The notes beneath the pieces were generated by a model. It was not told the origin of the DNA. It ran no database searches and saw only the letters and a list, made by a program, of their open reading frames with translations. Shown here piece by piece: positions 1 through 64,000 of a DNA stretch of 64,000 nt; position 1 is the first letter of the stretch, and the number at the start of each line of letters is the position of its first letter. A program made the position numbers and the translations under genes. Origin of the DNA: Alphaproteobacteria bacterium (GTDB lineage: Bacteria; Pseudomonadota; Alphaproteobacteria; JAEULC01); contig JADLEG010000250.1 of NCBI GenBank assembly GCA_020846275.1, positions 9,875 through 73,874 of the forward strand, given 5' to 3'.

Positions 1-690
1 TCCTTCGTCAAGGACGACGGCGTGCTGGCCATCGTGGTCAACGGCGAGGGCCGCGCCTTCTCCGCGGGGTTCGACATGAAGGAATCGGCCCAGCGCCAGA
101 CCACCACGATCGACCAGTGGCGCGCGGTGCTGGGGGCCGATTTCGACTTCATCATCCAGTTCTGGGATTGCCCGAAGCCGACGATCGCCGCGGTGCACGG
201 CTATTGCCTGGCCGGCGCCTTCGAGCTGGCGCTGTCCTGCGACATCACGGTGGCCGCCGAGGGCACGCGCTTCGGCGAGCCCGAGCCCCGCTTCGGATCG
301 GGCATCATCGCGATGCTGCTGCCCTGGGTGGCGGGGCCGAAAGCGACCAAGGAGCTGCTGCTGACCGGCACGGACCAGGTCGACGCGCGCCGCGCGCTGG
401 AGATCGGCATCGTCAACCATGTCGTGCCGGCCGGGCAGGAGCTCGACAAGGCGCTGGCGATCGCCAACGATGTCGCGGCGAGCGCCCCGCTGTCGGTGCA
501 GTTGACCAAGCGGGCGATCAACCGCACCTACGAGATGATGGGGATGCGCCAGGCGCTGCTGGCGGCGCTCGATACCGACGTCCTGATCGAGGCCCAGGGC
601 GGGCCGGAGCGCGCGGAGTTCAACCGCCTGCGTCGCGAGAAGGGGCTGAAGGCGGCGCTGGAGTGGCGGGACTCGCGGTTCAAGCGCTGA
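1..690 (+). CDS. Enoyl-CoA hydratase/isomerase (crotonase) family protein, 5' partial
   Basis: Frame open from base 1; motifs AFSAGFD, GYCLAGAFELALSCD, FGEPE (two catalytic Glu positions). Confidence 0.9.
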   Translation, partial: SFVKDDGVLAIVVNGEGRAFSAGFDMKESAQRQTTTIDQWRAVLGADFDFIIQFWDCPKPTIAAVHGYCLAGAFELALSCDITVAAEGTRFGEPEPRFGSGIIAMLLPWVAGPKATKELLLTGTDQVDARRALEIGIVNHVVPAGQELDKALAIANDVAASAPLSVQLTKRAINRTYEMMGMRQALLAALDTDVLIEAQGGPERAEFNRLRREKGLKAALEWRDSRFKR

Positions 691-729
691 CGCCCCGGCG
701 GTCCGCCGGCGGAGCCCCGCTGCCGCTGT

Positions 730-1905
730 TCAGTCGCGCATGTCGCCGCTGATGAAATGTCCCAGCGGGGCCAGCGTCTCCACCCGGTCGCAGATCAGCT
801 TGAACGAGGCCAGCATGGGAACCGCGAGAAACGCGCCCATGACGCCCCACATCCAGTACCAGAAGACGATCGAAATGATCACGAGGACGGGATTGAGGGT
901 GAAGCGCTTCGCCAGCAGCATCGGCGTGACGCTGTCAGCCTCGATCAGGTGGATCGCGAGGTAAATCCCGGCCGGGATCAAGGCGGTCATCGCCGAGTCG
1001 AACGTCAGCAGGCCGGCCAGGAAAAGGATCGCCGAGCAGCACAGCGGGCCGATGATCGGGACAAAGTTGAAGACGAACGCAACCGTGCCCCACAGAAGCG
1101 GGTCGGCAAGGCCGCAAAAATACGCCGCGATGCCGGTAAGCGTGCCGACCAGCAGGTTCATCAGGCTGATCGTCACCAGGTATTGCGAGAGGTTGCGCTC
1201 GATCTCGCGGGAGATCTCCACGACCTGCTTCTTGTTGCTGTAGGTAGGGACGATCTCGATCAGTTTCCGCAGAAAAAGGTTGCCCGATACCAGCAGGAAG
1301 AACAGCAGCAGCATGGTGGTGAACCATCCCACCACCAGGCTCCGCGTGCCCGTGAACAGCATGCTGCCCAGGCCCTCGCCCTTCACGGTCACGGGGATCA
1401 CCGGCGTTGCGGCATTGTCCGTCAGCTTGTCGACGTTCTGGGTCACGCGCGCCAGTTGCTGCATGGGCGCCTTCAGCAGGTCGGCCCAATTCTCCAGTTT
1501 CGCCATCGCCTTTGGGGCCTGCGCGAACCATCCCGTGGCGGGTCCCGACAGTGGAATCATGACCGCCGCGACAAGCCCGCACAGCAACAGCACCAGCAGC
1601 AACGCATTCAACACTCGGGGCGTGGGCATCCGGTCGAGCAGGCGCATCGCCGGCTGCAGCAAGGTGCTGAGAATGAACGCGAGAACGATCGGGATGGCAA
1701 GTTCGCGAAGGAAATAGAGCGCCGTCAGGCACAGAATGACGAAGATGCCGGCGAGCAGTACGACCGGGAGGCTTTGCGGCAGGGCGAAATCGCCTTCTTC
1801 CTCACCGGCCTTCGCGAGCGTGAGCAGACGCGGCGCGGGCGGGGCCGCTTTGCCATCCGGCGCCTCGTCGGGGATTTCTTCAGCGAGCTCGATTTGGCCT
1901 GTCAC
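730..1905 (-). CDS. AI-2E family (PerM/YhhT-like) transporter
   Basis: Multi-TM protein; PIVLAFILSTLLQP, FFLL..G..F, FNFVPIIGP, PVLVIISIVFWYWMWGVMGAFLAVP. Confidence 0.88.
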   Translation of the reverse strand: MTGQIELAEEIPDEAPDGKAAPPAPRLLTLAKAGEEEGDFALPQSLPVVLLAGIFVILCLTALYFLRELAIPIVLAFILSTLLQPAMRLLDRMPTPRVLNALLLVLLLCGLVAAVMIPLSGPATGWFAQAPKAMAKLENWADLLKAPMQQLARVTQNVDKLTDNAATPVIPVTVKGEGLGSMLFTGTRSLVVGWFTTMLLLFFLLVSGNLFLRKLIEIVPTYSNKKQVVEISREIERNLSQYLVTISLMNLLVGTLTGIAAYFCGLADPLLWGTVAFVFNFVPIIGPLCCSAILFLAGLLTFDSAMTALIPAGIYLAIHLIEADSVTPMLLAKRFTLNPVLVIISIVFWYWMWGVMGAFLAVPMLASFKLICDRVETLAPLGHFISGDMRD

Positions 1906-1947
1906 GGTTCATCCCTGCATGCCCCGCTCGCGACCGAGGGCAAAGGC

Positions 1948-1974
1948 GGCGCCAGCCCCAAAAGGGCTGGCGCC
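1948..1974 (-). terminator. GC hairpin downstream of the 3977-1991 operon
   Basis: GGCGCCAGCCC-caaaa-GGGCTGGCGCC perfect 11-bp stem; only a short U tract on minus. Confidence 0.5.
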
Positions 1975-1990
1975 ATCGCTTGTGTGCCGC

Positions 1991-2248
1991 TTAGAACGAG
2001 AAGCCGAACGAGAAAGTCGGCGGATACACCGGCGGAGAGTAGATCACCGGCGGCGGCGAGTAGTACTGGGGATAGGAGGGGCCGATATAAACGTGCGGAT
2101 GGGCGCGGCGCCAATCATCCCGGTCCCAGTGCCGATGACGCCAGTGGTTGTCGTCCGCCCTGGCAGGGGTCGCCGGGACGCTCGCGAGCGGAAGCGCGAC
2201 GGCCGCGGCCATCACCGCCAAGGCGCCCGCGCGAATGATGTTCTTCAT
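1991..2248 (-). CDS. Small secreted His/Trp/Pro/Tyr-rich protein (85 aa)
   Basis: AGGAG RBS, signal peptide ending ARA, then HWRHRHWDRDDWRRAHPH and YSPPPVIYSPPVYPP. Confidence 0.7.
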   Translation of the reverse strand: MKNIIRAGALAVMAAAVALPLASVPATPARADDNHWRHRHWDRDDWRRAHPHVYIGPSYPQYYSPPPVIYSPPVYPPTFSFGFSF

Positions 2249-2276
2249 CTTGCAGCTCCTTTGTCCGTGCGAGGGG

Positions 2277-2831
2277 TCAGTTCGTGGCCTTGGGGATGCC
2301 GGTCCCGGGGGGGCGCTCGGCACCGCTGGCGGCGGCGGCCTGGTTGTAGCGGTGGAAGACCTCGTCGGCGGCCCGGCGCTGATCGGCCGACATGCTTTCA
2401 TAAAGCGGCGTGAAGGCATCGATCATGTTCTTCAATGCGTCGGAATGCGCCTCCGACATCTGCTGGTAGGACTTCAGGTCCTCGATCGCCGACATCTTGG
2501 CCCACGCATCGCGGCGCTTTTCCATCGCGGCTTCCATGCTCTTGCCGTTTTCGCGCATCGCGGCCGCGACGCCCTTCCATTTCGATTCCTGCTCCGGACG
2601 GATGCCCAGCCGCTGGTGCAGGTCCTGGACGCGGGCTTCGATCCGCTCTTCGGTCGTATAGCTGCGCGCGGCGACGTTGGCGGGCGGCACGGCCTGCTGC
2701 GCGGTGGGCGCGACGCGCTGGGGGGCGGCCGGCGCTGCCGGCGGGGTGGACTGGGCTGCGGCAAGCCCGGTCATGCTGGCGAAGGTCAACGCGGACACCA
2801 GGCCCGCGCGCGCAAGGGAGAAGGTTGCCAT
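2277..2831 (-). CDS. Spy/CpxP (LTXXQ motif) periplasmic chaperone-like protein
   Basis: Signal peptide; LGIRPEQESKW and LYESMSADQRRAAD match the two LTxxQ-like repeats; helical. Confidence 0.75.
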   Translation of the reverse strand: MATFSLARAGLVSALTFASMTGLAAAQSTPPAAPAAPQRVAPTAQQAVPPANVAARSYTTEERIEARVQDLHQRLGIRPEQESKWKGVAAAMRENGKSMEAAMEKRRDAWAKMSAIEDLKSYQQMSEAHSDALKNMIDAFTPLYESMSADQRRAADEVFHRYNQAAAASGAERPPGTGIPKATN

Positions 2832-2912
2832 GAGTTGCTTCCTCTTCTGATACCGTCCCCCGGTTTGCCGGAACGGCCCCGGGCAAACCGCCCGAGGCCG
2901 TTCCCAGCAGTC

Positions 2913-3626
2913 TTAGGAATCGCGGTTCAGGCGCATTGCGGTCGACTTCGTGCCGGCGCTGCCGGTGCCTTCGAAGCCGTCTTGCGTGAACCGCCCGGAG
3001 ATGGCCAGCGGGTCGCCGCCGTCACCCGAGGACTTGTTCTTGTCCTTCAGGAACCCTTTGCCGGAGAAATAACCCGCCGAGTCGACGATACCGTCCAAGG
3101 TCACCCGGTCGGTCGTATCCTCGTAGTGGATGTGCAACTGCCCGCCCACCACGGTTGCCTGCACCGCAAAGCTCTGGCCGCGGGGCTCGATACGTCCGGA
3201 CCAGAGGCCGTCGAAGGGCATGGCCGCCACCGGCTGCACGGACGGCGGCGGCAGGATCGGCTGGTAGGGAACGATGACGGTCGCCACGGCCGTACGACCG
3301 TTGATCTGGCGCAGCGCCTCGTCTCGCCCCGCACGCGCGGCGCCGATATCCGGCTGCAGCGCCAGGGCGTCATTATAGGCGTCGAACGCGCTTCCCGGCC
3401 GCCGCGAGGCCAGCAGCGCATCGCCCAGGCGCGTCATCAGCTCGGGATCGTTGGGCTGGTAGCGGCTCGCCGCCAGACAGGCATCGAGCTGCTGCGGCCC
3501 CGGCGTGCGGCACCGGCTCGCAAAATCGGGGTACTGGGCGTTGGCGAACGGCGCGAGGCCGGCAACCATCGGAATTGCCAACATGGTGGCGGTGGACAAA
3601 TACCGGACAAGGCGTGATGCAGCCAT
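2913..3626 (-). CDS. Secreted TPR-containing hypothetical protein
   Basis: GAAGGAG RBS; signal peptide; TPR-like LGDALLASRRPGSAFDAYNDALALQPD followed by a beta-rich C-terminal domain. Confidence 0.65.
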   Translation of the reverse strand: MAASRLVRYLSTATMLAIPMVAGLAPFANAQYPDFASRCRTPGPQQLDACLAASRYQPNDPELMTRLGDALLASRRPGSAFDAYNDALALQPDIGAARAGRDEALRQINGRTAVATVIVPYQPILPPPSVQPVAAMPFDGLWSGRIEPRGQSFAVQATVVGGQLHIHYEDTTDRVTLDGIVDSAGYFSGKGFLKDKNKSSGDGGDPLAISGRFTQDGFEGTGSAGTKSTAMRLNRDS

Positions 3627-3665
3627 GCGGGCTCTCCTTCAAGTCTCGTTTGAGGCGCGATCGAG

Positions 3666-3977
3666 CTAGTTCGTCTCGCGCATGACTTCGCCGCCGGGCG
3701 ACACGGCGACATTGATGTCGCCGCCGCCGGCGCTCGCCGTGGCGTGCCAGACGTTGTCGCAGCCCTTGCGAAGATCGCGCACGTTGGTCAGGCCGGCGGC
3801 CTCGATCCGACGACGCGCATCAGCCGCCGTCGAACCGTCGATCCGCTCGCCGAACTCGCAGTTGTTGCTGACCTGCGACCATTTGCTGTCAAGCTTGGGC
3901 GCCGTCTGGGCAGTGGCACCGGCAGCGAAGCCGGCGGACGCCAATATCGCGACCGCCGCAATGATATTGCGCATCAT
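3666..3977 (-). CDS. Small secreted PepSY-like protein with Cys pair
   Basis: Signal peptide; ARRRIEAAGLTNVRDLRKGCDNVWHATA; paralog of 23076-23477. Confidence 0.7.
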   Translation of the reverse strand: MMRNIIAAVAILASAGFAAGATAQTAPKLDSKWSQVSNNCEFGERIDGSTAADARRRIEAAGLTNVRDLRKGCDNVWHATASAGGGDINVAVSPGGEVMRETN

Positions 3978-4050
3978 TGGAACACCTCATTCGCTAGGAA
4001 ACGAACCGTCCCATCGCACGGAAAGCGCCGCTGCGATGCGTTGGTAGCCA

Positions 4051-4075
4051 AACGCGTCCCTGTGGGGATGGTTCC
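4051..4075 (-). promoter_or_regulatory. EcfG-type promoter GGAAC-N16-CGTT
   Basis: Exact consensus upstream of the 3977-1991 operon. Confidence 0.8.
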
Positions 4076-4107
4076 GGGAAGTGAGCGCGGCTTTGCGCGC
4101 CGTCAGA

Positions 4108-5802
4108 CTAGTCGACGCCCCCGGTCGGGATCGGAAATACGACCTTTAGACAAAAATCGGCGGGACGCCTGGCGAGTTCCAGTTTGCCGCCAAGCTGCTG
4201 AACGAACCCCCGGACAAGGGTCTGGCTCAAGCCGTCCGAATCGGACAGCAAGGGTCGCGTCTCGCTGCGTATCAAAAGCTCTCCGCGGCCTTCGGGATGC
4301 AGCAGCAGTTCGATCCGCAGACTGCATCCATGCGCCGCGGCCGGTTCCGGATTCAAGCAATTGATGACGATCTCCGCGATCATCAACCCCAGCGGCCCAG
4401 CTTGGTCCGTGGACAGCTCCATCGGCGGCGCGATGATATCGATGCTGACGAGGTCACGGTCCTCGTCGTCAGCCATCCCGGCGAGTTGCGTCACCAGTTC
4501 GTTCAGGAACGATTGGATCTCGATCGCCCGCACCTCCTGGCGCCGATACATGTGCTGGTGCAGCAGCATCAGCGCGACGATGCGCTCCCGCGCGACATGG
4601 ATCGCCGAACGGGCCACGGGGTGGCGGATGCGATGCGCCTGAAGGCTGAGCATCGACGAGACGATCTGTAGGTTGTTCTTGACGCGATGATGGATCTCGT
4701 GGACGAGCTGGTCGCGCTGGGTCAGAAGCTCCTTCAGCTTCACTTCGCGGTCGGTCACCGTTTCCGTCACCTCGACAAAGCGCCTGGCCAGCCGGCGCAG
4801 TTCGGCCGGCATCGCCGGCAGACCGGGCGGGGGTGTGAACGGCACCTCTGACCCGCCATAGGAGCGGAACGCGTTTCCCAGCATCCGCAAAGGCTTCAGA
4901 ACGGAATAGTGGGCGCCAAAGGTGACGACCAGGACGCTGAGCCCCAGCAGCAGCACGATCTGCGTCAGGCGGAAGGCGAAGTCGGCATCGGCATGGCTGA
5001 TCGTGGGGCTGGCCGGCAAGGCGGCCATGAGCAGAAGGGAATCCGTCAATGGACGCACGGCATAGAAGACCTGTTCGCCGCTCTGGGTCCCGCTCTCGAA
5101 CACGGAATCGGTTCTCGCTGTCGACAGGCCACCGGCGACGGGCTGGGGCAGCAGCTCATCGCCGCCGACGATGTTCACGGCCCGGTCGCCGCCCCGCGGC
5201 AGGATCCACACGGCGCTACCTTCCGGCATGCGGCCATATCCGGGCATGCTGGCAAACGCCGCCACGGGCATCGTGGCGCCGACGGTGGCGACGATCCCAT
5301 CGTTGCCCGCAATGGGCAGCCCCGCCAACAAGGCGCCTCGGGATTCCGGGAATTCCACAGTGGTGAGCGCCACGGAGAAGCCGCCCGTGGTCTTGACCGA
5401 TTCGAAAAGCGCCGACGGGCTGAAGCCGCCGCCGCTGCGCCCGGTGCTGCACTTGAGATGGCCGATCTGGTCGAGCAGGAAGAAACCGCCGAAATACTTT
5501 CCGGTAGAGACGATCTTCTCGATCAGGCTGCGGTCGCAGGCAGGGGACGACGCCGAAGCGACTTGTGGGGCAAGCGCGGTCAGAAGTTGCTGCGTCGCCG
5601 CCAGGACTGTGGCCTGCTCGCGCAGCACGGCGTCGGCCAGCATGGCGACCACGCGGCGGCCTGCCGCCAAATCGGCTTCGCGCCGGTTGACCGCGTTCGA
5701 TATTGCAGCCACGACAACCGGAATCGTCACCAGTATCAGCAGGAGGACGAGACGGACCCTGACCGATAGGCGACCGACCCACCGCGGCTTCAAAGCACCC
5801 AC
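4108..5802 (-). CDS. Membrane sensor histidine kinase-like protein (HisKA_2) with degenerate ATP-binding domain
   Basis: Two TMs, periplasmic Cache-like and HAMP-like regions, H-box EIHHRVKNNLQ; G1 box replaced by IRSETRP. Confidence 0.85.
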   Translation of the reverse strand: MGALKPRWVGRLSVRVRLVLLLILVTIPVVVAAISNAVNRREADLAAGRRVVAMLADAVLREQATVLAATQQLLTALAPQVASASSPACDRSLIEKIVSTGKYFGGFFLLDQIGHLKCSTGRSGGGFSPSALFESVKTTGGFSVALTTVEFPESRGALLAGLPIAGNDGIVATVGATMPVAAFASMPGYGRMPEGSAVWILPRGGDRAVNIVGGDELLPQPVAGGLSTARTDSVFESGTQSGEQVFYAVRPLTDSLLLMAALPASPTISHADADFAFRLTQIVLLLGLSVLVVTFGAHYSVLKPLRMLGNAFRSYGGSEVPFTPPPGLPAMPAELRRLARRFVEVTETVTDREVKLKELLTQRDQLVHEIHHRVKNNLQIVSSMLSLQAHRIRHPVARSAIHVARERIVALMLLHQHMYRRQEVRAIEIQSFLNELVTQLAGMADDEDRDLVSIDIIAPPMELSTDQAGPLGLMIAEIVINCLNPEPAAAHGCSLRIELLLHPEGRGELLIRSETRPLLSDSDGLSQTLVRGFVQQLGGKLELARRPADFCLKVVFPIPTGGVD

Positions 5803-5907
5803 CGTGTTATCCCAGCCCGTACGAGGAAGCGCGGCAGGACGATTTTTCGCTGACCGATCCGCCTAGGACCGCCCCGCGCATGAGCGACGCCTGCGCATTC
5901 CAGCCGC

Positions 5908-6050
5908 CTAGTGTCCCGATTCCGAGGTTCGTCAGTGTTTGCGACGAAAAGGACACGAGCAACTATTTGAGTCTAGTGCCCCTTTGGAACCCGAAGTTCG
6001 CCTCCGGTCTTGCGATCAAGCGAAGGCGAACTTCGGGTTCGGGGCACTAG
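5908..6050. repeat. CTAG-bounded palindromic mosaic repeat, copy 1 (two-unit, 24-nt internal deletion)
   Basis: Near-identical to 33497-33664; CTAG at 5908, 5973 and 6047; arms GAACCCGAAGTTCGCC/GGCGAACTTCGGGTTC. Confidence 0.9.
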
Positions 6051-6274
6051 TTATCCTTGATCTTCTTGTCGTCGATCAACTGGAGGAGCTCGTCGGGAAC
6101 GGGCTCGTGCGCCACGTCCGAGAACATGTCGCGCAACTCCCGTTTCAGCCACAGATCGAACGCCGTCGACGTCTTGTCAGCACGCCTCGCCGGTTTCGGT
6201 GCCTGCCGCGCCTGCGCGCCGCCGGCAGCCTTCCTGGCGCTGTCGGCGGGTCGATCCGTGGGTCGTTTTGCCAT
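6047..6274 (-). CDS. nepR: NepR anti-sigma factor
   Basis: Low-complexity N-terminus then FDLWLKRELRDMFSDVAHEPVPDELLQLID; adjacent to ecfG/phyR. Confidence 0.88.
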   Translation of the reverse strand: MAKRPTDRPADSARKAAGGAQARQAPKPARRADKTSTAFDLWLKRELRDMFSDVAHEPVPDELLQLIDDKKIKDN

Positions 6275-6425
6275 GATGGTGTCAATCCGCAAAGACGCCA
6301 CGGTCGCGCACCCAGTGGCCCCAAACCCGCCGTCACGCGGAAGGAAGGCAGCCTGCATAATTCCCGACATGCCGTGCATTCCTCTAAGGCGGTAAGATAC
6401 CGCTCACCACCAACTATCGCAATCG

Positions 6426-6998
6426 CTAGAGCAGCGTCTGGGCTGCGGTGCCGGTGTCCGCCGGATCGCAGCTGACCCCACCCCGATCGGAACGACGTGC
6501 CTCTGGCGCCGGAACGTCGCTGGCCGAAACCCCGAGCAGATCCTCGTGCAACTGGCGCCGGGCGCGGCTGATGCGGCTCTTGACGGTCCCGGTGCGACAT
6601 CCCATGACGTCGGCGATTTGGTCGTGGTTGAGTTCCGACAAGGTCGACAACAACAGCGCCTCTCGCTGAGCGACCGGAAGCCGGTCGATCGCGCCCACCA
6701 GCTCACGCAGCACGAGGCGATCGTCATGGGATTCCGCCACCGCGATGCGCTTCGCCACCACGTCGTCCAATGGCACCGTGTCGCGCTTCTTGCGGATACC
6801 GGAGATGAATTCGTTGCGAAGGATCTTGTGCATCCACGCGGCGAAGTTCGTGCCGGGCTGGAAACTGGTCTGCGCCGCCAGCGCGCGCACGACCGTGTCC
6901 TGCACCAGATCTTCCATGCCGTGCCGGTTGCGTGTAAGTGCCAGGGCATGACGACGGAGTTGGGGGAGGATCGCCTTCAGGTCATCATGGAAGCTCAT
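6426..6998 (-). CDS. ecfG: ECF sigma factor, EcfG (ECF15) type, copy 1
   Basis: LPQLRRHALALTRN..EDLVQDT, GTNFAAWMHKILRN, GTVKSRISRAR; GSR locus context. Confidence 0.88.
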   Translation of the reverse strand: MSFHDDLKAILPQLRRHALALTRNRHGMEDLVQDTVVRALAAQTSFQPGTNFAAWMHKILRNEFISGIRKKRDTVPLDDVVAKRIAVAESHDDRLVLRELVGAIDRLPVAQREALLLSTLSELNHDQIADVMGCRTGTVKSRISRARRQLHEDLLGVSASDVPAPEARRSDRGGVSCDPADTGTAAQTLL

Positions 6999-7040
6999 TG
7001 TTTGGCTCCGTCCTGTTTTTCCCGATTTCTCTGATGAACC

Positions 7041-7065
7041 AACGAGCGCACCTGGCATTGGTTGC
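7041..7065 (-). promoter_or_regulatory. EcfG-type promoter GCAAC-N16-CGTT upstream of ecfG copy 1
   Basis: Read directly; -35 variant GCAAC. Confidence 0.7.
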
Positions 7066-7163
7066 CGGCGGTGAACATCGAAAAAAATTATGTCGGCCCA
7101 AAGGGTTATCGACGCCAGCGTCGAACGCCGCGGGTTCCTGCGGCCCGCATGCCCGCCTTCAAG

Positions 7164-7760
7164 TCAGGAAGAGGGCGTTCTGCCGGCCGCTTGCTCGTCC
7201 GAGCCCCCGCCGGCTTCCAGGTCCGCCTTCAGACGCGCGCGCGCCCGGCTGACCCGCGCCTTCATGGTGCCGATGGCGCAATTGCAGATTTTCGCGGCTT
7301 CCTCGTGCTTCAGGCCCCGCATCGTGACCAGGACCAATGCCTCGCGCAGCTCGGGCGGCAAGCGCCAGAACGCCGAGCGAAGATCGCGGACCGCGAGATG
7401 CCCCTCCTGGGGCGGGTCGATGCGCAGCACCTCGGCAGATCCGACAAGCGCGGGGTCGGCGGAAACCTCGCGGCGCTGGCGACGGCGTTGATCATAGAAG
7501 ACGTTGCGCAGGATGGTAAACGTCCATGCCCCCATGTTCGTGCCGGGCCGGAAGCTATGCAGGGCCGCCAGCGCCCGGGTCAGCGATTCCTGAACCAGAT
7601 CATCGGCGCGTTCCCCATCACGCTCGAGGGATCGGGCGAAGGCGCGTAGATCGGGCAGGAGCCCGACCAGGGATCGCCTGAGTTGCGCATAGGTCGCGTC
7701 GGCGCTCAACGGTCGGATCCCATCTGATAAGATGTGTGGCCCGCGAATGAGAAAGCTCAA
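7164..7760 (-). CDS. ecfG: ECF sigma factor, EcfG (ECF15) type, copy 2 (start uncertain)
   Basis: LPDLRAFARSL..ADDLVQE, GTNMGAWTFTILRN, GTMKARVSRAR; divergent from phyR. Confidence 0.88.
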   Translation of the reverse strand: MSFLIRGPHILSDGIRPLSADATYAQLRRSLVGLLPDLRAFARSLERDGERADDLVQESLTRALAALHSFRPGTNMGAWTFTILRNVFYDQRRRQRREVSADPALVGSAEVLRIDPPQEGHLAVRDLRSAFWRLPPELREALVLVTMRGLKHEEAAKICNCAIGTMKARVSRARARLKADLEAGGGSDEQAAGRTPSS

Positions 7761-7862
7761 GATTGCATGAAAGGTTCAAGGGGAGTACGTTTTTCCCAAG
7801 GACGCATTGCATTTCTTGCGCGAGCCGAGCGTGTTGGCGCCGGCATGCGAAGGACAAACCCC

Positions 7863-8609
7863 ATGACGCGGCCCTCAGCCAAGACGATAATCGCGAAGCA
7901 TATTCCTTATCTTCGACGATACGCGCGCGCCCTCGCCGGCACGCAGGCCGCGGGCGATTCCCTGGTAGCCGAGGCGCTGCGGTCGTTCGGGTCGGCGCCT
8001 GAGAACGAAGACGAATTGCGGGTCGCCCTGTTCCGGGCGGTGACGCAGTCCGCGAACGCCATGTTCGTTTCCAAGCCGCCGTCGACCGACGCGCTGTCGC
8101 TGGCCGAGCGCCAGATTCTGCTGCTGACCTCGTTGGAAAGCTTCCCGGTCGACGCCGCGGCAGAGGTTCTGGGCGTGCCGGGCAGCGAGGCGGTGCAACT
8201 GTTGGCGGATGCGAAGGAGCGGCTGCGCGTCAATGCGCAGACCGATGTGCTGATCATCGAGGACGAACCGGTCATCGCACTTGATATCGCGGAGCTGGTT
8301 GCATCCTGCGGCCACCGCGTCGTCGGCGTTGCCGCGGCGGAGCGCGAAGCGATCGCCCTGGCGCGCGACAAGCGGCCCGGTCTCATCCTGGCGGACATCA
8401 ATCTTGCCAATGGCGGCGACGGCCAGAGCGCCGTGGCCGAAATCCAGAAGCAAGGCGCCGTGCCGGTGATCTTCATCACCGCCTATCCAGAACGGCTGCT
8501 GACCGGGGCGTTGAACGAACCGACGTTCCTGATCACCAAGCCGTTCGATCCGCTGCGCCTGGCCATCACGACCTACCAGGCCGTGAGCGGCGGCCTGCCC
8601 TTCAAGTAG
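7863..8609 (+). CDS. phyR: PhyR anti-anti-sigma response regulator, copy 1
   Basis: Sigma-like N-terminus IPYLRRYARALAG; REC with IIEDEP, LADINL, FITAYPERLLTG, TKPF. Confidence 0.93.
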   Translation: MTRPSAKTIIAKHIPYLRRYARALAGTQAAGDSLVAEALRSFGSAPENEDELRVALFRAVTQSANAMFVSKPPSTDALSLAERQILLLTSLESFPVDAAAEVLGVPGSEAVQLLADAKERLRVNAQTDVLIIEDEPVIALDIAELVASCGHRVVGVAAAEREAIALARDKRPGLILADINLANGGDGQSAVAEIQKQGAVPVIFITAYPERLLTGALNEPTFLITKPFDPLRLAITTYQAVSGGLPFK

Positions 8610-8672
8610 CGCGGGCGCCGCCCCCAGACGCCTGGCCTGCCGCGACTTGTCTGTGGCCGGATGCGGGTCAAG

Positions 8673-8697
8673 GGAACTTTCTTCGCCGCAATGCGTT
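8673..8697 (+). promoter_or_regulatory. EcfG-type promoter GGAAC-N16-CGTT
   Basis: Exact consensus upstream of DUF1328 and the MlaC-like gene. Confidence 0.8.
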
Positions 8698-8771
8698 GAT
8701 CCGGTGGCGCTTCCGCGGCTCGTGTCCCCGTCTCCAAGGGTGGGCCCGGCCTGAGGCGCCCGGAGACACAC

Positions 8772-8936
8772 ATGCTGACATGGGCCTTGATCTTCCTGGT
8801 TGTCGCGATGGTGGCCGGAGCCTTCGGTTTTTGGGGCCTCGCCTCCACGGCGGCAGGATTTGCAAAGGTTCTTTTCGTCGTCTTCCTGGTGCTCTTCCTG
8901 GGATCGCTGGTCGTCAGCATGACCGGCCACGCCTGA
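8772..8936 (+). CDS. DUF1328 (UPF0391/YtjA-like) small membrane protein, 54 aa; absent from ORF track
   Basis: Translated by hand: [47 protein letters not shown]; GGAG RBS. Confidence 0.9.
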
Positions 8937-8982
8937 GGTACCAGACGCACCCGACTCCCCTTGTCCTGAAGGAGCATCCGCA

Positions 8983-9579
8983 ATGCGCAAGCCGATCCTG
9001 ATCGCCACGGCGATGCTGGTTGCCGTCGCGTCGAACGCCTGGGGTGCCGACGCCCCGACGGATATCGGCAAGGTCGCCTCCACCCTGGCCGCGGGCGTCG
9101 TCGCGGCGGCAAAGTCGGAAGCGCCGGGCGAACGCCTGCGCCTGCTGCGCGAAGCCGCCGGACCGGTGATGGACATGAAGACGATCGGCGAAGGCGTGCT
9201 GGCCTATGCCGGCGCCAAGGTGCCGTCGAGCCGCCAGGCCGAGGTGCTGGACCAGGTCGTCGACTATGTCGGCGGCAGGATCGTGCAGGAGATCGAGCGT
9301 ATCCGCCCGGAAAGGGCCAACGTCGGGCCAGCCGAGGTGAAGGGCGAGAGCGACGCGCAACTCAGCATGTCGCTCGTCGGCGTCCGCGATACGATCGACG
9401 TGCGTTGGTATTTCCGCAAGATCGGCGCGACATGGCGTATCGTCGACGGGGAAGTGTCGGGCAGCCGATTGACGACATACTTCGGGGAGCAATTGTCGCG
9501 CTACGCGCACGGCGTCGACCAGCTCGTCGACTACCTGCGCGCCCAGCAGAAGCGCAGCCTGACCGCCTCGCGAACCTAG
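8983..9579 (+). CDS. MlaC/Ttg2D-like periplasmic binding protein, copy 1
   Basis: AAGGAG RBS; signal peptide; VMDMKTIGEGVL, VRWYFRKIGATWRIVDGEVSG. Confidence 0.7.
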   Translation: MRKPILIATAMLVAVASNAWGADAPTDIGKVASTLAAGVVAAAKSEAPGERLRLLREAAGPVMDMKTIGEGVLAYAGAKVPSSRQAEVLDQVVDYVGGRIVQEIERIRPERANVGPAEVKGESDAQLSMSLVGVRDTIDVRWYFRKIGATWRIVDGEVSGSRLTTYFGEQLSRYAHGVDQLVDYLRAQQKRSLTASRT

Positions 9580-9589
9580 CGGACGGCGA

Positions 9590-9772
9590 TCAGGCGCCCT
9601 CGCGCCCGGTGTCCTTGGGACGGCCCATCTCCCGCCGCCCCTCCGCATCGTCGCTTTCCCTGCGAGAAAGCCCGCGGGGCCGTGCTGGCCGCCGCGGGCT
9701 GGGTTTGTCTTCGGGCTTGTGTGGCGATGGCGACCCCTTCGTCGCCGTGACTTGGTGCCGCCTGCTCGACAT
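9590..9772 (-). CDS. Small basic low-complexity hypothetical protein
   Basis: Co-oriented just downstream of csbD, GAAGAGG upstream; no family recognised. Confidence 0.35.
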   Translation of the reverse strand: MSSRRHQVTATKGSPSPHKPEDKPSPRRPARPRGLSRRESDDAEGRREMGRPKDTGREGA

Positions 9773-9808
9773 ATTCGATCGCCTCTTCGCCGGCCGCCCG
9801 GCAGTTGA

Positions 9809-10009
9809 CTATGACGACAACCGCTCCCAGTCCTTCACCTGCTTCTCGGCCTCGTCCTTGGCAATGCCATAGCGCTCCTGCACGCGACCGATGAGCTGGT
9901 CGCGCTTGCCCTCGATCTTCATCAGATCGTCATCGGTGAGGTTGCCCCATTGCTGCTTGACCTTGCCTTTGATCTCTTTCCAATTGCCCTTGGCGATATC
10001 CCAGTTCAT
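9809..10009 (-). CDS. csbD: CsbD family stress protein
   Basis: MNWDIAKGNWKEIKGKVKQQWGNLTDDDL..IEGKRDQLIGRVQERYG. Confidence 0.95.
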   Translation of the reverse strand: MNWDIAKGNWKEIKGKVKQQWGNLTDDDLMKIEGKRDQLIGRVQERYGIAKDEAEKQVKDWERLSS

Positions 10010-10043
10010 GCGTGTGCTCCGCGCTGACAAGTCCCCGCTGTCG

Positions 10044-10068
10044 AACGTATCGCTGGGCGCGGAGTTCC
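10044..10068 (-). promoter_or_regulatory. EcfG-type promoter GGAAC-N16-CGTT for csbD
   Basis: Exact consensus. Confidence 0.82.
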
Positions 10069-10072
10069 GGCC

Positions 10073-10098
10073 GGAACCGGGCGCGCCCCGTGTGCATT
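10073..10098 (+). promoter_or_regulatory. EcfG-type promoter variant GGAAC-N17-CATT
   Basis: -35 forms palindrome GTTCCGGCCGGAAC with the csbD promoter. Confidence 0.5.
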
Positions 10099-10106
10099 AC
10101 CTCTGC

Positions 10107-10277
10107 ATGACGCACGATCCCGACACCGCCCAGCCCGAGCCCGCCAAGCCGATCGAAACTCCGCCCGTGGAATTTCCGCCGGCGAAACCGCCCGAGGCGC
10201 CGCCGGTGGTCCCACCGTCCGTGCCGCCGCCCGTTTCCCCTCCGCCTGCCCGAGCTCGGTCGGCCACACGCCACTAA
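10107..10277 (+). CDS. Small proline-rich hypothetical protein (56 aa)
   Basis: MTHDPDTAQPEPAKPIETPPVEFPP...; downstream of promoter variant; no clear RBS. Confidence 0.4.
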   Translation: MTHDPDTAQPEPAKPIETPPVEFPPAKPPEAPPVVPPSVPPPVSPPPARARSATRH

Positions 10278-10405
10278 AGCCTTGGCATAGCGGCTCTATT
10301 TCGATTGCCCTGCGACAGTCCCCTACCGTCAAGCGCCTCGCGACAAGTCGCCGGGGAATTCTTGCGACCAGCGCTCGCCTTCGCCTAAGCTGGCCGCTCC
10401 TTTGG

Positions 10406-12088
10406 TTGGAACTGGGCCTCGCAATGGAACCTGCCGAGGCTGACGCGGCGACGGCCACCCAGGCCGGATTTCCTGCGTTGATGCGTTCGACACAGGCAAT
10501 CGTGCTGGTCAGCGTCATCGTCATCCTCGTCTCGGTGTCGATGTTCGTGGTCTACGAGGCTGCAAACCGCCGCAGCCGGGCCAGCGAAGCGCGGCAGGTG
10601 ATCTCCAGCATTTCGCTGATGCTTGCCGAGGAGGTCGGCCGCATTCTGGATGTCGCCAACCTGGTGGCAGGGCACGCCATCGAGATCAGCCGCAATCGCA
10701 GCTGGGACGATATCGAGCAATCGCGCGCGATCTTCGACGAGCTCGCCCGGCTGGACCGCGCCTACAGCTTCATCTCCGCCATCTGGCTGACCGATGCTTC
10801 AGGCATGCCGCGCCAATCGACGCGCTCCTTCCCGCCGCCGCACGTGAGCGTTGCCGACCGCGAGCACTTCAAGGTCCAGCGAGAAGCCGACCGGGGTCCT
10901 TTCGTCAGTCCTTTGGTCCGCAGCCGGGTACGGACCGAAGCAAACATCGTGATGAGCCGCCGTATCCAGGACACGTCCGGCGGCTTTCAGGGAGTCGCGC
11001 TCGTCGTCCTCGATCCGCAGTATTTCCTGCGTCTCTATCGGGAAATCCAGGTCGAGTATCCGGTCGCGATCGAGGTCGTCCGGTTCGACCGGTCGATCCT
11101 GCTGCGCGCTCCGACAGCCGCGGTGGAAGAGTCGCTCGACGCCGTGAAATCGACGGGACCGGCCCTCGAAGCAACCAGCGCCGCCAGCGGGCTTTTCGCT
11201 GCAAAGGAACCCGGCGAGAGCGGCGAGCGGATGCAGGCCTATCGCCGGGTCGAGGGGTTCCCGTTGTATGTTGTCGTCAGCGTCCTCAACGCCGATGTGG
11301 CGCAAAGCTGGCTGAGCGCAATGTATGTACATGGAGGGTTTGCCGCCCTGGGCCTGGTGGCAGCATTGGCTGCTCTCGCCCTAGCCCATGCCTATGGCCG
11401 GCGAGAGCAGCAGACATTGCGCGATATCCGCGGCCTGAATGCCTCACTGGAAATGCGGGTGAAGGAACGCACGCAGGCGCTTGAGCACTTGCTGCAGGAA
11501 GTCACCCATCGCGTGAAGAACAGCCTTCAACTCACGGCCAGCCTGCTGCGCCTGCAGCAGAACAACGTGCGGGACCAGCCGACACGCGAATACCTGTCGG
11601 ATGCGCAGACGCGCGTGCTGACCATCGCCCGGCTGCATGAGCATCTGTACCAGGCAGGAAATTTCCGCCAGGTCGAGTTGAAGCGTTATCTCGGGACGAT
11701 CTGCGCCGATGTAGGCGGCGCGTTGCCGGGTCACCAGATCAGCTTCAAGAGCAGTTTCGGTTCAGCCCTGGTGCCGGTCGATCTCGCCATCCCCATTGCC
11801 CTCGTGCTGACCGAGCTGCTGACAAACGCCATGAAGCATGCGTTCAGCGGCGATGCCGGCAGCGTGGCGGTGTCGCTCGATGGCGATGGCGAAAGCGGCA
11901 GGCTGGAGGTGGCCGACAATGGCCGCGGCCTGCCCTTGGACTTCGATCTGCACCAGGCGCAGGGCCTGGGCATGCGGATCGTGCTGGGCTTGGTCAAACA
12001 AGCCAACGGCGAAATCTCTGTCGATTCCGGTCAGACGGGCACGCGATTTGAAGTGCGCTTTCCCTTGTCTGGCGGCGGCGGTCCATAG
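10406..12088 (+). CDS. Membrane sensor histidine kinase (Cache domain, HisKA_2); start probably somewhat later
   Basis: TM-Cache-TM; EVTHRVKNSLQ, ELLTNAMKHAF, VADNGRG, GLGMRIV intact. Confidence 0.9.
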   Translation: MELGLAMEPAEADAATATQAGFPALMRSTQAIVLVSVIVILVSVSMFVVYEAANRRSRASEARQVISSISLMLAEEVGRILDVANLVAGHAIEISRNRSWDDIEQSRAIFDELARLDRAYSFISAIWLTDASGMPRQSTRSFPPPHVSVADREHFKVQREADRGPFVSPLVRSRVRTEANIVMSRRIQDTSGGFQGVALVVLDPQYFLRLYREIQVEYPVAIEVVRFDRSILLRAPTAAVEESLDAVKSTGPALEATSAASGLFAAKEPGESGERMQAYRRVEGFPLYVVVSVLNADVAQSWLSAMYVHGGFAALGLVAALAALALAHAYGRREQQTLRDIRGLNASLEMRVKERTQALEHLLQEVTHRVKNSLQLTASLLRLQQNNVRDQPTREYLSDAQTRVLTIARLHEHLYQAGNFRQVELKRYLGTICADVGGALPGHQISFKSSFGSALVPVDLAIPIALVLTELLTNAMKHAFSGDAGSVAVSLDGDGESGRLEVADNGRGLPLDFDLHQAQGLGMRIVLGLVKQANGEISVDSGQTGTRFEVRFPLSGGGGP

Positions 12089-12102
12089 TTGACCCGCATG
12101 CG

Positions 12103-12176
12103 CTAGTACCTCGAACCCGAAGTTCGCCATCGCTTGATCGCAAGACCGGAGACGAACTTCGGAATTGGGACACTAG
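12103..12176. repeat. CTAG-bounded palindromic repeat, copy 2 (single hybrid unit, inverted)
   Basis: Reverse complement = unit-A left arm + unit-B loop + unit-B right arm; CTAG at both ends. Confidence 0.88.
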
Positions 12177-12553
12177 CGGCGCCGCAGCATGCCCATCAAC
12201 AACCCCGCGCCGAGCAGCGCGATCGTGGCGGGGTTGAGGTTTCGCAGCACCGTGCCGATCTGCTGCGCGAGGATTTCCGGCGATTCGAGATCCGCGGCGA
12301 GACATTGCTGCGGCGTGGCGCCGATGGCGGGTCCGACCGACGCGGCAGCCGCTGCAGGCCGGTTCAGGAGAGCCGCCAGCAGCGTGACCATACCGGCAAT
12401 GCCCATCAATGCCAGCCCAACCAGCAGCGCGGACATGCTGGGCGAGAGGCGAAGCTCGACGAGCGCTAGATAGCAGGCGGAGATCAGGAAGCCGGCGCCC
12501 ACCACCGCCAGCGCGGCGATCACCGCCCCGGCGACGACGCGGGCGCGCCACAT
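12173..12553 (-). CDS. Membrane protein, YqjE/phage-holin-like superfamily type
   Basis: Hydrophobic helices; directly follows DUF883 gene as in yqjD-yqjE-like operons. Confidence 0.6.
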   Translation of the reverse strand: MWRARVVAGAVIAALAVVGAGFLISACYLALVELRLSPSMSALLVGLALMGIAGMVTLLAALLNRPAAAAASVGPAIGATPQQCLAADLESPEILAQQIGTVLRNLNPATIALLGAGLLMGMLRRR

Positions 12554-12564
12554 GACGCGGCGCC

Positions 12565-12873
12565 TCAGCGGCGGCCGAAGAACGACGCCGCTGCCAGTCC
12601 CAGCGCGAATGCAGCCGTCAGCGATGTCATAGGGTGCTCGGCGACGGTTCGCCGCACTTCCTCGGCCGAGCGTTCCGTCGCTGAACCCGCTTCGCCCAGC
12701 AACCCTTGCAACTGGTCCTGCACGCTGTTGATCTGGCTGCGCGCCTTTTCGATACCGACGTCGGCGCCGGCGGTGGTTAGCTGCTCGAGATCGCGTACGA
12801 CCGCGTTCAGGTCGTCCTGCAACGCGCGATAGCTTGCCTGCAACTTGCGGGCACTTCCATTCACTCGGGCCAT
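12565..12873 (-). CDS. DUF883/ElaB/YqjD family protein
   Basis: Coiled N-terminus, C-terminal VAEHPMTSLTAAFALGLAAASFFGRR tail anchor. Confidence 0.82.
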   Translation of the reverse strand: MARVNGSARKLQASYRALQDDLNAVVRDLEQLTTAGADVGIEKARSQINSVQDQLQGLLGEAGSATERSAEEVRRTVAEHPMTSLTAAFALGLAAASFFGRR

Positions 12874-12888
12874 GTCGGTCTCCTCTCC

Positions 12889-13206
12889 CTATTGCGCGCC
12901 TGCAGACGCGCCGAGCTTCGTCGGCGCGACCGGCTCGTCCTCGGCGGGACTGGTGATCTGCTGCAGCGCAAGGCGCACGTCACGCAGCATCGAGTTCTCT
13001 TCGCGCACTAGCCCGGTGCTGGTGCTTGTCATCGCCTCTTCCTCGGCCACCTGGATCAGGCGCGCGTCCAGTTCCCATTGCTTCAGGATCTTGCGTTTCT
13101 GCTGCAAGGTCAGGGACTGCTCCTCCAGCACGGCCTGCGGCCGCTGGAATGCGCCTTTCGGGTCGACCAATGCACGTTCGTAAAGCGGTTGCTCGCTGAC
13201 TGCCAT
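12889..13206 (-). CDS. Hypothetical stress protein (105 aa)
   Basis: GGAGGA RBS before MAVSEQ; PQAVLEEQSLTLQQKRKILKQWELDA; EcfG promoter upstream. Confidence 0.7.
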   Translation of the reverse strand: MAVSEQPLYERALVDPKGAFQRPQAVLEEQSLTLQQKRKILKQWELDARLIQVAEEEAMTSTSTGLVREENSMLRDVRLALQQITSPAEDEPVAPTKLGASAGAQ

Positions 13207-13253
13207 CGACAGGTCCTCCATGTGATGGCCGCGATACGGCCGTTCGGGCAATA

Positions 13254-13278
13254 AACGCCCCCCGGCCGCGAGCGTTCC
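13254..13278 (-). promoter_or_regulatory. EcfG-type promoter GGAAC-N16-CGTT
   Basis: Exact consensus upstream of the 13206-12173 operon. Confidence 0.82.
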
Positions 13279-13320
13279 CGCCGCTCGCCCCCGGAACAGC
13301 CCCCGGCGCCCGCGATCGGG

Positions 13321-14217
13321 TCAAAGGCTCGTGACGTCGACGGCTACTTCCATGCCCAGGAAATCCGAGGTCGTTCCGTTGAAGACGCCGGCCACGGGCG
13401 AAGCCTGGCCGGGTTCGCGCACCACGGCGACCGGAATGAGGGCCGCGTCGGCCACAAGGTCATTGGTGGGGTCGAAATGGGTCCAGCCGGCCCCCGGCAG
13501 GTAGACCTGGGCCCAGGCGTGGGTCGCGCCCGCGGCGGCATTAGGCACTTGCCCACTTCCGCCCGCGTCGCGACCGGCATCGTAGAGATAACCGCTGACG
13601 AACCGTGCGGCGAGGCCGAGGCTTCGCGCGGTTTCCATCATCAGATAGGCATAGTCGCGGCAGGTGCCGCTGCGACGCACGAGCGTGTCGATCGGCGATT
13701 GGGTTCCATAGGCATCGCGCGGTACGTAGCAGAACGCGTCATGCATCGCGTTGGAAATGGCGTTCAGCACCCCGATCGTCTCCGCCTCGCCATTGCCGTT
13801 CCTTCCCGACGCCAGGAACTCCTTGGCCCAGGTGTCGACGGCATGATCGGGGTCCGACACATGGCGTTCCTGCAGCCCCGCCAGGTCGCGAATCTCATCC
13901 GCCGAGTATGCCAGCGGCAGGCTGCGTGCGTGGTCGGGCACCATGTATTCGATGGCGGCGAAGGGAAATCGCTCGACATCCAGCGAACTCTCGATAGTCA
14001 GCTCCAAAGCCTCGGTCGCGAATTCCACCATCGCCACGCTGTTGGAAAATACGTCGTACTGCCAGACGACCTGGCTCGGTGCCGGCGTGATCGTCAGCGT
14101 GGCCGCATGCAGCTTCATCTCGTGGCTGTCGCGCGGACGCAGCATCAGGCGATGCCGCCCGAGTTTCACCGGCCGGGCATAGCGATAGGTCGTGACGTGC
14201 CGCAGCCTGAATCGCAT
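13321..14217 (-). CDS. Bacterial transglutaminase-like protein
   Basis: N-terminal HVTTYRY..PV; triad motifs GTCRDYA, ATHAW, FDPTN. Confidence 0.92.
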   Translation of the reverse strand: MRFRLRHVTTYRYARPVKLGRHRLMLRPRDSHEMKLHAATLTITPAPSQVVWQYDVFSNSVAMVEFATEALELTIESSLDVERFPFAAIEYMVPDHARSLPLAYSADEIRDLAGLQERHVSDPDHAVDTWAKEFLASGRNGNGEAETIGVLNAISNAMHDAFCYVPRDAYGTQSPIDTLVRRSGTCRDYAYLMMETARSLGLAARFVSGYLYDAGRDAGGSGQVPNAAAGATHAWAQVYLPGAGWTHFDPTNDLVADAALIPVAVVREPGQASPVAGVFNGTTSDFLGMEVAVDVTSL

Positions 14218-14274
14218 CAGGCGCCTAACGCCCCGGTGCCTACCGCGTTCCCTGTGGGCGGACGCCCTGCATCC

Positions 14275-15107
14275 CTACGGGCCCTGGTCGATCGCCGCCC
14301 GTACCCGCGCCGCGAGCTGGTCGATCGTGAAAGGCTTGCTCAGCAGCAAGGCGTCCGCGTCGACCTCGCCATTGTGCACGATCGCGTTCCTGGTGTACCC
14401 GGTCGTGAACAGGATCCGCAGCGCGGGCCGTCGGCGACGCGCTTCCTCGGCCAGGGCACGCCCGCTCATTTCCGGCATGACGACGTCGGTGAACATCAGG
14501 ACGACGCCGGGACTCGACTCCAGGGCCGTCAGCGCCGGTTCGGGCCGCGCGGCATGGATGACCGTATAGCCAAGCTCGCGCAACAAGGCGACGGTGATCG
14601 CCCGCATGCGGTCATCGTCCTCGACGACGAGAATGATCTCCTCGACCTTGCCGCGCACGGGCGGCGCGGCGGCCGCCGGCGCTTTCTCCGTCCCCTCGGC
14701 ATGATGACGCGGCAAATAGATCTTGAGCGTCGTGCCGGCCCCGGGTTCGGAGTAGATCTTGAGATGGCCGCCTGACTGCTTGACGAAGCCGAAAACCTGC
14801 GAAAGCCCCAGCCCGGTACCCTTGCCGACGGGCTTCGTCGTGAAGAACGGTTCGAAGGCACGCGCGATCGTCTCTTTCGACATCCCGTGCCCGGTATCGT
14901 CCTCTCGACGATCGTGTTGCTGCGCCGGCCCAGCTCGACGAACGTGGCTGCCGCAACCATGACCGCACCGAGCAGCACGAAGCTTGCGATCGCCGCCGCC
15001 ACGAACAGGGCATCGCGCGTAGACCGCGCGCGCGCGGGCGCCGCCGTCACGAGACGCGTCCGCCGGTCGGAAAGGGAGACTGTCGCATCTGCCGCGCGTG
15101 CTCTCAA
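14275..15107 (-). pseudogene. Internally deleted hybrid sensor kinase (N-terminal TM out of frame with HATPase C-half + REC)
   Basis: One frame gives TM ..ALFVAAAIASFVLLGAV..NTIVER; another resumes at DTGHGM..FEPFFTTK..GTGLGLSQV + REC; HisKA and N-box missing; junction ~14903-14907. Confidence 0.8.
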
Positions 15108-15493
15108 AACATGTCGGGAAAAGCCGATGGCTGCTCTGCCTGCAAGAACCGACCTGCAAGGCTTCGACGACAGGTTATAAAGCCGGCCTCAAGGCGTCCA
15201 GGTTCCGATGGGGATGCGCTTGCCTTGAAGCTTGCCGCAGGGGTCGCGCTTCGTCCTGCGAGCTGCCCTTGGAAATCGTTCGGCGTGATCTGGCGATGCA
15301 TAGCGGCGAGCCGATCGTGCATGCCGCCCGATCGACATCGGGCTGAACTCGAGGCGGCGTGCCGCCGCGCCTGGGAGCGCGCCGCGGCTCGCGACCCGTT
15401 GGCCCGCTGATCGTCGTGGCGGAGCGGGATTTCCTGCGCAGCAATGAAGCGGCGATGCGAGAAAAGTTCGCATTATCAATATCTTGAACTAAG

Positions 15494-15518
15494 GCAACCT
15501 TTTGCCGCCTGGCGCGTT
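15494..15518 (+). promoter_or_regulatory. EcfG-type promoter GCAAC-N16-CGTT
   Basis: Upstream of the PAS/GAF kinase. Confidence 0.7.
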
Positions 15519-15570
15519 GTTCGACGGGTTATTGTGACAGGCGCAACGGAAGCGCCGCGGGGTAAACAGC

Positions 15571-17892
15571 ATGAGCGCGGCTGGCTTCGGGGTGACGGCA
15601 GCACCGGCCTATCTTCAGCGGTCCGCCGACACCCGGCCCAGAATTCTCGCCAGCACCGAGGAGGCTTCGACGTCAGCCACCGTGCCACTCCAGAAGCGCC
15701 CGGACCCGACCTTCGATCGAGCCGGCGTCGGCATGGCCGAAGTCGATGCCAACGGAACGTTGCTGCGGGCCAACGCACAGCTTTGCCGCCTGATGGACTA
15801 CCAGCCCGGCGAGCTGGTCGGGCGATGCATTTTCGATGAGACCAATGCCGAAGAGGCCGAGGCGGATCGCGATCAACTCCGGCGCCAGGTCGACGGCGCG
15901 ATCGATCAATACTCGCTCGAAAAACGCATCCGCCGGCGCGACGGCAGCTATTTCTGGGCCTCGGTCACGTCGACCAGCGTGCGCGATGCGGAAGGCCGGT
16001 TCCTCTACGCGGTGCGTGTCCAGCACGACATCTCCGAACAGAAGCTGGCGCAGTGGGCCCTTGCCGCCCGCATGGCGGAGCAAGCCGCACTCCACCAGTT
16101 CGCAGAGCGCCAACAGGACGCGAACTCGTTTGACGGGATCTACCAGGCCGCACTGGACGCGATCAACCACGCTCTGCAATGCCAGCGTGCATCGATCCTT
16201 CTGTTCGACAAGTACGGCGCGATGCGGTTTGCCGCCTGGCGCGGCCTGTCCGAGGACTATCGCCGTGCGGTCGAGGGGCACTCGCCCTGGGCCAAGGATT
16301 CGGCCGATCCCCGACCCATCTGCCTGGACAACGTCGCGCAAGCCGATCTTGACGACTCGCTGAAGCAGATCGTCGCGGCCGAAGGCATCGCCGCGCTGGC
16401 TTTCATCCCGATCCAGGAAGGCGGGCGGCTGCTGGGAAAGTTCATGGCGTACTACGACGCGCCCCACGCCTTCACCAACGAGGAGCGCGACCTGGCGCTG
16501 ACGCTGGCGCGGCAGCTCGGGCTGGGCATCGAAAGCATGCGCGTGCGCCAGGCGGCCCAGCAGCTGGCCTCGATCGTGGAGTCGTCCAGCGACGCCATCA
16601 TCGGCAAGAGCCTCGAGGGAATCATAACCACCTGGAATCGCGGCGCGGAAAACCTGTACGGCTACGCGGCCGAAGAAGCGATCGGCAAGCCGATCACCAT
16701 GCTCATCCCGCCCGACCGGCTGAGCGAAGAGCCGGGCATTCTGGCGCGAATCCGCAACGGCGAGCTGGTCGACCACTTCGAAACCGTTCGCCGGCGCAAG
16801 GACGGCAGCCTGGTCGATATCTCCTTGACCATTTCGCCGATGCGCGATTCCAAGGGACGGATCGTCGGCGCCTCGAAGATCGCCCGCGACGTCACCGAAC
16901 GCAAGAAGGCGGAGGCGGAGGTGCGCGACAGCGAGCGGCGCCTGCAGGAACTGCTGACAGCCATACCGGCGGCGATCTACACGACCGACGTGGCGGGCCG
17001 GGTCACCTACTACAACCAGGCGGCCGTCGATCTGGCGGGCCGCACGCCCACCATCGGCAGCGACGAATGGTGCGTCACGTGGAAGCTCTACTGGCCGGAC
17101 GGTACGCCGATGCCGCACGACCAATGCCCGATGGCGGTCGCGCTGAAGGAAGGGCGGGAGGTTCGCAACGTCGAGGCGATCGCCGAACGCCCGGATGGCG
17201 TGCGCATTCCCTTCATTCCCTACCCCACGCTGCTGCGCGATTCGAAAGGCGCCATCGTGGGCGCGATCAACATGCTGGTCGATATCAGCGAACGCAAGCA
17301 GGCCGAAAGCCAGCAGCGCATCCTGCTCAACGAGCTCAATCACCGGGTCAAGAACAACCTGCAGATGCTGCAATCGCTGCTCTCCACCTCGGCGCGGCGC
17401 GTGAAGAATCCGGAAGCGCAGGAGATCCTCGGCGAAGCCAGCCGACGGATCTGCGCCATGGGGGCGGCGCAGCGGGTCCTGTACGACAATCCCGATGCAA
17501 CCAGCTTCAGGGCCGAGGATTTCCTGAAGGCCGTCTGCGAGAGCACGCAACAGACCCTGCCGCCGGACGTCGAGATCGAGTGCAAGGCGGCGCCCGGCAA
17601 ACTGTCGAACGACGTGGCGATGCCGCTGGCCTTGATTCTGAACGAGCTGCTGACCAATGCCGTGAAGCACGGACTGAAGGGCCGCAACCAGGGCACGATC
17701 CGTGTCGGCTTCGCGCATCATGGCGGTTCATACACGCTGTCGGTCGAGGACGACGGCCCGGGATTCGACCTGCAGGCGGTGCGCGATCGATTGTCGGGCC
17801 TCCGGCTGATCCAGGGCCTGGTTCGTCAGCTGCGGGGCGAATTCGACGTCGCGACCGATCCCGTATCGCGCTGCACCGTCACGTTCTCCTAG
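15571..17892 (+). CDS. Cytoplasmic PAS-GAF-PAS-PAS histidine kinase (HisKA_2/HWE-like)
   Basis: Three PAS/PAC motifs, GAF; ELNHRVKNNLQ, ELLTNAVKHG, VEDDGPG. Confidence 0.92.
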   Translation: MSAAGFGVTAAPAYLQRSADTRPRILASTEEASTSATVPLQKRPDPTFDRAGVGMAEVDANGTLLRANAQLCRLMDYQPGELVGRCIFDETNAEEAEADRDQLRRQVDGAIDQYSLEKRIRRRDGSYFWASVTSTSVRDAEGRFLYAVRVQHDISEQKLAQWALAARMAEQAALHQFAERQQDANSFDGIYQAALDAINHALQCQRASILLFDKYGAMRFAAWRGLSEDYRRAVEGHSPWAKDSADPRPICLDNVAQADLDDSLKQIVAAEGIAALAFIPIQEGGRLLGKFMAYYDAPHAFTNEERDLALTLARQLGLGIESMRVRQAAQQLASIVESSSDAIIGKSLEGIITTWNRGAENLYGYAAEEAIGKPITMLIPPDRLSEEPGILARIRNGELVDHFETVRRRKDGSLVDISLTISPMRDSKGRIVGASKIARDVTERKKAEAEVRDSERRLQELLTAIPAAIYTTDVAGRVTYYNQAAVDLAGRTPTIGSDEWCVTWKLYWPDGTPMPHDQCPMAVALKEGREVRNVEAIAERPDGVRIPFIPYPTLLRDSKGAIVGAINMLVDISERKQAESQQRILLNELNHRVKNNLQMLQSLLSTSARRVKNPEAQEILGEASRRICAMGAAQRVLYDNPDATSFRAEDFLKAVCESTQQTLPPDVEIECKAAPGKLSNDVAMPLALILNELLTNAVKHGLKGRNQGTIRVGFAHHGGSYTLSVEDDGPGFDLQAVRDRLSGLRLIQGLVRQLRGEFDVATDPVSRCTVTFS

Positions 17893-17901
17893 GATTGCCC
17901 G

Positions 17902-18399
17902 ATGCATGCTATGCGGGCAATCGCCTGGCCGCACTATATCGGCGACAAAGCGACCGTGCCGCCGCCGCGTCCGCGCCTGGTCTTCGCCCGCGAGGACGAA
18001 TCCCGGACCGGCAAGGGCTTATCGGAGCCGCCGCGCATCATGATCGTCGAGGACGACTTTCTGGTTGCGCTCGAGATGGAAGGCGCATTGACCCACGCCG
18101 GCTATACGGTCGTCGGCGTCGCTATCACCGCCGACGAAGCGATCGAGATGGCCAAGGCGAAGCAGCCGTCGCTTGCGGTCATGGATATCAGGCTCGCCGG
18201 AAGCCGCGACGGGGTGGATGCGGCGCTGGATCTCTACCGGCTCTACGGCATCCGGTCGATCTTCGCCTCCGCCCATGGCGACGAACACGTGCGCAAGCGC
18301 GCCCTGGGCGCGGCGCCGCTGGGCTGGCTGCCGAAGCCCTATACGATGACATCCCTGATTGCGGCCGTCCGCGCGGCGCTGAAACAGCGCGACAGCTAG
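17902..18399 (+). CDS. Single-domain response regulator (start uncertain)
   Basis: IMIVEDD, VMDIRLAG, FASAH, LPKPY. Confidence 0.88.
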   Translation: MHAMRAIAWPHYIGDKATVPPPRPRLVFAREDESRTGKGLSEPPRIMIVEDDFLVALEMEGALTHAGYTVVGVAITADEAIEMAKAKQPSLAVMDIRLAGSRDGVDAALDLYRLYGIRSIFASAHGDEHVRKRALGAAPLGWLPKPYTMTSLIAAVRAALKQRDS

Positions 18400-18400
18400 G

Positions 18401-19294
18401 CTAGCGGCTGCTCGCCCGCCGGCGCTTGGTCTGCCGCGGCGCGCTGTCGTTGGCGGCAACCCGGCCGCCGCCCTTGCCGTCCCGCGCGATGCTTCGCCGC
18501 AGGGCATCCATGATGTCGATCACCTCGGCGGTGGGCCGTTCGCGTTCCTTGCCGGTGATGATCCGCTTTCCCTTGCGCTTCTGCTCGATCAGCTCGCGGA
18601 CGGCGGTCTCGTAGTGGTCCTCGAACAGGTCGGGCTGAAACTCCGCGACCTTCTGCTCGATCAAGCGCTGGGCCAGCTCGATCTGGCCCTTGTCCGCCTT
18701 GATGTCGGTGATGGGCGCGAAATAGGCCTGCACGCCGCGAAGGTCCTCCTTGTACCGCAGCGTCTCCATCAGCATCCCCTTGCCGCAGGGCTGGATGCAG
18801 GCCAGGCGCTCGCGGCCACTGAGCACGATCTGCCCGATGCCGGCCTTGCCGGTCTTGCGCAGCGCGTCGCGAATGACGACGAAGCCCTCGATCGCGCCCT
18901 CTTCGGCGGGCGCCACATAGTATGGCGCGTTGAAGTAGAGCGGATCGATCTCCTGGCGGTCGACGAACTGGACGATATTGAAGCTGTCGGACGATTCTAG
19001 CCTCAGCGCCTTGAGCTCGTCCGGCTCGACGATGATGTAGCGGTTCTTCTCGAACTCGAATCCCTTGACGATATCGGCCGGGTCGATCTCGCCGATGCCG
19101 GGGACCGTCTTGGTATAGCGCACGCGCTCGCCGCTCGGCCGGTGGATCTGGTTGAAATGGACATCGCCGTCGCTGTCGATCGCCGTGAAGATATGGACGG
19201 GGATGGAGACCAGCGACATGCGGATCGTGCCCGCCCAGGCGGGGCGCGCGGGCGGCGTGATCTTTCCGCGCTTCTGCTTGGTGGTCCGTGGCAT
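18401..19294 (-). CDS. ku: Ku protein (NHEJ)
   Basis: WAGTIRMSLVSIPV, FNQIHRPSGERVRY, IDPLYFNAPYY, VIDIMDALRRSI. Confidence 0.95.
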   Translation of the reverse strand: MPRTTKQKRGKITPPARPAWAGTIRMSLVSIPVHIFTAIDSDGDVHFNQIHRPSGERVRYTKTVPGIGEIDPADIVKGFEFEKNRYIIVEPDELKALRLESSDSFNIVQFVDRQEIDPLYFNAPYYVAPAEEGAIEGFVVIRDALRKTGKAGIGQIVLSGRERLACIQPCGKGMLMETLRYKEDLRGVQAYFAPITDIKADKGQIELAQRLIEQKVAEFQPDLFEDHYETAVRELIEQKRKGKRIITGKERERPTAEVIDIMDALRRSIARDGKGGGRVAANDSAPRQTKRRRASSR

Positions 19295-19334
19295 ATGCAT
19301 ACCCGCGCGAGTGTCAGGATGGTCCCCCACAGCC

Positions 19335-19359
19335 AAAGCCCCAGCCCGTTCGGCGTTCC
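19335..19359 (-). promoter_or_regulatory. EcfG-type promoter variant GGAAC-N16-CTTT for ku
   Basis: One mismatch in -10. Confidence 0.5.
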
Positions 19360-19395
19360 TCTGCCCAGCGCCGGAATCGGGAGTCGCAGCGCGTC

Positions 19396-20196
19396 CTAGG
19401 CGCTGGAATGCCGGGGCGTGCGCAGCCACAGCGCCTGGTCGATCATGGCTTTCAGCTTCTCGGGCTGGAACGGCTTGGCCATGACGAAGGCCGGCTCGGG
19501 ACCCTGCCCGGTCAGCAACCGCTCCGGAAAGCCGGTGATGAAGATGATCGTCGCGTCGCCGGTCTCCAGCATTTCCTGGGATGTCGCAATGCCATCCTCG
19601 TTGCCGGCAAGGCAGATGTCGCTGAGCACGATGTCCGGCCGCTCGCGCGCGAAGCGGGCAAGCGCGGCGCTGCGGGTCGAGGCGACGCCGCGGACGTCGT
19701 GCCCCCACGACCGCGCGGACTCCGCCAGATCCATGGCGATCAGCGCGTCGTCCTCGACGATCAGAATGCGGCCGCCCGGCGCAAGCCGCATCTGGGTGCG
19801 CACGACGGAGAGACGCCGCTCGACCTCCTTGGCGTCGATGCCCAGGATCAGCCCGGCCTCGGCGGCCGAGAACCCCTCGAGGTCCATCAGCAGCAGGACC
19901 TGCCGGTCGAGTTCGGCCGTGACGTTGCCGTAGTGCCGGTCATGCGTCGCGATGCCGCCGGAGCCGAACTGGTCGGCGCCGAACGACTGGCAGACCTTGT
20001 CCCAAACATTGTGGAACGCGATGAAGAGATCCTTGCGCGGAAAAGGCGTCCGCCGCAGCCATTGCGGCTCCTGATTGATGGTTTCCAGGCAGGTTCGCAC
20101 ATAAGTATCGCCGCGCTCGGTCGTGCCGGTCAGCGCGCGGGCGTACCGCCGCAAATCCGGGATAGCCGATGCAACCTCGCGTGCGTATTGGTCCAT
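19396..20196 (-). CDS. phyR: PhyR-type regulator, copy 2
   Basis: IPDLRRYARALTG sigma-like domain; REC IVEDD, LSDICL, FITGFPERLLTG, AKPF. Confidence 0.9.
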   Translation of the reverse strand: MDQYAREVASAIPDLRRYARALTGTTERGDTYVRTCLETINQEPQWLRRTPFPRKDLFIAFHNVWDKVCQSFGADQFGSGGIATHDRHYGNVTAELDRQVLLLMDLEGFSAAEAGLILGIDAKEVERRLSVVRTQMRLAPGGRILIVEDDALIAMDLAESARSWGHDVRGVASTRSAALARFARERPDIVLSDICLAGNEDGIATSQEMLETGDATIIFITGFPERLLTGQGPEPAFVMAKPFQPEKLKAMIDQALWLRTPRHSSA

Positions 20197-20230
20197 TTTA
20201 TCCCCCAGCCCGCTGAACGACCCATCCGCC

Positions 20231-20255
20231 AACGCGACTCCGCCCCGCCGGTTCC
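20231..20255 (-). promoter_or_regulatory. EcfG-type promoter GGAAC-N16-CGTT for phyR copy 2
   Basis: Exact consensus. Confidence 0.82.
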
Positions 20256-20292
20256 TCGGCTGGAAGGGCCCGAGAAACCGGCGGTTTGCGGG

Positions 20293-20317
20293 GGAACATT
20301 GTGCCAACCCTGCCGTT
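20293..20317 (+). promoter_or_regulatory. EcfG-type promoter GGAAC-N16-CGTT
   Basis: Exact consensus, divergent from the phyR2 promoter. Confidence 0.8.
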
Positions 20318-20350
20318 AGCCTGGGTGGAACGCATCAACAGGAGACGGCA

Positions 20351-20530
20351 ATGCAACAGGAATGCTGGATGGGCGGGGAGGATGCCGAACGCCCCACCAA
20401 GGGCATGCCTCAAGGACGGCCGCCATCGGAGAAGGTCATCCGGAAGCAGGACGACGACGATATGGCAAAGGGCCGCCAACCGCCTTCCGCGCCCCGGCCG
20501 CCGCGGACCGAGCCTAATCCACAGGTCTAG
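20351..20530 (+). CDS. Small hydrophilic hypothetical protein (59 aa)
   Basis: CAGGAG RBS and exact EcfG promoter upstream. Confidence 0.55.
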   Translation: MQQECWMGGEDAERPTKGMPQGRPPSEKVIRKQDDDDMAKGRQPPSAPRPPRTEPNPQV

Positions 20531-20909
20531 ACGGCGCGGCCTGCAGGTCCGACATAGCAAGCTCGGCGATGGCGCGCGCCAGGTCGTCGACCTGGAACGG
20601 TTTCTGCAGGATCACCGATCCGACATAGGCGCCGCCCAGCGCCTTCTCGCCGTAGCCCGTCGCAAACACGAAGGGAATCTGACGGCTGCGCAGGATTTCC
20701 GCGATCGCGAAGCTGGGCTGGCCGTTCACATTCACGTCGAGAATGGCGAAGTCGATTTCCTGGCTGCGTGCCAGCTCAAGCCCTTCGGCAAGATGGGACG
20801 ATACGGCGGCGACTTCGCAGCCCAGCTCGGCCAACATATCCTCGACCAGCATGGCCACCAAAACCTCGTCCTCGACGACCAGCACGCGACGGCGACGTTC
20901 GAGCGACAT
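20514..20909 (-). CDS. Single-domain response regulator of the FATGY type (SdrG/MrrA/Sma0114-like)
   Basis: VLVVEDE, AILDVNV, PFVFATGY, LQKPF. Confidence 0.88.
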   Translation of the reverse strand: MSLERRRRVLVVEDEVLVAMLVEDMLAELGCEVAAVSSHLAEGLELARSQEIDFAILDVNVNGQPSFAIAEILRSRQIPFVFATGYGEKALGGAYVGSVILQKPFQVDDLARAIAELAMSDLQAAPSRPVD

Positions 20910-20911
20910 GG

Positions 20912-21868
20912 CTAGCCCATTTCCTCGAGTACATGTTCCAACGGCGCTTCGATCGAGCAGACGACGCCCGACGGCGGGTAGGACAGGCGCACCCGGCCCC
21001 GCAATTCGGCCGGCAGCCCGCGCTGGATCAGCCGCGACCCGAAGCCCTGGCGCGTGGGAGGCTTCACAGCGGGCCCACCGCATTCCTGCCATGCCAGCGA
21101 CATGCGCCCATCGGCGGAGGTCCAGGAAACAACCACGCGGCCGGCTTCGGTCGACAACGCCCCGTACTTGATGGCGTTGGTGCAAAGTTCGTGCAACGCC
21201 ATCGAGACGATGACCGCGCTCTTCCGGCGCAGCCGCAACGATGGCCCCTCGATTTGGAAGCGCGCATCGTTCGCCGCCAGATGAGGACGCAGGGAGGCGG
21301 TCACGATGTCGCGCAATTCCGCGCCGATCCACGTATCGTCGGTCAACACGCTGTTAATGCTGCTCAGCGCGGCGAGCCGGGCGGTCAGAGCCTGGGTGAC
21401 GGGCGCGGCGACGCCGGCGTTCTTCAGCGTCTGGGCGGCGATCGCTTGCACCATCGTCAACATGTTCTTTACACGGTGGTTCAGTTCGTGGATCAGCAGC
21501 TCGCGGTGCGCCTCCGCATCCTTGCGGTCGGTGACGTCGCGAAACACGACGCCAAGCCCGTCCCCGAGCGGAAACAGCCGGTACGCGAGCCAGCGCCCGG
21601 AAATCACGACCGAGGGCGTCTCGGCAAGCACGGGTTGCCGCGTTTCCATGGCCTGGACGAACACGCCGCCCAGCGCCGTGTTGCGGGCTCCCGGAAAAAT
21701 ATCCCACAACACCCGTCCCAGCACGCTTTCCGCCGTGCGGCCGAAGTGTCTTGCCGCTGCGCTGTTGAAGCGGGTGATCCGCCACTCGCGATCGAGCGAA
21801 TAGAATCCCTCCCCGATCCCCTCCAGGATCGTCGTAAGCTCGTTGCCGGCTGCGGCCGCGTCGGGCAT
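20912..21868 (-). CDS. PAS-HWE histidine kinase
   Basis: PAS; ELNHRVKNMLTMVQAI, HELCTNAIKYGALS, WQECGGPAV..PTRQGFGSRLI. Confidence 0.93.
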   Translation of the reverse strand: MPDAAAAGNELTTILEGIGEGFYSLDREWRITRFNSAAARHFGRTAESVLGRVLWDIFPGARNTALGGVFVQAMETRQPVLAETPSVVISGRWLAYRLFPLGDGLGVVFRDVTDRKDAEAHRELLIHELNHRVKNMLTMVQAIAAQTLKNAGVAAPVTQALTARLAALSSINSVLTDDTWIGAELRDIVTASLRPHLAANDARFQIEGPSLRLRRKSAVIVSMALHELCTNAIKYGALSTEAGRVVVSWTSADGRMSLAWQECGGPAVKPPTRQGFGSRLIQRGLPAELRGRVRLSYPPSGVVCSIEAPLEHVLEEMG

Positions 21869-21954
21869 GGCGGGAAAACTACATCCGTTCAACGCCACGC
21901 GCCACGCGGCCGGGCGGACCTCACAGGTCCGAGAGTTACTGGCCAACAGGCCGA

Positions 21955-22182
21955 TCAGCGCGCGGACTTGGGCTTGTCGAGCACCGCGGGATCTTCGCCC
22001 TTGGCGCGGGCCTTTCCCGCCGCTTCGGCCTGCTTGAGCTCCTCGTGTTCCGCGCCGTCCACGGCCGCGCGGGCAGCCTCGGCGCCCTTCTTCACCTGGC
22101 CCGACTCCACGAACTTCCGCGTCTCTTCGTTGTAGTTGCGCGCGGCCGTCCTGTTGCCTTCCCCTTCGTTGCGCTGCGTCAT
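21955..22182 (-). CDS. Small hydrophilic hypothetical stress protein (75 aa)
   Basis: AAAGGAG RBS; NEGEGNRTAARNYNEETRKFVESG..EELKQAEAAGKARAK. Confidence 0.75.
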   Translation of the reverse strand: MTQRNEGEGNRTAARNYNEETRKFVESGQVKKGAEAARAAVDGAEHEELKQAEAAGKARAKGEDPAVLDKPKSAR

Positions 22183-22254
22183 GTCAGCCACTCCTTTGCA
22201 CATACGGTTCAAATGAATTTCTTGGTGCAGGCACGCCAGAAACCTTGGCGATTC

Positions 22255-22279
22255 AAGGCGTCGGGTCTCCGCGGGTTCC
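22255..22279 (-). promoter_or_regulatory. EcfG-type promoter variant GGAAC-N16-CCTT
   Basis: Upstream of 22182; divergent from the 22296 promoter. Confidence 0.55.
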
Positions 22280-22295
22280 CATCGCAGCGGCGAAG

Positions 22296-22320
22296 GCAAC
22301 CGCGGGGATCGCGGGACGTT
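22296..22320 (+). promoter_or_regulatory. EcfG-type promoter GCAAC-N16-CGTT
   Basis: Upstream of MlaC-like copy 2. Confidence 0.7.
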
Positions 22321-22356
22321 AGGGAAGACTGGTTCATTTCTAACGGGATACGGAAC

Positions 22357-22992
22357 ATGCAATCGGCAATCCGGCACGGAGTCATGGCGGTCCTGACGGC
22401 CCTGGCCTTTCTGTCCATCCCGGCGGTATCCGCCGAGGTCATGGCCCCGGAAACCGCGAGAACCTACATGGAAGAGGTCGGCAACCGGACCGTCGACCTG
22501 ATGAAGCCATCCACGAGCCCCGGTGAACGGACCCACGGCTTCATCAAGGTCATGCTGGAAAGCCTCGATTTTGATTCGATCGGAACCGCCGCCATCGGCC
22601 GGCTCGCGCGCAGCGCGACGCCCGAGCAGAAGCGCGAATTCACGCCGCTTTTCGCCGCCTACGTGATCGACGTCGCGATCGAGAAATTCGGCAATCTGGA
22701 AATCACCAAGTTCGGGCTCGGCCGGGCGCTGCCGCAGCCGAATGGGGACGCCAAGGTCTATACGCGGATCCAGGTCGGCGAACAGCCGATGGAGGTTTAC
22801 TGGCGTGTCCATGCCACGGACAGCGGTCCGAAGGTCAACGATATCGAGGTCGCCGGCGCCAGCCTGACGATCAGCTACCGCGGCGAATTCGAGCGCGCGG
22901 GAATTGCGACCGTGCCCCAGCTCCTTGCCCGCCTCAAGGAAATCACGCGCGGCTCGAAATCCCTGCCGATCACCCAGCAGGCCTTGCGCTGA
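22357..22992 (+). CDS. MlaC/Ttg2D-like periplasmic binding protein, copy 2
   Basis: Signal peptide; LDFDSIGTAAIG..ATPEQKREFTPLF, VYWRV..KVNDIEVAGASLTISYRGEF. Confidence 0.85.
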   Translation: MQSAIRHGVMAVLTALAFLSIPAVSAEVMAPETARTYMEEVGNRTVDLMKPSTSPGERTHGFIKVMLESLDFDSIGTAAIGRLARSATPEQKREFTPLFAAYVIDVAIEKFGNLEITKFGLGRALPQPNGDAKVYTRIQVGEQPMEVYWRVHATDSGPKVNDIEVAGASLTISYRGEFERAGIATVPQLLARLKEITRGSKSLPITQQALR

Positions 22993-23014
22993 CCGCGCCC
23001 GCCCGTCAAAGGGC

Positions 23015-23039
23015 GGAACCTGCCTATCGACCTGCCGTT
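23015..23039 (+). promoter_or_regulatory. EcfG-type promoter GGAAC-N16-CGTT
   Basis: Exact consensus. Confidence 0.82.
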
Positions 23040-23075
23040 CAATAACCAGACCCCCGAAACGGCGGGAGAGAACCC

Positions 23076-23477
23076 ATGTATTCAAAGGCATACGCGCTAG
23101 CCGCCGCACTGGCGACCTTTGTTGGCGGTGCCGCCGCGGCGCAACCCTCCCAGTCGGCGTCATACGGGCAGTTCGCCGAACGCGAACTGTCAGCGCGGCC
23201 CTACTACGCGCCGGAGAACGCGGTACCGCGCGCGCTGTCGTTCTGGCCCTACATCGACTGGGATCAGCTCGGCCGGGGCTGCGACACGGCCGAGAAGGCC
23301 GACGGCACGAGCATGCATGACGCCCGCCGTCGCTTCGAGTCGGCCGGATTCGCCGACGTCCGCGACCTGCGGCGGGACTGCGACAATGTCTGGCACGGCA
23401 CTGCCCGGATCGAGCAGCGCCAGGTTCGCGTGCAACTGAAGCCCGAGGGGCCAGTCGTCCTCGAACCCGCCCCGTAG
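23076..23477 (+). CDS. Secreted PepSY-like protein with Cys pair
   Basis: GGGAGAG RBS; GCDTAEKADG..DARRRFESAGFADVRDLRRDCDNVWHGTA. Confidence 0.72.
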   Translation: MYSKAYALAAALATFVGGAAAAQPSQSASYGQFAERELSARPYYAPENAVPRALSFWPYIDWDQLGRGCDTAEKADGTSMHDARRRFESAGFADVRDLRRDCDNVWHGTARIEQRQVRVQLKPEGPVVLEPAP

Positions 23478-23485
23478 TTCGGCGC

Positions 23486-24205
23486 CTATTGCAGCGGCAG
23501 GATCGGCTGGGCCGATCCTGGCGCGTTGCGATGGCGCTGATGCTCTCGTTCATTCAACTGGTCAGCCGTCAGATTCGACAGGTCTTCCGGCGACAATTCG
23601 GGTCGCTGCAGAGGGTCCGGCGGCTGCGCGACTTGCGTCAGCGCGTTGGGTGCCGCGGCAATCGGCTGCGACGAGGAGGAACCTGGCGACACCACCGGTC
23701 GCCCGACCAATGCATCGAAGGCAGCCGTGTCGCGCGCATCGACGGTTCGGCCATCGGTCTTTCGGCCGTAGGGAACTAGGCTGACGGGCATACGCCGGTC
23801 GCCCGGTGCGACCGATGCAGGGCCGGCCCCCTGAGCCTGTGGCGGCGCGGAAACCGGATCGGGGCTTGGCAATGCCCTTGGCGGGCGGACGGGCCTGGGC
23901 GTCGCCAGGGCGGCCGGCGCGGCGCTCCCGATTGGCGCGGGCATGCTTACTACCGTGTGCGGCTCCGGGGGCGGGTGCCCCACGAGTTTAGGAGGCGTCG
24001 CCTGGTCCGTGAGCCGCTGCAGGTTCTGCATGGTCTCGGTCATGTCCCGGCTGATCCGCGGGCGACGGTCTGGTTGGTGCTCCTCGACCACCACGCGCGG
24101 CACGGGCGCTTCGCGATCATGCCCGGCGACGAAATACGCCGCGGCGAGAACCATTGCCACCCCGCCGGCGGCGACGCCGATTGCGGCAGCGCCGAACCGT
24201 CGCAT
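23486..24205 (-). CDS. Pro/Ala-rich membrane-anchored hypothetical protein
   Basis: CAGGAGG RBS; N-terminal TM; low complexity; C-terminal LSNLTADQLNERE. Confidence 0.6.
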   Translation of the reverse strand: MRRFGAAAIGVAAGGVAMVLAAAYFVAGHDREAPVPRVVVEEHQPDRRPRISRDMTETMQNLQRLTDQATPPKLVGHPPPEPHTVVSMPAPIGSAAPAALATPRPVRPPRALPSPDPVSAPPQAQGAGPASVAPGDRRMPVSLVPYGRKTDGRTVDARDTAAFDALVGRPVVSPGSSSSQPIAAAPNALTQVAQPPDPLQRPELSPEDLSNLTADQLNEREHQRHRNAPGSAQPILPLQ

Positions 24206-24256
24206 GCAGCCCTCCTGTTCCGTGCTCACCCGGTCGAGCCCGCTGTACCGGAAGGC

Positions 24257-24281
24257 AACCGCTGAGCAAATCGGAGGTTCC
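24257..24281 (-). promoter_or_regulatory. EcfG-type promoter variant GGAAC-N16-GGTT
   Basis: One mismatch, upstream of 24205. Confidence 0.5.
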
Positions 24282-24307
24282 GCCGTTCGCCTCAGCCACA
24301 CGCCGCT

Positions 24308-25420
24308 TCACGCCGAAGGCGGGCGCGCTCCCACCAAGCTGACCTTGCCGTGGGCGCGCAAACGGGCGCCGTTGCTCGACTTGAGCAGCGAACCCTGGAA
24401 TTCCATCGGCTCCAGTTCGACGCTCTCGCCATTGCCCAGGGCGCGGCCGATCGCCTCCACCACACGGATATCGGCGCGGCCGTCTGCCGCCGAGGACACC
24501 GGCTCGGCGCCGTTCAGGATGCAATCGGAGAAATGCAGCAGCAGCGGGGCGAACTGGTCCAGGGCCGGTATCGCCTTGTGCCGTCGGCCGTTCTTCCCGG
24601 CGAGATCCAGGCTGAGGCGCTTTTCGCCCTGCATGTCGTAGGCCTGGTCCAGTCGCAGTCGCCCTTTTGCGCCGAACGCCTGGTAGCTGGACACATCGGC
24701 GGCGCCGAAGCTGCAGGTGAAGCTGGCGAGCCGATCGCCCGGGAATCGCATCGAGACCTGAACCGTCTCGTCCACCTCCGCCGACCGGGCGTCCCGTCCG
24801 CGCGTCGCCGTCGCGTAGATATGCACCGGCTCGGCGCGGAATACGTGGCGCGATGCGTTGATGCAATAGATGCCGAGGTCATAGAGGGGGCCGCCCGCAA
24901 GCCCCGCCTTGGTCCGAATATTGCCGGCGCGGACCTGCTGGGCGAACTGGGAGGTGAAGAACCGCATGTCACCCAGCCGACCGCGGTGGATCAGGTCATA
25001 GGCCTCCAGGTTGCCGGGCTCGAAATGCAGGCGATAGGCCGTCATCAGCTTGGTGCCGGCACTCTCGGCCCGATCGATCATGCGCAGGCATTCCTGCTCG
25101 GTGGTCGCCAGGGGTTTGTCGCACAGGACGTGAATACCGGCCGCCAGCGCGCGGACAGCGAAGTCGCAATGCATGGCATTCGGCAGACCGATATAGACGG
25201 CGTCGACCGCACCCGATGCCAGAAGCATGTCGAAGTCGTCATATCCCGCGACGATCGGCGCGTGGTAGCGGCGTCCCAGGGCGCGCAGCTTGCGCGGCTC
25301 GCCGGACACGAGCGCGGCCAGCTCGCTGTTCTGCTTTGCGTTGGCGAAGGCCGGCAGCATCGCTGCCTGGCTGATGAAGCCCAATCCGACAACCCCGTAT
25401 CGGACCTTTCGCGTCGCCAT
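24308..25420 (-). CDS. Gfo/Idh/MocA family oxidoreductase (glucose-fructose oxidoreductase-like)
   Basis: VRYGVVGLGFI, VYIGLPNAMH, HVLCDKPLA, GGPLYDLGIYC. Confidence 0.9.
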   Translation of the reverse strand: MATRKVRYGVVGLGFISQAAMLPAFANAKQNSELAALVSGEPRKLRALGRRYHAPIVAGYDDFDMLLASGAVDAVYIGLPNAMHCDFAVRALAAGIHVLCDKPLATTEQECLRMIDRAESAGTKLMTAYRLHFEPGNLEAYDLIHRGRLGDMRFFTSQFAQQVRAGNIRTKAGLAGGPLYDLGIYCINASRHVFRAEPVHIYATATRGRDARSAEVDETVQVSMRFPGDRLASFTCSFGAADVSSYQAFGAKGRLRLDQAYDMQGEKRLSLDLAGKNGRRHKAIPALDQFAPLLLHFSDCILNGAEPVSSAADGRADIRVVEAIGRALGNGESVELEPMEFQGSLLKSSNGARLRAHGKVSLVGARPPSA

Positions 25421-25432
25421 GATCCGCTTCCC

Positions 25433-26002
25433 CTACGCCGCGCGTCCGCGAAGCGCCAAGCCGAAGGCGAGCAGGCTCCAGCCTTGGAAGGTCAGGTCGA
25501 TCGCCAGCATCAACCCCAGCACCCACAAGCTGCTGACCGGCCAGCTGGCGAACACCACGATGCCAGTCAGCAAGGTCAGCACCCCGCTGGCCGCGATCCA
25601 GCCAGCCCGCCGGTGCGACCGCGCCTTCAGCCCGACCCAAATCCGCAGGCCGCCCGCAACCACCAGCGTGCCGGCAAGCAACAGCGTCAGGAGCGCCGAC
25701 GCCAGGAGCGGGTTGAAAAAGGCTGTTAGCCCCGCAACTGCATAGAGAATGCCACTAAGGAGCCAGAAAGCGACGCTGCTCCAGCCCTTCACCTGGAAAG
25801 CGTGGATGAGCTGCCCGATGCCGGCGATCAGCATGAGGGCGCCGATGAACAGCACGGAGGCCACGGTTGCCGCAAAGAGGTTCAGGACGGCCACCAGGCC
25901 AAGTGCGATCAATCCGCCGCCCAGCACGGCAAACCAGGGCCATTTGGCCCGCAAATTTTCCGATGCCAGGGCGAGGTCGGCGAGGGGGGTAACCAAGGTC
26001 AT
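25433..26002 (-). CDS. HdeD/DUF308 family membrane protein
   Basis: W.WFAVLG..LIALG, GIGQLIHAF, SSLWVLGLMLAIDL. Confidence 0.9.
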   Translation of the reverse strand: MTLVTPLADLALASENLRAKWPWFAVLGGGLIALGLVAVLNLFAATVASVLFIGALMLIAGIGQLIHAFQVKGWSSVAFWLLSGILYAVAGLTAFFNPLLASALLTLLLAGTLVVAGGLRIWVGLKARSHRRAGWIAASGVLTLLTGIVVFASWPVSSLWVLGLMLAIDLTFQGWSLLAFGLALRGRAA

Positions 26003-26034
26003 GGCGCGTCTCTTCCGGTGGTCCGACCGATATC

Positions 26035-26059
26035 AACGCAGAAAACGGCTGTTGGTTGC
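26035..26059 (-). promoter_or_regulatory. EcfG-type promoter GCAAC-N16-CGTT
   Basis: Upstream of the hdeD-like and gfo genes. Confidence 0.7.
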
Positions 26060-26075
26060 GCCGTCAGACCCCAAG

Positions 26076-28244
26076 CTATTGGACGATCACGATCTCCGCC
26101 CCCCCGACCCTGCCCTGGACGTCGACCGTAACGCCGTCGCCCTGCCGGCGACAGACCAGGTCGACCCGGGCGTCCCCGATCGCGATCCCGCCCAACCCAA
26201 TCTGATCGACGGTGGCCGGCAGCCGGGGCCAGCGCAGGCGCAGCTGCCGTTCGCGCGGGCGGAAATCCAGCCCGAGCAGGCTTCCGACCAGCGCATAGAC
26301 GGTGCCGCAGGACCAGGCCTGGGGAGAACAGGCGACCGGGTACGTCGTTGGGCCCTGGTTTGGCCGGCGCGCGAAGCCGCAGAACAACTCCGGCAGCCGG
26401 TGCAGGTCGAAGGACGAGGCCGCGTCGAGCAGGTCCTGGGCTAGACGACTGAGCTCGGCCAGGGCGCCGATGCGCGCCAGCCCCAGCGCGATCAAGGAAT
26501 TGTCGTGCGGCCAGACCGATCCGTTGTGATACGATATCGGATTGAAGCGCGCCTGGCCCTCGGCGATCGTTCGGATTCCCCAGCCGGAGTAGGAATGGCC
26601 GTCGAACAGGCGGCTGACGACCCGTTTCTCGCGATCGGGCAGCGCGATCCCGGTCAGCAGGGTGTGGCCCGCGTTCGACGACACGACGGCGCAGGGACGC
26701 TTCCGCCCGTCCAGCGCCAGGGCGAAGGTGCCGATCTCCTCGCACCAGAACGCCTGGTCGAAGCGATCGCGCAACGCCGCCGCCCGCTCCATGAACTCGG
26801 CTTCCCGCGTTGCGTCACCCAGGGCGGCCGCAAGCGATGCGGCCCCCATGAAGGCGCCATAGACATAGGCCTGGACCTCGCACAGCGCGATCGGCGGCTC
26901 GGCCAACTCGCCGTCGCGGTGAAAGATCGCGTCATGCGAATCCTTCCACCCCTGGTTCCGCAATCCATGGCGGGTGTTCGACTGGTATTCGACGAAACCG
27001 TCGCCGTCACTGTCTCCAGGGCCGGTGATCCAGGCGAGGGCCGCGCGTATCTGGGGCCAGATCTCGCGGATCAGGTCGATATCGTTCGTGCGCTGGTAGA
27101 ACGCACCGGCCAGCAGGACGAACAGCGGCGTGGCATCGACGCTGCCGTAGTACTGCTTGAAGGGAACCTCGCCCAGGTTCGCCATCTCGCCGCTGCGGGC
27201 TTCATGCAGGATCTTGCCCGGCACGGCATCGGCCGCAGGGTCGGTGAAGGTCGCCTGGGTCGCGGCGAGGAACCGAAGGACGCCGCGGGCGATCTCCGGT
27301 GCCGCCCAGAGGGTCTGCAAGGCGGTGATGATGCCGTCCCGGCCGAACGGGGCCGCGAACCACGGGATACCGGCGAAGGGGTATGGCCCGTGCGCTGTCA
27401 GGGTCACCAGCATCTGCAGGTCGGACCGCGATCGCAGCAGCCAATGACCCATGGCGGGGTCGTGCGATCGCAATGTTGCGCCGAGCGTACCGTGATGGAC
27501 TTCCGAGGCCAGCGCGACCCGCCCGCCTGGCCTGGCATCGCCTGACCTGCAGGAGACGACGATCGTGGCCATCCAGTTCTCGTTGGCCTGCAGGGTGACG
27601 CGATACTGGGCGCCCTGGCGGCCAAGGCGATCCGGCGGCGGATCGAAATGGATCTCGCTGTGGCGTGCAATGCCGTCGAGGCCGACATAAGCATAGGCCG
27701 CGCACGGCTTGCGGATTTCCGGGGCCAGAAAGCGGCCCCGCCGCGCCCGGGTCATGCCGCGAACCTCGAACATGTCGGCGAAATCGGCGCCCACGCTGAA
27801 CTTGCAGAGGACTTCCACCGGAAAGGCCGCAAAACAGGTCAGGGTCAGCGTGATATGCAGGGCGTCGTCGACGATCCGTGCCTGGCGCAGGATGTGAACC
27901 GAACTGCGGGGAAGATGCAGTTGGTCGCCTTCGTAAAGGTCCGGATTGGTCAGGTCGGCCGAGAAGGTCCGGTTGTCGCTGAGGATGGAAGAGTTGAGAA
28001 GCACGGGTCGGATATCGTTGACGGTCAGGAGCAGATGGCCAAGGAAGCGGGTGTCGGCGAGATAAAAGCCCTCCGGCCCGGGTCCGAGCGCCTGGATGTC
28101 GCCGAATTCGTCGCACACCAGGAAGGCGGCCCCCGACTTGAGCGTCCGGCGCGCCGGCCCCAGGCTGGCCGCTCCCGGCTGCACGTAGTAGGGACTTGAG
28201 GATTCGCCGGCCTGTGTGTCGAGCGCGGGGCTTGTTGCAGCCAC
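26076..28244 (-). CDS. Amylo-alpha-1,6-glucosidase / glycogen debranching enzyme family (alpha/alpha)6 hydrolase
   Basis: AGIPWFAAPFGRD, PGKILHEARSGE, YYGSVDATPLF, NQGWKDSHD, YHNGSVWPHDN, RLPELFCG; GTG start at 28244 inferred from AGGA RBS. Confidence 0.92.
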   Translation of the reverse strand: MAATSPALDTQAGESSSPYYVQPGAASLGPARRTLKSGAAFLVCDEFGDIQALGPGPEGFYLADTRFLGHLLLTVNDIRPVLLNSSILSDNRTFSADLTNPDLYEGDQLHLPRSSVHILRQARIVDDALHITLTLTCFAAFPVEVLCKFSVGADFADMFEVRGMTRARRGRFLAPEIRKPCAAYAYVGLDGIARHSEIHFDPPPDRLGRQGAQYRVTLQANENWMATIVVSCRSGDARPGGRVALASEVHHGTLGATLRSHDPAMGHWLLRSRSDLQMLVTLTAHGPYPFAGIPWFAAPFGRDGIITALQTLWAAPEIARGVLRFLAATQATFTDPAADAVPGKILHEARSGEMANLGEVPFKQYYGSVDATPLFVLLAGAFYQRTNDIDLIREIWPQIRAALAWITGPGDSDGDGFVEYQSNTRHGLRNQGWKDSHDAIFHRDGELAEPPIALCEVQAYVYGAFMGAASLAAALGDATREAEFMERAAALRDRFDQAFWCEEIGTFALALDGRKRPCAVVSSNAGHTLLTGIALPDREKRVVSRLFDGHSYSGWGIRTIAEGQARFNPISYHNGSVWPHDNSLIALGLARIGALAELSRLAQDLLDAASSFDLHRLPELFCGFARRPNQGPTTYPVACSPQAWSCGTVYALVGSLLGLDFRPRERQLRLRWPRLPATVDQIGLGGIAIGDARVDLVCRRQGDGVTVDVQGRVGGAEIVIVQ

Positions 28245-28252
28245 GACCAGTC

Positions 28253-29305
28253 CTAGTCCGCAGCAAGAACGAGGGGCCGGCGCGATCTGGCGAGACGCTC
28301 GTAGAGCGAGAGGTATTGCTGCGTCATCCGGTTGACCGTGAAGCGCCGCTCGAATTCCGCCCGGACGCCGCGCCGGTCGATGCGATCGAGCTTTCCGACC
28401 GCGGCGGCCGCCTCGCCGGCGGTCTCGACGACAAATCCGGTGCGGCCGTCGTCCACGACTTCCGAAACCGATCCGCGTCGGCGCGCGATGACGGGCGTCC
28501 CGCAAGCCATGGCCTCGATCATGACAAGCCCGAAGGGCTCGGGCCAATCGATCGGGAACACCAGGGCGGCCGCGCCGCCGAGCAGCTCCTGCTTGGCCTG
28601 ACCCCCGATCTCGCCGAGGAACTCGATATCGGGGTGGTCGAGCAAGGGTACGATCACGCTGTCGAAATACGCCTTGTCGACGTTGTCCACCTTGGCGCCG
28701 ATCTTCAACGGCATGCCGACCTCGAGCGCGATCCTGATCGCTACATTCAACCCCTTCTCCGGCGTGGCGCGGCCGAGGAACGCCAGGTATTCGCCCGGCC
28801 CGGACGCAAATCCCAGCAAACCGGGCGGAAGACCGTGATTGATGTTGCCGGCCCAATTCAAGTCCGGCAAGGGCTGGCGTTGCGCCATCGTCAGCGACAC
28901 GAAGGGCGAGGTCGGGAAGCGGGCCAGCACGGTCCCATAATCCGCGAGATCCAGTCGTCCGTGCACCGTCGTCAGATACGGCGTCGCCATGCGGCTGAGG
29001 ACCGGCAGCGGCAGGTATTCAATATGGGAATGGATGATATCGAACTCGCCGGCGCGCCTGCCGACATCCTCGATCATCGCCAGGTGCACCGCCAGGGGAT
29101 CGCGACACCACTCGCTGGTGCGAAGCGACGACCGTGCACAGGGGACGAGCGTGGCGCTTGTGACCGAATCCGCGCTTGCGAAGAGCGTGACGTCGTGCCC
29201 CAGCGAGACCAGCTCCTCCGTCAGGTACGAGACGATCCGTTCGGTGCCGCCATAGCGCTGTGGCGGAACCGACTCGTGCAGGGGCGATATTTGGGCGATA
29301 CGCAC
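28253..29305 (-). CDS. Glycosyltransferase family 4
   Basis: RIAQISPLHESVPPQRYGGTERIV, FLGRATPEKG, WPEPFGLVMIEAMACGTPV; GGAGGAGG RBS before GTG. Confidence 0.95.
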   Translation of the reverse strand: MRIAQISPLHESVPPQRYGGTERIVSYLTEELVSLGHDVTLFASADSVTSATLVPCARSSLRTSEWCRDPLAVHLAMIEDVGRRAGEFDIIHSHIEYLPLPVLSRMATPYLTTVHGRLDLADYGTVLARFPTSPFVSLTMAQRQPLPDLNWAGNINHGLPPGLLGFASGPGEYLAFLGRATPEKGLNVAIRIALEVGMPLKIGAKVDNVDKAYFDSVIVPLLDHPDIEFLGEIGGQAKQELLGGAAALVFPIDWPEPFGLVMIEAMACGTPVIARRRGSVSEVVDDGRTGFVVETAGEAAAAVGKLDRIDRRGVRAEFERRFTVNRMTQQYLSLYERLARSRRPLVLAAD

Positions 29306-29334
29306 GTGTGGCCCCTCCTCCGGGGCGGAGAACA

Positions 29335-29360
29335 AACGCTTGCGTTAACCCTTTGGTTCC
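29335..29360 (-). promoter_or_regulatory. EcfG-type promoter GGAAC-N17-CGTT
   Basis: Exact consensus upstream of GT4. Confidence 0.78.
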
Positions 29361-29378
29361 CGCCATGGATCGGATTCG

Positions 29379-29870
29379 CTAGCGATCGTCGCGTTGGCAG
29401 ATCTCGGCGAGCGCTCGAGAGGCTGCGTAATCGGCGCCGCGCGCGACGGCAATGTCGCTCAGTGACACAAGTCCGATCAGCCGCTGCGCACGATTGAGGA
29501 CGGGCAGACGCCTGACCTTCGAGGCCGACATCCGGCAGGCCGCGTCGGTCACGGTTTCGTCCTCGTAGCAGGTGGCGACGCCTGTGGACATCATCTCGCG
29601 GACGTAGCCCTCGTCGGGATCGATGCCCCGGCTGACGGCACGCACCACGATGTCGCGATCCGTGATGATGCCGACAAGCCGCCCGTTCTCGACGACGGGC
29701 AGCGTGCCGCAGCCGTGGGCTTGCATCGCCTTGGCCGCTTCGCGCAGCGAATCCTCCGGCGCCGCGCATTTCACGCCAGGCGTCATGATCGCGCGGACGA
29801 GCAAGCCAGGGTCGTCACGGCTGGCGTGGGCTGCCGCGTGGCGGTCGACAGCCGATGCCGACACTTGCAT
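29379..29870 (-). CDS. CBS domain pair protein
   Basis: IMTPGV..LPVVENGRLVGIITDRDIV; VRRLPV..LIGLVSLSDI; TGATG overlap with upstream gene. Confidence 0.9.
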   Translation of the reverse strand: MQVSASAVDRHAAAHASRDDPGLLVRAIMTPGVKCAAPEDSLREAAKAMQAHGCGTLPVVENGRLVGIITDRDIVVRAVSRGIDPDEGYVREMMSTGVATCYEDETVTDAACRMSASKVRRLPVLNRAQRLIGLVSLSDIAVARGADYAASRALAEICQRDDR

Positions 29871-30253
29871 CACCTGGAAGCGTAGGTGAACGCGGGGAAG
29901 GTCTTCATCCGCTCCTTGGTCGCGCCAGGCAGCACGCCAATATTGTCCCGCCACGCAATGGATTCATACGGTATGGCTACCAACCGGTCGCCGACCCCCA
30001 GGAACCCGCCCACCGACACGATCGCCACGACCACGCGGTCATCCGCGCGGATCACCAGGTCGTCGATCTTGCCGACGGATTCGTTGGCTTCGTTGACGAG
30101 GGATGCGCCGACGATCTTCGAGGCCCGATAGCCCTTCATGACGGTCGCTGGCTCGATGACGGTGACCCGCGTGACGGCGGCGGTCTGAGCAGCCAGCGGA
30201 TTGGCCTGGACCAGCAAAAATGCAAGGGCGGCCGCGCCCGTGTGCTTCAACAT
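29870..30253 (-). CDS. Secreted PRC-barrel domain protein
   Basis: RASKIVGASLVNEANESVGKIDDLVI..AIVSVGGFLGVGDRLVAIP. Confidence 0.92.
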   Translation of the reverse strand: MLKHTGAAALAFLLVQANPLAAQTAAVTRVTVIEPATVMKGYRASKIVGASLVNEANESVGKIDDLVIRADDRVVVAIVSVGGFLGVGDRLVAIPYESIAWRDNIGVLPGATKERMKTFPAFTYASR

Positions 30254-30290
30254 GCTTCCTCTCCATTTCTCAAGCTGGGACGGGATCATC

Positions 30291-30315
30291 AACGCATGCC
30301 GCAAAGGCGCGTTCC
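30291..30315 (-). promoter_or_regulatory. EcfG-type promoter GGAAC-N16-CGTT
   Basis: Exact consensus upstream of PRC-CBS. Confidence 0.82.
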
Positions 30316-30368
30316 GTCGGATGCCATGCGGTTCGCCACCTTGCCCGCCCCTATCTTCGCATCGCGGT

Positions 30369-30393
30369 GAAACGCTTTTCGTTCCCAGGAGTT
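30369..30393 (+). promoter_or_regulatory. Possible EcfG-type promoter variant GAAAC-N16-AGTT
   Basis: Two mismatches, correct spacing, divergent from 30291. Confidence 0.4.
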
Positions 30394-30426
30394 AATGGCG
30401 CGGGGAACGACAGGTGGAGACCAATC

Positions 30427-30900
30427 ATGAAGAACCTTCTTTTGGCAGCAGCGGCGCTGGTCGCCCTCTCGGCTCCGGCATTCGCCGCTTCGGATTCCGC
30501 CTGCAGGGCGGAATGGGACAAGGCGGACGTCAATCGCGACGGCGTTCTGAGCGGCGCGGAAGCCGACCCCTACTTGGCGCGCATCGCGTCGCCCCCGCAG
30601 GACGGGCGGATCACATCCGCCATGTTCATGGCGGATTGCAAGGCGGACCGCTTCACCACCGCGGGCACGAGCGGCGCGGCGACCGGCACCTACACGGCGA
30701 AGACCGATCCAGGCGCGCCGCTGGCCGGTGCAAACAGCTTCACCGAAGCGCAGGCCCGCGACCGCATCGTCAATGCGGGCTATTCGGACGTGTCGGGGCT
30801 TCGCAAGGACGAGCAGGGCATCTGGCGGGGCACCGCGAAGAAGAACGGGGCGCAGGCGAGCGTGGCCGTCGACTATCGCGGCAATGTCGTCGCCCAGTAG
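30427..30900 (+). CDS. Secreted EF-hand + PepSY-like protein
   Basis: Signal peptide; EF-hand DVNRDGVLSGAE; GANSFTEAQARDRIVNAGYSDVSGLRKDEQGIWRG. Confidence 0.8.
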   Translation: MKNLLLAAAALVALSAPAFAASDSACRAEWDKADVNRDGVLSGAEADPYLARIASPPQDGRITSAMFMADCKADRFTTAGTSGAATGTYTAKTDPGAPLAGANSFTEAQARDRIVNAGYSDVSGLRKDEQGIWRGTAKKNGAQASVAVDYRGNVVAQ

Positions 30901-30932
30901 CAATCACGAACACCGTTCAAGAGGATACGATC

Positions 30933-31550
30933 ATGACAACCATCTCGAAGGTCTATGACAGCTGGGACCAGGCCCAGAGCGCGGTTCGCGCCCTGCAGGC
31001 CAACGGTACGCCGGCCTCGGAGATCAGCGTCGTCGCCAACAAGTACATCGACGACCGCTACGCGACCGACCGCGACATTCGGGCTGTTGCGCCCGACGAA
31101 CCGTCGGCCACCGGCATCGGCACGGGTGCCGGCGCCGCCGTGGGCGGCGGGGTCGGCCTGCTGACCGGCATGGGGCTGATGGCCATTCCCGGCCTGGGCC
31201 CGGTCGTGGCGGCCGGCTGGCTCGCGGCGACGGCGGCGGGTGCTGCGGCGGGTGCCGCGACGGGCGGCATCGTGGGCGCGCTGGTCGATTCCGGCGAGGA
31301 CGACACCACCGCCAATGTCTACGCCGAAACCGTGCGGCGCGGCGGCACGATGGTAACCGTGCGCACGGACGAGACGCGGCGCCCGGACGTCGAAAAGGTG
31401 CTCAATCGCTACCAGCCCATCGACCACAAGAGCCGGGCTGCCGAGTACGGGGCGAGCGGCTGGCGGGCCTTCGACGAGAAGGCCGGTCCCTACCACCCGA
31501 ACGCGAGCGAGGTGGAGCGCATCCGCCGCAAATGGACCGACGCGGCGTAG
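30933..31550 (+). CDS. General stress protein (YflT-like domain, Gly-zipper)
   Basis: YDSWDQAQSAVRAL..EISVV; GAAVGGGVGLL..IPGLGPVVAAG; GAEGYA-like YAETVRRGGTMVTV. Confidence 0.8.
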   Translation: MTTISKVYDSWDQAQSAVRALQANGTPASEISVVANKYIDDRYATDRDIRAVAPDEPSATGIGTGAGAAVGGGVGLLTGMGLMAIPGLGPVVAAGWLAATAAGAAAGAATGGIVGALVDSGEDDTTANVYAETVRRGGTMVTVRTDETRRPDVEKVLNRYQPIDHKSRAAEYGASGWRAFDEKAGPYHPNASEVERIRRKWTDAA

Positions 31551-31570
31551 CGCTGCGCGACCGCTCCGAG

Positions 31571-31603
31571 AAAGGGCCCCGCCGATATCGGTGGGGCCTT
31601 TTT
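31571..31603 (+). terminator. Intrinsic terminator after the YflT-like gene
   Basis: AAAGGGCCCCGCCGA-ta-TCGGTGGGGCCTTTTT. Confidence 0.8.
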
Positions 31604-31647
31604 CATTGCCGCGTCCGACAGCGGGAAGGCGGCTGCCTCCCCCGATT

Positions 31648-31672
31648 GCAACCTTGGCAACATCGTCCCGTT
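31648..31672 (+). promoter_or_regulatory. EcfG-type promoter GCAAC-N16-CGTT
   Basis: Upstream of the small basic protein. Confidence 0.7.
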
Positions 31673-31734
31673 GCGTGAAGAGGGCAGCGACACCCGTGCA
31701 AGACCCTGCGGCAAATTTTTCGAAGGAGATGAAG

Positions 31735-31941
31735 ATGGCCGAAAAGACCAAGCGTCGCTATTCGCCCAGCGTGGGCAATGACGTGAAAAAGGAGATGCAT
31801 CGCTACAAGCGCGGCACCGCGAAGAGCGGCCCGGGCGGCAAGGCCGGCGGGGTCAAGAACAAGAAGCAGGCAATCGCGATCGCGCTGTCGAAGGCGCGGA
31901 AGAAAGGGAAAAAAGTCCCGAGTCGGCGGAAGGCTGCCTGA
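31735..31941 (+). CDS. Small basic protein (DUF6496-like)
   Basis: AAGGAG RBS; VKKEMHRYKRGTAKSG..VKNKKQAIAIALSKARKKG. Confidence 0.82.
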   Translation: MAEKTKRRYSPSVGNDVKKEMHRYKRGTAKSGPGGKAGGVKNKKQAIAIALSKARKKGKKVPSRRKAA

Positions 31942-31980
31942 CGCCCGTCCACGTCCACCTCGCTATGCTGCGCGCCAAGG

Positions 31981-32050
31981 AAAAGAAAAGGCCGCCATCA
32001 TCTGGCGGCCGAGTTTAGGGAGGGGACCGAGGCGCCAAACGCCTTGGTGC
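31981..32050 (-). ncRNA. Candidate EcfG-dependent sRNA with anti-Shine-Dalgarno seed (~70 nt)
   Basis: 5' hairpin 32026-32048, single-stranded CCCCUCCCU, terminator GGCCGCCA/UGGCGGCC + UUUUCUUUU; no minus-strand CDS feeds this terminator. Confidence 0.65.
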
Positions 32051-32056
32051 AGTTCA

Positions 32057-32081
32057 AAGGCGCGGGACGGCACAGGGTTCC
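32057..32081 (-). promoter_or_regulatory. EcfG-type promoter variant GGAAC-N16-CCTT for the candidate sRNA
   Basis: Same variant as 22255; divergent from the NRAMP promoter; predicted start sits at the 5' hairpin. Confidence 0.6.
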
Positions 32082-32132
32082 AATGGGGGGATGAAATTTG
32101 GCGCGAGATCTCGGCGGCGATGATCCGCGGTT

Positions 32133-32157
32133 GGAACTTGCCGGAACAGAGTGCGTT
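32133..32157 (+). promoter_or_regulatory. EcfG-type promoter GGAAC-N16-CGTT
   Basis: Exact consensus upstream of NRAMP. Confidence 0.82.
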
Positions 32158-32195
32158 CGTTGCCTGCGTGCAGCGGCGGGGAAGTGGGGATCGGG

Positions 32196-33500
32196 ATGGA
32201 CGCGACGCCGAACATCGACGCGGCAGCCGATCAGCCGGCTGAACCAGACCAGCCGGACAAGCGCAGCTTCCTTGCCATGCTCGGCCCCGGGCTTGTCACC
32301 GGCGCCGCGGACGATGATCCCAGCGGCATTGCAACCTACAGCCAGGTCGGCGCCCAGTTCGGCTATGGCCTCTCCTGGACGTTGCTGTTCAGCTTTCCGC
32401 TGATGGCGGTGATCCAGTCCGTCAGCGCCCGGATCGGATGCGTGACGGGCTGCGGCATCGCCCAGAACCTGCGGCGCCACTACCCCGCTCCGCTGCTCTG
32501 GGTGGTAGTGTCGCTGCTGATCGTGGCCAACGTCGTCAATCTCGGCGCCGACCTTGGCGCCATGGGTGCGGCGCTCCACCTGCTCGTGGGCGGGCCGGAA
32601 CTCGCCTACACGATGCTTTTCGGACTGGCCTGCGCCCTGCTCGAGATCCTCGTCAGCTACAACCGGTATGCCGGCATCCTGAAATGGACGACGCTGTCGC
32701 TGTTCGCCTATGTGGCGGTCGCGTTCGCGGCGGGCGTTCCCTGGGGTACGGCCCTGTACCACACTTTCGTTCCGCAGATCGTCCTGGATGGGCAGCACGC
32801 CATGGCCATCGTCGCGATACTCGGTACGACCATCAGCCCCTACCTGTTCTTCTGGCAGGCGGGGCAGGAGGTAGAGGAACAGCGCAGGCGCCACGTGAAG
32901 CCGCTCTGCGTGGCACCACGCCAGGCGGGGGACGAGCTCGCCCGCATCCGCACCGACACCATTCTCGGCATGGGCGTGTCCAACCTGATCGCGCTGTTCA
33001 TCGTGTTCGCCGCCGCGGCGACGCTTAACGCCAAGGGCGTCACCGACATCCAGACCTCGGCCCAGGCCGCCGAAGCCCTTCGTCCGGTCGCGGGCGACGC
33101 GGCATTCTTCCTGTTCGCGGCGGGCATCGTCGGGACGGGGATGCTGGCGGTTCCGGTCCTGGCCGGCTCGGTGGCCTATGCCGTCAGCGAGATGTTCCGG
33201 TGGAAGGAGGGCTTGAACCGCCGGCCGCGCCAGGCCAAGGCCTTCTACGCGGTCATTGCGGCCACTACCCTCGCCGGCGTGGGGCTCAATTTCATGTCCG
33301 TCGACCCGATCAAGGCGCTCTACTGGAGCGCCGTTGTCAATGGGGTGCTGGCCGCACCGCTGATGGCGATCATGATGCTGATCGCGGTGAACCGACAGAT
33401 CATGGGGCGACTGACGCTCAGTCCCGCCATGATTATGGGCGGATGGATGGCAACGATCGCAATGGCGGCCGCCACGGTCGCGTTTGCGGTCGCGGACTAG
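32196..33500 (+). CDS. NRAMP family divalent metal cation transporter
   Basis: LGPGLVTGAADDDPSGIATYSQVGAQFGY, ILGTTISPYLFFWQ. Confidence 0.92.
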   Translation: MDATPNIDAAADQPAEPDQPDKRSFLAMLGPGLVTGAADDDPSGIATYSQVGAQFGYGLSWTLLFSFPLMAVIQSVSARIGCVTGCGIAQNLRRHYPAPLLWVVVSLLIVANVVNLGADLGAMGAALHLLVGGPELAYTMLFGLACALLEILVSYNRYAGILKWTTLSLFAYVAVAFAAGVPWGTALYHTFVPQIVLDGQHAMAIVAILGTTISPYLFFWQAGQEVEEQRRRHVKPLCVAPRQAGDELARIRTDTILGMGVSNLIALFIVFAAAATLNAKGVTDIQTSAQAAEALRPVAGDAAFFLFAAGIVGTGMLAVPVLAGSVAYAVSEMFRWKEGLNRRPRQAKAFYAVIAATTLAGVGLNFMSVDPIKALYWSAVVNGVLAAPLMAIMMLIAVNRQIMGRLTLSPAMIMGGWMATIAMAAATVAFAVAD

Positions 33501-33664
33501 TGTCCTGATTCCGAAGTTCGTCAGTGCTTGCGACGCACGCCGTACGAACTTCGGAATCGAAAAGGACACGAGCAACTATTTCAAGTCTAGTGCCCCTTTT
33601 GAACCCGAAGTTCGCCTCCGGTCTTGCGATCAAGAGAGGGCGAACTTCGGGTTCGGGGCACCAG
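33497..33664. repeat. CTAG-bounded palindromic mosaic repeat, copy 3 (complete two-unit form)
   Basis: Hairpin A (GATTCCGAAGTTCGT/ACGAACTTCGGAATC), linker, CTAG at 33587, hairpin B; right end CCAG. Confidence 0.9.
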
Positions 33665-33681
33665 GCAGTGCCGCCGCGAAC

Positions 33682-33921
33682 CTAGTGGCTGGTTCGATCC
33701 ACGGCGCCGGTGGTCCCGCTTTCCCGCGCGCAATGGGCGCAGCAGAAGGTCTTGCCGCTGGCCTCGATCCCGTGGCCGACAATCCGACACTGGCAATGCG
33801 CGCAGCGCGGCGCCAGCGCATGGATGGCGCATTCGAAGCTGTCGAAGGTCTGCGACCGCCCATCCTGGGAAATCATGAAGGCCTTGTCGTAGTCGTTTCC
33901 GCAAACCACGCAGCGTGCCAT
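33682..33921 (-). CDS. Prokaryotic metallothionein-like Cys-rich protein
   Basis: CVVCGNDYDKAF..TFDSFECAIHALAPRCAHCQCRIVGHG..FCCAHCA; GGGAGG RBS. Confidence 0.88.
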   Translation of the reverse strand: MARCVVCGNDYDKAFMISQDGRSQTFDSFECAIHALAPRCAHCQCRIVGHGIEASGKTFCCAHCARESGTTGAVDRTSH

Positions 33922-33949
33922 GCCGGCCTCCCTTGTCGAAGGTCCGGAC

Positions 33950-33975
33950 GCAACGGGTCACGGGCAGCCAAGGTT
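33950..33975 (+). promoter_or_regulatory. Possible EcfG-type promoter GCAAC-N17-GGTT for peptide-ligD
   Basis: Variant; only candidate found upstream of ligD. Confidence 0.4.
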
Positions 33976-34003
33976 GCATCCAGCGGGCTACACGGGATCG
34001 TGC

Positions 34004-34028
34004 AACGCTTTGTCGCCTCCCCCGTTAC
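34004..34028 (-). promoter_or_regulatory. EcfG-type promoter variant GTAAC-N16-CGTT for the metallothionein-like gene
   Basis: One mismatch in -35. Confidence 0.55.
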
Positions 34029-34057
34029 AGGAGCGCGCCTCACAGGGGAGTCTTGTC

Positions 34058-34135
34058 ATGCGCTATGTTGCACTTTGGATTCTCGGCGTTCCGGTGACCG
34101 TGATCATCCTGCTGGCCTTGTTCCGCGTCGTATAG
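34058..34135 (+). CDS. 25-aa single-TM small protein MRYVALWILGVPVTVIILLALFRVV
   Basis: GGGGAG RBS, ATG-TAG, hydrophobic LW.LGVP pattern. Confidence 0.6.
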   Translation: MRYVALWILGVPVTVIILLALFRVV

Positions 34136-34183
34136 CGTGGTGGCCCCGATCGACGGGGCTGTCGCCATTGGAGTGGGTGCCGA

Positions 34184-36868
34184 TTGGCCTCGAGGAATCT
34201 CGCCCTTTATCAGGCTAAGCGCGATTTCACCCGGACGCCCGAGCCAAGCGGCCGCGCGAAGACGGTGCCATCGCACGTCCCGCGCTTCGTGGTCCAGAAG
34301 CATGCCGCCACCCGCCTCCACTACGATTTTCGGCTGGAACTGGATGGGGTTTTCAAGTCCTGGGCGGTGACCCGGGGACCCTCCCTCGACCCGCACGAAA
34401 AGCGCCTGGCCGTGGAGGTCGAAGATCATCCACTCGACTATGGCGATTTCGAAGGCACGATTCCCAAGGGCCAATATGGTGGCGGCACCGTGCAATTGTG
34501 GGATCGCGGCCACTGGACCCCCGTGGGCGACGACTCGGCAGACGCGATGCTCACGAAGGGAAACCTGAAGTTCGTGCTGCAGGGCGAACGTCTGCAGGGC
34601 GGTTTCGTGCTGGTGCGCATGAAAGGCGACAAGTTCGGCGGCAAGCGCACGAACTGGCTGCTGATCAAGCACGCCGACGAATACGCCAAGGAAGGCGATG
34701 GCGATGGAGTCCTGGCCGAGGACCATTCCGTCGCCTCGGGCCGGACGATGACGGAGATCGCGTCGGGCAAGGGCCGTCGTCCCCGCCCCTTCATGCTGAA
34801 AGCGTCGTTCGACGCGGACGCCGTGTGGAACTCGAAGGAGAGCGCCGGTGCCACGCCTGAACGCTCGCGCAAACCCGCCCCCCGCAAACGGTCCCGTGCC
34901 GGCGCGAAGGCAGCGCGCGGCAAGGCGGTCGCGTCGATGCCCGATTTAGTTGAACCTCAGCTCTGCCGGCTGGTCGACCGCCCGCCCTCCGGCGCCGGCT
35001 GGGTCCACGAGGTGAAGTTCGACGGGTATCGCATCCAGGCGCGCGTGCAGGACGCAACGGCCGTGCTGCGAACGCGCAACGGCCTGGACTGGAGCGACCG
35101 GTTCTCCCGCATCAAGACGGCGGCGGAAGCTCTTGCCGATTGCATCGTCGACGGGGAAGTCGTGGCACTCGATCACAACGGTGCGCCCGACTTCGCGGCG
35201 CTGCAGGCGGCATTGTCGAACGGCAAGACCGACGAGCTGATCTATTTCGCGTTCGACCTTCTCTATCGGGAGAAGCAGGACCTGCGCGGCCTGGCGCTGG
35301 AAGAGCGCAAGAGCCGGCTGCGCACGCTGCTCGCGGAATTGCCCCGGCAGAGCGGCCCGATCATCCGCTACGTCGAGCATTTCGAGAGCGCCGGCGACGC
35401 CGTGCTCCAATCGGCCTGCCGCATGTCGCTCGAGGGCATTGTTTCGAAGCAGGGCGATGCGCCCTATCGGTCGGGGCGCGGAAATGCGTGGACCAAGTCC
35501 AAGTGCCGCGCCGGCCATGAGGTGGTGATCGGCGGGTGGACCGAAACCAACGGCAGCTTCCGTTCGCTGCTGGCAGGCGTGCACCGCGACGGCCGCCTGA
35601 TCTATGTCGGCCGCGTCGGAACAGGCTTCGGACGGGCCGTCGCTTCGCGCGTGAGAGCGAAGCTGCGGCCCTTCGAGAGCGAGCAGAGCCCGTTCAGCGG
35701 GCTTAACGCCCCCAAGCGGGAGCGCGAGGTCCATTGGGTGGAACCGCGGCTGGTCGCGGAAATCGAATTCGCCGGCTGGTCCCGCGACGGCATGGTGCGC
35801 CAGGCCGCCTTCAAGGGGCTGCGCGAGGACAAGCCGGCCGCGGAGGTGGAGGCCGAAAAACCCGCCAAGGCAAAGACCGCGACGCTGGGCCGGCCCGGCC
35901 CGAAGCGCGCCGCGCCGGCCCCGAACGTGAAGCCGCGCAACGGCAGCGAGTCGGACAGCGTGGTGATGGGCGTGGCGATATCGAACCCTTCGAAGCCGAT
36001 CTGGCCCGACGCGAACGACGGAAAGCCGGTCACCAAGCTCGACCTTGCCCACTACTACGAGGCGGTCGGGCCCTGGATGATCGAGCACCTGCGCGGACGT
36101 CCCTGCTCGATCATCCGCGCGCCGAACGGCCTGGGCGGCGAGCGGTTCTTCCAGCGCCACGCCATGCGGGGCACGTCGAGCCTCATCGACCTCGTCACCG
36201 TGTCAGGCGATCGCAAACCCTATCTCCAGATCGACCGCGTCGAAGCGCTGGCGGCGGCTGCCCAGGTTGCGGCAGCGGAACTGCACCCGTGGAATTGCCA
36301 GCCCGATCAGCCAGACATGCCGGGACGCTTTGTCTTCGATCTGGACCCGGCGCCCGACGTTGCCTTCGACCGCGTTGTCGAAGCCGCCCTGGAGCTAAAG
36401 TCGCGGTTAGAGGCCTTGGGCCTGGTGCCGTTCTGCAAGACGACAGGCGGCAAGGGCCTGCACGTGGTGACGCCCCTGACCGTCGCGAAGAAGGACAGGA
36501 TCGGCTGGCCCGAGGCCAAGGCCATCGCCCGCGCGATCTGTGCCCAGATGGCCGAGGACAGCCCCCACAAATTCCTGGTCACGATGACGAAGAAGGAGCG
36601 CGTGGGGCGCATCTTCCTCGACTACCTGCGCAACGATCGCATGGCCACCGCCGTGGCGCCCTTGTCGCCGCGCCTGCGCGACGGCGCACCGGTCTCCATG
36701 CCGTTGACATGGCCCCAAGTCAAGAAGGGGCTTGACCCGATGCGATTTACGCTGCGCACCGTGCCCGGCCTGCTCGCGAAGGGCACCGCCTGGAAAGACT
36801 ACGTCGATTCTGAACGGCCGCTCCTCGTCGCCTTCAAGCGGCTATCCGCCCGGCAGAAAGCCGCCTGA
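34184..36868 (+). CDS. ligD: DNA ligase D (phosphoesterase-ligase-polymerase)
   Basis: [60 protein letters not shown]. Confidence 0.97.
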
Positions 36869-36882
36869 ACCCTGGAAGACAG

Positions 36883-36968
36883 AAAAATAGCCGCGGCGGC
36901 TTGACGCGGAAAGGATAGGAGGCCGGTCCCGGGCTGACGGGCGCCGGCTTCTCGTGCACGTTCCTGAT
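36883..36968 (-). ncRNA. Second candidate sRNA with CCUCCU anti-SD tract
   Basis: GGAAC-N17-CGTG at 36975-37000, hairpin 36922-36948, CCUCCUAUCCUUUCC, short terminator AGCCG/CGGCU + UUUUU. Confidence 0.35.
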
Positions 36969-37031
36969 GGCGGTCACGGACGAATCTTTCCCTCGGTTCC
37001 CGGGCGGTCGATCATGCCGGCCATCGCATCG

Positions 37032-38018
37032 TCACGCTGAGGCAACCCGCTCGAACTTCTGCAACACGCGCAGGCGGGCAGGCTTGGGTTGGTTTGGAAA
37101 CAGCGACGGCCAGGCCGTGTAAGCGACCTCGGCAACGTAGAGATCGCCCCGCGAGTCGACCGTCATGCCGTGCGGCGAGATGAACTGCCCCGGCTTGGTG
37201 CCGTGCGCCGGCTCGGTCGTGATGCGCGCCAGCAGCTTGCCGTCGTTCGACAGGATGCTGACGCGCGGCCCCAGGTTCGGCGCGCCCCGGCTGAATTCGT
37301 AGTAGGGCCCGATCTCGCCGACATAGCAGATCGGGCATTTCCCGGCCGGCATGAACATGCCGCTCGGGCGGTGCAGGTCGTGCCATTGGGTTTCGAACCG
37401 GCCATTGCCGTCGAAGACCTGGATGCGATGGTTTTCGCGATCCGCGACATAGACCCAGCCGTCGGCGTCGCAGGAGATCGCGTGCGGCAGGTTGAACTGG
37501 CCGGGGCCCGATCCGGGCTCGCCCCAGGCCAGCAGCGGCTTGCCGTCGGGCGAGTACTTGTGGATGCGCGCATTGCCGTAGCCGTCGGAAACGTAGATGT
37601 CGCCGCGAGGCGACAGCGCGGTGTGCGTGCAGCGCCGGAACGGCAGGCCGCTCATGAAGGGCGCCGGCTTGCCGGGCTCGCCGATCGTCAGCAGGACCTT
37701 GCCGTCGCAGGTGCACTTGCGCACCGTGTGGTCGAAATCGTCGGTCAGATAGATCGATTCGTCCGGCGCCATGTGCAGCCCATGGGCATGCTTGAAGATG
37801 CCGTGGCCCCAGGATCGCAGATAGCTGCCGTCCCGATTGAAGACCATGACCGCCGGGTCGCCGCGGTAGAACGCGTAGACTTGGTCCTTGCTGTCCACGC
37901 CGACCGCCGCGACGTCGGCAGGCTTCCAGTCGTCGGGCCACTGCGCCCACCCTTCCACCAGCCGATAGGTGTACTCGCCGCTGCCGAAGGTGGTGGGGGA
38001 ACCCGTTCCGTCTTTCAC
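37032..38018 (-). CDS. NHL-repeat beta-propeller protein (peptidyl-alpha-hydroxyglycine lyase-like)
   Basis: VGVDSKDQVY, AHGLHMAPD, YVSDGYGNARIHKYSPDG, GSGPGQFNLPH, YVADRENHRIQVFD; GTG start with GGAG. Confidence 0.88.
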   Translation of the reverse strand: MKDGTGSPTTFGSGEYTYRLVEGWAQWPDDWKPADVAAVGVDSKDQVYAFYRGDPAVMVFNRDGSYLRSWGHGIFKHAHGLHMAPDESIYLTDDFDHTVRKCTCDGKVLLTIGEPGKPAPFMSGLPFRRCTHTALSPRGDIYVSDGYGNARIHKYSPDGKPLLAWGEPGSGPGQFNLPHAISCDADGWVYVADRENHRIQVFDGNGRFETQWHDLHRPSGMFMPAGKCPICYVGEIGPYYEFSRGAPNLGPRVSILSNDGKLLARITTEPAHGTKPGQFISPHGMTVDSRGDLYVAEVAYTAWPSLFPNQPKPARLRVLQKFERVASA

Positions 38019-38242
38019 GCCGATACTCCGTTCGTCCTGGCGATTTGGCCCCTGGATCTTGCTCCGCCGGCAAACACGACGCAACCAGCGGCACGAATTT
38101 CAGAGCCCTCGCCGAATTCGAAGTCGATGAGATCGGCACCGCGACCGCCGGCGCCGATCCCGCAAACGCCCGTCAGCATGGATTTGACGAGGTCGCGAAT
38201 GCCGGGCTCGTCATCGACAACCAGGATGGATCCCATCGCCAT
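38015..38242 (-). pseudogene. Truncated response regulator remnant
   Basis: MGSILVVDDEPGIRDLVKSML then similarity is lost; no phospho-Asp, Thr or Lys motifs. Confidence 0.5.
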
Positions 38243-38470
38243 ACTCCTGCTGCAAAGATGACGTCCTCCGAAAGATGCTGGGGAGCGACGCTATGGGCCA
38301 TCGAACGCGATGATGCGGCGAATCATGCGCCGCCCTCTTCTAATGAGCGCTCAAAGATTTAGTGCACGGATTGGTAGATGCACCTACTTGCAGGCACTAC
38401 GCCCGGCTTGACATTTCCACTCCGCTGGTAAGGACTTGGACGCAAGAAAAATTGCGGTGCGCTACCGCTC

Positions 38471-39208
38471 ATGGGCATCATTGGGGTCAGGGAACTGAAC
38501 GGGAACGGCCTTGCGCGGCATCTGACCGCATCGTCGCCGCCATCGATCCATGGCGGACGCTATCCGCGCATTTTGGAGGCGCTCGGCGCGGAAGACCGAC
38601 AGCACCTGCTCTCCATGGCGGCCCAGAGGCTGGTGCGGAAGGGGCAGTACCTCTATCACCAGGGTGACGAGTCCGATGCCCTGTTCATCGTGGTATCGGG
38701 CCGGGTGAAGGTCATCTACATCAATGAGCAGGGCAGCGCGCTGACCGCGCTCTATTACCGCGAAGGCATGGTGGTGGGCGCCCATGGCTGCACCGAATGG
38801 TCCGGCCGGCATTCCTGGAGCGCCGAAACCTTGGTCGATTGCCGCGTGCTTCGGATTCGCCGCACGGACTTCATCGATTTCGTGCAGCGATCGCCGCAGG
38901 CGCTTCTTTGCGTTCTGGCGATTACCGAGTTCAAGAACGAGCAGCTGAAAAAGGTCATCCGCGTCCTGGCGCAGCCGATGCTCGAGGGAAGGATCCTCAT
39001 GGCGGTACGCCATTTTGGCGCTCTCTACGGCTTCGATCACGGCGACGAGATCGAGATCGACGAGCACATCACCCACCAGGAGATCGCCGACATGGTGGGC
39101 GCCTCGCGCCAGAGCGTGACAACCCTGGTTGCGACGCTGGAGCGCTCCGGCGAAATCCGACGGGTCGGACGCCGCCTGTTCGTGCCGGCTCCCGACGCCA
39201 AGGCCTGA
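38471..39208 (+). CDS. Crp/Fnr family transcriptional regulator
   Basis: LYHQGDESDALFIVVSGRVKV; HTH ITHQEIADMVGASRQSVT. Confidence 0.93.
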   Translation: MGIIGVRELNGNGLARHLTASSPPSIHGGRYPRILEALGAEDRQHLLSMAAQRLVRKGQYLYHQGDESDALFIVVSGRVKVIYINEQGSALTALYYREGMVVGAHGCTEWSGRHSWSAETLVDCRVLRIRRTDFIDFVQRSPQALLCVLAITEFKNEQLKKVIRVLAQPMLEGRILMAVRHFGALYGFDHGDEIEIDEHITHQEIADMVGASRQSVTTLVATLERSGEIRRVGRRLFVPAPDAKA

Positions 39209-39399
39209 CTCCCCGGCGTTCATGGTCGGTCCGACGATACCGGGTTGGGGCCGACTTGTCAGATAGGCGACAGACTGGCCCGGCCTGCCGGTAGTCAATA
39301 AGCTGGGCGAGAGCGGGACCAGCCGGGCACGCCCCGGGGGCGGAACGCCGCGCCAGGCCTCAAGAACGTCCGGACACCCGCCGGAAACAGGAGGAAACC

Positions 39400-40380
39400 T
39401 TGAGAAAAGCCGGTATCACGCGGATCGCGCTGGCGGTCCTGTCGGCCATCGCGTTGCCATTGGTCGCCCTGCCCGGCCAGGCGGCTGCCCAGGCGTATCC
39501 GACGAAGCCGATCCGCTGGATCATTCCCTACAATCCCGGCGGCGGCACGGATTCCTCGGCCCGCATCCTCCAGATCGCGATCGAGCAGAACAAGCTGCTG
39601 CCGCAACCCATCGCCGCGGTGAATGTCGGCGGCGCCGGCGGGTCGATCGGCGCGCGGCAGGTCAAGGACGCGCCGCCGGACGGCTACACGATCCTGATCC
39701 ACCAGTCGGCGATTCTGATCCAGGAAGCCGCCGGGATCAGCGATTTCGGCTACCGCAACTTCGAGCCCATCGTGTCGATCAACGTGCAGTGCATGGTCGC
39801 GGGCGTGCTGGAGGGCGGTCCGATCAACAGCTATCGGCAGTTGATGGATGAGGCGAAGGCCAAGCCGAAATCCCTCGTCTGGGGCGGCAATATCGGCAGC
39901 GCCAACCACATGGCGATCGCCGCCATGGAAAAAGGCACGCCTGGCGCCGAGTTCAAGAAGGTGCAGATCGGCGGCGCGGCCGAGAGCTACGCCGGCATCA
40001 AGGGCAAGGTGATCCAGGTCGGGAATTTCGGCGTCGGCGAGATCGTCGCCTATCGCGGCGGCGGGCTGAAGCCGCTCGCCGTCCTGTCGGAGACGCGCGA
40101 TCCGGCGATTGCCGACGTGCCGACGGCCAAGGAGCTCGGCTACGACGCGGTGTTCTGCAACGAGCACAACCTCTATGCCCCCAAGGGCACGCCGCCCGAC
40201 CGCCTCGCCGTGCTGGTCAACGCGTTCAGCAAGGCGCTGGGCCTGGAGTCGGTCAAGACCGAGTATGCCGAGAAACTCGGGGCCAAGATCAACCTGCGGA
40301 CCGGCCCGGCGCTCACCGAACACATCGCCGCCGAGTTCGAGCGGTTCAAGCCGATGACCAAGGACATGAAGCCGAACTGA
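39400..40380 (+). CDS. tctC: Tripartite tricarboxylate transporter substrate-binding protein (TctC/Bug)
   Basis: YPTKPIRWIIPYNPGGGTDSSAR, NVGGAGGSIG, PPDGYTIL, VPTAKELG. Confidence 0.92.
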   Translation: MRKAGITRIALAVLSAIALPLVALPGQAAAQAYPTKPIRWIIPYNPGGGTDSSARILQIAIEQNKLLPQPIAAVNVGGAGGSIGARQVKDAPPDGYTILIHQSAILIQEAAGISDFGYRNFEPIVSINVQCMVAGVLEGGPINSYRQLMDEAKAKPKSLVWGGNIGSANHMAIAAMEKGTPGAEFKKVQIGGAAESYAGIKGKVIQVGNFGVGEIVAYRGGGLKPLAVLSETRDPAIADVPTAKELGYDAVFCNEHNLYAPKGTPPDRLAVLVNAFSKALGLESVKTEYAEKLGAKINLRTGPALTEHIAAEFERFKPMTKDMKPN

Positions 40381-40420
40381 CGGCGGGCGTCAAGACAACC
40401 GCGGACTCCGGGCCCGCACG

Positions 40421-40885
40421 ATGAACAGAAAACTTCTCGACGTCGGTGTCAGCCTGGCCGTCATTGCGGCGGCCGGGCTGATTTTCTGGGATTCGCTGCG
40501 CTATCGCCCCGGCACCTATGACCCGCTCGGTTCCGGCACCATGCCGCGCATGGTGGCGGTGGCGGTGATCGCCCTGTGCCTCGTTGCGATCGCGCAAACG
40601 CTTCTTGGCAGCCCCGCCAAACGCGGACTGGCCGAGGAAGTCGAGGATTTCGAGCGCCGGCCGTGGCTCGCCGTGGCGATCTTCGGCTACCTGGTCGCGG
40701 CGGCGATCCTGGTCTACCTGGCGATCCCGTTCGGCATCGTGGGCTCGCTGCTGCTCTTCGCTTCGACGCTGTCGATCAAGAAGGGCGAACGGGCGATCGT
40801 CCTGCCGGCGGCGGCCTGCTCAGTCGCGTTCGGCTTCGGGCTCAGCTACCTGTTCGGCTCCGTCTTCGGCGTCGATCTGCCCTGA
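40421..40885 (+). CDS. tctB: Tripartite tricarboxylate transporter small subunit
   Basis: Four TMs, DPLGSGTMPR, between tctC and tctA. Confidence 0.85.
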   Translation: MNRKLLDVGVSLAVIAAAGLIFWDSLRYRPGTYDPLGSGTMPRMVAVAVIALCLVAIAQTLLGSPAKRGLAEEVEDFERRPWLAVAIFGYLVAAAILVYLAIPFGIVGSLLLFASTLSIKKGERAIVLPAAACSVAFGFGLSYLFGSVFGVDLP

Positions 40886-40887
40886 CC

Positions 40888-42393
40888 ATGCAAGGAATGC
40901 TCGACGCCTCGCTGGCGGTCCTCCTCCCCAACACGATCTTCTTCCTGGTCGGCGGGACGGTGCTGGGCGTGATTCTCGGGGCGATCCCCGGCGTCACGGG
41001 CGCCATGGGCATCGCGCTCATGCTGCCGCTCAGCTTCTACATGACCGTCAACAACGCGCTGACCATGATGGTGTCGATGTATGTCGGCGCCATCGCGGGC
41101 GGGTTGGTCACCGCGATCCTGCTGCGCATTCCGGGCGAACCGTCCTCGATCGTCACGACGTTCGACGGCAACCCGATGGCGCGCAAGGGCCAGCCCGGCC
41201 GCGCGCTCGGCTATGCCGTGGGCGCCGCCCTGTTCGGCGGCCTCGTGTCCTGGGCGGCGCTGGTCACGCTGACCTACCCGCTGTCCGAGATCGCGGCGCA
41301 GCTTCGGCCGTTCGACATCCTGTCGCTGGTTCTGATGGCGCTCGTCCTGATCGCAGCGCTTGGGCAGGGGTCGGTGATAAAGGGGCTGGTCGCGGGATTG
41401 CTCGGAATCCTGGTGTCGATGCCCGGCACCGACCCGTCCACCGGCGCGCTGCGACTGACCTTCGGCTTCCACGATCTCGATGCCGGTTTCTCGACGCTCG
41501 CCGTGCTGATCGGCGCCTACGCCGTGGCGCAGGTCCTGTCCGACATCATCGATGTCGAGCGCAAGATGGAGATGGTCGAAGCGACCGCCGGTCGGATGTG
41601 GATTCCGCTCAAGGAGTGGAAAGCGCAGAGCTGGAACCTGATCCGCTCCTCGCTGATCGGCACCTGGGTCGGCATCATGCCGGGCATCGGCGCGACGGTC
41701 GGCTCGCTGGTCTCGTACTCGGTCGCCAAGACGATGTCGAAAACGCCGGAGAAATTCGGCACCGGCCACGCCGAGGGCATCGTCGCATCGGAATGCGGCA
41801 ACAACGCGACCGTGGGCGGCGCGCTGATCCCGATGATCGCCATGGGCATTCCGGGCAGCGTCACCGACGTGTTCCTGCTGGCCGCGCTGATCATCCACGG
41901 CCTGCAACCCGGCCCGATGCTGTTCACCAACCATCCCGAGGTCGTCTACATCATCTTCGCCGCCTGCCTGATCTCGCATTTCGTCCTGTTCCTCATCATG
42001 ACCGCGGGCATCCGCTACCTTGCCAAGCTCACGACCGTGCCGACCTGGTACCTGTTCCCGATCATCCTGCTGTTCTGCGTGATCGGCGCGTTCGCCGAGA
42101 ACAACCGCGTATTCGACGTGTTCGTGATGCTCGGATTCGCCGTCGCCGGCTTCGCGATGGAGAAGACCGGCTTCTCGCTGGGCGGCTTTGTCATCGGGTT
42201 CATCCTTGGCCCCATCACCGAGAAGAGCCTTCGCGCCGGCCTGACGCTGTCGGACGGCTCCTACCTCGACATCTTCATGCATCCGGTCTCCGCCATCTGC
42301 GTCGTGCTGGCCGCGATCATGTTCGTCTGGTCGTTGCGCTCGCAGCACCGACTCAACAGGCGGATCGAGCAGACCGTGTACGAGACGGATTGA
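40888..42393 (+). CDS. tctA: Tripartite tricarboxylate transporter large subunit
   Basis: GAIPGVTG, ILLRIPGEPSSIVTTFDG, ASECGNNA, GIPGS. Confidence 0.95.
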   Translation: MQGMLDASLAVLLPNTIFFLVGGTVLGVILGAIPGVTGAMGIALMLPLSFYMTVNNALTMMVSMYVGAIAGGLVTAILLRIPGEPSSIVTTFDGNPMARKGQPGRALGYAVGAALFGGLVSWAALVTLTYPLSEIAAQLRPFDILSLVLMALVLIAALGQGSVIKGLVAGLLGILVSMPGTDPSTGALRLTFGFHDLDAGFSTLAVLIGAYAVAQVLSDIIDVERKMEMVEATAGRMWIPLKEWKAQSWNLIRSSLIGTWVGIMPGIGATVGSLVSYSVAKTMSKTPEKFGTGHAEGIVASECGNNATVGGALIPMIAMGIPGSVTDVFLLAALIIHGLQPGPMLFTNHPEVVYIIFAACLISHFVLFLIMTAGIRYLAKLTTVPTWYLFPIILLFCVIGAFAENNRVFDVFVMLGFAVAGFAMEKTGFSLGGFVIGFILGPITEKSLRAGLTLSDGSYLDIFMHPVSAICVVLAAIMFVWSLRSQHRLNRRIEQTVYETD

Positions 42394-42396
42394 CCG

Positions 42397-43557
42397 ATGG
42401 GTGCGCTTGACCGCTGTTTCGACGTGAAGGATTTCCGCGAGGCGGCGCGGCGCCGTCTGCCGCGCGGCGTGTTCGAGTTCATGGACCGCGGCGCCGAACG
42501 CGAACTGGCGCTGGCCGAGAACATTGCCGCCTTTGAGCGACTCAAGCTGAAGTCCCGCTTCATGGTCGACCTCAGCGATCGCGACATGGGCACCGAGCTG
42601 TTCGGCAAGCGCATCCCCGTACCGCTTGCGATCGCGCCCACCGGCATCGCCGGCTTGTGCTGGCACCAGGGCGAGCTGGCGCTGGCCCGCGCCGCCGCCG
42701 CCGCGGGCGTCCCGTTCACCCTGGCGTCGGCGTCCATCACCTCGATGGAGACGATCGCGCGCGAGGCGAGCGGCCGGCGTTGGTTCCAGTTCTACATCTG
42801 GCAGGAGGAGGAACTGGCCTTCCAGATGGTCGAGCGGGCGCGCGACCTGGGCTTCGAGGTCCTGTTCGTGACGATCGATACCGCGCTCGGCCGTACGCGC
42901 GAGTACAACGACCGGAACGGCTTTACCGATCCGATCTCGCTCAACGCCCGCTTCATCGCGGACATGATGCTGCACCCGCGCTGGGTGGCGGGCGTGATGG
43001 GCCGCTACCTGCTCACGACCGGCATGCCGCGCCATGAGAACTACCCGCCGCAGTATCAGCAGCGCATCACGCGCGGCAGCGCCGTCGCGCCGGCGAACAG
43101 CGTCAGGCTGAGCTGGGACCATGTGCGCCGGCTGCGCCGGATCTGGCCGGGGCCCCTGGTGGTCAAGAGCATCCTCAACGCCGACGACGCGCGCCAGGCG
43201 GTGGATTGCGGCGCCGACGGGGTCGTCGTCTCCAACCACGGCGGCAGGGCGCTGGACAGCGCGCCGGCGACGATCGACGTGCTGCCCGAGGTAGTGGCGG
43301 CCGTGGGCGACCGGACCACCGTCCTGCTCGACAGCGGCGTGCGCCATGGCAGCGACATCGTGAAGGCGCTGGCGCTGGGCGCCAAGGCGGTATTGATCGG
43401 CCGCGCCACGCTCTACGGCATCGCCGCGGCGGGACAGGCCGGCGCCGCCAAGGTGCTCGGCCTGCTGGCCACCCAGTTCGAGAAGAACATGGGCTATGTC
43501 GGTTGCCGGCGCGTGTCCGAGCTCGGGCCGCATGTCCTGTTTCGACGCCAGAACTAG
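42397..43557 (+). CDS. FMN-dependent alpha-hydroxy acid dehydrogenase/oxidase (LldD/MdlB family)
   Basis: IAPTG, WFQFY, VTIDT, VVKSIL, SNHGGR, DSGVRHGSD. Confidence 0.95.
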   Translation: MGALDRCFDVKDFREAARRRLPRGVFEFMDRGAERELALAENIAAFERLKLKSRFMVDLSDRDMGTELFGKRIPVPLAIAPTGIAGLCWHQGELALARAAAAAGVPFTLASASITSMETIAREASGRRWFQFYIWQEEELAFQMVERARDLGFEVLFVTIDTALGRTREYNDRNGFTDPISLNARFIADMMLHPRWVAGVMGRYLLTTGMPRHENYPPQYQQRITRGSAVAPANSVRLSWDHVRRLRRIWPGPLVVKSILNADDARQAVDCGADGVVVSNHGGRALDSAPATIDVLPEVVAAVGDRTTVLLDSGVRHGSDIVKALALGAKAVLIGRATLYGIAAAGQAGAAKVLGLLATQFEKNMGYVGCRRVSELGPHVLFRRQN

Positions 43558-43560
43558 CCG

Positions 43561-44562
43561 ATGAACCGCGTCCGGGTCGCCTGTGTCGGCTTTGTCTTCG
43601 ACTCCGCGGCCGAGGCCGTGATCCGGCAGGTCGCGCCGAAGATCTTCGACCTGACGTTCGCCGAACAGCCGGAACGCCTGACGGCCGAGGCACTCGCCGC
43701 GAGCGACATGCTGCTGACCGTGGCGCCGTTGACCGACGCGATGATGCACGCGGCTCCGCGGCTGCGGCTGATCCAGAAATGGGGCAGCGGATACGAGAAG
43801 ATAGACGTCGCCGCCGCCGGCCGCCACGGCATTGCCGTCGCCATCACCAGCGGCGCCAACGCCGATACCGTGGCGGAGCATGCGGTCGCGCTGATGCTGG
43901 CCGTGATGCGGCGCGTGACCCTTGCCGATCGGGCGGTACGCGAGGGGCGATGGATTCCGGCCGAATTGCGGCCGATCTCGCGAAAGCTCTTCGGCAAGAC
44001 CGTCGGCATCGTCGGGTTCGGCAATATCGGCCAGGCGCTGGCGCGGCAGCTCCGCGGCTTCTCCACCTCCAACCTCTATTTCAAGCGCGGCGGCCGGCTT
44101 GCCAACGAAGCCACGCTGAACGCCACGTTCGTCGACTTGCCCGAATTGCTGGCCCGCAGCGATGTCGTTTCGCTGCATTGTCCGGGCGGAGCCGAGAATC
44201 GCCGGATGATCGGCCGCGCGGAGCTCGCGCAGATGAAGCCGGGCGCCTATCTGATCAACACGGCGCGCGGCGAGTTGGTCGTCGAGGAGGAGTTGATCGA
44301 GGCGCTGCAGCACGGGCGTCTCGGCGGCGCGGGACTCGATGTCTATGCGGTGGAGCCATTGCCGCCCGGCTCGCCCCTGCGGGGCCTCGACAACGTCGTG
44401 CTGACGCCCCATTCCGCGGGAAGCCACATGGACGACATAGCGCTCATGGCCAACCATGCCTTCGAGAACATGCTCGCGTTCCTCGAGGGCAAGCCGATCC
44501 GGGCCGCCGACGTGATCGTCGCGCCGGAGCGGCCGCGCGCAGCGATCGAGGTGCGACCGTGA
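43561..44562 (+). CDS. D-isomer-specific 2-hydroxyacid dehydrogenase
   Basis: VAEHA, VGFGNIG, INTARG, LDVYAVEP, TPHSAG. Confidence 0.93.
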   Translation: MNRVRVACVGFVFDSAAEAVIRQVAPKIFDLTFAEQPERLTAEALAASDMLLTVAPLTDAMMHAAPRLRLIQKWGSGYEKIDVAAAGRHGIAVAITSGANADTVAEHAVALMLAVMRRVTLADRAVREGRWIPAELRPISRKLFGKTVGIVGFGNIGQALARQLRGFSTSNLYFKRGGRLANEATLNATFVDLPELLARSDVVSLHCPGGAENRRMIGRAELAQMKPGAYLINTARGELVVEEELIEALQHGRLGGAGLDVYAVEPLPPGSPLRGLDNVVLTPHSAGSHMDDIALMANHAFENMLAFLEGKPIRAADVIVAPERPRAAIEVRP

Positions 44563-45710
44563 AGATCACCGACCTGATTGCCCATCCCATGAGCGCGCCG
44601 CTGGAGCGGCCGGTATGGACGGCGCACGAGCCGTTCCGCCGCGCGGAGCTGGTGCTGGTCGAGATCCGGACCGACCAGGGCATCGTCGGGCTGGGCGAGG
44701 TCTCCACTGGCCCGCAATCCTTGGTGTGCAAGCTGCTGGAAGAGATGCGTCCCCTGCTGATCGGCCAGGATCCGCTGAAACTGGACGCGATCTGGCAACG
44801 TCTATTCTCGATTACGTGCCCGCGGCCAGGCGGCCTTGGCGGGTGGGACGGACTGCCGCCGCCCTTGCCGCGCAACCAGCGGCCCCAGTTCATGGCGGCA
44901 CTGGCCGGCGTCGATATCGCGCTCTGGGACATCGCCGGCAAGCATGCCGGGCTGCCGGTATTCCGCTTGCTCGGCGGCACGCGCACCGAGGTCTTCACCT
45001 ATGCGGTGGGCGGCTTCTACGTCGAAGGTGGCCCTGTGATGGCATGCGCCCAAGAGCTGGCCGGGTTCGCCGCCAGGGGATTCAAGGCCGTCAAGCTCAA
45101 GACCGGAGCGCTTGCGCCCGCCGACGAGGTAGCCCGCGCCCGCGCCGTCCGCGCGGCGATCGGTCCCGGCGTCCAGTTGATGCTCGACATGAACGCGCCC
45201 TACGACGTGGGGACGTGCGTTCGCTTCGCGCGCGATGTCGAAGAATTCGACATTCTATGGCTGGAGGAGCCGCTGCACTGGTATCTGCAGCCGTCCGATT
45301 TCGCGACGCTCGCCCGGTCGGTGCCGATCCCGTTGGCGCACGGCGAACGCGAATGGCACAGCCACGCGGTCGGCGTCTTCATCGATTCGGGCGCGATCCG
45401 CTACGTCCAGTTCGACTGCACCCGCTATGGCGGGTTCAGCGAGGCGATGCGGATCGGGCGGCACGCGGCTGCGAAGGGCGTGATGGTCGCGCCGCACTCC
45501 GCCGCCCATATCCAGGCGCATATCGTGTCGGCCTTCGGCGACGCCGCCTATGCCGCGGAATCCGTGGGCGACGAACGGATGCATCCCATCCATCACCGCA
45601 TCTTCCGGGGCGGTGCTACCTATGGCGGCGACGGCATGGTGCATCTCAGCGCGGAGCCGGGCTTCGGCCTCGACGTGGATTGGAAGGCCGTCGCCGCGCT
45701 GCGGAGCTGA
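44559..45710 (+). CDS. Mandelate racemase/muconate lactonizing enzyme family (MR subgroup)
   Basis: GVDIALWD, KLKTG, MLDMN, LEEP, HGERE, APH; GTGA overlap with upstream stop. Confidence 0.92.
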   Translation: MKITDLIAHPMSAPLERPVWTAHEPFRRAELVLVEIRTDQGIVGLGEVSTGPQSLVCKLLEEMRPLLIGQDPLKLDAIWQRLFSITCPRPGGLGGWDGLPPPLPRNQRPQFMAALAGVDIALWDIAGKHAGLPVFRLLGGTRTEVFTYAVGGFYVEGGPVMACAQELAGFAARGFKAVKLKTGALAPADEVARARAVRAAIGPGVQLMLDMNAPYDVGTCVRFARDVEEFDILWLEEPLHWYLQPSDFATLARSVPIPLAHGEREWHSHAVGVFIDSGAIRYVQFDCTRYGGFSEAMRIGRHAAAKGVMVAPHSAAHIQAHIVSAFGDAAYAAESVGDERMHPIHHRIFRGGATYGGDGMVHLSAEPGFGLDVDWKAVAALRS

Positions 45711-45729
45711 TCGCGAAAGGAAGACCTCC

Positions 45730-46491
45730 ATGATCCTCGACGACATCAAAGGCAAGCGCGTGCTGGTGACCGGCGGCAGCTCCGGCATCGGTGCGGCCGC
45801 GGCCAAGGGCTTTCACGACCACGGCGCCGACGTCGCCGTGCACTATTTCAGCGGCGAGAAGGCGGCGAAGGCCCTCGCCGCCACGATGAATGCCGGCGGC
45901 AAGGTCGCGCTAGTCTCGGGCGACGTTCGGAAGCCTGATGACGCCGCCGCGATCGTGGCGCAGACCGTCCGGGCGCTTGGCGGCCTCGACGTGCTGGTCA
46001 ACAACGCCGGCGGCGTGGTCAAGGCGACGAAGCTGGCGGACTACGCCGACGACATCCTGGACGGGATCGTGAACCTGAACGTGCGCTCGATCCTGGCGCT
46101 CACGCGCGCCGCGCTGCCGCACCTGAAAGCGTCGGGCCAGGGCTCGATCATCAATATCGGCTCGATTGCCGGCCGCAACGGCGGCCAGCCGGGCTCGGGC
46201 CTCTACGCGGCCTCGAAGGCGACCGTGCACTCGCTCACGCGCTCCATGGCGACCGAATTCGCGCCTGACGGCGTGCGCGCCAATGTCATCGCGCCGGGAC
46301 TCATGGTGACTCCGTTCCACGCGAACACGCCGAAGGACCGACTCGAGGCGGTGCGCGGGACCGTGCCGCTGCGCCGTCTCGGCACGGCGGAGGATTGCGT
46401 CGGCGCGTGCCTGTTCCTCGCCTCGCCCGGGATGAGCGGCTACGTCACCGGCCAGATCATCGACGTCAATGGCGGCCGGCTGATGCCGTGA
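45730..46491 (+). CDS. SDR family oxidoreductase
   Basis: TGGSSGIG, NNAG, YAASK. Confidence 0.93.
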   Translation: MILDDIKGKRVLVTGGSSGIGAAAAKGFHDHGADVAVHYFSGEKAAKALAATMNAGGKVALVSGDVRKPDDAAAIVAQTVRALGGLDVLVNNAGGVVKATKLADYADDILDGIVNLNVRSILALTRAALPHLKASGQGSIINIGSIAGRNGGQPGSGLYAASKATVHSLTRSMATEFAPDGVRANVIAPGLMVTPFHANTPKDRLEAVRGTVPLRRLGTAEDCVGACLFLASPGMSGYVTGQIIDVNGGRLMP

Positions 46492-46783
46492 GTGCCGACA
46501 TGCGGTTGCCGTCACCAGCGTTGCCTGGATCGGGACGACAGGTCAGCCTTTTCAGCCCATGGCCTCGCGCTGAATCACATAGAGTCGCAAGCCAAAGTAG
46601 TGGCTTCGAGAGTGCCGGCCAGTGATCTCGGCCGACGCCATTCATCGCGCAGGACAAATGCTCGTCGTCACCCGCCAATATCGCACTTCGATTTTCTTTG
46701 GGCGACGCGCGCCATCGGGTGACCCGAAGGTCGGGACTGGGCTTTCAATGTGAAGTGCGCCCTTGCTGCCGGTTCAATCGAGT

Positions 46784-46809
46784 GTTTGCAAACCATGATC
46801 TTTTGATCA
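46784..46809. promoter_or_regulatory. Tandem palindromes, candidate operator(s)
   Basis: GTTTGCAAAC (46784-46793) and TGATC-TTTT-GATCA (46796-46809) in an AT-richer leader. Confidence 0.45.
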
Positions 46810-46852
46810 AACATACGATTCAAGTCGGCGTGAATTTTGACACGAGGGAAAT

Positions 46853-47608
46853 TTGGCCAACACGTCGAGTGGCGACTTTGCCGGACAGACCGCATTGGTG
46901 ACAGGAGCGGCGCGCGGACTAGGGCGTGCGATTAGCACGCTCCTTGCGCAACGCGGTGCGCGTGTCTTCATGGTCGATCTTGACGGCGCGGGCGTCGAAG
47001 CCGCAGCGAACGAGTTGAGCAAGAGTGGGTTCGATGCGATCGCTGCCCAGGCGGATGTCGCGGACGAGGCGCAGCTCGGCCGCGTCAAGGACATGGTCGT
47101 CGCACGGGGCGGGCGGCTGGACGTTCTTGTCAACAACGCGGGCGGATGGCGATACGGCACGCTCGACGAAATCACGCTCGAGGACTGGGACTGGACCTTC
47201 CGCGTGAACCTGACGACGGTGTTCCTGACCACGCGGACGTTCAAGGACCTGATGATCGCGCGCCGCTATGGTCGGATCGTCAACGTCGCATCGACCGACG
47301 GTTATCGGCCGAAACCGAAATTGCCCCACTATGCCGCAGCGAAGGCGGCGGTTGTCAGCCTGACCAAGACCATGGCGGAGGAGCTGGGCCCGCACGAAGT
47401 GCTGGTGAACGGCGTCAGTCCCGGCGCTATCGCGACCGAGACGGCAAAGGCGCAGGGCTGGCTGAAGGAGCGCATTCCGTTCATCCCGGTACGGCGCGTG
47501 GCCGAACCGGGGGACATCGCGGAAGTGATCCTGTACCTCGCCTCGCCCCGCAACCGTTTCGTGGTAGGCGAGACCGTAATGGTGAATGGCGGCATGCTGA
47601 TGGTCTGA
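46853..47608 (+). CDS. SDR family oxidoreductase
   Basis: TGAARGLG, NNAGG, YAAAK. Confidence 0.92.
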   Translation: MANTSSGDFAGQTALVTGAARGLGRAISTLLAQRGARVFMVDLDGAGVEAAANELSKSGFDAIAAQADVADEAQLGRVKDMVVARGGRLDVLVNNAGGWRYGTLDEITLEDWDWTFRVNLTTVFLTTRTFKDLMIARRYGRIVNVASTDGYRPKPKLPHYAAAKAAVVSLTKTMAEELGPHEVLVNGVSPGAIATETAKAQGWLKERIPFIPVRRVAEPGDIAEVILYLASPRNRFVVGETVMVNGGMLMV

Positions 47609-47645
47609 GGCTCGACGACAACAAGAATGGAAGGGGAGGACAAAC

Positions 47646-48692
47646 ATGCAGATCGACCGGCGCTTTTCGCGCATGACCCGTCGCGGTGCAATGAAAGGGG
47701 TGGCAGCAGCCTCCCTCGCTCTAGGACTTCCGGCAATCCTGCGGGCCGCGCCCAGCCAGATGGTCGTCGCCACCGGCGGCGGGAAGCTGGAAGAGGCTTA
47801 CCAGAAATCGGTCTACACGCCATGGACCGCCAAGACCGGTATCAAGATCGTCGGCGCGCCGAACACGAGCGCAAAGCTGAAGGCAATGGTCGAGCAGAAA
47901 GCCTATGAGTGGGACATCTGCCAGGTGGCGGCGGAGTTCGCCGCGCAGGCCGCGAAGCAGGGATTGCTCGAGCCGCTCGACTATGGCGTCATCGACAAGT
48001 CGAAGATGCTGCCCAACACCTGTTTCGAGCATTTCATCGTCTCCGATGTGGTCGCGTACCACATCGCCTGGAACACCAAGAACGTGAAACCAGGCGCGGA
48101 ACCAAAGAATTGGGCCGAATTCTGGAAGGCGCCCGGACGCCGCGGCTTGTGGAAGCGTCCGTTCCAGACCATGGAGGTGGCGCTGATGGCCGACGGGGTG
48201 GACAAGGACAAGCTCTACCCGCTCGATGTCGATCGCGCGCTCAAGAGCCTCGACAAGATCAAGGCCTCTACCTTGTTCTGGAACACCGGGGCCCAGTCGG
48301 CGCAGATTCTGATCGACGGTGAGGTCGAGATTTCGGCCACCTGGAACGGGCGCGTGCATGATCCCAAGCGGGCCGGCGCGCCGGTGGACTACCACTACAA
48401 CCAGGCGCTGTTCGTATCGGATGCCTGGGCCATCCCCAAGGGCGCGCCGAACAAGAAAGAGGCGATGGAGATGATCGCGCTCGCCATGTCGCCGCGGGGC
48501 CAGGCCGACTTCGCCAAGCTCATTCCCTATGGGCCAACCAACACCGCCGCTCTGGCGTTGCTGGACGCTCCCACCTTGGAGGCATTGCCGTCCTCCGAGG
48601 CGAATTTCAAGAAAGGCGTTTTTCTCGACGTCACCTACTGGGCCGACAATGGCGACCGCGTGGGACCGATGTTCGAGAAATGGGTGCTGTAG
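47646..48692 (+). CDS. ABC substrate-binding protein, PotD/PotF-like, Tat signal
   Basis: TRRGAMKG; GGG..EEAY; LEPLDY; WNGR; WAIPKGAPNK. Confidence 0.88.
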   Translation: MQIDRRFSRMTRRGAMKGVAAASLALGLPAILRAAPSQMVVATGGGKLEEAYQKSVYTPWTAKTGIKIVGAPNTSAKLKAMVEQKAYEWDICQVAAEFAAQAAKQGLLEPLDYGVIDKSKMLPNTCFEHFIVSDVVAYHIAWNTKNVKPGAEPKNWAEFWKAPGRRGLWKRPFQTMEVALMADGVDKDKLYPLDVDRALKSLDKIKASTLFWNTGAQSAQILIDGEVEISATWNGRVHDPKRAGAPVDYHYNQALFVSDAWAIPKGAPNKKEAMEMIALAMSPRGQADFAKLIPYGPTNTAALALLDAPTLEALPSSEANFKKGVFLDVTYWADNGDRVGPMFEKWVL

Positions 48693-48728
48693 ATTCGCGC
48701 TGATCACCCGGGGAACCGCGGGCGGCCC

Positions 48729-49616
48729 ATGCAAGGCCGGTCGACATTGACCAGTCGGCCCGACGGCCCAACGGCGCGGCCGTGGTCGGCGACCGGTTTC
48801 TATGGCTGGCTGCTCGCCGTTCCGACGGGGTTTCTCGCCGTCTTCTTCGCCTGGCCGTTGTTGCGGGTCGTCTGGCGGGGATTTACCGACCCCCATCCGG
48901 GGCTCGCGAACTTCGTGACCGTGTTCGGCGACGGCCCGTATCTGTTCGTGCTATGGAACACGATCGAAACGGCCGCGACCGTCACGGTTCTCTGCCTGCT
49001 GATCGCCTATCCGATTGCCTATGTCATGTCCAAGGCGCGGGGCATGAGCCTGCAGGTGATGGCCGCGCTCGTGCTGATCCCGCTGTGGACCAGCGTCGTG
49101 ATCCGCTCCTATGCCTGGATGGTCGTATTCCAGCGGCGCGGCATCCTCAATGACCTGCTGCTGGCGGCGGGGATCGTCGATACGCCGGTTCGCTTTCTGC
49201 CGGGATCCTTTGGCGTGCATGTCGGCATGGTGCACATCATGCTGCCGTTCATGGTGCTGCCGCTCCTGTCATCGATGCGCTCGATCGATCGCACCCTGCT
49301 GCGCGCGGCGGCTGTGCTGGGCGCAAGTCCCAGCAACGCTTTCCTGAAAGTGTTCCTGCCGCTCTCCTTGCCCGGCGTGAATGCGGGTGTCGCCTTGGTC
49401 TTCATGACCTCGTTGGGCTTCTTTGTCACGCCCGCGCTGCTGGGCGGTCCACGGCACATGACGGCCGCCGTGCTGATCGAACAACAGGCCAACACCTATT
49501 TGAATTGGGGATTGGCATCGGCGCTGGCGACGACCTTGCTGGTGATCACCCTGGCGATCTATCTCGTGTATCTCCGCGTTACCGGTGGAGCGGCCGAGGC
49601 CGCGCTAGCGCGTTGA
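48729..49616 (+). CDS. ABC permease, PotB-like
   Basis: LIAYPIAY, PLWTSVVIRSYAW, AAVLGASP..VFLPLSLPG. Confidence 0.92.
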   Translation: MQGRSTLTSRPDGPTARPWSATGFYGWLLAVPTGFLAVFFAWPLLRVVWRGFTDPHPGLANFVTVFGDGPYLFVLWNTIETAATVTVLCLLIAYPIAYVMSKARGMSLQVMAALVLIPLWTSVVIRSYAWMVVFQRRGILNDLLLAAGIVDTPVRFLPGSFGVHVGMVHIMLPFMVLPLLSSMRSIDRTLLRAAAVLGASPSNAFLKVFLPLSLPGVNAGVALVFMTSLGFFVTPALLGGPRHMTAAVLIEQQANTYLNWGLASALATTLLVITLAIYLVYLRVTGGAAEAALAR

Positions 49617-50431
49617 ACGGGCTCGCTGACTGGTTTCCTCGGCTGATGCGCGTGGCGTTGCCCAGCTTCACGGCGCTTGCCCTTGTCTATCTGGTCCTGC
49701 CCAGCTTGATCATCGTGCCGATGTCCTTCAGCAACCAGCTCTACCTGACGTTCCCGCCGCCCGGATGGTCGACGCAGTGGTATGGCGCGATGCAGACCGA
49801 TCTGTCCTGGCCCCAGGCTGCGGCGAACAGCTTCCTGATCGGCGTACCGACCGCGCTGCTGTCGGTGGCGCTGGGAACGCTGGCGGCGCTGGCGGTGGTG
49901 CGCGGCCGATTGCGCTTCGCGGCGGCGGCTTCGGCCCTCCTGGTAGCGCCGATGCTGCTGCCGCATGTGATCATCGCAATCGGCCTCTATCCCGTTATGC
50001 TGGATCTGGGTCTGCTGCGGGGATATCTCGGCGTCATCATCGGCCATACCGTGGTTGCGATGCCGCTGGTGTTCATCACGGTTGCCGCTGCGCTCCGAAC
50101 CTACAGCGAATCGCTGGAACTGGCGGCGATGACCTGCGGGGCTGGCCCGTGGTCTGCGTTCCGCCATATCACGTTCCCGATGATCCGCATGGGTGTCGTG
50201 GTAGGCGGGCTGCTCGCCTTCGCGACGTCGTTCGACGAGTTGATGCTGTCGCTGTTCCTGACCGGACCAGGGACGCGCACCTTGCCGCGCCTGATCTGGG
50301 AGCAGATGAACGCCTACCTGACACCGACGATCGCCGCGGTTGCCACGCTGATTCTGGGTTTCTCCTTGCTGTTGCTGGCGGTTGTCGCCGTTCTGCAGCG
50401 CGCGCGCCCTGTCGAAAGCCAGGCGCCATGA
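49613..50431 (+). CDS. ABC permease, PotC-like (start 49613 TTG or 49646 ATG)
   Basis: IIVPMSFS..FPPPGWSTQWY, LELAAMTCGA..ITFP, SFDE. Confidence 0.92.
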   Translation: MNGLADWFPRLMRVALPSFTALALVYLVLPSLIIVPMSFSNQLYLTFPPPGWSTQWYGAMQTDLSWPQAAANSFLIGVPTALLSVALGTLAALAVVRGRLRFAAAASALLVAPMLLPHVIIAIGLYPVMLDLGLLRGYLGVIIGHTVVAMPLVFITVAAALRTYSESLELAAMTCGAGPWSAFRHITFPMIRMGVVVGGLLAFATSFDELMLSLFLTGPGTRTLPRLIWEQMNAYLTPTIAAVATLILGFSLLLLAVVAVLQRARPVESQAP

Positions 50432-51528
50432 GCGGAGCTTCCAGGGGCGCGCATCTGGCGATCCAGGGTCTCTACAAACGTTACGGCGACGTCCAGGCCC
50501 TCGCGCCAACCGACCTTGACGTCGCGCAGGGCGAGTTTTTCGCGCTGATCGGCCCCAGCGGATCGGGAAAGTCGACCCTGCTCGGGTCGATCGCGGGCTT
50601 CGTGCCACCCAGCGGCGGGCGGATCCTGGTCGGCGGCGTGGACGTGGTCTCCGTGCCGCCCTATCGGCGGAACATCGGCATGGTGTTCCAAAACTATGCG
50701 CTGTTCCCGCACATGGTCGTATTCGACAATATTGCGTTCCCCCTGCGGATGCGCAAGGTCGCCGAGACGGAGATTCGCACGCGCGTGGAGCGAATGCTCG
50801 CCGTGGTGCGGCTCGAAGGCATGGGGGCTCGCCGTACCAGCCAGCTTTCCGGTGGGCAGCAGCAGCGCGTGGCCCTGGCGCGCGCCGCCGTGTATGACCC
50901 GCCCCTATTGCTGATGGACGAGCCGCTGGGAGCACTGGACAAGAATCTACGCGAGGAAATGCAAGACGAGATCAAGCAGTTTCACCGGCAGATCGGCGCG
51001 ACCGTCCTGTACGTTACCCACGACCAGGACGAGGCGGCACGCTTGTCCGATCGCATAGCGATCGTCAATCACGGCCGCATCGTCCAGGTAGGCGCGCCGC
51101 GCGAGCTTTACGAGGCGCCTTGCAATTCCTTTGTGGCCAGCTTCCTGGGCGAGGCCAACTTGTTCCCGATTCAAAGCGTTGCGCCTGCCGTCGACGGGAC
51201 AACGCTCGAAATCGGCGGCGGCATGCGGTTGGCGACGACTCGAAAGCCGCCGGAAGCAGCCACCGGTGCGGGAATAATGGCTTGCGTGCGCCCCGAGGCG
51301 ATCGGATTGAACCATCGGACATCCGCGGCCGCGGGCAACACGGTGGAAGGCATCGTGGACGATGCTGTCTATACGGCGGGGATGCTGCGCTATCGCGTGC
51401 GCGTGAGCGACTCTATTCAACTCACCGTCCGTCAACCGCCGGGCCACGCGGCGCACCACGCCATTCCGGGCGAGCGCGTAGTGCTTTCCTGGCGCGCCGA
51501 AGACACGCTGCTGGTTCCAAGGGAGTAG
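50428..51528 (+). CDS. ABC ATP-binding protein, PotA-like
   Basis: [32 protein letters not shown]-like tail. Confidence 0.95.
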
Positions 51529-51530
51529 GC

Positions 51531-52286
51531 ATGGGAAACTTGATTGGTAAGGTTGCGCTCATCACCGGCTCGGGTGATGGCATGGGACGCGCTCACGCCG
51601 TGCTGATGGCATCGCGTGGTGCGGACATCGTGGTCAACGACATCCGCCGGGATGCGGCCGAGGAAACGGCGCGCATGGTCAAGGCGCTAGGCCGAAAGGC
51701 GCATGTCGTGGCGTGTGACGTCGCCGACACCGCCGCCGTCCGTGCATTGGCCGCGGAAGGCATAGGAACCATGGGCAAGGTCGACATCCTCGTCAACAAC
51801 GCCGGCTTCGGCCAGCGCGCGCAATTGCCGGAGATTGTCGAGAAGGATTTCGACCGCATGATGGCCGTGCACGTGAAGGGCTCGTTCTTTTTGACGCAAG
51901 CACTGATTCCGGCAATGAAGGAACGACGCTACGGCAAAATCATCAACATCTCCTCGATCTGGGGCATGACCGGCGCGCCGGTTGCCTCGCATTACTGCGC
52001 GGCGAAAGCGGCGCTGCTGGGCTTCACCAAGGCCTGGGCCAAGGAGCTGGCGCCATGGAACATCCATGTCAACGCCGTGGCGCCGGGCGGCGTGCGGTCG
52101 GGCGGTCCCATCAAGCTGGACAATCCTGAAATCCTCCGCGCGAAGGAGGAGAAGGTTCCCCTCAAGCGGTATTGCGAACCTGTCGAGATATCCTATGCCG
52201 TCGCCTATCTCGCGTCGCCCGAAGCGGACTTCGTCACCGGTCAGGTGATCAGCCCGAACGGCGGCGATACCATCGTCGGCTTTTGA
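51531..52286 (+). CDS. SDR family oxidoreductase (tandem paralog A)
   Basis: TGSGDGMG, NNAG, YCAAK. Confidence 0.93.
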   Translation: MGNLIGKVALITGSGDGMGRAHAVLMASRGADIVVNDIRRDAAEETARMVKALGRKAHVVACDVADTAAVRALAAEGIGTMGKVDILVNNAGFGQRAQLPEIVEKDFDRMMAVHVKGSFFLTQALIPAMKERRYGKIINISSIWGMTGAPVASHYCAAKAALLGFTKAWAKELAPWNIHVNAVAPGGVRSGGPIKLDNPEILRAKEEKVPLKRYCEPVEISYAVAYLASPEADFVTGQVISPNGGDTIVGF

Positions 52287-52299
52287 AGCGGAGGCAATC

Positions 52300-53073
52300 A
52301 TGGCGGAAGCAAGCAACAGCCTTCGCGGCAAGGTCGCCTGGATTACCGGATCGGGCCGGGGGATGGGCCGCGCGCATGCGCTGCTGATGGCCGAACGAGG
52401 GGCCGACCTCGTCGTGCACGACGTGCTGAAGGACGAGGCTGCAGCGACGGTCGAGGCCGTGCGCAAGCTGGGGCGGCGCTGCATCGTCTCCCATGCCGAC
52501 GTTCGCGACGTGGGCGCAGTCCAAGGCCTGGTCGCGACGGCGCAGAAGGAACTGGGGCCGATCGACATACTGGTCAACAACGCCGGCGTGGGACAGCACC
52601 GGCCCTTCGAGGACATCAGCGAAGCCGACTTCGACCTGATGTTCGGCGTGCACGTGAAAGGGACCTTCTTCTGCACGCAGGCCGCGGTGCCCACGATGAA
52701 GGAGCGGCGCAGCGGCAAGATCGTGAACATCAGCTCGATCTGGGCGATGACGGGCGCCGGCATCAACAAGGCCTCGCACTACTGCGCGGCGAAGACGGCG
52801 ATCCTTGGCTTGACCAAGGCCTGGGCCAAGGAACTCGCGCCCTGGAACATCATGGTCAACGCGGTCTCGCCCGGTGGGGTGTTGACGGAAATGCCGATCA
52901 AGACCCAGGGATGGGACATGATTCGCGAGAAGGAGAAGCGCGTCCCGCTCGGTCGATGGGCCAGGCCCGAGGAAGTCTCCTACGCGGTCGCCTTCCTCGC
53001 TTCGGGCGAGGCGGACTTCATCTCCGGCCAGCAGATCAGCCCGAACGGCGGCGAGACCATCGTCGGCATCTGA
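52300..53073 (+). CDS. SDR family oxidoreductase (tandem paralog B)
   Basis: TGSGRGMG, NNAG, YCAAK. Confidence 0.93.
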   Translation: MAEASNSLRGKVAWITGSGRGMGRAHALLMAERGADLVVHDVLKDEAAATVEAVRKLGRRCIVSHADVRDVGAVQGLVATAQKELGPIDILVNNAGVGQHRPFEDISEADFDLMFGVHVKGTFFCTQAAVPTMKERRSGKIVNISSIWAMTGAGINKASHYCAAKTAILGLTKAWAKELAPWNIMVNAVSPGGVLTEMPIKTQGWDMIREKEKRVPLGRWARPEEVSYAVAFLASGEADFISGQQISPNGGETIVGI

Positions 53074-53096
53074 CCATTCAAGCACGGGAGAAGGCA

Positions 53097-54194
53097 ATGC
53101 ATTTCGGTCTCTTCAACCTGATGACGCAGCGCGACCCGAAGAAGTCGGCGCGCCAGATCTACACCGAAATGGTCGAGCAGGTTCAGATGGTCGAACAGAT
53201 CGGGTTCGAGATCGCCTGGTTCGCCGAACACCATTTCTCGAACTACTGCCTGTGCCCATCGCCGCTGACCATGCTGACCTATATGGCCGCCAAGACCAGC
53301 CGCATCAAGCTGGCACCGGGCGTTATCGTCGCGCCGCTCTATGAGCCGATCCGGATGCTCGAGGACATCGCGGTGGCCGACAACCTCAGCGATGGCCGAT
53401 TGGTGCTGGGCTTCGGCAGCGGCTACCAGGAGTACGAGTTCCACAAATTCGGCGTCGACCTGAAGGAGGGACGCAACATCTTCCTGGAGAAGCTGGATCT
53501 CGTCGAACGCTTCCTCGCCGGCGAGCCGTTCGGCTATCAGGGCAAGCTGGTCAAGGTGACGGATACGTATTGCCGCGTCCGGCCGCTGCAGAAGCGCATC
53601 CCGATCTACATTGCCGGCCTGCTCAACGATCCCGAGACCCAGCGCCGCGTCGCCCGCAGCGGCTACATTCCATTCTTCACGACGGGTTGGAGCACCCTTG
53701 AGCAGATCAAGCAAACCCACGACAAGGTGGTGCAATATTACGTCGAGTCCGGCGGCGACGCCGACCGCACCCCCTTCGCGATGCAGCGCTACATGTTCGT
53801 CACTGACGACAAGGAAGAGGCACTGCAGGCGGCTGAGGGCGCGCGCTACATCCGCCGTATCGCATTGTCGATGCGCCAGCGCTATGGCGAAGTCGATGGC
53901 GGCTTCCTCAAGGAGATTCCCGCCAGCGACGAGCCGCCGCTGGATGAAATTGCCAGACGCATGATTGTCGGCTCGCCGGCGACGGTCGTGGAAAAGCTCG
54001 GCCGCGAGTTCGAGGCGCTGCGTCCCACGCATGTGAGCTGCTTCATGGGCATCCCAGGCATTCCGCAGGCCCGTGTCCTCAAATCGATGGAGCGCTTCGG
54101 GGCCGAGGTGATGCCGCAGCTTGCCAAGCAGTTCGGCGGCCTGGACCGCGTCGGCGCGCCGGCTTCCACGCGCCAGCCGCTCGTCGCCGACTAG
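53097..54194 (+). CDS. Luciferase-like (LLM class) flavin-dependent monooxygenase
   Basis: WFAEHHFSNY..PSP, RIKL, EDIAVADNLSDGRLVLGFGSGY. Confidence 0.93.
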   Translation: MHFGLFNLMTQRDPKKSARQIYTEMVEQVQMVEQIGFEIAWFAEHHFSNYCLCPSPLTMLTYMAAKTSRIKLAPGVIVAPLYEPIRMLEDIAVADNLSDGRLVLGFGSGYQEYEFHKFGVDLKEGRNIFLEKLDLVERFLAGEPFGYQGKLVKVTDTYCRVRPLQKRIPIYIAGLLNDPETQRRVARSGYIPFFTTGWSTLEQIKQTHDKVVQYYVESGGDADRTPFAMQRYMFVTDDKEEALQAAEGARYIRRIALSMRQRYGEVDGGFLKEIPASDEPPLDEIARRMIVGSPATVVEKLGREFEALRPTHVSCFMGIPGIPQARVLKSMERFGAEVMPQLAKQFGGLDRVGAPASTRQPLVAD

Positions 54195-54219
54195 GGATGG
54201 ATTCTGATGGGGTAGTTCA

Positions 54220-54237
54220 TCCGGGCCGAAGCCCGGA
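54220..54237 (-). terminator. Hairpin with cUUCGg tetraloop (minus) between convergent genes
   Basis: TCCGGGC-TTCG-GCCCGGA on minus; no U tract. Confidence 0.35.
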
Positions 54238-54418
54238 ACTTGGCTGGTGCGAGCCGTCAACTAGCAGGGGACAATCCGGATAAACGCCCAGATGCTAGCG
54301 GGCAAAGGCCACGGGCCGAGCATTCGCGAGTTCGATCGCGACGATACGCCTGTCGGTTTACAGCGGTCACGACGACCGATGCAACTGTTGTCGTATGGCG
54401 GCAGCAATCCAAGAACAG

Positions 54419-55687
54419 TCAGGTCGGCAGGCCTGAGCCATATCTCCGCTGATACTCAGCTGCCGCCGAGGCAAAGCACTCCAGCGGCGCCCGCACGATC
54501 CCCGCACCAATCTGGCCGCCATCGCGGCCGGCAATGCCGATGTCCATGACGGGTGCGATGCCAGTCGCTACCACCTTTAAGATGTCTATGCCCGTCGGGG
54601 AACCGCGGTACCGGAGATATGGGATCCGGAAGTCGGTATGCTCCCCGACCGTGATCTCGTACATCTCGAGGTTATGGGCGATCATCGCCTCCGGCGAGCC
54701 GCCCTGATAGGCCTGCAAAGGAAAGGCGGCTGCCTGGGAGAAGCCGCCAAGCCCGACGGTCTCGGCGATGACGCTTTCCCCGCCCATCCAGGTGATCTCG
54801 TCCTCACGATGGCCCTCGAAGAGCTTTGCCTGCACCGTGGCGTGCGGACCGGTCCACCAGGCGTCACCGAGCCCGCTCACTCTGATCGCAAAGCCGCGGC
54901 AGTTGAATGCCATCGCGGTCACCACGCTTGCATGCTTCACGCCATGGGCGGCGTCGGCCGTGACCTTGGCGGCCGCCATGGACAGGCGAAGGAAGAAATA
55001 GTGGTCTTCGGTCAGCGCCTGTACCGCTTTCAGCACGCCATCCTGGTCGTGCGAACTCATGGCCGCGAGATGCGGGTACAGTTCGCGCGCGAACAGCAGC
55101 GAGGCGGCGGTATTGCGGCTGTGCAACTCGTCGCCCATATGCAGTGCGCGGGCCATAAGCGGCTTGAGCGGGATGCCGCCCGAACGCCGCACCGCCTCGC
55201 GGATCACCGGCGCCACGATCCGATGGACATAGTCCAGCCGCTCATGAACACCAGCGTCGTAAACGCCGTAATTCAAACGCCGCCGGTTGGTTCCTTCGTA
55301 AAAATTGCAGTGGCCGTATGCCCCGGTCGCTGCGTTGCGTACGACGAAGACCGGCATCGACGCCGTGTAGATGCCGGCGAGCGATCCCACGCAGGCGTGC
55401 GGATGACAGCCATCGACGGCGATCTCGCCGGACGACAGCTTCCGCATCGCCTCCTCGCGGTCCCGGGCCAGGCCCTCGAACAGCGCGCCGCCGATGATGG
55501 CCTCGCGCTGGCCCCCGACATACCCATCCCAGGCGAGCGCCGGACCGGATGTCAGGATCAGGTTGGGCAACATGCCCGGAAGCACCTCGCCGGCCGGCCG
55601 CACATCGACCAGCACCGGTTCCGCTTCGCACATCCGACGAAGACATTCCTGGTTGGCCGTCATTCGGCGTGTCTCGTCATTAGTCAT
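54419..55687 (-). CDS. DUF1116 / YlbE (AllG-like) family protein
   Basis: GGALFEGLA, CHPHACVGSLAG..ASMPVFVV, ALHMGDELHSRN, FFLRLSMAAAK, ETVGLGGF. Confidence 0.85.
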   Translation of the reverse strand: MTNDETRRMTANQECLRRMCEAEPVLVDVRPAGEVLPGMLPNLILTSGPALAWDGYVGGQREAIIGGALFEGLARDREEAMRKLSSGEIAVDGCHPHACVGSLAGIYTASMPVFVVRNAATGAYGHCNFYEGTNRRRLNYGVYDAGVHERLDYVHRIVAPVIREAVRRSGGIPLKPLMARALHMGDELHSRNTAASLLFARELYPHLAAMSSHDQDGVLKAVQALTEDHYFFLRLSMAAAKVTADAAHGVKHASVVTAMAFNCRGFAIRVSGLGDAWWTGPHATVQAKLFEGHREDEITWMGGESVIAETVGLGGFSQAAAFPLQAYQGGSPEAMIAHNLEMYEITVGEHTDFRIPYLRYRGSPTGIDILKVVATGIAPVMDIGIAGRDGGQIGAGIVRAPLECFASAAAEYQRRYGSGLPT

Positions 55688-55738
55688 TTTTAAGAACCTC
55701 GATTCTTGCCGGAGCCTACGAAACGGGGATGTCATCGA

Positions 55739-55912
55739 TCAGGCGGATATCGGCGGGAGATGGGGGAACAAGCCGTGGCTTTGGAACACGAAGCCGATAT
55801 TCCGCCGGAATGGAGGCAGCTGAGCTACATCTCGCCCGCCATAGGGAGCGGTCGAGCACGGCCTGGACCGACCCAAAGGCTTGCACACGGTTCCGATCGC
55901 AATGGCGCTCAT
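55739..55912 (-). pseudogene. Eroded PotA-like ABC ATPase remnant
   Basis: MSAIAIGTVCK / FGSVQAV / GGRDVAQLPPFRRNIGFVFQSHGLFPHL in shifted frames; Walker A and all of the C-terminus missing. Confidence 0.75.
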
Positions 55913-55926
55913 CGGTAAATCTATCC

Positions 55927-56373
55927 TCAGCGCAGATGATCCAGATCGACATATCGGTCGAGTACCAGCATGAGCACGAGCGTCAACACGATCACGACGG
56001 TAGAAATCGCAGCGAACGCCGGATCGACGCCATAGGCCTCGGTCTGAGAATAGATAATAACCGGCAGCGTTGTCATCTTCGCGTTGCCGCGGAAAATTGA
56101 CACCGGTACATTATCGAAGGACGTCATGAAAGCGAAGAAGTCTCCGACGATGATGCCGTGCTTGTTTGTCGGCAAGGTGACATGCCGCTTGGTCCGCAGA
56201 TCGTCTGCTCCCAGGCTCAGCGCAACTTCTTCGAGGGTTAAGTCCATCGCGAGCACGGTCGTAATTGCAGCCACGACACCGCTCACTTGGAACGCATCGA
56301 TCAGCTGCTGGTCATCGATCAGCGCCTGATACCACCGGATGGCGAAGCGCTGTAGCGGAGATGGCAGACCATC
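55927..56373 (-). pseudogene. Eroded PotC-like permease remnant
   Basis: PLQRFAIRWYQAL..AFQVS..TTVLA joined directly to DLTLEEVALSLGA..VTLP..SFDNV; no start codon, central TMs absent. Confidence 0.8.
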
Positions 56374-56450
56374 TCATGGACGCCGTCAGCAGGGCGGCAT
56401 CATCGATGCTTTCATCCGGCAGGTCGTCGCGCATAGTCGCGGCCGCGAAC

Positions 56451-57335
56451 CTACCGAAAGACTCCAGGTGTCTCCGGCGCTGCCGACAATTGCATGAGGT
56501 CCTCGCCGAACACGATGACGCCGTCATAAATCCTTGCCATCTCCGCGATGACCTTCTCTCGCACGCCGGGTCGGTCGAATTGGTCGTAGATGTGGGATGC
56601 CACGAGGCGACGCGCGCCGGCCGCCGCCGCGGTTCGCGCCGCCTCGATATGGCCGCTGGTCCCGGTCCGCGTCGCCTCGTTGTCGACCGAACCGCTGATA
56701 TGCGAGCACATGTGGATGAGAACGTCGCAGCCGGCGGCGAGTTTTTCGAGCGCCTTGCTCGGTCCCGCGTCACCCGAATAGACCACCGATCCGGAATCGG
56801 AATCCAGGCGAAGCGCCAGACAGGTCAGATAGGGCTGCGCATGCGGCACCTCGACCACCTGAACCCGCCAGTTCGTCGTCTCGACCGTATCGCCCTTGCC
56901 GATCTCCGTGACGTTGGGCCTTGGGCCGATGCGCGGCTCGACGCCGCCCCGCGCACGGTAGACGTGCAGACTTGCGTCCCAGTTCATGCGGGCTTGCAAA
57001 TCCGGCTCGAACACGCCGTCGGGGCCGATCAGGCCGTCGATCATCTTCCCAAGCGGGGGCGGCCCATACACGTTGAGCTCCGGGATCTTTCCCGCCCCGT
57101 GGTCCCAGCGGGTCAGCAGGAGGCGGGGAAAGTCGACGAAATGGTCGTAGTGCAGGTGCGAAAAGAAGACGTGCGTCACATCGGTCGCCCTGGCGCCCGA
57201 TTCGAGCAGGCGATGGTGACTGCCCGGACCGTGATCGAAAAGAACAACGTCGCCGGCCACCGACACCATGTAGCCGGGCCCCATGCGCTTGAGCGACGGC
57301 GCCGGGTTGCCGGTGCCCAGCAAGGTTATCTTCAT
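56451..57335 (-). CDS. MBL-fold metallo-hydrolase (RNase Z/AtsA-like)
   Basis: TLLGTGNPAP, FDHGPG, SHLHYDH, YSGD, SH. Confidence 0.9.
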   Translation of the reverse strand: MKITLLGTGNPAPSLKRMGPGYMVSVAGDVVLFDHGPGSHHRLLESGARATDVTHVFFSHLHYDHFVDFPRLLLTRWDHGAGKIPELNVYGPPPLGKMIDGLIGPDGVFEPDLQARMNWDASLHVYRARGGVEPRIGPRPNVTEIGKGDTVETTNWRVQVVEVPHAQPYLTCLALRLDSDSGSVVYSGDAGPSKALEKLAAGCDVLIHMCSHISGSVDNEATRTGTSGHIEAARTAAAAGARRLVASHIYDQFDRPGVREKVIAEMARIYDGVIVFGEDLMQLSAAPETPGVFR

Positions 57336-57357
57336 GCACGTCTCCCGGTGGTTGGGT

Positions 57358-58431
57358 TCAGGCTGCCTTGAACTGCTTGTCCCAGAAATCCTTCAAGTCG
57401 CCGGAACTGCGCGCGAGAAAGTCCAGATCCGGGTTGATGAACAAAAGCTCCTCCGCGGCGGAGAAGCCGATGCGCTTTTGCAACTCCGGCTTGACGGTCG
57501 CGTTGCGTATCACCGGGTTGTAGCCGAGGTCCTCGGCGAATCCGGTCTGGACCGAGGGCTCAAGGGCGGCATCGAGAAACGCGTAGGACCCATCCTTGTT
57601 CGGCGCGTTCTTCGGAATGGCGAAGCCGGAGACATAGGTGATGATGCCCTCCTTCGGCGCCACGATCTTGATGTTGGCGCCCGCGTTCTGCCATTGCACG
57701 GCGCGCGCCTTCCACATGATCGCGATCCCGACTTCCTCGGTCTGAAGCGCCTGGGCCAGAGCCTCGTTGCTCGGGTAGAAGCGCGGCTTGAGCTTCTTGA
57801 GGTCGAGCAGGGCCTTCTTGGCCTTGTCAAAGTCGCCGGTCTTGCCGCCGCCCACCAGCGCCGCCGCCATCGTCGTGTATACGTGTTGAATGTCGACAAC
57901 GCCGACGAGCCCCTCGTTGCGCGGATCCCACAGGTCCGCGATCGCCGTCGGCTCGTATTTGATCAGCTTCGGATTGTAGATCAGCATCTTCCCGCTGTAG
58001 ATGTGCGGCGACAGAAGCGGCGTCTCCGCGATGCTGAACGTCTTGATGATGTTCTGCGCGTTCTTGAATCTGGAATGGTCGAGCTTTTCCAGGACGTTTG
58101 CGTCCTGCAACTCGGCGATATCCGTGGCGGTCAGCGCCTGGACGTCCGAGGTCCCCTTCGGAAGGCGCTTTTCGGCCAGCAGCTTCGCCTTGCGTTGCGC
58201 GACGACGGCTTCGTCGTTCACGACCTCCCATCCGCGCGGCGCCAGCACGGGGACCGAGACGTGCTTGGTCAAAAGCTGACCGTAGTCGCCGCCCCAGGTC
58301 GACAGGACGATCCTCTTGTTTGCCGCCTGCCCCCAGGCCGCGCGCGCGCCCAGGGCGCCGACGGCGGCACTGGCCATGACGCCCCGTAGCGCGGTGCGGC
58401 GGCCGATTGCGGAATTCTTCGCTTCGATCAT
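57358..58431 (-). CDS. ABC substrate-binding protein, PotD-like, Tat signal
   Basis: GRRTALRG; STWGGDYG; PKEG..GFAIPKNAPNKD. Confidence 0.88.
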   Translation of the reverse strand: MIEAKNSAIGRRTALRGVMASAAVGALGARAAWGQAANKRIVLSTWGGDYGQLLTKHVSVPVLAPRGWEVVNDEAVVAQRKAKLLAEKRLPKGTSDVQALTATDIAELQDANVLEKLDHSRFKNAQNIIKTFSIAETPLLSPHIYSGKMLIYNPKLIKYEPTAIADLWDPRNEGLVGVVDIQHVYTTMAAALVGGGKTGDFDKAKKALLDLKKLKPRFYPSNEALAQALQTEEVGIAIMWKARAVQWQNAGANIKIVAPKEGIITYVSGFAIPKNAPNKDGSYAFLDAALEPSVQTGFAEDLGYNPVIRNATVKPELQKRIGFSAAEELLFINPDLDFLARSSGDLKDFWDKQFKAA

Positions 58432-58482
58432 GATCGTTTCTCCCTGCTGCCGTTGCGAATGCTTCTTGCCTTATGCGATGCA

Positions 58483-59280
58483 TCACGCCTGTTCGGCGGC
58501 GGACGCATGGGTCGCCGCGCCGCTCGTCAGCACGTCTAGCTCGATCGGGCGGTGCCCGGCCGGGATCTGCAGCGACTGGTAGGTCGTCGCCCGGTTGTAG
58601 GAGAAGCCGACCACGTCCCAGTTGGTCCCGTAGGTTCCGCGCGGGACGACCAGGTGCCGGCACGCATCCGCCGAAAGCTTGCGGCATTGCAGGCGGTGGG
58701 TGGTCCGGATGGTCGGCAGATTGAACCGGCGACCCAGGATGCGGTGGAACGACGCGCCGTGCAGATTATCGATCGATTCCTGCAACAAGTGCCGGCCGAG
58801 GTCGTGGGCGATGAAGAACCGGCTGTACGCCGGCGAATCGCCCTCGACCCAGACCAGGCGTTCCACGCGCACGCACCGCTCGACCTGCAGGAAGGGGCGC
58901 CAGGCGCCGTTCGACCCGTCCTCGGCGACCGACAAGACGCGCGTGAATGGAATCTGCACCTGGCCGGTATCGGGATTCTTGAACCGGAAGACGAACACGT
59001 CCTCGGCCTGGCGGCCCGCGACGAAAGTGCCGCGTCGGCGCGTCCGCTGCACGAAGCCGATATCGGCCAAGTGCGTCAACGCCTTTTGGATCGTGCCGAG
59101 GCTGACCGAGAACAGATGGGCCAGTTTCGTTTCGGGCGGCAGGCGGTCGCCGGGATTGAGTAGCCCGCGCTCGATAGCCCTGGTCAGCGCCGCGATGATC
59201 TGCCGGTACTTTGGAAAGCCGGGCATCTCGCCTTCGGCGGCCACCCCGGCCGCGATCCGAGCAAGCGTCGCTGTCGCCAT
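58483..59280 (-). CDS. GntR family regulator (HutC subfamily, UTRA)
   Basis: PKYRQI..GDRLPPETKLAHLFSVSLGTIQKAL..GTFV; UTRA-like C-terminus. Confidence 0.92.
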   Translation of the reverse strand: MATATLARIAAGVAAEGEMPGFPKYRQIIAALTRAIERGLLNPGDRLPPETKLAHLFSVSLGTIQKALTHLADIGFVQRTRRRGTFVAGRQAEDVFVFRFKNPDTGQVQIPFTRVLSVAEDGSNGAWRPFLQVERCVRVERLVWVEGDSPAYSRFFIAHDLGRHLLQESIDNLHGASFHRILGRRFNLPTIRTTHRLQCRKLSADACRHLVVPRGTYGTNWDVVGFSYNRATTYQSLQIPAGHRPIELDVLTSGAATHASAAEQA

Positions 59281-59295
59281 TATCGGTTCCTATTT

Positions 59296-59339
59296 ACTAT
59301 ACAGTTTATTTCATATAACTATATTGGATCGAATGTCAA
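59296..59339 (-). promoter_or_regulatory. Sigma70-like promoter of gntR with candidate operators
   Basis: TTGACA-N16-TATATG on minus; near-palindromes ACTATACAGT (59296-59305) and ATATAACTATAT (59313-59324). Confidence 0.5.
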
Positions 59340-59522
59340 AGACAAGCCGCGCCCATTGCGGGGCGGCATGGCCTCACTGGCGGACGAAGCGATGGCTGAT
59401 GCCGGCGAACAGCATGCTCTTGTTCATTTCATGCGTCGTACCGAGATTGCTTCGCCCGGGCTGACGCAATCGCTGCGACCCGCATCAGGGTGGCAGATCC
59501 CGCCGTGCAGGGGATTCCGATC

Positions 59523-60371
59523 ATGGCCGCACCGTTAGCCTGGCCGTCGAGCGCCGCCGTCCTTGGCCGGACCTGCGGCCGCTGGCTCTTCACCGGGGCC
59601 GCAGGCGGCGTGCTGGTCCTCATTCTCTTGCCGCTGATATTCGTCGTCTGGCTGTCGTTCTTTCGCCAGGAAATCCCGTCATTCCCGCCCGATGGCTACA
59701 GTCTTCGCTGGTTCCGGGCGATTTGGACCAATCCGAAATTCGCGGATGGATTCGCGATGAGCCTCCAGGTGGCAGTCGTCGCCATGCTGGCAGGCCTGCT
59801 GCTTGGCGTGCCCGCCGCGCTCTGCATTGCGCGGTTCCGCTTCGCGGGTCGCGAAGTGCTGAACAATCTTCTGCTGCTGCCCATTGTCGTGCCAGGAATC
59901 GTCCTCGGCACGGCGATCTACGTGTTCCATGTCGAGCTTCAGGGCTTTTTCTCCGAGGTCACGATCCTCGGCTCGATCGGCGGCCTCGTCGCCGGCCATA
60001 TCCTGCTGGTCATCCCGTGGAGCGTGCGGCTGGTGACGGCGAGCCTTGCCGGGTTCGATCGCAGCGTCGAAGAGGCGGCACTCAGCCTGGGGGCGACGCC
60101 GGTGCGAGCCTTCTTTCGGATCACCCTGCCGATCATCCGTCCCGGCATCGTGGCATCGGCTTTGTTCGGATTCGTCGTCTCATTCGGAAACTTGGAAATG
60201 ACGCTGTTCTTGGTAGGCGCCGGCCGAACCACCCTGCCCATAGCCATCCTTCAATACCTGGAGTGGAAGATCGACCCCACGATCGCGGCCGTGTCGGTCG
60301 TTCAGATCGCGCTGATCGGCACTGCCATGGCCATCACAAACCGCTTTGTCCGATTGTCGCGGGTGGTGTAG
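59523..60371 (+). CDS. ABC permease, PotC-like
   Basis: SFPPDGYSLRWF, VEEAALSLGA..ITLP, SFGN. Confidence 0.92.
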   Translation: MAAPLAWPSSAAVLGRTCGRWLFTGAAGGVLVLILLPLIFVVWLSFFRQEIPSFPPDGYSLRWFRAIWTNPKFADGFAMSLQVAVVAMLAGLLLGVPAALCIARFRFAGREVLNNLLLLPIVVPGIVLGTAIYVFHVELQGFFSEVTILGSIGGLVAGHILLVIPWSVRLVTASLAGFDRSVEEAALSLGATPVRAFFRITLPIIRPGIVASALFGFVVSFGNLEMTLFLVGAGRTTLPIAILQYLEWKIDPTIAAVSVVQIALIGTAMAITNRFVRLSRVV

Positions 60372-60375
60372 GGCG

Positions 60376-61443
<1,068 letters not shown>

Positions 61444-61467
61444 AATCGAGGAAAATGGCCGGATCAG

Positions 61468-62394
61468 ATGCCGTCGCAGGTCGAAACACAAATGGCTGCA
61501 TCCGCAACAGGCGGTGTCCGCCCGTCGCCCGTTAGCCGCGATCGGCGCGACGGGCAGGGTTGGACCGCCGGTATGCTCATCGGGCCCGCGACTGTATTCG
61601 TCACGCTCGGGCTTCTGGTGCCGATCGTCATCCTGTTCCGCTACAGCCTGAACGACTTCAAGGCCGGCGTGATGATGGTCGAGGCGCTGACGCTCAAGCA
61701 GTACGCCCTGTTCTTCACCGATCCCTATTTCATCGCCGCCTTCTATCGCACCCTGCGCGTGGCGCTGATCGTGACGCTGTTGTGCATCGTGCTCGCGTAT
61801 CCGCTTGCCTATACACTGGCGCGGACCCAGAGCCGGTGGAAGAATCTGCTGATCATGCTGATCGTCCTGCCGCTGTTCGTCGGCAATGCGGTGCGGGCGG
61901 CGGGTTGGATGACACTCTTCGGCAACAAGGGGTTCATCAACGTTGCCCTGCAGTGGCTCGGGCTGATCGACCACCCTGTCCGCATCATGTTCACCGAGCC
62001 CGCGGTGATCGTCGGCATCCTGGCGGTGAACCTGCCGTACGTCGTGCTGACAATTCAAAGCGTGATCGAAGGCATCGAACGCGCGGTCGAGGAGGCGGCT
62101 TTCAGCCTGGGCGCCGGACCCTGGACGATGTTCCGGCGCGTGATGCTGCCGCTGGCCACGCCGGGCTTCGTCGCGGGCGCGATCTTCTGCTTCATCCTGA
62201 CGATGAACGCCTACGCGACGCCCGTCCTGCTCGGCGGGCCGCAGTTCGTCATGATGGGCCCGCTGGTCTACACGCAGTTCGCGGTCAAGAGCAATTGGCC
62301 GCTTGGTGCCGCCGTCGCCTTCATCCTCATGAGCGCGACCCTGGTGCTGACGGCCGGCGCCAACCTCCTGGTGCAGCGACGCTATAGGCGCTAG
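61468..62394 (+). CDS. ABC permease, PotB-like
   Basis: LAYPLAY, PLFVGNAVRAAGW, VEEAAFSLGA..VMLPLATPG. Confidence 0.92.
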   Translation: MPSQVETQMAASATGGVRPSPVSRDRRDGQGWTAGMLIGPATVFVTLGLLVPIVILFRYSLNDFKAGVMMVEALTLKQYALFFTDPYFIAAFYRTLRVALIVTLLCIVLAYPLAYTLARTQSRWKNLLIMLIVLPLFVGNAVRAAGWMTLFGNKGFINVALQWLGLIDHPVRIMFTEPAVIVGILAVNLPYVVLTIQSVIEGIERAVEEAAFSLGAGPWTMFRRVMLPLATPGFVAGAIFCFILTMNAYATPVLLGGPQFVMMGPLVYTQFAVKSNWPLGAAVAFILMSATLVLTAGANLLVQRRYRR

Positions 62395-62397
62395 CGG

Positions 62398-64000
62398 ATG
62401 GCCGGCATTGAACCCCGAAAGCTACCGGTCGCGGTCGAGCATGATCTGCAATGTGTCTGCCGGGACGGCACGATCTTGCGCGCCGATGTATATCATCCGG
62501 CGGACGGCGGGCGTTACCCCGCGCTTCTGAACCGCACGCCCTATGGCAAGCGCGAGCCGCGCTACATCGCCGACGCACGTGAAGTCGCGAGCCGCGGCTA
62601 TACGGTGATCGTGCAGGACCAGCGCGGACGCTACGCGTCGGACGGCGAATACCGCTGGATGTTCCGCGAGCGCACCGAGACCTTTGACGTCGAGGATGGA
62701 TACGACGCGGCGCAATGGGCATCCACCCTGCCATGGAGCGACGGGCGCCTGGGTACCTGGGGCCATTCCAACGCCTCGTACCTCGCGTGGATGCTCGCAT
62801 CCTCGCGGCCGCCTGCGCTGAAGGCGATCATGGCGAGCGGCATGGCGCAGAACCTGCTGAGCATGAATTTTGGCATTTTCGAGACCGGGCGTCGGCTCGA
62901 GTGGGTTCATCTGATGGCCGCGGACGCGCGCCGCCGTGCCGGCGACCCTGGCCCGCATAGCGCAGCGGAGGCTACCGAGCATTGGAACACCATCGAGCGT
63001 GGCAAGTATATCTGGTGGGTGCCGCTGGGCGACATTCCCGCCCATGTCTTTTCGACCCTGCACGGACCGCTGCAGACCTACCATCGTGCCCAGAACCGCG
63101 AGTTCATGCGCTTCGGCGAGTTCCATTCGCAGATCACGGCGCCGGTGATGCTGATGACCGGCTGGTGGGACAGGTTGATCGGAACAATGGATCACTACAC
63201 GGGCCTGGCGACCGACGGGCCGAGGGAGCTTCGGCGGCAGCATCGTCTGATCGTGGGGCCCTGGATTCACGACGTGACGCAACTCGTGCCCAAGAATTGT
63301 GGAATGGATTTCGGCCCGGAGGCAGAGCGTTCCTATGCCGACATGATCGCGCGTTGGTACGACTACCACCTGAAGGGCAAGGACGACGGGATCGGCAGCG
63401 AAGAACCCGTGCAGCTGTTCGTCCTCGGGCGAAACAAATGGCGCGGTGAGACGGAATGGCCGCTGTCGCGCGCCAGGCCGACCGCGCTTTACCTGCACAG
63501 CGGGGGACGGGCGAACACGGTTCGCGGCGATGGCGTTCTGGCCCCGTGGAGACCTGCCCACGACGAAGCGTCGGATCGTTTCGACTACGACCCGCGCGAT
63601 CCCGTCATGTCGCTGATGCGCGCCGATTCCCAGGCCGCGCCGGTCGACCAGGCGCCGCACGATCATCGCAGCGACATCCTGGTCTACCAGACGGCGCCCC
63701 TGGCGCAGGAGATAGAAGCCATCGGTCCGGTATCGCTGCGGCTTTGGGCGGCAACCGACGGTCCCGACACGGACTGGACCGCCAAACTAGCCGTCGTGCA
63801 GGCGGACGGGCGCTGTTTCAACCTGACCTACGGCATCATGCGGGCCCAATACCGCGATGGCTATGACAGGCCGAAGCTGCTCGAACCGGGCAATATCTAC
63901 GAGTATGCGATTGCGCTCAATCCAATTGCGATCGTCTTCAAGAAGGGCCAGCGCATCCGACTCTACATTTCCAGCTCGGACTTCCCGAACTTCGACCGCA
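62398..64000 (+). CDS. CocE/NonD family hydrolase (alpha/beta serine hydrolase), 3' partial; absent from ORF track
   Basis: Hand translation: RDGTILRADVYHP, NRTPYGK, QDQRGRYASDG, GTWGHSN, TGWWD, GPWIH, SSSDFPNFDR. Confidence 0.93.
   Translation, partial: MAGIEPRKLPVAVEHDLQCVCRDGTILRADVYHPADGGRYPALLNRTPYGKREPRYIADAREVASRGYTVIVQDQRGRYASDGEYRWMFRERTETFDVEDGYDAAQWASTLPWSDGRLGTWGHSNASYLAWMLASSRPPALKAIMASGMAQNLLSMNFGIFETGRRLEWVHLMAADARRRAGDPGPHSAAEATEHWNTIERGKYIWWVPLGDIPAHVFSTLHGPLQTYHRAQNREFMRFGEFHSQITAPVMLMTGWWDRLIGTMDHYTGLATDGPRELRRQHRLIVGPWIHDVTQLVPKNCGMDFGPEAERSYADMIARWYDYHLKGKDDGIGSEEPVQLFVLGRNKWRGETEWPLSRARPTALYLHSGGRANTVRGDGVLAPWRPAHDEASDRFDYDPRDPVMSLMRADSQAAPVDQAPHDHRSDILVYQTAPLAQEIEAIGPVSLRLWAATDGPDTDWTAKLAVVQADGRCFNLTYGIMRAQYRDGYDRPKLLEPGNIYEYAIALNPIAIVFKKGQRIRLYISSSDFPNFDR

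Follow-up and report, generated by a model that had tools for sequence, protein, structure and literature searches.

A 36-kb block of general stress response genes

In the 64-kb window, the whole stretch of DNA analysed here, which comes from an uncultured wastewater alphaproteobacterium, positions 730-36868 form a 36-kb block carrying the general stress response (GSR) master switch together with about 40 stress genes. The switch has PhyR in two copies, EcfG as a tandem pair, a single NepR, five HWE/HisKA_2-type kinase genes and two single-domain response regulators; alongside it are about 29 typical stress-gene families, including Ku, LigD, CsbD, DUF1328, two MlaC, PRC, CBS and Nramp. The initial annotation had counted about 50 genes, mostly stress-associated; ORF calling gave 42 genes, while a Pfam search backed the stress-associated families. 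Its description of the surroundings as unrelated catabolic genes was accurate, the flanks consisting of catabolic or transport genes: an enoyl-CoA hydratase on the left, and an NHL-repeat protein, Crp, TctCBA, dehydrogenases, SDRs and an ABC transporter on the right. Its central claim, that the regulatory cascade and regulon members lie together, is likewise supported: the block holds the entire GSR signalling cascade and many promoter-bearing target units, with sharp ends on both sides.

Regulatory and signalling genes

The core of the block is ordered ecfG1-ecfG2-nepR-kinase. EcfG paralogue 1 (7164..7709, minus strand) has no exact EcfG motif upstream and is divergent from phyR1 (7863..8609, plus strand), whereas an EcfG-type promoter, an exact GCAAC-N16-CGTT match conserved in a relative described below, lies between the two ecfG genes (7041..7065, minus strand) and would autoregulate EcfG paralogue 2 (6426..6998, minus strand), nepR (6047..6379, minus strand) and a PhyK-like gene. 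Both ECF sigma factors contain Pfam sigma regions 2 and 4 and share 41% identity with each other; their sigma-4 helices differ, one reading GTMKARVSRAR and the other GTVKSRISRAR. They are 35-58% identical to phyR-adjacent ecfG genes of about 60 other loci, with paralogue 1 reaching 42-54% in many of them, and their putative assignment to the EcfG type (ECF15) was made by context and similarity rather than by an ECF15-specific profile. NepR was recognized by PF18557 (29.2 bits against a cutoff of 25.7), and its ortholog in the relative is also annotated as NepR.

PhyR1 and PhyR2 share 37% identity, each combines PF22029, PF22233 and PF00072, and both exceed the NCBIfam NF006623 cutoff of 240 bits (271.4 and 250.7 bits, respectively). 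The gene phyR2 (19396-20232) is followed by Ku in a minus-strand unit (18401..20255) headed by a promoter at 20231-20255; the true start of phyR2 is probably about 45 nt further in than called.

HisKA_2 or HWE_HK domains were found in four genes, starting at 4108, 10406, 15571 and 20912. The PhyK/PhyT-like protein (4108..5802, minus strand) contains only HisKA_2 by Pfam, without a detectable HATPase_c, as does its ortholog in the relative, and it matches the NCBIfam PhyK model from end to end at a score below the cutoff. A dCache-HisKA_2 sensor kinase (10406..12088, plus strand; Pfam) has no exact motif upstream, and a PAS-GAF-PAS HisKA_2 kinase (15571) with a single-domain response regulator (15494..18399, plus strand; Pfam) follows an exact GCAAC promoter at 15494-15518, where the relative has GAAAC-N16-CGTT. 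A PAS-HWE kinase (20912) and the other single-domain response regulator, both identified by Pfam and absent from the relative, form a minus-strand unit with an 85-aa gene (20514..22212), upstream of which there is only a near-consensus GGAAC-N16-CCTT (22255-22279). The fifth kinase gene (14275..15159, minus strand; Pfam) is a fragment consisting of HATPase_c and a receiver domain without HisKA, and is not found in the relative. The block has no sigma factor gene besides the two ecfG genes, which adjoin phyR and nepR and one of which is itself behind a motif.

Target units

The left end of the block is a probable five-gene operon, as judged from same-strand genes and short gaps (730..3977, minus strand), encoding a 103-aa protein, a TPR-like protein of 228 aa, an LTXXQ (Spy/CpxP-like) protein, an 85-aa protein and an AI-2E family transporter (Pfam), in the same order in the relative. 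Its promoter is an exact GGAAC-N16-CGTT (4051..4075, minus strand), and the relative has an exact match in the orthologous position. To the right of phyR1, an EcfG-type promoter (8673..8697, plus strand) precedes the genes for a small membrane protein (DUF1328) and the first MlaC-like protein (8772..9579, plus strand), followed by CsbD with its promoter at 10044-10068 (9809..10068, minus strand) and by three small genes, of 120 aa, 102 aa (DUF883-like) and 126 aa, behind a promoter at 13254-13278 (12173..13278, minus strand). A transglutaminase-like gene with a promoter at 14227-14251 (13321..14251, minus strand) is not in the relative. The promoter at 20293-20317 precedes a 59-aa hydrophilic ORF at 20351-20530 (unit 20293..20530, plus strand), which the relative also has.

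In the right part of the block, promoters were found for the second MlaC-like protein (22296-22320, GCAAC; unit 22296..22992, plus strand), a 133-aa protein (23015-23039; 23015..23477, plus strand), a set of DUF308 (HdeD-like), GFO/IDH/MocA oxidoreductase and 271-aa proline-rich proteins (26035-26059, GCAAC; 23486..26059, minus strand), a GT4 glycosyltransferase with a GDE_N_bis/MGH1-like glycoside hydrolase (29335-29360; 26076..29360, minus strand), and a PRC-barrel protein with a CBS-pair protein (30291-30315; 29379..30315, minus strand). PepSY-like and YflT/glycine-zipper proteins (30427..31550, plus strand) have no exact motif upstream. Promoters also precede a DUF6496 protein (31648-31672, GCAAC; 31648..31941, plus strand), an Nramp (MntH-like) transporter (32133-32157; 32133..33500, plus strand), a 79-aa cysteine-rich protein that is 94% identical in the relative (33952-33977, GCAAC with N17; 33682..33977, minus strand), and the phosphoesterase-ligase-primase/polymerase LigD (34002-34026, GCAAC; 34002..36868, plus strand), the right end of the block. 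The named families in these units were assigned by Pfam, and, apart from that of the transglutaminase-like gene, the motifs of the units from DUF1328-MlaC to LigD are conserved in the relative.

Number and placement of EcfG-type motifs

A search for exact G[G/C]AAC-N16/17-CGTT across the window, with the chance level taken from shuffles, returned 19 sites: 11 matches to GGAAC-N16/17-CGTT against 0.78 expected (largest shuffle, 4) and 8 to GCAAC-N16/17-CGTT against 1.00 expected. All but one lie between 4051 and 34026, exceeding the at least 15 of the initial annotation, and GCAAC occupies the -35 position in seven of these 18. Each block site is intergenic and faces a same-strand downstream gene; for 17 of them the start of a predicted ORF follows at a distance of about 0-160 nt, and the remaining one (20293-20317) precedes the small ORF, which was annotated afterwards. 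Intergenic DNA makes up 12.4% of the block, so the probability that all 18 would be intergenic is about 5e-17. With the shuffle expectation of 1.0, the Poisson probability of at least 18 sites is about 7e-17; it is about 2e-12 when the expectation comes from the empirical background of 0.052 sites/kb found in loci without detected phyR (1.27 Mb, mostly alphaproteobacterial).

Density is sustained at about 0.6/kb over 30 kb of the block, compared with 0.037 sites/kb in the right half of the window. The right-hand 27 kb, in which no motif had been noticed, indeed contains no promoter-placed site, but does contain one exact match (57480-57504) that is intragenic and antisense, about one being expected by chance. 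An exact motif is missing from five or six of the block's units, namely ecfG1, phyR1, the dCache kinase, PepSY-YflT, the 85-aa/HWE-kinase/regulator unit and the kinase fragment. Metatranscriptome contigs containing block DNA are short, of low depth and evenly spread, and no start sites or induction can be read from them.

Conservation in a relative

The synteny comparison used one close relative, a MAG that itself bears the block (GCA_020851015.1, contig JADZDN010000278.1). As the initial annotation had suggested checking, block and left flank are collinear there, from the enoyl-CoA hydratase through LigD; the right flanks differ, synteny stopping right after LigD, so that some rearrangement occurred exactly at that end. 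Identity ranges from 63-94% for block proteins and is 97% for the flank hydratase, with synonymous sites close to saturated. Exact sites number 17 in the relative, including an overlapping pair within one palindrome, with none in the 24.5 kb of its flanks that were scanned; pooling both genomes, one exact site occurs in about 52 kb of flanks versus 0.5 sites/kb within the block. Exact counterparts at orthologous places exist for 16 of the 18 window sites, and the -35 variant (GGAAC or GCAAC) is kept in 16/16 pairs, with spacers about 43% identical and shifting in length between 16 and 17. Genes, motifs and motif placement are direct observations, as is their conservation in a second species. 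The relative lacks segments 13321-15174 and 20514-21898 of the window, indicating that the content of the block is not fixed.

Motif density around other phyR genes

Across 80 true phyR loci taken from metagenomes, exact motif density was compared with distance from phyR. It peaks at phyR, with 0.4-0.6 sites/kb within 2 kb and 0.25/kb at 2 to about 6 kb, and falls in aggregate to about 0.1 sites/kb beyond roughly 6 kb, in contrast to the sustained density of the block. Counts in the 18 loci that span 15 kb or more are 0-12 sites per ~20 kb (median 4); L134 has 12 exact sites per 20.7 kb, L092 has 7 in 8.6 kb and L086 has 5 in 8 kb. Within the +-10 kb viewed, no other surveyed locus has more than three of the 29 non-regulatory families of the block near phyR. 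Clustering of targets around phyR is common. The block ranks at the top in density, stands out in its extent and gene content, and represents an extreme instance of the widespread tendency of EcfG targets to lie near phyR. The statement that phyR loci are compact and targets scattered, correct for model regulons (PMC7083833, PMC6599016), was overstated, since local enrichment is normal across the surveyed loci.

Proposed mechanism

By homology with studied systems, we infer the order of signalling, the EcfG dependence of the units and the operon boundaries as follows. Stress-sensing kinases would phosphorylate PhyR, possibly via the single-domain regulators, which are of the SdrG/MrrA kind, and the PhyK/PhyT-like protein; phospho-PhyR would capture NepR and release EcfG, and EcfG-RNA polymerase would initiate at G[G/C]AAC-N16/17-CGTT promoters. 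Predicted outputs are DNA end-joining repair (Ku, LigD), envelope and lipid functions (the two MlaC, DUF1328, LTXXQ, PRC, PepSY, DUF883, DUF308), a glycosyltransferase/hydrolase/oxidoreductase set, Mn import (Nramp) and small protective proteins (CsbD, YflT, DUF6496). The promoters before ecfG2-nepR-phyK-like and phyR2-ku would provide feedback.

Origin of the block and alternative readings

We consider it likely that the block is a chromosomal, vertically inherited GSR "supercluster", with the whole PhyR-NepR-EcfG switch and at least 18 units with EcfG-type promoters in 36 kb. The initial annotation had proposed a self-contained, possibly transferable module. In a rival reading of this kind, the block would be an island moving as a unit, perhaps by recombination or outside mobilisation, without its own integrase. 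Such a reading could draw on the sharp boundaries, the end of synteny exactly after LigD, the kinase-containing segments gained or lost within the block, and the lower divergence at four-fold sites of the left-flank gene (77.5%) than of block genes (about 50%), a contrast based on one partial gene with a GC3 of 0.95. However, the Pfam search found no integrase, recombinase, transposase, relaxase or T4SS domain in the 42 block genes and the tRNA search no tRNA in the window, as the initial annotation had noted for integrase, tRNA and transposase; an Rfam search gave no match, no flanking direct repeats pairing the two ends were found, and GC is 0.64-0.67 inside the block and 0.62-0.68 outside. 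Moreover, the left junction is identical in the relative despite near-saturated synonymous divergence, suggesting long residence of the block. The right junction is crossed by independent contigs in metagenome assemblies from four studies, in none of which is LigD (ending at 36868) joined to any sequence other than the right flank of the window, and a search of 72,556 plasmids yielded nothing beyond one 53-bp match. As integrase, tRNA and flanking repeats are all absent, GC does not shift and the left flank is syntenic in the relative, mobility is unsupported, and we regard transfer as a unit as very unlikely.

It also appears unlikely that two older GSR modules are fused in the block, one being a PhyR1/EcfG core accompanied by AI-2E, DUF1328 and CsbD and the other a PhyR2/Ku/LigD part, with GGAAC and GCAAC classes preferred by different EcfG paralogues. 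Two other lineages have PhyR2-type proteins (49-62% identical) next to LigD, together with PepSY and YflT homologues in one and a CBS protein in the other, and AI-2E, DUF1328 and CsbD recur next to phyR-ecfG cores elsewhere. The strict retention of the -35 variant, the higher share of GCAAC than near phyR elsewhere (about 13%), the GCAAC promoter of ecfG2, the differing sigma-4 helices and the promoter-dependent contributions of the two EcfG paralogues of Sphingopyxis granuli TFA (PMC7083833) fit this reading as well. Yet LigD lies behind GGAAC in L086, showing that a gene is not bound to one promoter class; in seven metagenome loci that share the tandem ecfG pair, the number of exact motifs within 10 kb is 0-1 for either class; and a G-to-C change at one -35 position could merely tune promoter strength. 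An "AAC" -35 box and a "CGT" -10 box are common to many ECF groups, and the motifs might in principle serve another ECF sigma factor with a similar consensus or be non-functional conserved sequence. We hold this to be extremely improbable, as the only sigma genes present adjoin phyR and nepR, the genes behind the motifs are classic targets of the GSR, the boxes have been retained where the spacers have diverged, and the same motif peaks at phyR over 80 independent loci. The consensus is, moreover, exactly that reported for EcfG (PMC7083833, PMC4814048). The vertically inherited supercluster remains our preferred reading.

Comparison with known systems

The block shares PhyR, NepR, EcfG, HWE/HisKA_2 kinases, a PhyT/PhyK-like protein without an ATPase domain and single-domain response regulators with the GSR of S. 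granuli TFA, Sphingomonas melonis Fr1 (PMC6599016, PMC5898713) and M. extorquens (PMC4814048). The promoter consensus GGAAC-N16/17-CGTT is also shared, although seven of the 18 block promoters differ in having GCAAC, as are the kinds of target (Ku, LigD, CsbD, glycoside hydrolase, envelope proteins); experiments in S. granuli TFA, S. melonis or both have shown EcfG dependence for Ku, LigD and a glycogen-debranching-type enzyme (PMC7083833, PMC6599016). Gene order differs, studied systems having nepR-ecfG. S. granuli TFA has two EcfG, two NepR and two PhyR (PMC7083833, bioRxiv 10.1101/2021.10.15.464624), whereas the block has a single NepR for two PhyR and two EcfG; in both, one sigma paralogue is autoregulated and one is not, as predicted for the block from motif presence.

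ICE3, a stress-response integrative and conjugative element of S. granuli TFA, is similar in being a large stress-related cargo block in an alphaproteobacterium, proposed to aid resilience. It differs in features of which the block shows none, and EcfG appears only in the reference list of that preprint (bioRxiv 10.64898/2025.12.11.693706). Among uncultured alphaproteobacterial loci (L134, L130, L163, L135, L092, L086), the motif is likewise enriched around phyR, with AI-2E, DUF1328, CsbD, PRC, Ku and LigD as recurrent neighbours, as in the block. In S. melonis, motifs occur "throughout the whole genome" (PMC6599016), and the locus tags of the 79 EcfG target operons of S. granuli TFA are spread across its 4.7-Mb genome (PMC7083833), whereas the block gathers at least 18 units within 30 kb beside their regulators.

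Gene content of the stress response cluster

The region at 730-36868 of the window, a block whose right end is LigD, is a real, conserved and very large general stress response (GSR) regulon cluster of an uncultured activated-sludge alphaproteobacterium. ORF calling by codon-usage log-odds with greedy selection gave 42 genes in this cluster, fewer than the about 50 of the initial annotation, and domains were assigned with Pfam and NCBIfam. Two proteins sharing 37% identity, PhyR1 (7863-8609) and PhyR2 (19396-20232), passed the NCBIfam PhyR cutoff. Two ECF sigma factors, EcfG1 (7164-7709) and EcfG2 (6426-6998), are encoded in tandem with 41% identity to each other, and Pfam identified a single copy of NepR (6047-6379). 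The tandem ecfG1-like/ecfG2-like pair beside phyR recurs in a wider clade, at seven metagenome loci (L096-L099, L101, L102 and L113) whose PhyR1 is 51-58% identical.

The predicted sensors include a PhyK/PhyT-like HisKA_2 protein (4108-5802) in which Pfam detected no ATPase domain, a dCache-HisKA_2 kinase (10406-12088), a PAS-GAF-PAS HisKA_2 kinase (15571-17892) followed by a single-domain response regulator (17902-18399), and a PAS-HWE kinase (20912-21898) with a second single-domain response regulator (20514-20885). A kinase fragment with HATPase_c and receiver domains and without HisKA lies at 14275-15159. By homology with studied systems, the kinases would phosphorylate PhyR, possibly via the single-domain regulators and the ATPase-less PhyK/PhyT-like protein, a route with precedents in Sphingomonas melonis (PMC5898713) and Caulobacter (PMC5964349). 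Phospho-PhyR would then bind NepR, and the freed EcfG would direct RNA polymerase to its promoters.

The remaining genes are largely of the target type: an AI-2E transporter, LTXXQ, DUF1328, two MlaC-like proteins, CsbD, a DUF883-like operon, a transglutaminase-like protein, Ku, DUF308, a GFO/IDH/MocA oxidoreductase, GT4 with a GDE/MGH1-like hydrolase, CBS, PRC, PepSY, YflT, DUF6496, Nramp, a Cys-rich protein of 79 residues and LigD. The Cys-rich protein (33682-33921) carries 10 cysteines in CxxC-like pairs and has no Pfam or NCBIfam match; its gene has an EcfG-type promoter that stands back to back with that of LigD. The Pfam content of both flanks agrees with the earlier description of the cluster as bracketed by catabolic genes: an enoyl-CoA hydratase lies on the left, and on the right are an NHL-repeat protein, Crp, TctCBA, FMN and 2-hydroxyacid dehydrogenases, an enolase-superfamily enzyme, SDRs, an ABC transporter, a luciferase-like monooxygenase and AllG.

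An unannotated hydrophilic ORF for 59 amino acids (20351-20530), divergent from phyR2, lies behind an EcfG-type promoter of its own, has a ribosome-binding site and is among the genes called in a Logan contig. It was considered as a second NepR and rejected, its sequence being not NepR-like as judged by eye. A REP-like palindromic repeat was observed in three copies (5970-6050, 12113-12176 and 33584-33664; 72-95% identical to the reference copy), each directly after the stop codon of a gene. In four DNA metagenomes its depth was about 190-670, compared to about 6-16 for the adjacent sequence, which points to a high copy number in the community.

EcfG-type promoters in the cluster

Exact matches to the EcfG-type motif G[G/C]AAC-N16/17-CGTT are strongly enriched. 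Compared to dinucleotide-preserving shuffles, GGAAC-N16/17-CGTT occurs 11 times in the window (0.78 expected; largest shuffle 4) and GCAAC-N16/17-CGTT 8 times (1.00 expected), and 18 of these 19 sites fall within 4051-34026. By our ORF calls, all 18 have a same-strand gene downstream and all are intergenic; the probability of the latter is about 5e-17 given that 12.4% of the cluster is intergenic. The Poisson probability of at least 18 sites is about 7e-17 against the shuffles and about 2e-12 against an empirical 0.052 sites/kb; the backgrounds used for motif density were the right half of the window, 24.5 kb of flanking sequence in a related genome (see below) and 1.27 Mb of loci without detected phyR. 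Seventeen sites lie about 0-160 nt upstream of a predicted ORF start, the near-zero distances arising from maximal ORF starts (gene calls in the related genome begin 30-60 nt further in), and the 18th (20293-20317) precedes the 59-aa ORF, which was added to the gene set afterwards. These data bear out the dense exact promoters initially reported for this region. In the right-hand 27 kb, where the earlier non-exhaustive manual scan had noticed none, one exact site is present (57480-57504), intragenic and on the opposite strand to the gene.

The transcription units behind an exact site are 3977->730, ecfG2-nepR-phyK-like, DUF1328-MlaC1, CsbD, the DUF883-like operon, the transglutaminase-like gene, the PAS/GAF kinase with its regulator, phyR2-ku, the 59-aa ORF, MlaC2, a gene for a 133-aa protein, DUF308-GFO, GT4-hydrolase, PRC-CBS, DUF6496, Nramp, the Cys-rich gene and LigD. 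The placement of ecfG2-nepR-phyK-like and phyR2-ku behind the motif would provide feedback. No exact site was found upstream of ecfG1, phyR1, the dCache kinase, PepSY-YflT, the kinase fragment or the unit of an 85-aa gene, the HWE kinase and its regulator; ecfG1 and phyR1 may thus be constitutive. Near-consensus sequences, plausible yet of the noisy one-mismatch class (66 evenly spread matches in the window, too noisy for use), lie upstream of Ku (GGAAC-N16-CTTT, 19335-19359) and of the 85-aa gene/HWE kinase unit (GGAAC-N16-CCTT, 22255-22279). In four metatranscriptome runs that contain this DNA, the contigs matching 1-20000 are short fragments of depth about 1-5, evenly spread and without start-site information.

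Conservation of the cluster in a related genome

Among GTDB representative genomes, no close relative was found via PhyR2: the best match was 38% identical and most matches covered the receiver domain only. An exact-protein search for PhyR2 returned short Logan contigs only, and a search of a large protein collection uncovered an 86%-identical homologue in an NCBI MAG, GCA_020851015.1. Walking along its contig JADZDN010000278.1 covered 56.6 kb, which were compared with the window. In this synteny check, as proposed in the initial annotation, the whole cluster is collinear in the relative, from the enoyl-CoA hydratase and AI-2E transporter through LigD, with proteins 63-94% identical; the 59-aa ORF is kept and the Cys-rich protein is 94% identical. 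Two segments of the window are missing from the relative, 13321-15174 (the transglutaminase-like gene and the kinase fragment) and 20514-21898 (the response regulator and PAS-HWE kinase). The sensor content of the cluster turns over. Four-fold degenerate sites of the cluster genes are about 50% identical, indicating that the genomes are well diverged and the cluster is old in the lineage.

The relative's contig contains 17 exact sites, all inside the cluster, two of which overlap in one palindrome, and none in 10.5 kb of left and 14 kb of right flank. For 16 of the 18 window sites an exact counterpart is found at the orthologous place; one of the remaining two lies in a window-only segment and the other reads GAAAC-N16-CGTT in the relative. 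The spacers are about 43% identical and switch in length between 16 and 17, and the -35 variant, GGAAC or GCAAC, is identical in 16/16 promoter pairs, a pattern expected of functional promoter boxes.

Origin of the cluster and its promoter classes

The initial interpretation of the cluster as a self-contained, possibly transferable module is supported in part: no support for mobility was obtained, and a mobile stress island is very unlikely. In agreement with the initial annotation, no integrase or transposase domain was found by Pfam in the cluster genes, and no tRNA; a relaxase domain and an Rfam family were likewise not found, and no direct repeats pair the two ends. GC content is 0.64-0.67 inside and 0.62-0.68 outside, 20 kb of the cluster gave no plasmid match beyond one of 53 bp, and the left junction is common to the window and the relative. 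The right flank of the relative differs (a TPP enzyme, an aminotransferase, a GerE regulator and an ABC transporter), indicating that one of the two lineages underwent some rearrangement exactly behind LigD. The right junction (36868/37032) is spanned by contigs from four different wastewater/sludge studies and is thus not an assembly artefact; at this junction, the only one examined in these contigs, no contig continues from LigD into anything but the right flank known from the window. Divergence at four-fold sites was tried as a test for horizontal transfer: the left-flank hydratase (1-690; 97% protein identity, 77.5% at four-fold sites) looks less diverged than the cluster genes. The comparison, however, uses one incomplete gene with an extreme GC3 of 0.95, and codon bias may explain the difference. 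The literature on this group yielded a single "stress-response" mobile element, ICE3 of Sphingopyxis granuli TFA (bioRxiv 10.64898/2025.12.11.693706).

Another reading, which we consider unlikely, is that the cluster merges a PhyR1/EcfG core with a PhyR2/Ku/LigD module, and that the GGAAC and GCAAC promoters (11 and 7 in the cluster) are preferentially read by the two tandem EcfG paralogues. The GCAAC promoters precede the ecfG2 operon, the PAS/GAF kinase, MlaC2, DUF308-GFO, DUF6496, the Cys-rich gene and LigD, with GCAAC followed by C in 6/7. The stability of the -35 variant across two species, the share of GCAAC (7/18, compared to about 13% near phyR elsewhere) and the GCAAC promoter upstream of ecfG2 are consistent with such a division; the sigma-4 helix also differs between the paralogues, which is suggestive only for assigning promoter classes. 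For the merger itself, LigD adjoins PhyR2-type proteins in two more distant lineages, and phyR-ecfG cores elsewhere are accompanied by AI-2E, DUF1328 and CsbD. However, LigD at another surveyed locus (L086) has GGAAC, and exact motifs are nearly absent around the tandem pair at the seven metagenome loci that share it: those long enough to judge contain 0-1 exact sites within 10 kb, so the promoter consensus there may differ. If true, this reading would imply a two-tier GSR in one locus, with ecfG2 autoregulating via its own GCAAC class. The conserved promoter classes and the tandem sigma pair pose a simple testable question, promoter partitioning between ECF paralogues.

Comparison with surveyed phyR loci and known regulons

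Local enrichment of the motif around phyR is normal in surveyed loci. Seventy-seven mostly alphaproteobacterial loci without detected phyR (1.27 Mb), obtained as matches, mostly of the receiver domain only, from a contig scan with PhyR2, have 0.052 sites/kb; six phyR-bearing loci have 0.25 sites/kb, and 80 true phyR loci from JGI metagenomes 0.30 sites/kb overall. The 18 phyR loci at least 15 kb long carry 0-12 sites each (median 4), at a density of 0.4-0.6/kb within 2 kb of phyR, 0.25/kb at 2 to about 6 kb and about 0.06-0.1/kb beyond. The best 20-kb stretch of the window holds 12 sites, equal to the survey maximum (L134), and in the cluster this density continues for 30 kb. Given the common enrichment near phyR, the cluster is an extreme case of a common layout rather than something new in kind. 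At most three of its 29 non-regulatory families occur within 10 kb of phyR in any other surveyed locus, the recurrent neighbours being AI-2E, DUF1328, CsbD, PRC, Ku and LigD. AI-2E homologues recur close to phyR/ecfG, within a few kb, at many unrelated loci (the window at 730-1905, L005, L060, L111, L129, L130, L134 and L135); the transporter may be a conserved neighbour or target of the GSR that has yet to be studied.

The cluster reveals no new mechanism and no mobile stress island. With regulators, sensors and about 40 target genes on a single 36-kb stretch, which could be cloned and examined as a whole, it offers an unusually complete and compact view of a GSR in an uncultured activated-sludge bacterium. 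It is also a further example of EcfG targets gathering near phyR and shows how far such consolidation can go.

The initial annotation had contrasted the cluster with compact loci and scattered targets. Published regulons are indeed dispersed, although the surveyed loci show that enrichment around phyR is usual. In S. melonis, EcfG motifs occur "throughout the whole genome" (PMC6599016), and the S. granuli TFA regulon comprises 104 genes in 79 operons, with locus tags from SGRAN_0895 to SGRAN_4136 (PMC7083833), in a genome of 4.68 Mb (bioRxiv 10.64898/2025.12.11.693706). TFA has a constitutive and an autoregulated EcfG (PMC7083833), a hierarchy that the cluster, as read from its sequence, appears to resemble, with ecfG2 behind the motif and ecfG1 without it. 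There is about one EcfG unit per 59 kb in TFA and one per about 1.7 kb in the cluster.

Follow-up and report, generated by a model that had tools for sequence, protein, structure and literature searches.

The DNA analysed here is a 64-kb stretch, referred to as the window (C250:9875-73874 of assembly G000; 5.56 Mb, 312 contigs, 68.5% GC), which contains three related palindromic repeats with CTAG at their borders. The question raised by this locus is whether these repeats are mobile DNA, and if so which transposase moves them, or whether they are hairpins kept for a function in the host. The evidence presented below indicates that the three repeats are very probably copies of a gene-less, non-autonomous transposon, a MITE, derived from a clade of insertion sequences (ISs) of the IS630 family (Tc1/mariner superfamily).

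Anatomy and copy number of the repeat family

The positions of the three copies, their parts and the stop codons that overlap them are as follows, with the source of each assignment in brackets.

5908-6050, plus strand: copy 1, coordinates exact (sequence, family alignment, module scoring)
5908-5959, plus strand: unit A of copy 1, with a 24-nt deletion of its right arm (family alignment)
5960-5972, plus strand: linker of copy 1 (family alignment)
5973-6050, plus strand: unit B of copy 1, intact (family alignment)
6047-6049, minus strand: TAG stop of the NepR-like gene (ORF 6047-6379), within the right-terminal CTAG of copy 1 (ORF list)
12103-12176, minus strand (inverted): copy 2, a 74-nt single-hairpin derivative (sequence, alignment, module scoring, covariance model)
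reverse complement of 12153-12176, minus strand: A-left arm of copy 2 (module scoring)
reverse complement of 12103-12128, minus strand: B-right arm of copy 2, the B loop lying between the two arms (module scoring)
12173-12175, minus strand: TAG stop of a 126-aa ORF (12173-12553), within the terminal CTAG of copy 2 (ORF list)
33497-33664, plus strand: copy 3, full length (alignment, module scoring)
33497-33572, plus strand: unit A of copy 3 (covariance model R1, 66.7 bits)
33573-33586, plus strand: linker of copy 3, CAACTATTTCAAGT (alignment)
33587-33664, plus strand: unit B of copy 3 (covariance model R1, 74.9 bits)
33498-33500, plus strand: TAG stop of the Nramp transporter gene (32151-33500), within the left-terminal CTAG of copy 3 (ORF list)

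An earlier, sequence-only reading of the window had taken copy 3 to be complete, and this was confirmed along with the exact coordinates of all three copies; the right end of copy 3 is mutated to CACCAG, i.e., its right-terminal CTAG has become CCAG. Copy 1 had been described as the same element minus 24 nt at a CG microhomology, which the alignment bore out as an internal deletion of the right arm of hairpin A near 5945-5948, and this deletion is unique among the 57 loci of the genome. Model R1 scored copy 1 at 79.9 bits over 5973-6050 and at 13.8 bits over 5908-5959. The proposed composition of copy 2 (A-left arm, B loop and B-right arm) was supported by both alignment and module scoring; its architecture, predicted to be the product of recombination, is exactly what slippage or recombination would yield from the repeated arms that contain CCGAAGTTCG, and it was also found at two further loci of the genome (C260:8614-8688 and C59:38135-38208). 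Within the 64-kb window, the covariance model of the unit matched these three loci alone, and no transposase gene was found there, as the same reading had stated.

Two of the genes that end within the repeats were identified by Pfam, namely, the NepR-like ORF (6047-6379; NepR, PF18557, 29.2 bits) and the Nramp gene (32151-33500; PF01566, 290 bits); the putative 126-aa ORF (12173-12553, minus strand) gave no Pfam match. The NepR-like anti-sigma gene (minus strand) adjoins an HWE/HisKA_2 histidine kinase gene (4108-5802, minus strand), and copy 1 sits between the start of the kinase and the stop of nepR. A second kinase gene (dCache-HisKA_2) is present at 10406-12088, and the regions 4108-6379 and 10406-12088 together resemble a general-stress-response neighbourhood of the PhyR-NepR-EcfG type. 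The NepR-like gene and the kinases, taken with the relatives identified, assign the genome to the Alphaproteobacteria.

The full element is ~168 nt long (167-169) and is composed of unit A (CTAGTGTCCCGATTCCGAAGTTCG, loop, and CGAACTTCGGAATCGAAAAGGACAC followed by T or G and then AG), a 14-nt linker (CAACTATTTCAAGT) and unit B (CTAGTGCCCCTTTGGAACCCGAAGTTCG, loop, and CGAACTTCGGGTTCGGGGCACTAG). The two units, 72-79 nt in length with stems of ~25 bp, are copies of a single ~77-nt palindrome that have diverged and face in opposite directions: the reverse complement of unit A matches unit B column by column, and both the bulge of 4-5 nt and the semi-conserved loop motif GCCGCA are shared. Each unit corresponds approximately to two IS terminal inverted repeats (~24 nt, GTGYCC..GAAGTTCG) facing each other over a ~22-nt loop. 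The ~24-nt arm is present four times per element, and each element would carry four copies of the presumed transposase-binding end. Alignment of all loci together with their flanks showed sharp borders, with conservation stopping at the terminal CTAGs.

The RNA fold of the 168-nt consensus showed two long hairpins and a single-stranded linker, with a free energy of -98.8 kcal/mol as compared to -49.8 +/- 4.2 kcal/mol for shuffled sequences (z = -11.6), and the DNA fold had the same shape (-61 kcal/mol, z = -11.0). The linker had been regarded as an imperfect inverted repeat in itself. The repeat is real, but it is a by-product of the terminal motif (CTAGTG.CC / GG.CACTAG), which occurs four times per element, and in the minimum-energy fold its bases pair inside hairpins A and B and not mutually. 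The motifs GATTC and GAATC were found mid-stem in both arms of unit A, where they had been required by the pattern used for collecting the copies.

The genome-wide blastn search proposed to establish copy number was carried out with the three copies and yielded not three but 57 family loci (E-values down to 1e-92), vindicating the earlier view of a dispersed, MITE-like mobile family. About 35 of the 57 loci have the full length, six of them being interrupted by contig ends, and the repeat therefore breaks the assembly. The remaining loci comprise five 72-74-nt hairpins (A-left arm, A loop and B-right end), three 74-75-nt hairpins including copy 2 (A-left arm, B loop and B-right arm), four solo B units, one solo A unit, four 104-108-nt forms (A, linker and a collapsed mini-B), four truncated or internally deleted loci including copy 1, and one orphan 24-nt end (C286). 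Apart from simple truncations, all the variant classes retain A-left and B-right as their outer ends. The pairwise identity of 28 full copies ranged from 80 to 98% with a mean of 92%, and so the family did not arise in a very recent burst. The k-mer depth of the element was 20-30 times that of its flanks in each of four independent metagenomes from sludge or wastewater, which is consistent with the census, and the window sequence was encountered again in metagenomes of wastewater and activated sludge from 10 or more studies. The strong hairpins at which short-read assemblies of this sludge bacterium break are explained by the element. At another locus, L111 (about 1644-1900, minus strand), a tandem array of A, linker, A, linker and B was observed, which could have arisen by unequal recombination or by one copy inserting at a CTAG of a second copy.

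Insertion sites and target duplication

The tetranucleotide at the borders of the element is rare in its host. CTAG was observed 2,386 times in the genome as against ~16,156 expected from base composition, a depletion of ~7-fold, far stronger than in other palindromic tetramers of the same composition, of which GATC, for one, occurs 51,449 times. In 725 of the 2,386 CTAGs, the TAG ends a long ORF of high GC3 on either strand. At 30 of the 57 family loci, a high-GC3 ORF of 80 codons or more ends at the TAG of a terminal CTAG, and five loci, located between convergent genes, provide stops at both ends. By a rough estimate, made without a count, something like 7% of all CTAGs in the genome are supplied by copies of the element. 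The element appears as a transposon exploiting a rare, counter-selected word, many surviving examples of which are C-TAG stop codons.

The search for empty CTAG sites in relatives, suggested in the sequence-only reading, was performed with ten loci, the two flanks of which were joined at a single CTAG and searched for in six genomes of the same genus. Three empty orthologous sites with a single CTAG exactly at the junction were found, C210:8843 and C43:40665 both being empty in G001 and C260:8614 in G002 as well as G005; for the remaining joined loci, the intergenic DNA of the congeners had diverged too far for comparison. Five of the six congeners were without any copy of the element, and G001 showed two weak matches. 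The view entertained as the rival one, that the repeats are static terminators, is refuted by these empty sites. The element is non-coding, 168 nt long and multi-copy, and related genomes differ in whether they carry it, all of which are traits of MITEs.

Target duplication was analysed with 103 full-length copies drawn from many genomes. G followed the left TA in 92 of 92 cases and C preceded the right TA in 84 of 84, and the outer flanking bases varied independently of each other (C in 88 of 92 on the left, G in 79 of 84 on the right), as exemplified by the non-canonical flanks GTAG...CTAA and TTAG...CTAA. In view of the invariant inner G and C and the varying outer bases, the duplication is therefore assigned as TA and the target as NTAN with a strong preference for CTAG. 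The terminal G and C that complete each CTAG, judged from these alignments, belong to the element itself. Duplication of TA and 4-bp duplication of CTAG look identical at canonical sites, and the assignment of TA rests on the non-canonical copies and on the behaviour of the family. The CTAG borders reported earlier are real; as a description of the element, "CTAG-bounded" is better replaced by a TA duplication plus the terminal G and C of the element. Elements of the IS630 family are known to duplicate TA, and IS630 prefers TA within CTAG (PMC2170065; Tenzen and Ohtsubo, 1991, cited therein).

Other ISs were found within CTAGs of the element at C259 of this genome and at L204 and L119 in others. 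At C259:18768-18887, a second copy of an IS630 element of the C28 type abuts the MITE via a shared CTAG (...AAATGAAATGCT, CTAG, GGTCCCGATT), and therefore the rebuilt CTAGs of the element serve as landing sites for other ISs. The first copy of that unrelated IS630 (C28:1-1053) has CTAG at both flanks and inverted repeats reading CTAGAGCATTTCATT.

Parent insertion sequence and proposed mobilisation

A search for IS630-type DDE_3 domains identified, on contig C36 of genome G009, a gene encoding a 368-aa IS630-family transposase (Pfam DDE_3 and HTH; NCBIfam NF033545, 259 bits). The ORF extends to the end of the IS (...CGCGAACTTCCGGTTCAGGACAC followed directly by TAG, also given as ...ATGCCGCGAACTTCCGGTTCAGGACAC followed by TAG), and so its stop is formed by the terminal TA and the flanking G. 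The end of this IS agrees with the B-right end of the MITE at 22 of 26 positions. When the transposase was used for tblastn against the genome under study, it matched the orphan end on C286, where a 3' IS remnant (C286:17340-17630) showed 64% amino acid identity to residues 278-368. The remnant encodes ...PKPFRWTKSADDILAAINRF...PALPRTSESGH followed by the stop, and its last 24 nt are identical to the A-left arm of the MITE (24/24).

Screening of 59 element-bearing genomes with the G009 transposase revealed full-length, CTAG-flanked ISs of 1,164-1,186 bp at L203 and L213 (G099) and at L204 (G105), with 24-nt inverted repeats (CTAGTGTYCTG...TTCG); intact transposase ORFs of this clade are those of L203 (369 aa) and L204 (362 aa). 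At L204, the IS occupies a MITE's terminal CTAG, and the ORF of the IS likewise ends in the terminal TAG; the transposase stop is composed of the terminal TA and the flanking G in three IS copies. The transposases of the matching ISs scored 259-287 bits with NF033545. The ends of the MITE agreed with those of the G009, G099 and G105 ISs at 16-22 of 26 positions, and at up to 24 when the C286 remnant was included. The unrelated IS630 at C28:1-1053, taken as a negative control, agreed at 8-11 of 26 positions, four of which were CTAG itself. This intact IS630 of the genome (~1,053 bp) was rejected as the parent, its inverted repeats being unrelated. Within the IS630 family, IS630 and elements of the IS870 type take TA in a 5'-CTAG-3' target and have a transposase ORF ending at the IS terminus. 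The present element shares with IS630-family ISs the inverted repeats, the TA duplication and the preference for CTAG, but differs from them in having no transposase, in its length (168 nt vs. ~1.17 kb), and in the doubling of each end to form a palindrome, by which the number of end copies rises from two to four.

The C-terminal tail of the transposase is also recognisable in the element. Frame +0 of the element consensus (window 33497-33664) is open across all 168 nt and ends in ...RTSGSGH and a stop. These residues represent the tail of the G009 transposase, since the B-right arm is an IS right end. Insertion inside a gene could thus add a 55-residue tail instead of truncating the product immediately. 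The element makes spurious ORF extensions, which is a concern for annotation.

A transposase homologue at E <= 1e-30 was detected in just 11 of the 59 element-bearing genomes, and so the MITE usually outlives its parent IS. In the genome under study, no intact cognate transposase was found in the assembly or was visible in the reads, and a second set of matching ends was represented by the C286 orphan end alone. The C286 remnant was single-copy in four metagenomes, and no metagenome contig continued it into a full-length IS, Logan contigs being known to drop rare variants. Neither presence/absence polymorphism of insertions in the sampled populations nor empty-site joints at copies 1 and 2 in the metagenomes were seen among Logan contigs, which break at the repeat. 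The dead IS630 remnant is adjoined by an IS3-type fragment (C286:17834-17974; ...RLHSALGYRPPEEFE...), the read depth of which is 4-5 times that of the flanks, and so it belongs to another repeat family, which ends the contig.

The mobility of the element can be envisaged as follows. With a cognate IS630 transposase provided in trans, the outer ends would be bound by the enzyme and the element excised, which would then be inserted at TA with a strong preference for TA in 5'-CTAG-3', the TA being duplicated. Such cut-and-paste transposition is the mode described for the IS630 family, for which the transposase alone suffices in vitro (PMC2170065 and references therein). As the element begins with G and finishes with C, CTAG would be rebuilt on both sides, and therefore insertion would keep the stops of one or even two convergent genes: a gene with its TAG stop in the target would retain it on either strand, and new CTAG targets would arise. 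The 72-79-nt hairpins, the 104-108-nt forms and the deletion in copy 1 are the forms to be expected from slippage or recombination between the four direct or inverted repeats of the arm, and the earlier interpretation of copies 1 and 2 therefore holds. The family is probably immobile in this genome at present, unless a transposase arrives from outside, because nothing but a dead 3' remnant is left of the parent IS. The element is ordinary selfish DNA with a neat design; an IS630-derived MITE is a kind of element already known, and no new kind of biology is involved.

Distribution, alternative explanations and relation to known repeats

The core pattern of unit A was found in at least 120 stretches among species-representative genomes, the matches listed including Xanthobacteraceae (Bradyrhizobium, Nitrobacter and Pseudolabrys), Hyphomicrobium, Filomicrobium, Caulobacter, Caulobacterales and Rhodospirillaceae. 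C. ginsengisoli had a few copies and Hyphomicrobium sp. CS1BSMeth3 tens of them, as did a Rhodospirillaceae MAG, and 5 of 41 sampled Caulobacter genomes carried the family, with BLAST and the covariance model in agreement. The A-linker-B architecture was the norm in all carriers examined. The plasmid collection gave one weak match, from Bradyrhizobium, and so the family is chromosomal. The MITE family is widespread yet patchy in Alphaproteobacteria and usually survives without the parent IS. A relative of the same class with a complete 5.0-Mb genome (G012) has no copy of this MITE and shows a massive expansion of another IS630-family IS, with ~50 near-identical copies bearing a 372-aa ORF.

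Comparison of 25 diverse copies across genera showed double-sided, pair-keeping changes in 19 of 50 stem pairs, one-sided changes being almost absent. These compensatory changes lie nearly all in hairpin B, the invariance of unit A being an artefact of the search pattern. Co-evolution of both ends with the transposase accounts for part of the stem symmetry. The covariation in hairpin B is near-perfect, exceeds that expected of simple MITE decay and may hint at an additional constraint.

Two other types of transposase had been suggested as the source of the family, and both were set aside. Spread and maintenance by a RAYT (REP-associated tyrosine transposase, Y1/HUH), as in REP/BIME-type repeats, would account for palindromic units in alternating orientation joined by a linker, which are superficially BIME-like, and for the conserved tetranucleotide at the base of each hairpin; moreover, one Y1_Tnp gene is present in this genome (C14:8658-8981). 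However, this gene lies 9 kb from the nearest copy and has no flanking copies, and Y1_Tnp (PF01797) does not co-vary with the element, being missing from four genomes rich in copies (G022, G042, G043 and G041) and present in two that lack the element (G002 and G005). REP/BIME share with the element the mosaic of palindromic units in alternating orientation, but the units of the latter are larger (72-79 nt vs. 20-40 nt for REP), lack a GTAG head and any RAYT association, and have ends matching IS630 inverted repeats, with TA duplication at empty sites. A RAYT origin is, hence, extremely improbable. A MITE of IS5/IS701 type, with 4-bp CTAG duplication and TG...CA ends, fits the canonical sites equally well, where CTAG is present at both ends and single at empty sites, and IS5-family elements such as IS711 do target CTAG/YTAR (PMC2266754). 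In addition, one copy in a Xanthobacteraceae MAG contains an IS5-family fragment of ~350 nt (L119:3868-4205), the 3' end of a transposase (...LIGDTAYDAD...YDKLARNFLAGVQLASAIILLN and stop) located between the linker and unit B. This fragment is an insertion into the element and not its parent, and tblastn with it, the one fragment tried, gave zero matches in the genome under study. In the non-canonical copies, the inner G and C are constant and the outer bases of the two terminal tetranucleotides differ between left and right, contrary to a 4-bp duplication, and the full-length ISs with matching ends encode IS630 transposases, no IS5/IS701 element with these repeats having been seen. An IS5/IS701 parent is very unlikely on these grounds.

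The hairpins could also be primarily host-selected modules that have become dispersed, possibly alongside a transposon origin, acting as 3'-end mRNA stabilisers or terminators, as insulators between convergent genes, or as carriers of CcrM (GANTC) sites. Their extreme stability in folding, the 30 of 57 loci placed directly on stop codons and the five between convergent genes, and the compensatory changes in 19 of 50 stem pairs across genera speak for such a role, as does the presence of GATTC and GAATC in unit A, CIR repeats having been found through GANTC sites (PMC2229807). Against it, the GC-rich hairpin with a T/U run that marks an intrinsic terminator was absent from the element in a consensus scan, which gave no terminator or promoter match; the element has no T-run and ends in GGGGCACTAG, followed by variable flank. 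No orientation bias with respect to the upstream gene was observed (11 A-side and 8 B-side), Rfam gave zero matches in the window at the gathering threshold, the E-value mode returning chance miRNA-hairpin matches far below threshold, and congeners lack the element at the same sites. The association with stop codons is largely accounted for by the places in which a genome of 68.5% GC retains CTAG, 725 of the 2,386 CTAGs being such stops. As to GANTC, about eight copies in this genome have GATTG in place of the left GATTC, and the wider conservation of unit A is an effect of the search pattern. Primary selection by the host is, hence, improbable, and a role at mRNA 3' ends or as a GANTC carrier, equally improbable, is not needed to explain the data. 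Derivation from IS630-family ISs is retained as the explanation of the family.

Among known repeats, Correia/NEMIS of Neisseria and RUP of Streptococcus pneumoniae are hairpin MITEs of ~100-160 bp with ~24-26-bp inverted repeats and TA duplication, and like the present element they show length variants due to internal deletion and gene-proximal positions. For RUP, an element of the IS630 family has been named as the parent (Table 1 of PMC2229807), and the present element is in origin and mechanism a repeat of the same kind. Their sequences and hosts are, however, unrelated, and each forms one long end-to-end hairpin, in contrast to the two separate hairpins, single-stranded linker and specifically rebuilt CTAG of this element. 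A literature search with the core sequence string matched unrelated primers alone.

The closest description in the literature is that of CIR (Caulobacter CcrM-associated intergenic repeats; Chen and Shapiro, 2003), alphaproteobacterial and strictly intergenic repeats with two inverted-repeat arms and a linker, a conserved GANTC, TA termini and a mechanism of mobility that was unknown (PMC2229807, PMC10969869). The element, judged from its fold against the CIR description, has the same layout of two inverted-repeat arms and a linker in intergenic DNA of alphaproteobacterial hosts. CIR are ~110 bp long with GANTC at or in the terminal loop, whereas the element is 168 nt long (with 104-108-nt variants) and has GANTC mid-stem; a further difference is that just 5 of the 41 Caulobacter genomes sampled carry the family. 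As judged from their description, the published CIR repeats may be related to the element. Bru-RS1 and Bru-RS2 of Brucella are likewise palindromic alphaproteobacterial repeats, of ~103-106 bp, and are hot spots for an IS inserting at TA in YTAR, which makes them candidates too; the occurrence of other ISs in the CTAGs of the element (C259 of this genome, L204 and L119) resembles this described behaviour, and the IS5-family insertion at L119 parallels that of IS711 in Bru-RS repeats.

The doubled IS630 ends, the inverted units and the stems kept paired across Hyphomicrobiales, Caulobacterales and Rhodospirillales raise the rather unlikely possibility that the double palindrome is a selected architecture and not the debris of decay, and, linked to it, that the family or its 104-108-nt form is of the CIR/Bru-RS kind. 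If the architecture were selected, either transposition would depend on four end-sites or on extrusion of a hairpin or cruciform, or copies would be retained by hosts as 3'-end modules at C-TAG stops. If the family were of the CIR/Bru-RS kind, IS630 transposases would explain how those repeats move, a question open since 2003-2008. IS630 transposases are a concrete candidate for the mobility of the CIR-like two-arm repeats described 20 years ago.

Follow-up and report, generated by a model that had tools for sequence, protein, structure and literature searches.

RUP of Streptococcus pneumoniae and the Correia elements of Neisseria are MITEs whose spread has been attributed to IS630-type mobilisation; both are short, non-coding, hairpin-forming, multi-copy and targeted to TA, and they are often co-transcribed with their neighbours. 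Intergenic palindromes of another kind, the REP/BIME sequences of enterobacteria, lie at the 3′ ends of genes and can stabilise the upstream mRNA, and REPs carry the tetranucleotide GTAG and are processed by RAYT. IS630 of Shigella sonnei and ISY100, both of the Tc1/mariner superfamily, are autonomous elements of ~1.1 kb with simple terminal repeats that insert at TA and duplicate it; according to PMC2170065, IS630 favours the TA in 5′-CTAG-3′ (with the Tenzen references therein), and TA is duplicated on insertion of ISY100. The transposase gene of IS870 from Agrobacterium vitis takes its stop codon from the flanking TAG (Fournier 1993, as related in PMC13630536), and IS870 and the IS870-like IS630-family copies, such as that on plasmid pKOB2, have the terminal sequence CTAG-TGTCCyGAnTCyGAAGTT, the same as that of the elements described here. 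MITEPsy1 of Pseudomonas syringae, which is IS5-derived, enters CTAG or YTAA, making TAG stops possible targets for it as well, and it generates a 4-nt duplication and has IS5-type termini (GGAAGGT...) (PMC3189936).

We compared with these systems three copies of a repeat found in 64 kb of alphaproteobacterial DNA, the whole of which is referred to below as the window. The window elements share the CTAG flanks of the IS870-like insertion sequences, and in both the target TAG is tied to a stop codon. They differ from the IS870-like copies in being 74-170 bp long and non-coding, in having ends that are full palindromes (terminal repeat, loop, inverted terminal repeat) and in sharing the stop codon with a host gene, whereas the insertion sequence shares it with its transposase gene. 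Unlike IS630 and ISY100, they are neither autonomous nor ~1.1 kb long nor bounded by simple terminal repeats; we infer for them the same duplication of TA. RUP and the Correia elements resemble the window elements in all the general properties listed above, but to our knowledge they have other sequences and hosts and show neither the two-palindrome dimer architecture nor strict CTAG flanks. The arms of the window elements are IS630 terminal repeats, in contrast to REP/BIME, and MITEPsy1 belongs to another transposase family.

The repeat is a palindromic, CTAG-bounded module of ~76 bp (74-79 bp), usually present as a two-hairpin dimer of ~170 bp (about 165-174 bp). Each module opens with CTAG and TGyCCC, followed by GAnyCCGAAGTTCG, with an optional bulge of 3-4 nt before the latter on one arm; a loop of 20-30 nt then leads to the complementary arm and the closing CTAG. 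Pairing between the arms extends over at least 24 nt, the consensus of the outer arm is CTAG-TGTCCyGAnTCCGAAGTTCG, and the elements contain no conserved ORF. The initial annotation of this DNA had claimed that all three copies use their terminal CTAG as the TAG stop codon of a gene, and this is what the sequence reads: the tetranucleotides at 6047-6050, 12173-12176 and 33497-33500 are each the end of a repeat copy and each contain a TAG stop. The genes that stop there are nepR (copy 1), a 126-aa membrane-like ORF (copy 2) and an Nramp gene (copy 3). The right junction of copy 1 is GGGGCA-CTAG-TTATCC on the plus strand, the right junction of copy 2 is GGGACA-CTAG-CGGCGC, and the left junction of copy 3 is GCGGA-CTAG-TGTCC, with the stop shared at one outer end only in each insertion.

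Copies 1 and 3 are two-module dimers (5908-6050 and 33497-33664, respectively), and copy 2 consists of one hybrid module only. The outer module of copy 1, A′ (5908-5959), is 89% identical to 33492-33535 and has lost ~24 nt of its right arm after position 5946; its inner boundary tetranucleotide has decayed and is now CGAG. The segment missing from it, CACGCCGTACGAACTTCGGAATC, is present in contigs of other copies, seen as loose ends at 5946. The linker CAACTATTTGAGT (5960-5972), which is the conserved 12-14 nt joint between dimer modules, leads into module B (5973-6050), a 78-bp palindrome of the form CTAG-TGCCCC..CCGAAGTTCG..loop..CGAACTTCGG..GGGGCA-CTAG. Copy 2 (12103-12176) is 74 bp long with CTAG at both ends, and its two arms are of different subtypes. 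In copy 3, module A (33497-33572) is complete except that its inner boundary has likewise decayed to CGAG, the linker CAACTATTTCAAGT (33573-33586) is 14 nt long, and module B (33587-33664) is 95% identical to copy 1, with its outer end decayed from CTAG to CCAG.

The anti-sigma factor gene nepR lies on the minus strand at 6047-6274 (ORF 6047-6274/6379), and its TAG is the plus-strand CTA at 6047-6049, within the terminal CTAG of the element. Its product matches Pfam PF18557 at 30.2 bits against a cut-off of 25.7, and the NCBIfam NepR match is weak. The 126-aa ORF (12173-12553, minus strand) has its TAG at 12173-12175 in the terminal CTAG of copy 2 and is convergent with a histidine kinase gene at 10502-12088. 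It is hydrophobic, with the look of a membrane protein, and has coding potential; family searches with it returned no match, and its status as a real gene is plausible but not proven. The third gene encodes an Nramp/MntH-type transporter (32184-33500, plus strand; Pfam Nramp, E=3e-86), and its TAG at 33498-33500 lies in the left CTAG of copy 3. Convergent with it is a putative gene on the minus strand (33682-33921), a 79-aa Cys-rich ORF with CxxC motifs and a metal-binding look, for which family searches returned no match. The stop codon of this ORF is a further C-TAG (33682-33685), located 18 nt past the copy 3 element.

The family is widespread in Alphaproteobacteria. A pattern scan for CCGAAGTTCG-N20-40-CGAACTTCGG, with one genome sampled per species, gave at least 119 loci, and the matches listed came from Xanthobacteraceae, Hyphomicrobiaceae, Caulobacteraceae, Parvularculaceae and other Alphaproteobacteria. 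In these loci, at least 153 modules are intact from CTAG to CTAG, and their lengths fall within a narrow range of 75-79 bp; among the matches listed, the majority of modules sit in dimers, and the dimer linker form CAAnnTATnGATT recurs across many genomes. The element is thus both multi-copy and dispersed, as is also indicated by a word depth 10-50x that of its flanks in metagenomes. This elevated depth was observed in activated-sludge metagenome runs over 5741-6222 and 33463-33666, while copy 2, the hybrid module, was hardly elevated in the same type of sample, indicating that modules of the A and B types are very abundant in the community. Across the 64-kb window, no Rfam family matched at its gathering score, and the repeat family is undescribed in the literature searched.

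Several loci carry unusual arrangements of the module. At L113 (6012-6244) and L107 (4100-4599), adjoining modules have one CTAG in common and form arrays of up to six modules, which is consistent with new copies entering the terminal CTAG of resident copies. A mini-palindrome of ~40 nt at L082 (~1850-1900), CTAG-AGCGCATCCCGATT-loop-AATCGGGACGCGCT-CTAG, has the appearance of a deletion derivative in which only the outer arms of a module are left. On plasmid p2 of Roseomonas mucosa (L120, 2001-2031), a solo element arm, CTAGTGTCCCGAATCTGAAGTTCG, is present with no partner arm, and a CDS annotated by PGAP, and hence independently of our own gene calls, stops within the CTAG of this arm. At L007 (6724-7990), a host gene encoding a secreted, TPR/CpoB-like protein of 334 aa lies between two inverted copies of a related dimer; these have perfect 24-nt ends, mimicking a composite transposon, and the stop codon of the host gene is in an element CTAG. 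The segment 6820-7973 of this locus was considered as a parent insertion sequence and rejected, being in fact the host TPR gene between two inverted MITEs.

A candidate parent was found by searching plasmids with the 35-nt outer (alpha) arm, which matched 21/22 nt on Komagataeibacter oboediens pKOB2, at the end of a gene that PGAP annotates as an IS630-family transposase. This was the sole success of the plasmid searches, as BLAST with the whole dimer gave nothing useful and the arm of the beta module gave nothing. The pKOB2 insertion sequence (L141, 2501-3654) is 1154 bp long with CTAG on both flanks and ends CTAG-TGTCCCGATTCTGAAGTTTCG and CTAG-TGTCCTGATCGAGAAGTTTAT, and it encodes a product of 366 aa with DDE_3 and HTH domains. 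Relatives of this transposase were detected by tblastn on 729 plasmid records, and all four of those that were opened (one from Sinorhizobium, two from Sphingobium and one from Acidovorax) are bounded by CTAG. The insertion sequences and the MITE arms have in common TGTCCy/TCACCT-GAnTCyGAAGTTCG, for example TCACCTGAATCCGAAGTTCGG, and the core GAnTCyGAAGTTCG is common to the MITE arms and the Sphingobium and Acidovorax insertion sequences. For three copies, those of K. oboediens, S. indicum and Acidovorax (L141, L144 and L146), comparison with the annotation showed that the transposase ORF stops at the TAG supplied by the CTAG flank, in agreement with IS870. These three IS630-family insertion sequences are without a stop codon of their own. 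The transposase of the S. meliloti copy (L143) stops at an internal TGA, 22 nt before the end of the insertion sequence, and in the fifth copy the transposase annotation is fragmented.

The arms match the ends of IS630-family insertion sequences and those insertion sequences are flanked by CTAG, which together identify the repeat as an IS630-type MITE that would insert at the TA in CTAG. On the strength of these sequence comparisons, the window repeats are very probably non-autonomous MITEs of an IS870-like branch of the IS630/Tc1-mariner family. The family belongs to a kind that is already known, the IS630-type MITE. No IS630 copy or transposase was found in the 64-kb window or among the at least 119 loci, including by a search for terminal-repeat pairs.

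The ends of the modules were used to distinguish possible modes of insertion. When CTAG is present at both ends, duplications of 2 bp (TA) and 4 bp (CTAG) are indistinguishable, and an IS5-type transposase duplicating the whole 4-bp CTAG (YTAR), as for MITEPsy1, would leave elements identical in appearance to those of the TA model; a 4-nt duplication is indeed made by IS5-derived MITEs when they enter CTAG or YTAA (PMC3189936). Boundaries were anchored for 120 modules; CTAG is intact on both sides in 68 of these and 30 have one variant end, and 7-8 of the one-ended variants differ only at the outermost base (GTAG..CTAG, CTAG..CTAA). Direct, non-palindromic pairs of the same 4-bp variant (GTAG..GTAG, CTAA..CTAA) were found in none of the 120. 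As read from these end sequences, the one-sided outer-base variants favour a duplication of TA in an xTAy target over a 4-bp duplication. These counts, and arms that match the ends of the IS630 family and not those of IS5, make an IS5-type transposase a highly improbable source of the repeats.

Ten of the modules have mirror-image end variants (L022, L025, L039, L044, L051, L052, L061, L063, L075 and L086), where independent mutation of the two ends would give ~1. The types observed are CCAG..CTGG, CTGG..CCAG, CTCG..CGAG and GTAG..CTAC, in all of which the pairing of the stem is kept, and the loci come from genomes depleted in CTAG (observed/expected 0.11 vs 0.30). Such variants fall outside the prediction of a pure target-duplication model. 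Parallel loss of CTAG together with maintenance of the stem in CTAG-avoiding genomes can explain them, though not fully, and they do not speak against transposition. Mirror-symmetric ends, together with palindromic modules that carry a conserved boundary tetranucleotide and occur in doublets, are also what might be seen in a REP/REPIN-like palindrome processed by an enzyme that acts on single-stranded DNA, whether of the RAYT type or another, in which case the tetranucleotide would be part of the element and not a target duplication. We consider this scarcely credible given that the arms are IS630 terminal repeats, that the tetranucleotide is CTAG (at ~85% of module ends) and not GTAG, and that the symmetric variants occur only in CTAG-poor genomes; an unsystematic look at the 64-kb window also noticed no RAYT gene.

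An exact empty site was not found. Logan contigs encoding the identical sigma factor and extending to the nepR stop end within the element in every case, and no joint skipping a copy was detected in eight metagenome runs. An all-vs-all BLAST of the flanks yielded one empty orthologous intergenic region (L044 vs L039), in which CTAG is present, at an identity of only 71%.

The IS630-type reading suggests a simple origin for the coincidence of element ends and stop codons. Each module of ~76 bp is made of two inverted copies of the terminal repeat of the insertion sequence around a short loop, and two modules with a linker of 12-14 nt make up the usual unit of ~170 bp. A transposase acting in trans, for which we infer a source within this genome, would insert the unit at the TA of 5′-CTAG-3′ with duplication of TA and would recreate CTAG at both ends, as expected from the behaviour of the family. 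CTAG is palindromic and offers a TAG on both strands; in GC-rich genomes it is rare and survives mostly outside gene interiors, where a large share of the sites are C+TAG stops. Insertions in gene interiors would be lost through purifying selection, and insertions at stops, which would leave the protein unchanged, would persist, with the result that element ends would come to double as stop codons.

In the window, CTAG is scarce, as the initial annotation had stated for GC-rich DNA, with 41 sites in 64 kb compared to 67 expected from dinucleotide shuffles. Seven of these sites are element-borne, and the other 34 comprise 14 stops, 12 gene-interior sites and 8 other intergenic sites. Outside gene interiors, 14 of the 22 non-element sites (~64%) are thus on stops, which gives a probability of ~0.26 for three copies out of three under the assumption of insertion at CTAG and survival only outside gene interiors. 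A random intergenic position adjoins a stop ~0.4% of the time. Finding all three copies on stops is therefore unsurprising given CTAG targeting and very unlikely under random intergenic placement. Stop usage in the window is itself unusual, with 31 TAG, 30 TGA and only 1 TAA among 62 called genes; the TAG share of stops in the pooled loci of other Alphaproteobacteria is 32%. A C precedes 17 of the 32 window TAG stops (the 31 called plus that of nepR).

The initial annotation had proposed that C-TAG stops would be a safe target for insertion, to be checked by comparing element ends with all CTAG sites for their overlap with stops. Such a comparison was made for 52 complete ('strict') elements from other genomes, located away from locus edges, among the matches listed. 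An outer end was on a stop in 17 of the 52 (33%), compared to 57 (27%) of the 208 CTAGs that formed the background outside gene interiors (Fisher p=0.49), a comparison whose background classes are noisy, with genes called by a simple home-made codon-bias caller and ~23% of the pooled DNA uncalled. The safe-target proposal thus holds in that the stop is regenerated and the insertion tolerated, but a special preference for stops is not borne out. When all CTAGs, including those in gene interiors, were taken as the background, the same 52 elements showed a two-fold excess on stops (p=0.04), which is what purifying selection would produce. The coincidence with stops is to be expected from a known target preference, as its by-product, and calls for no new mechanism.

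A competing explanation is that the elements are kept by the host at stop codons, where the hairpin at the 3′ end would stabilise the mRNA, act in part as a terminator or insulate adjacent or convergent genes from each other, setting for example the ratio of nepR to the downstream kinase. The absence of an overall enrichment over available CTAGs speaks against this, as do the two-thirds of copies that lie away from stops and the lack of an orientation bias, since dimers are oriented sense to the stop-sharing gene in 7 cases and antisense in 6. More favourable to host use is the subset with both CTAG ends intact, in which 14 of 30 elements (47%) are on stops compared to the 27% background (p=0.053). 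This difference may reflect mild retention at stops or survivorship, and the subset is biased because a stop codon shields its CTAG from decay. The dimer at L068 (4714-4880) exactly fills the gap between two convergent genes, each of which stops in one of the outer CTAGs of the dimer; before the insertion, the stops of the two genes must have overlapped in a single CTAG.

The nepR locus bears on host use in both directions. Of 10 population contigs, 7 extend as far as the nepR stop (the remaining three end before it), and all of these 7 carry the insertion, as would be expected if the host made use of it. The sigma-nepR-kinase arrangement is also found in four relatives whose sigma factor is 74-82% identical, and in all four the element is absent from nepR, which argues against such a use. 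The NepR proteins of these relatives end at most ~5 residues from the end of the window NepR; their nepR loci are too diverged to reveal the exact target. With the element absent and the protein ends nearly equal, the insertion is lineage-specific and has not remodelled the protein. The kinase gene downstream of nepR (4108-5793, minus strand) matches only HisKA_2/HWE_HK in Pfam, with no HATPase_c at E<0.01, and its orthologue in L133 has an HATPase_c_2 match. The label 'pseudokinase' given to this gene in the initial annotation may be right.

The hairpins themselves are very stable. RNA folding of the window modules gave -32 to -59 kcal/mol with z of about -5 to -11 and the terminal CUAGs paired into the stem; the values are -59.3 kcal/mol for module B of copy 1 (z=-11.4), -31.9 kcal/mol for copy 2 (z=-4.95), and -40.1 and -50.4 kcal/mol for modules A and B of copy 3. 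With the terminal CUAG paired at the foot of a ~30-bp stem, a ribosome would have to open the hairpin before it could read the stop. Stability of this order, a stop codon located in the stem base itself, and end changes that are compensatory are each in keeping with the host-use explanation. In a terminator scan of both strands at copies 1 and 3, no hairpin had a U-tract behind it, the flanks 3′ of the stems being CTAGTTATCC, CTAGACTCAA and CCAGGCAGTG; this counts against the explanation, and a Rho-independent terminator was rejected for these two copies on the same ground. Metatranscriptome contigs do carry element sequence, and one of them spans module B into the downstream small ORF, as would suit a transcribed and functional hairpin, but these contigs are sparse, directionless, broken at the repeats and possibly in part derived from DNA, and they hold no information on 3′ ends. 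Taking the two sides together, retention of the elements by the host for a role of their hairpins at stops is unlikely.

A narrower version of this idea, in which copies at C-TAG stops would be kept as translation-coupled 3′-end structures tuning mRNA stability or read-through, as from nepR to the HWE kinase gene, and in which selection on the stem would be the source of the mirror changes at module ends in CTAG-poor genomes, seems to us very unlikely. Under the IS630-type reading, a hairpin at the start of the 3′ UTR may still affect mRNA decay or read-through as a side effect. The uncoupling of nepR from the kinase by copy 1, and the insulation of convergent genes by copies 2 and 3, are possible but unsupported. 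The very stable hairpin between nepR and the HWE kinase gene, which are genes of the general stress response, is a candidate for a polarity effect, a suggestion that is reasonable but unproven.

The main value of this family lies in annotation, as it accounts for many of the CTAG-bounded hairpins at gene ends and provides a warning against calling such hairpins terminators, sRNAs or operators. Element ends would come to lie on stop codons through three factors acting together, namely the preference of the transposase for TA in CTAG, the scarcity of this tetranucleotide and purifying selection, and by the same logic of the CTAG target, the parent insertion sequence takes its own stop codon from the site into which it inserts.

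Follow-up and report, generated by a model that had tools for sequence, protein, structure and literature searches.

Results

A minus-strand element between the DUF6496 and NRAMP genes

The DNA analyzed here, which we call the window throughout, is a stretch of 64,000 nucleotides from an uncultured wastewater and activated-sludge bacterium. The element of interest lies on the minus strand between a DUF6496 gene and an NRAMP transporter gene, both of which are on the plus strand, as an earlier note on this DNA had already stated. The locus comprises the following features.

31735–31941, plus strand: gene for the DUF6496 protein (68 aa), flanking the RNA
32196–33500, plus strand: NRAMP transporter gene, flanking the RNA
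32133–32157, plus strand: divergent consensus EcfG-type promoter of NRAMP, GGAAC-N16-CGTT, kept in the relative L083 (see below) at 4350–4375
32081–32077, minus strand: −35-like box GGAAC (GGAACCC with the next two bases), read directly
32060–32057, minus strand: −10-like box CCTT, separated from GGAAC by a 16-nt spacer, read directly
32050–31981, minus strand: predicted small RNA of ~70 nt, with an inferred 5′ end
32048–32026, minus strand: 5′ hairpin ACC-A-AGGCGU / UUG / GCGCCU-C-GGU, from direct reading and the fold
32025–32011, minus strand: single-stranded seed CCCCUCCCUAAACUC, unpaired in the predicted fold
32023–32017, minus strand: CCUCCCU core directly 3′ of the 5′ hairpin, unpaired in the minimum free energy (MFE) and centroid folds
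32010–31990, minus strand: intrinsic terminator hairpin GGCCGCCA-GAUGA-UGGCGGCC, from the terminator scan
31989–31981, minus strand: U-tract UUUUCUUUU forming the 3′ tail, from direct reading and the terminator scan

Direct reading of the minus strand from 32081 to 31981 yields every part that the earlier note had described there, namely a GGAAC-N16-CCTT motif, a hairpin, a single-stranded anti-Shine–Dalgarno (anti-SD) stretch, and a terminator. Six bases past CCTT, the strand continues as GC-ACCAAGGCGU-UUG-GCGCCUCGGU. The 5′ hairpin at 32048–32026 has nine pairs, one A/C mismatch that forms a 1 × 1 internal loop, and the loop UUG. The U at 32026, which also closes this hairpin, makes up the 10-mer UCCCCUCCCU together with the first nine bases of the seed. 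The terminator scan of the minus strand gives a GC-rich stem of eight pairs followed by UUUUCUUUU, and downstream of this hairpin, the strand reads CUUUUCUUUU as far as 31981. The U-tract at the 3′ end is likely to be the Hfq-binding end. On the plus-strand side of the terminator hairpin, only GAGUUUAGGG follows, such that the U-run is confined to the minus strand.

When folded on its own, the 70-nt RNA (32050–31981) forms two hairpins with the C-rich stretch unpaired between them, at −30.3 kcal/mol and with a z-score of −3.27; one of 200 shuffled sequences folds equally well. The MFE and centroid structures both contain the 5′ hairpin.

Several other elements surround the two flanking genes. 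The DUF6496 gene has a promoter-like sequence of its own, GCAAC-N16-CGTT at 31648–31672 on the plus strand, in which the −10 follows the consensus and the −35 deviates from it, and a strong plus-strand intrinsic terminator, where a weak Rfam match to ctRNA_p42d also falls, follows the YflT-like gene at 31569–31609. Palindromic intergenic repeats of ~70 nt with the core CCGAAGTTCG...CGAACTTCGG occur at 5975–6048, ~12105–12175, 33501–33570, and 33590–33665. Two of these copies stand in tandem immediately past the NRAMP stop codon, and one copy is the source of a spurious mir-3150 Rfam match. In the metagenome runs, the region 33346–33679 has 10 to 20 times the contig depth of its neighbors, as is expected of a multi-copy REP- or MITE-like element.

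Conservation of the RNA in a diverged relative

A search with the DUF6496 protein identified one diverged syntenic relative, the NCBI MAG GCA_020851015.1 ("Alphaproteobacteria bacterium"; L083). The gene order common to the two genomes is GT4, CBS, PRC, PepSY-like, YflT-like, DUF6496, the RNA, NRAMP, orf79, and LigD. Coding DNA is 75 to 85% identical between them, identity at the third codon positions of DUF6496 is 49%, and the intergenic flanks contain indels. From hairpin 1 to the terminator stem, by comparison, the RNA differs by a single substitution (UAAACU to UACACU), and near-identity extends from about 32054 to the terminator. The terminator stem is kept and its loop is altered by a 1-nt indel; on the minus strand, a run of U persists with different letters (GUUUUUUU). 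These sequences indicate that the RNA body is under strong purifying selection. Hairpin 1 shows no covariation between the window and L083 and gains no support of that kind, as there is only one diverged homologue and its stems are identical.

Two open reading frames on the minus strand were set aside as coding genes. A 36-aa frame at 31963–32073 starts upstream of the predicted 5′ end of the RNA, and since its frame is broken in L083 by the 1-nt indel in the terminator loop, a conserved ORF is ruled out here. A long frame on the minus strand opposite NRAMP is a shadow ORF in GC-rich DNA.

Together with the terminator scan and the z-score of the fold, the strong purifying selection supports what the earlier note had claimed, a small RNA gene on the minus strand with an exposed anti-SD stretch. 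Judged from its sequence, the flagged stretch very probably represents a genuine gene for a small regulatory RNA. We weighed against this the possibility that there is no RNA gene at all, the hairpin being a bidirectional terminator or 3′-UTR element of DUF6496 and the conserved block being regulatory DNA of the NRAMP promoter. Three observations would fit such an element: no other obvious terminator lies between DUF6496 and NRAMP, the plus strand carries an A-run ahead of the hairpin, and one metatranscriptome contig (31835–32188) runs from DUF6496 through the RNA region into NRAMP. Against it, only GAGUUUAGGG follows the hairpin on the plus side, the minus-strand U-run is kept in both genomes, and conservation extends 60 nt past the terminator and takes in a second hairpin as well as the family seed. 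The Rfam model discussed below also matches the minus strand only. We consider this explanation very unlikely.

The expression data comprise four metatranscriptomic or transcriptomic runs, available only as assembled unstranded contigs with a word depth of about 3. The contigs over the RNA extend well beyond both of its ends, and coverage is equally patchy over 10 kb. Unstranded contigs of such low depth neither support nor refute a discrete RNA.

Outside L083, the RNA did not reappear at this locus. None of 80 genome loci with a 63 to 79% identical NRAMP carries an adjacent element made up of CCTCCCT plus a terminator, and two further DUF6496 homologues lie in unrelated contexts. Two loci of more distant relatives with a homologue of the YflT-like 205-aa protein (L122 and L123; 63–67% identity) have PhyR and LigD nearby and lack DUF6496, NRAMP, and the RNA. 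At these two loci, the pair of PepSY-like and YflT-like genes directly adjoins phyR and ligD. This arrangement makes the DUF6496–RNA–NRAMP segment look like a lineage-specific insertion into a stress locus, and the synteny searches with NRAMP, DUF6496, and the YflT-like protein together confine the RNA at this locus to a narrow lineage.

Similarity to the αR8 family and Rfam model RF00519

At the gathering threshold, an Rfam scan of the whole window returned no match. With relaxed thresholds, the model RF00519 (suhB, "Makes More Granules Regulator RNA") matches 32044–31975 on the minus strand in a full-model alignment of 34.7 bits, which falls below the curated (gathering) cut-off of 41 bits. 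This corresponds to an E-value of 3.3e-5 when 1 kb is searched and of 0.0021 when all 4227 families are run over the entire 64 kb. This is the sole suhB match in the 64 kb, it occurs on the minus strand only, and the RNA of L083 scores 31.5 bits against the same model. The earlier note had called the RNA undescribed and had itself named a match to an already described Rfam family as evidence to the contrary; with 34.7 bits and a window-wide E of 0.0021, RF00519 provides such a match. The AbcR1/2 (αr15) and NfeR1 (αr14) families gave no Rfam match in the region at E ≤ 10.

The RF00519 match spans the single-stranded CCUCCCUA-ACU and the terminator and leaves the short 5′ hairpin of the model unmatched. 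The window RNA has a 5′ hairpin of nine pairs versus the four-pair hairpin of the RF00519 consensus, and this mismatch lowers the score. The defining traits of αR8 RNAs are a Rho-independent terminator, an internal single-stranded 10-mer UUUCCUCCCU that is said to be common to all members, and a weak hairpin preceding it (PMC12559287). The corresponding 10-mer of both the window and L083, UCCCCUCCCU, matches this sequence at 8 of 10 positions, the two differences being U-to-C changes.

A BLAST search with the element against plasmids and chromids yielded an unannotated locus in Indioceanicola profundi that exceeds the RF00519 cut-off with 56.8 bits and served as a positive control. It lies on a 1.18-Mb "plasmid" (chromid), NZ_CP030127.1 (819,4xx; L086:1430–1550), and reads ...GGGCGUUUCCUCCCUAAACUCAGGCCGCCGUUACUGGCGGCCUUUUUUCUUUU, with a seed, stem, and tail almost identical to those of the window RNA. 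Common to both are CCUCCCUAAACUC, the GGCCGCC/GGCGGCC stem, and a UUUU(UU)CUUUU tail; the differences are limited to the promoter, the genomic neighborhood, the 5′ hairpin, and two positions of the 10-mer. That the seed, terminator, and U-tail are shared with an above-cut-off member of RF00519 is a second reason why "undescribed" does not hold. A TGC-GGT-GCA dyad overlaps the promoter region of the Indioceanicola RNA. We take this TGC-N3-GCA dyad to be the regulator box of mmgR promoters, and no such box occurs upstream of the window RNA.

A pattern scan of metagenomes with CCCTCCCTAMACTCGGCC returned two marine αR8-like types along with chance matches, and no copy of the window RNA variant. 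The marine types have the same seed–terminator module, including CCUCCCUAAACUC, with different 5′ hairpins, and score 30.7 to 35.6 bits against RF00519, below the cut-off. Across the set of αR8-like RNAs, two pairs of the terminator stem change on both sides, that is, in a compensatory manner.

αR8 RNAs are reported from all Alphaproteobacteria except Rickettsiales and usually occur as a single copy adjoining an N-formylglutamate amidohydrolase gene; Caulobacter has four siblings, SisA–D, at separate loci and with unrelated promoters (PMC12559287). No amidohydrolase gene adjoins the window RNA, whose neighbors are DUF6496 and NRAMP. This points to an extra or relocated copy and does not argue against kinship, because the paralogous copies of Caulobacter lack the linkage as well. 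Since three strict tests failed, namely the Rfam cut-off, the exact 10-mer, and the amidohydrolase linkage, we regard the RNA as a divergent αR8-like variant and not as a plain member of the family. The RF00519 cut-off evidently excludes lineage-specific variants in which the 5′ hairpin has been replaced and the seed and terminator are retained.

On balance, we favor the reading that the window encodes a minus-strand, trans-acting αR8 relative of ~70 nt that has the architecture of the family, represses by means of its anti-SD stretch, and was relocated to, or duplicated into, a stress cluster. The predicted order of parts is that of αR8: the 5′ hairpin is followed by a single-stranded C-rich anti-SD stretch UCCCCUCCCUAAACUC, and the RNA ends in an intrinsic terminator and its U-tail. 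Characterized members suggest that the RNA would bind Hfq through this U-tail and that its CCUCCC stretch would pair with the G-rich ribosome-binding sites of several mRNAs and block their translation. αR8 RNAs, SisA of Caulobacter among them, are Hfq-dependent and repress through the anti-SD 10-mer (PMC12559287). MmgR of Sinorhizobium is likewise Hfq-dependent and limits polyhydroxybutyrate accumulation (PMC7143759). In Sphingopyxis granuli, SuhB acts with Hfq to block the SD regions of thnR and phbB, and stress resistance requires this RNA (10.64898/2025.12.09.693200). The copy in the window would be a relocated or extra one, placed between DUF6496 and NRAMP among EcfG-type promoters.

The promoter and the stress cluster

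Strict GGAAC-N16/17-CGTT sites number 11 in the window, against 0.89 expected, and its stress genes comprise phyR, an HWE histidine kinase, CsbD, PRC, CBS, the YflT-like gene, and DUF6496. Two features at phyR belong to this cluster.

About 19396–20200, minus strand: phyR, 12 kb from the RNA
20231–20317: two divergent, overlapping EcfG-type promoters at phyR

The 11 strict promoters, phyR, and the HWE kinase bear out the earlier note's view of the region as a general-stress island. Near phyR, a 51-aa ORF of the size of nepR lies at 20362–20517 on the plus strand, and an HWE/PAS histidine kinase is encoded at 20912–21946 on the minus strand; Pfam recognizes no ecfG in the ~400 bp that separate the two. 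At the RNA itself, the −35 boxes of the RNA and NRAMP promoters are divergent and 52 nt apart, and the two promoters thus stand back-to-back, as had been noted before.

Use of this promoter by EcfG, the general stress sigma factor, is plausible. Its −10 is CCTT, and all 11 strict sites in the window use CGTT. Relaxed sites of the form GGAAC-N16/17-NNTT other than CGTT occur 11 times, with 6.7 ± 2.8 expected, and are not enriched; the motif alone is therefore not evidence. In L083, GGAACCC is identical and lies at the same spacing (GGAAC-N16-GCTT), and the spacer and the upstream DNA differ. Neither a scan nor inspection by eye revealed a sigma-70 promoter for the RNA, and a reading as a sigma-54 promoter, also considered by eye, does not fit.

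A second GGAAC-N16-CCTT lies at 22279–22255 on the minus strand, 70 nt upstream of a gene (22182–21955, minus) for a charged protein of 75 aa (MTQRNEGEGNRTAARNYNEE...) that has no Pfam match. GGAAC-N16-CCTT may thus be a recurrent weak variant of the EcfG promoter in the source organism. The idea that the promoter and 5′ hairpin of the RNA were copied from the promoter and leader of this gene was rejected, since the local alignment scores 26 there and 27 to 29 elsewhere in the window.

The same αR8-like trans-acting RNA might also be driven by another sigma factor or an activator, in which case GGAAC-N16-CCTT would be fortuitous and the gene would merely be located in a stress cluster. The chance frequency of non-CGTT variants and the CGTT of every strong site speak for this, as do the unrelated promoters of other αR8 members, which depend on NtrC/AniA in Sinorhizobium and on a LysR regulator in Sphingopyxis. 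The LysR-driven suhB of Sphingopyxis has a regulon that is largely independent of the stress response. Several observations weigh on the other side: GGAACCC is kept at a fixed distance in L083 amid a diverged spacer and flanks, the scan gave no sigma-70-like promoter, the TGC-N3-GCA box of the Indioceanicola copy is missing, and a second GGAAC-N16-CCTT precedes a small gene. Moreover, among the putative, best-scoring EcfG motifs of EcfG-regulated genes in Sphingomonas melonis, some have the similar non-GTT −10 boxes GCTTT, AATT, and CATT (PMC6599016, Table 1). We consider a fortuitous motif rather unlikely, and on sequence grounds, the chances that EcfG controls the RNA appear about even.

A bolder version of the αR8 reading is that the RNA is a sibling captured by the general stress response, driven by EcfG from its non-consensus promoter and equipped with the C-richer seed UCCCCUCCCU, which would give this response a post-transcriptional arm and make the RNA a functional analogue of GsrN with an independent origin in another RNA family. 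We put this forward tentatively, as a possibility less probable than its negation. Such a captured sibling might also dampen its own divergent neighbor, NRAMP.

Predicted targets and action in cis or trans

The earlier note had named targets for the seed, among them the leader of the GT4 gene. The complementarity is indeed present, with GGAGGGG at about 29318–29312 in the GT4 leader, one base off the 29311–29317 given before. Specificity for these targets did not hold up: they are ordinary ribosome-binding sites, and the GT4 pairing with the seed, at −20.1 kcal/mol in the window versus −12.2 kcal/mol in L083, is lost in the relative. The best predicted targets in the window are likewise ordinary G-rich ribosome-binding sites, and as the seed is complementary to any strong site of this kind, the named targets are generic. 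Among the neighboring genes, the NRAMP leader has the best conserved pairing (−20.5 kcal/mol in the window and −15.8 kcal/mol in L083). From one window and one relative, we claim no specific target.

Apart from the RNA's own locus, the strongest pairing with the seed region anywhere in the window (−27.4 kcal/mol) lies at 40945–40916 on the minus strand (GUGUUGGGGAGGAGGACC). This stretch is antisense to a 605-aa CDS, and the pairing is therefore probably due to chance.

The placement of the RNA raises the question of whether it acts mainly in cis, either as an antisense RNA to plus-strand read-through from DUF6496 into NRAMP or by interference with the divergent NRAMP promoter. Its complementarity to any such read-through would be perfect, its gene converges with DUF6496 and diverges from NRAMP, only 52 nt away, and its conserved pairing with the NRAMP leader would suit a local role. 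Yet homologues with the same seed and terminator occur in unrelated contexts and act in trans, none of the 80 other NRAMP loci has an adjacent RNA of this kind, and the DUF6496–RNA–NRAMP arrangement is confined to one narrow lineage. A mainly cis-acting RNA is, in our estimation, a remote prospect, and the trans-acting αR8 relative remains our preferred explanation.

Discussion

Few small RNA families of Alphaproteobacteria are as widespread as αR8, which has links to carbon storage, catabolite repression, and stress survival. Placed in a stress cluster behind an ECF-type promoter, the RNA described here would be a first hint that an αR8 sibling can come under direct control of EcfG; in Sphingopyxis, the effect of αR8 on stress survival did not depend on the general stress response. 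For now, our result amounts to an annotation correction and one testable idea. What may be new concerns only the wiring, that is, the position in the stress cluster, a stress-sigma-like promoter divergent from that of NRAMP, a replaced 5′ hairpin, and a C-richer seed.

Relation to known small RNAs

Compared with the characterized αR8 RNAs, MmgR of Sinorhizobium meliloti, SuhB of Sphingopyxis granuli TFA, and SisA–D of Caulobacter crescentus, the window RNA is similar in size (about 70–77 nt) and in the order of its parts, a 5′ hairpin, a single-stranded CCUCCCU anti-SD stretch, and an intrinsic terminator. The family is also known to include additional copies that occupy new loci and have unrelated promoters. 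The window RNA differs in that its 5′ hairpin is longer and unrelated in sequence, its 10-mer is UCCCCUCCCU instead of UUUCCUCCCU, and its score is 34.7 bits against a cut-off of 41. It further has an ECF-type −35 and no amidohydrolase neighbor.

In AbcR1/2 and NfeR1, the anti-SD motifs lie in hairpin loops, and these RNAs are longer than the window RNA. They resemble it in being Hfq-dependent and in directing C/U-rich anti-SD motifs at ribosome-binding sites (reviewed in PMC7143759).

GsrN of Caulobacter is the closest parallel in concept, as C-rich RNAs driven by a stress sigma factor near the stress locus are already known from GsrN and GsrN-like RNAs (PMC5869019). The window RNA is likewise near phyR (12 kb) and would act alike, with a stress-sigma-driven, exposed C-run on the G-tracts of mRNA leaders. 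We therefore considered whether it is an orthologue of GsrN, an EcfG-dependent C-rich-loop RNA, and not an αR8 relative at all. A location near the stress locus, an ECF-type −35, and an exposed C-rich stretch are the traits by which Tien et al. selected candidate GsrN-like RNAs (PMC5869019). Compared by its description, however, GsrN is an RNA of ~100 nt that has a six-C tract in the loop of its 5′ hairpin, whereas the window RNA is about 70 nt long and carries its C-rich stretch in the linker between hairpins. Furthermore, GsrN is processed into isoforms and activates katG, the promoters of GsrN and GsrN-like RNAs were defined by strict GGAAC/CGTT matches, and sequence similarity to GsrN is reported only within Caulobacteraceae (PMC5869019). 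The 3′ two-thirds of the window RNA are instead nearly identical to an αR8 member, and orthology to GsrN appears extremely improbable. Should the αR8 relative prove to be under EcfG control, different lineages would have recruited different RNA families for the same job, GsrN in Caulobacter and αR8 here.
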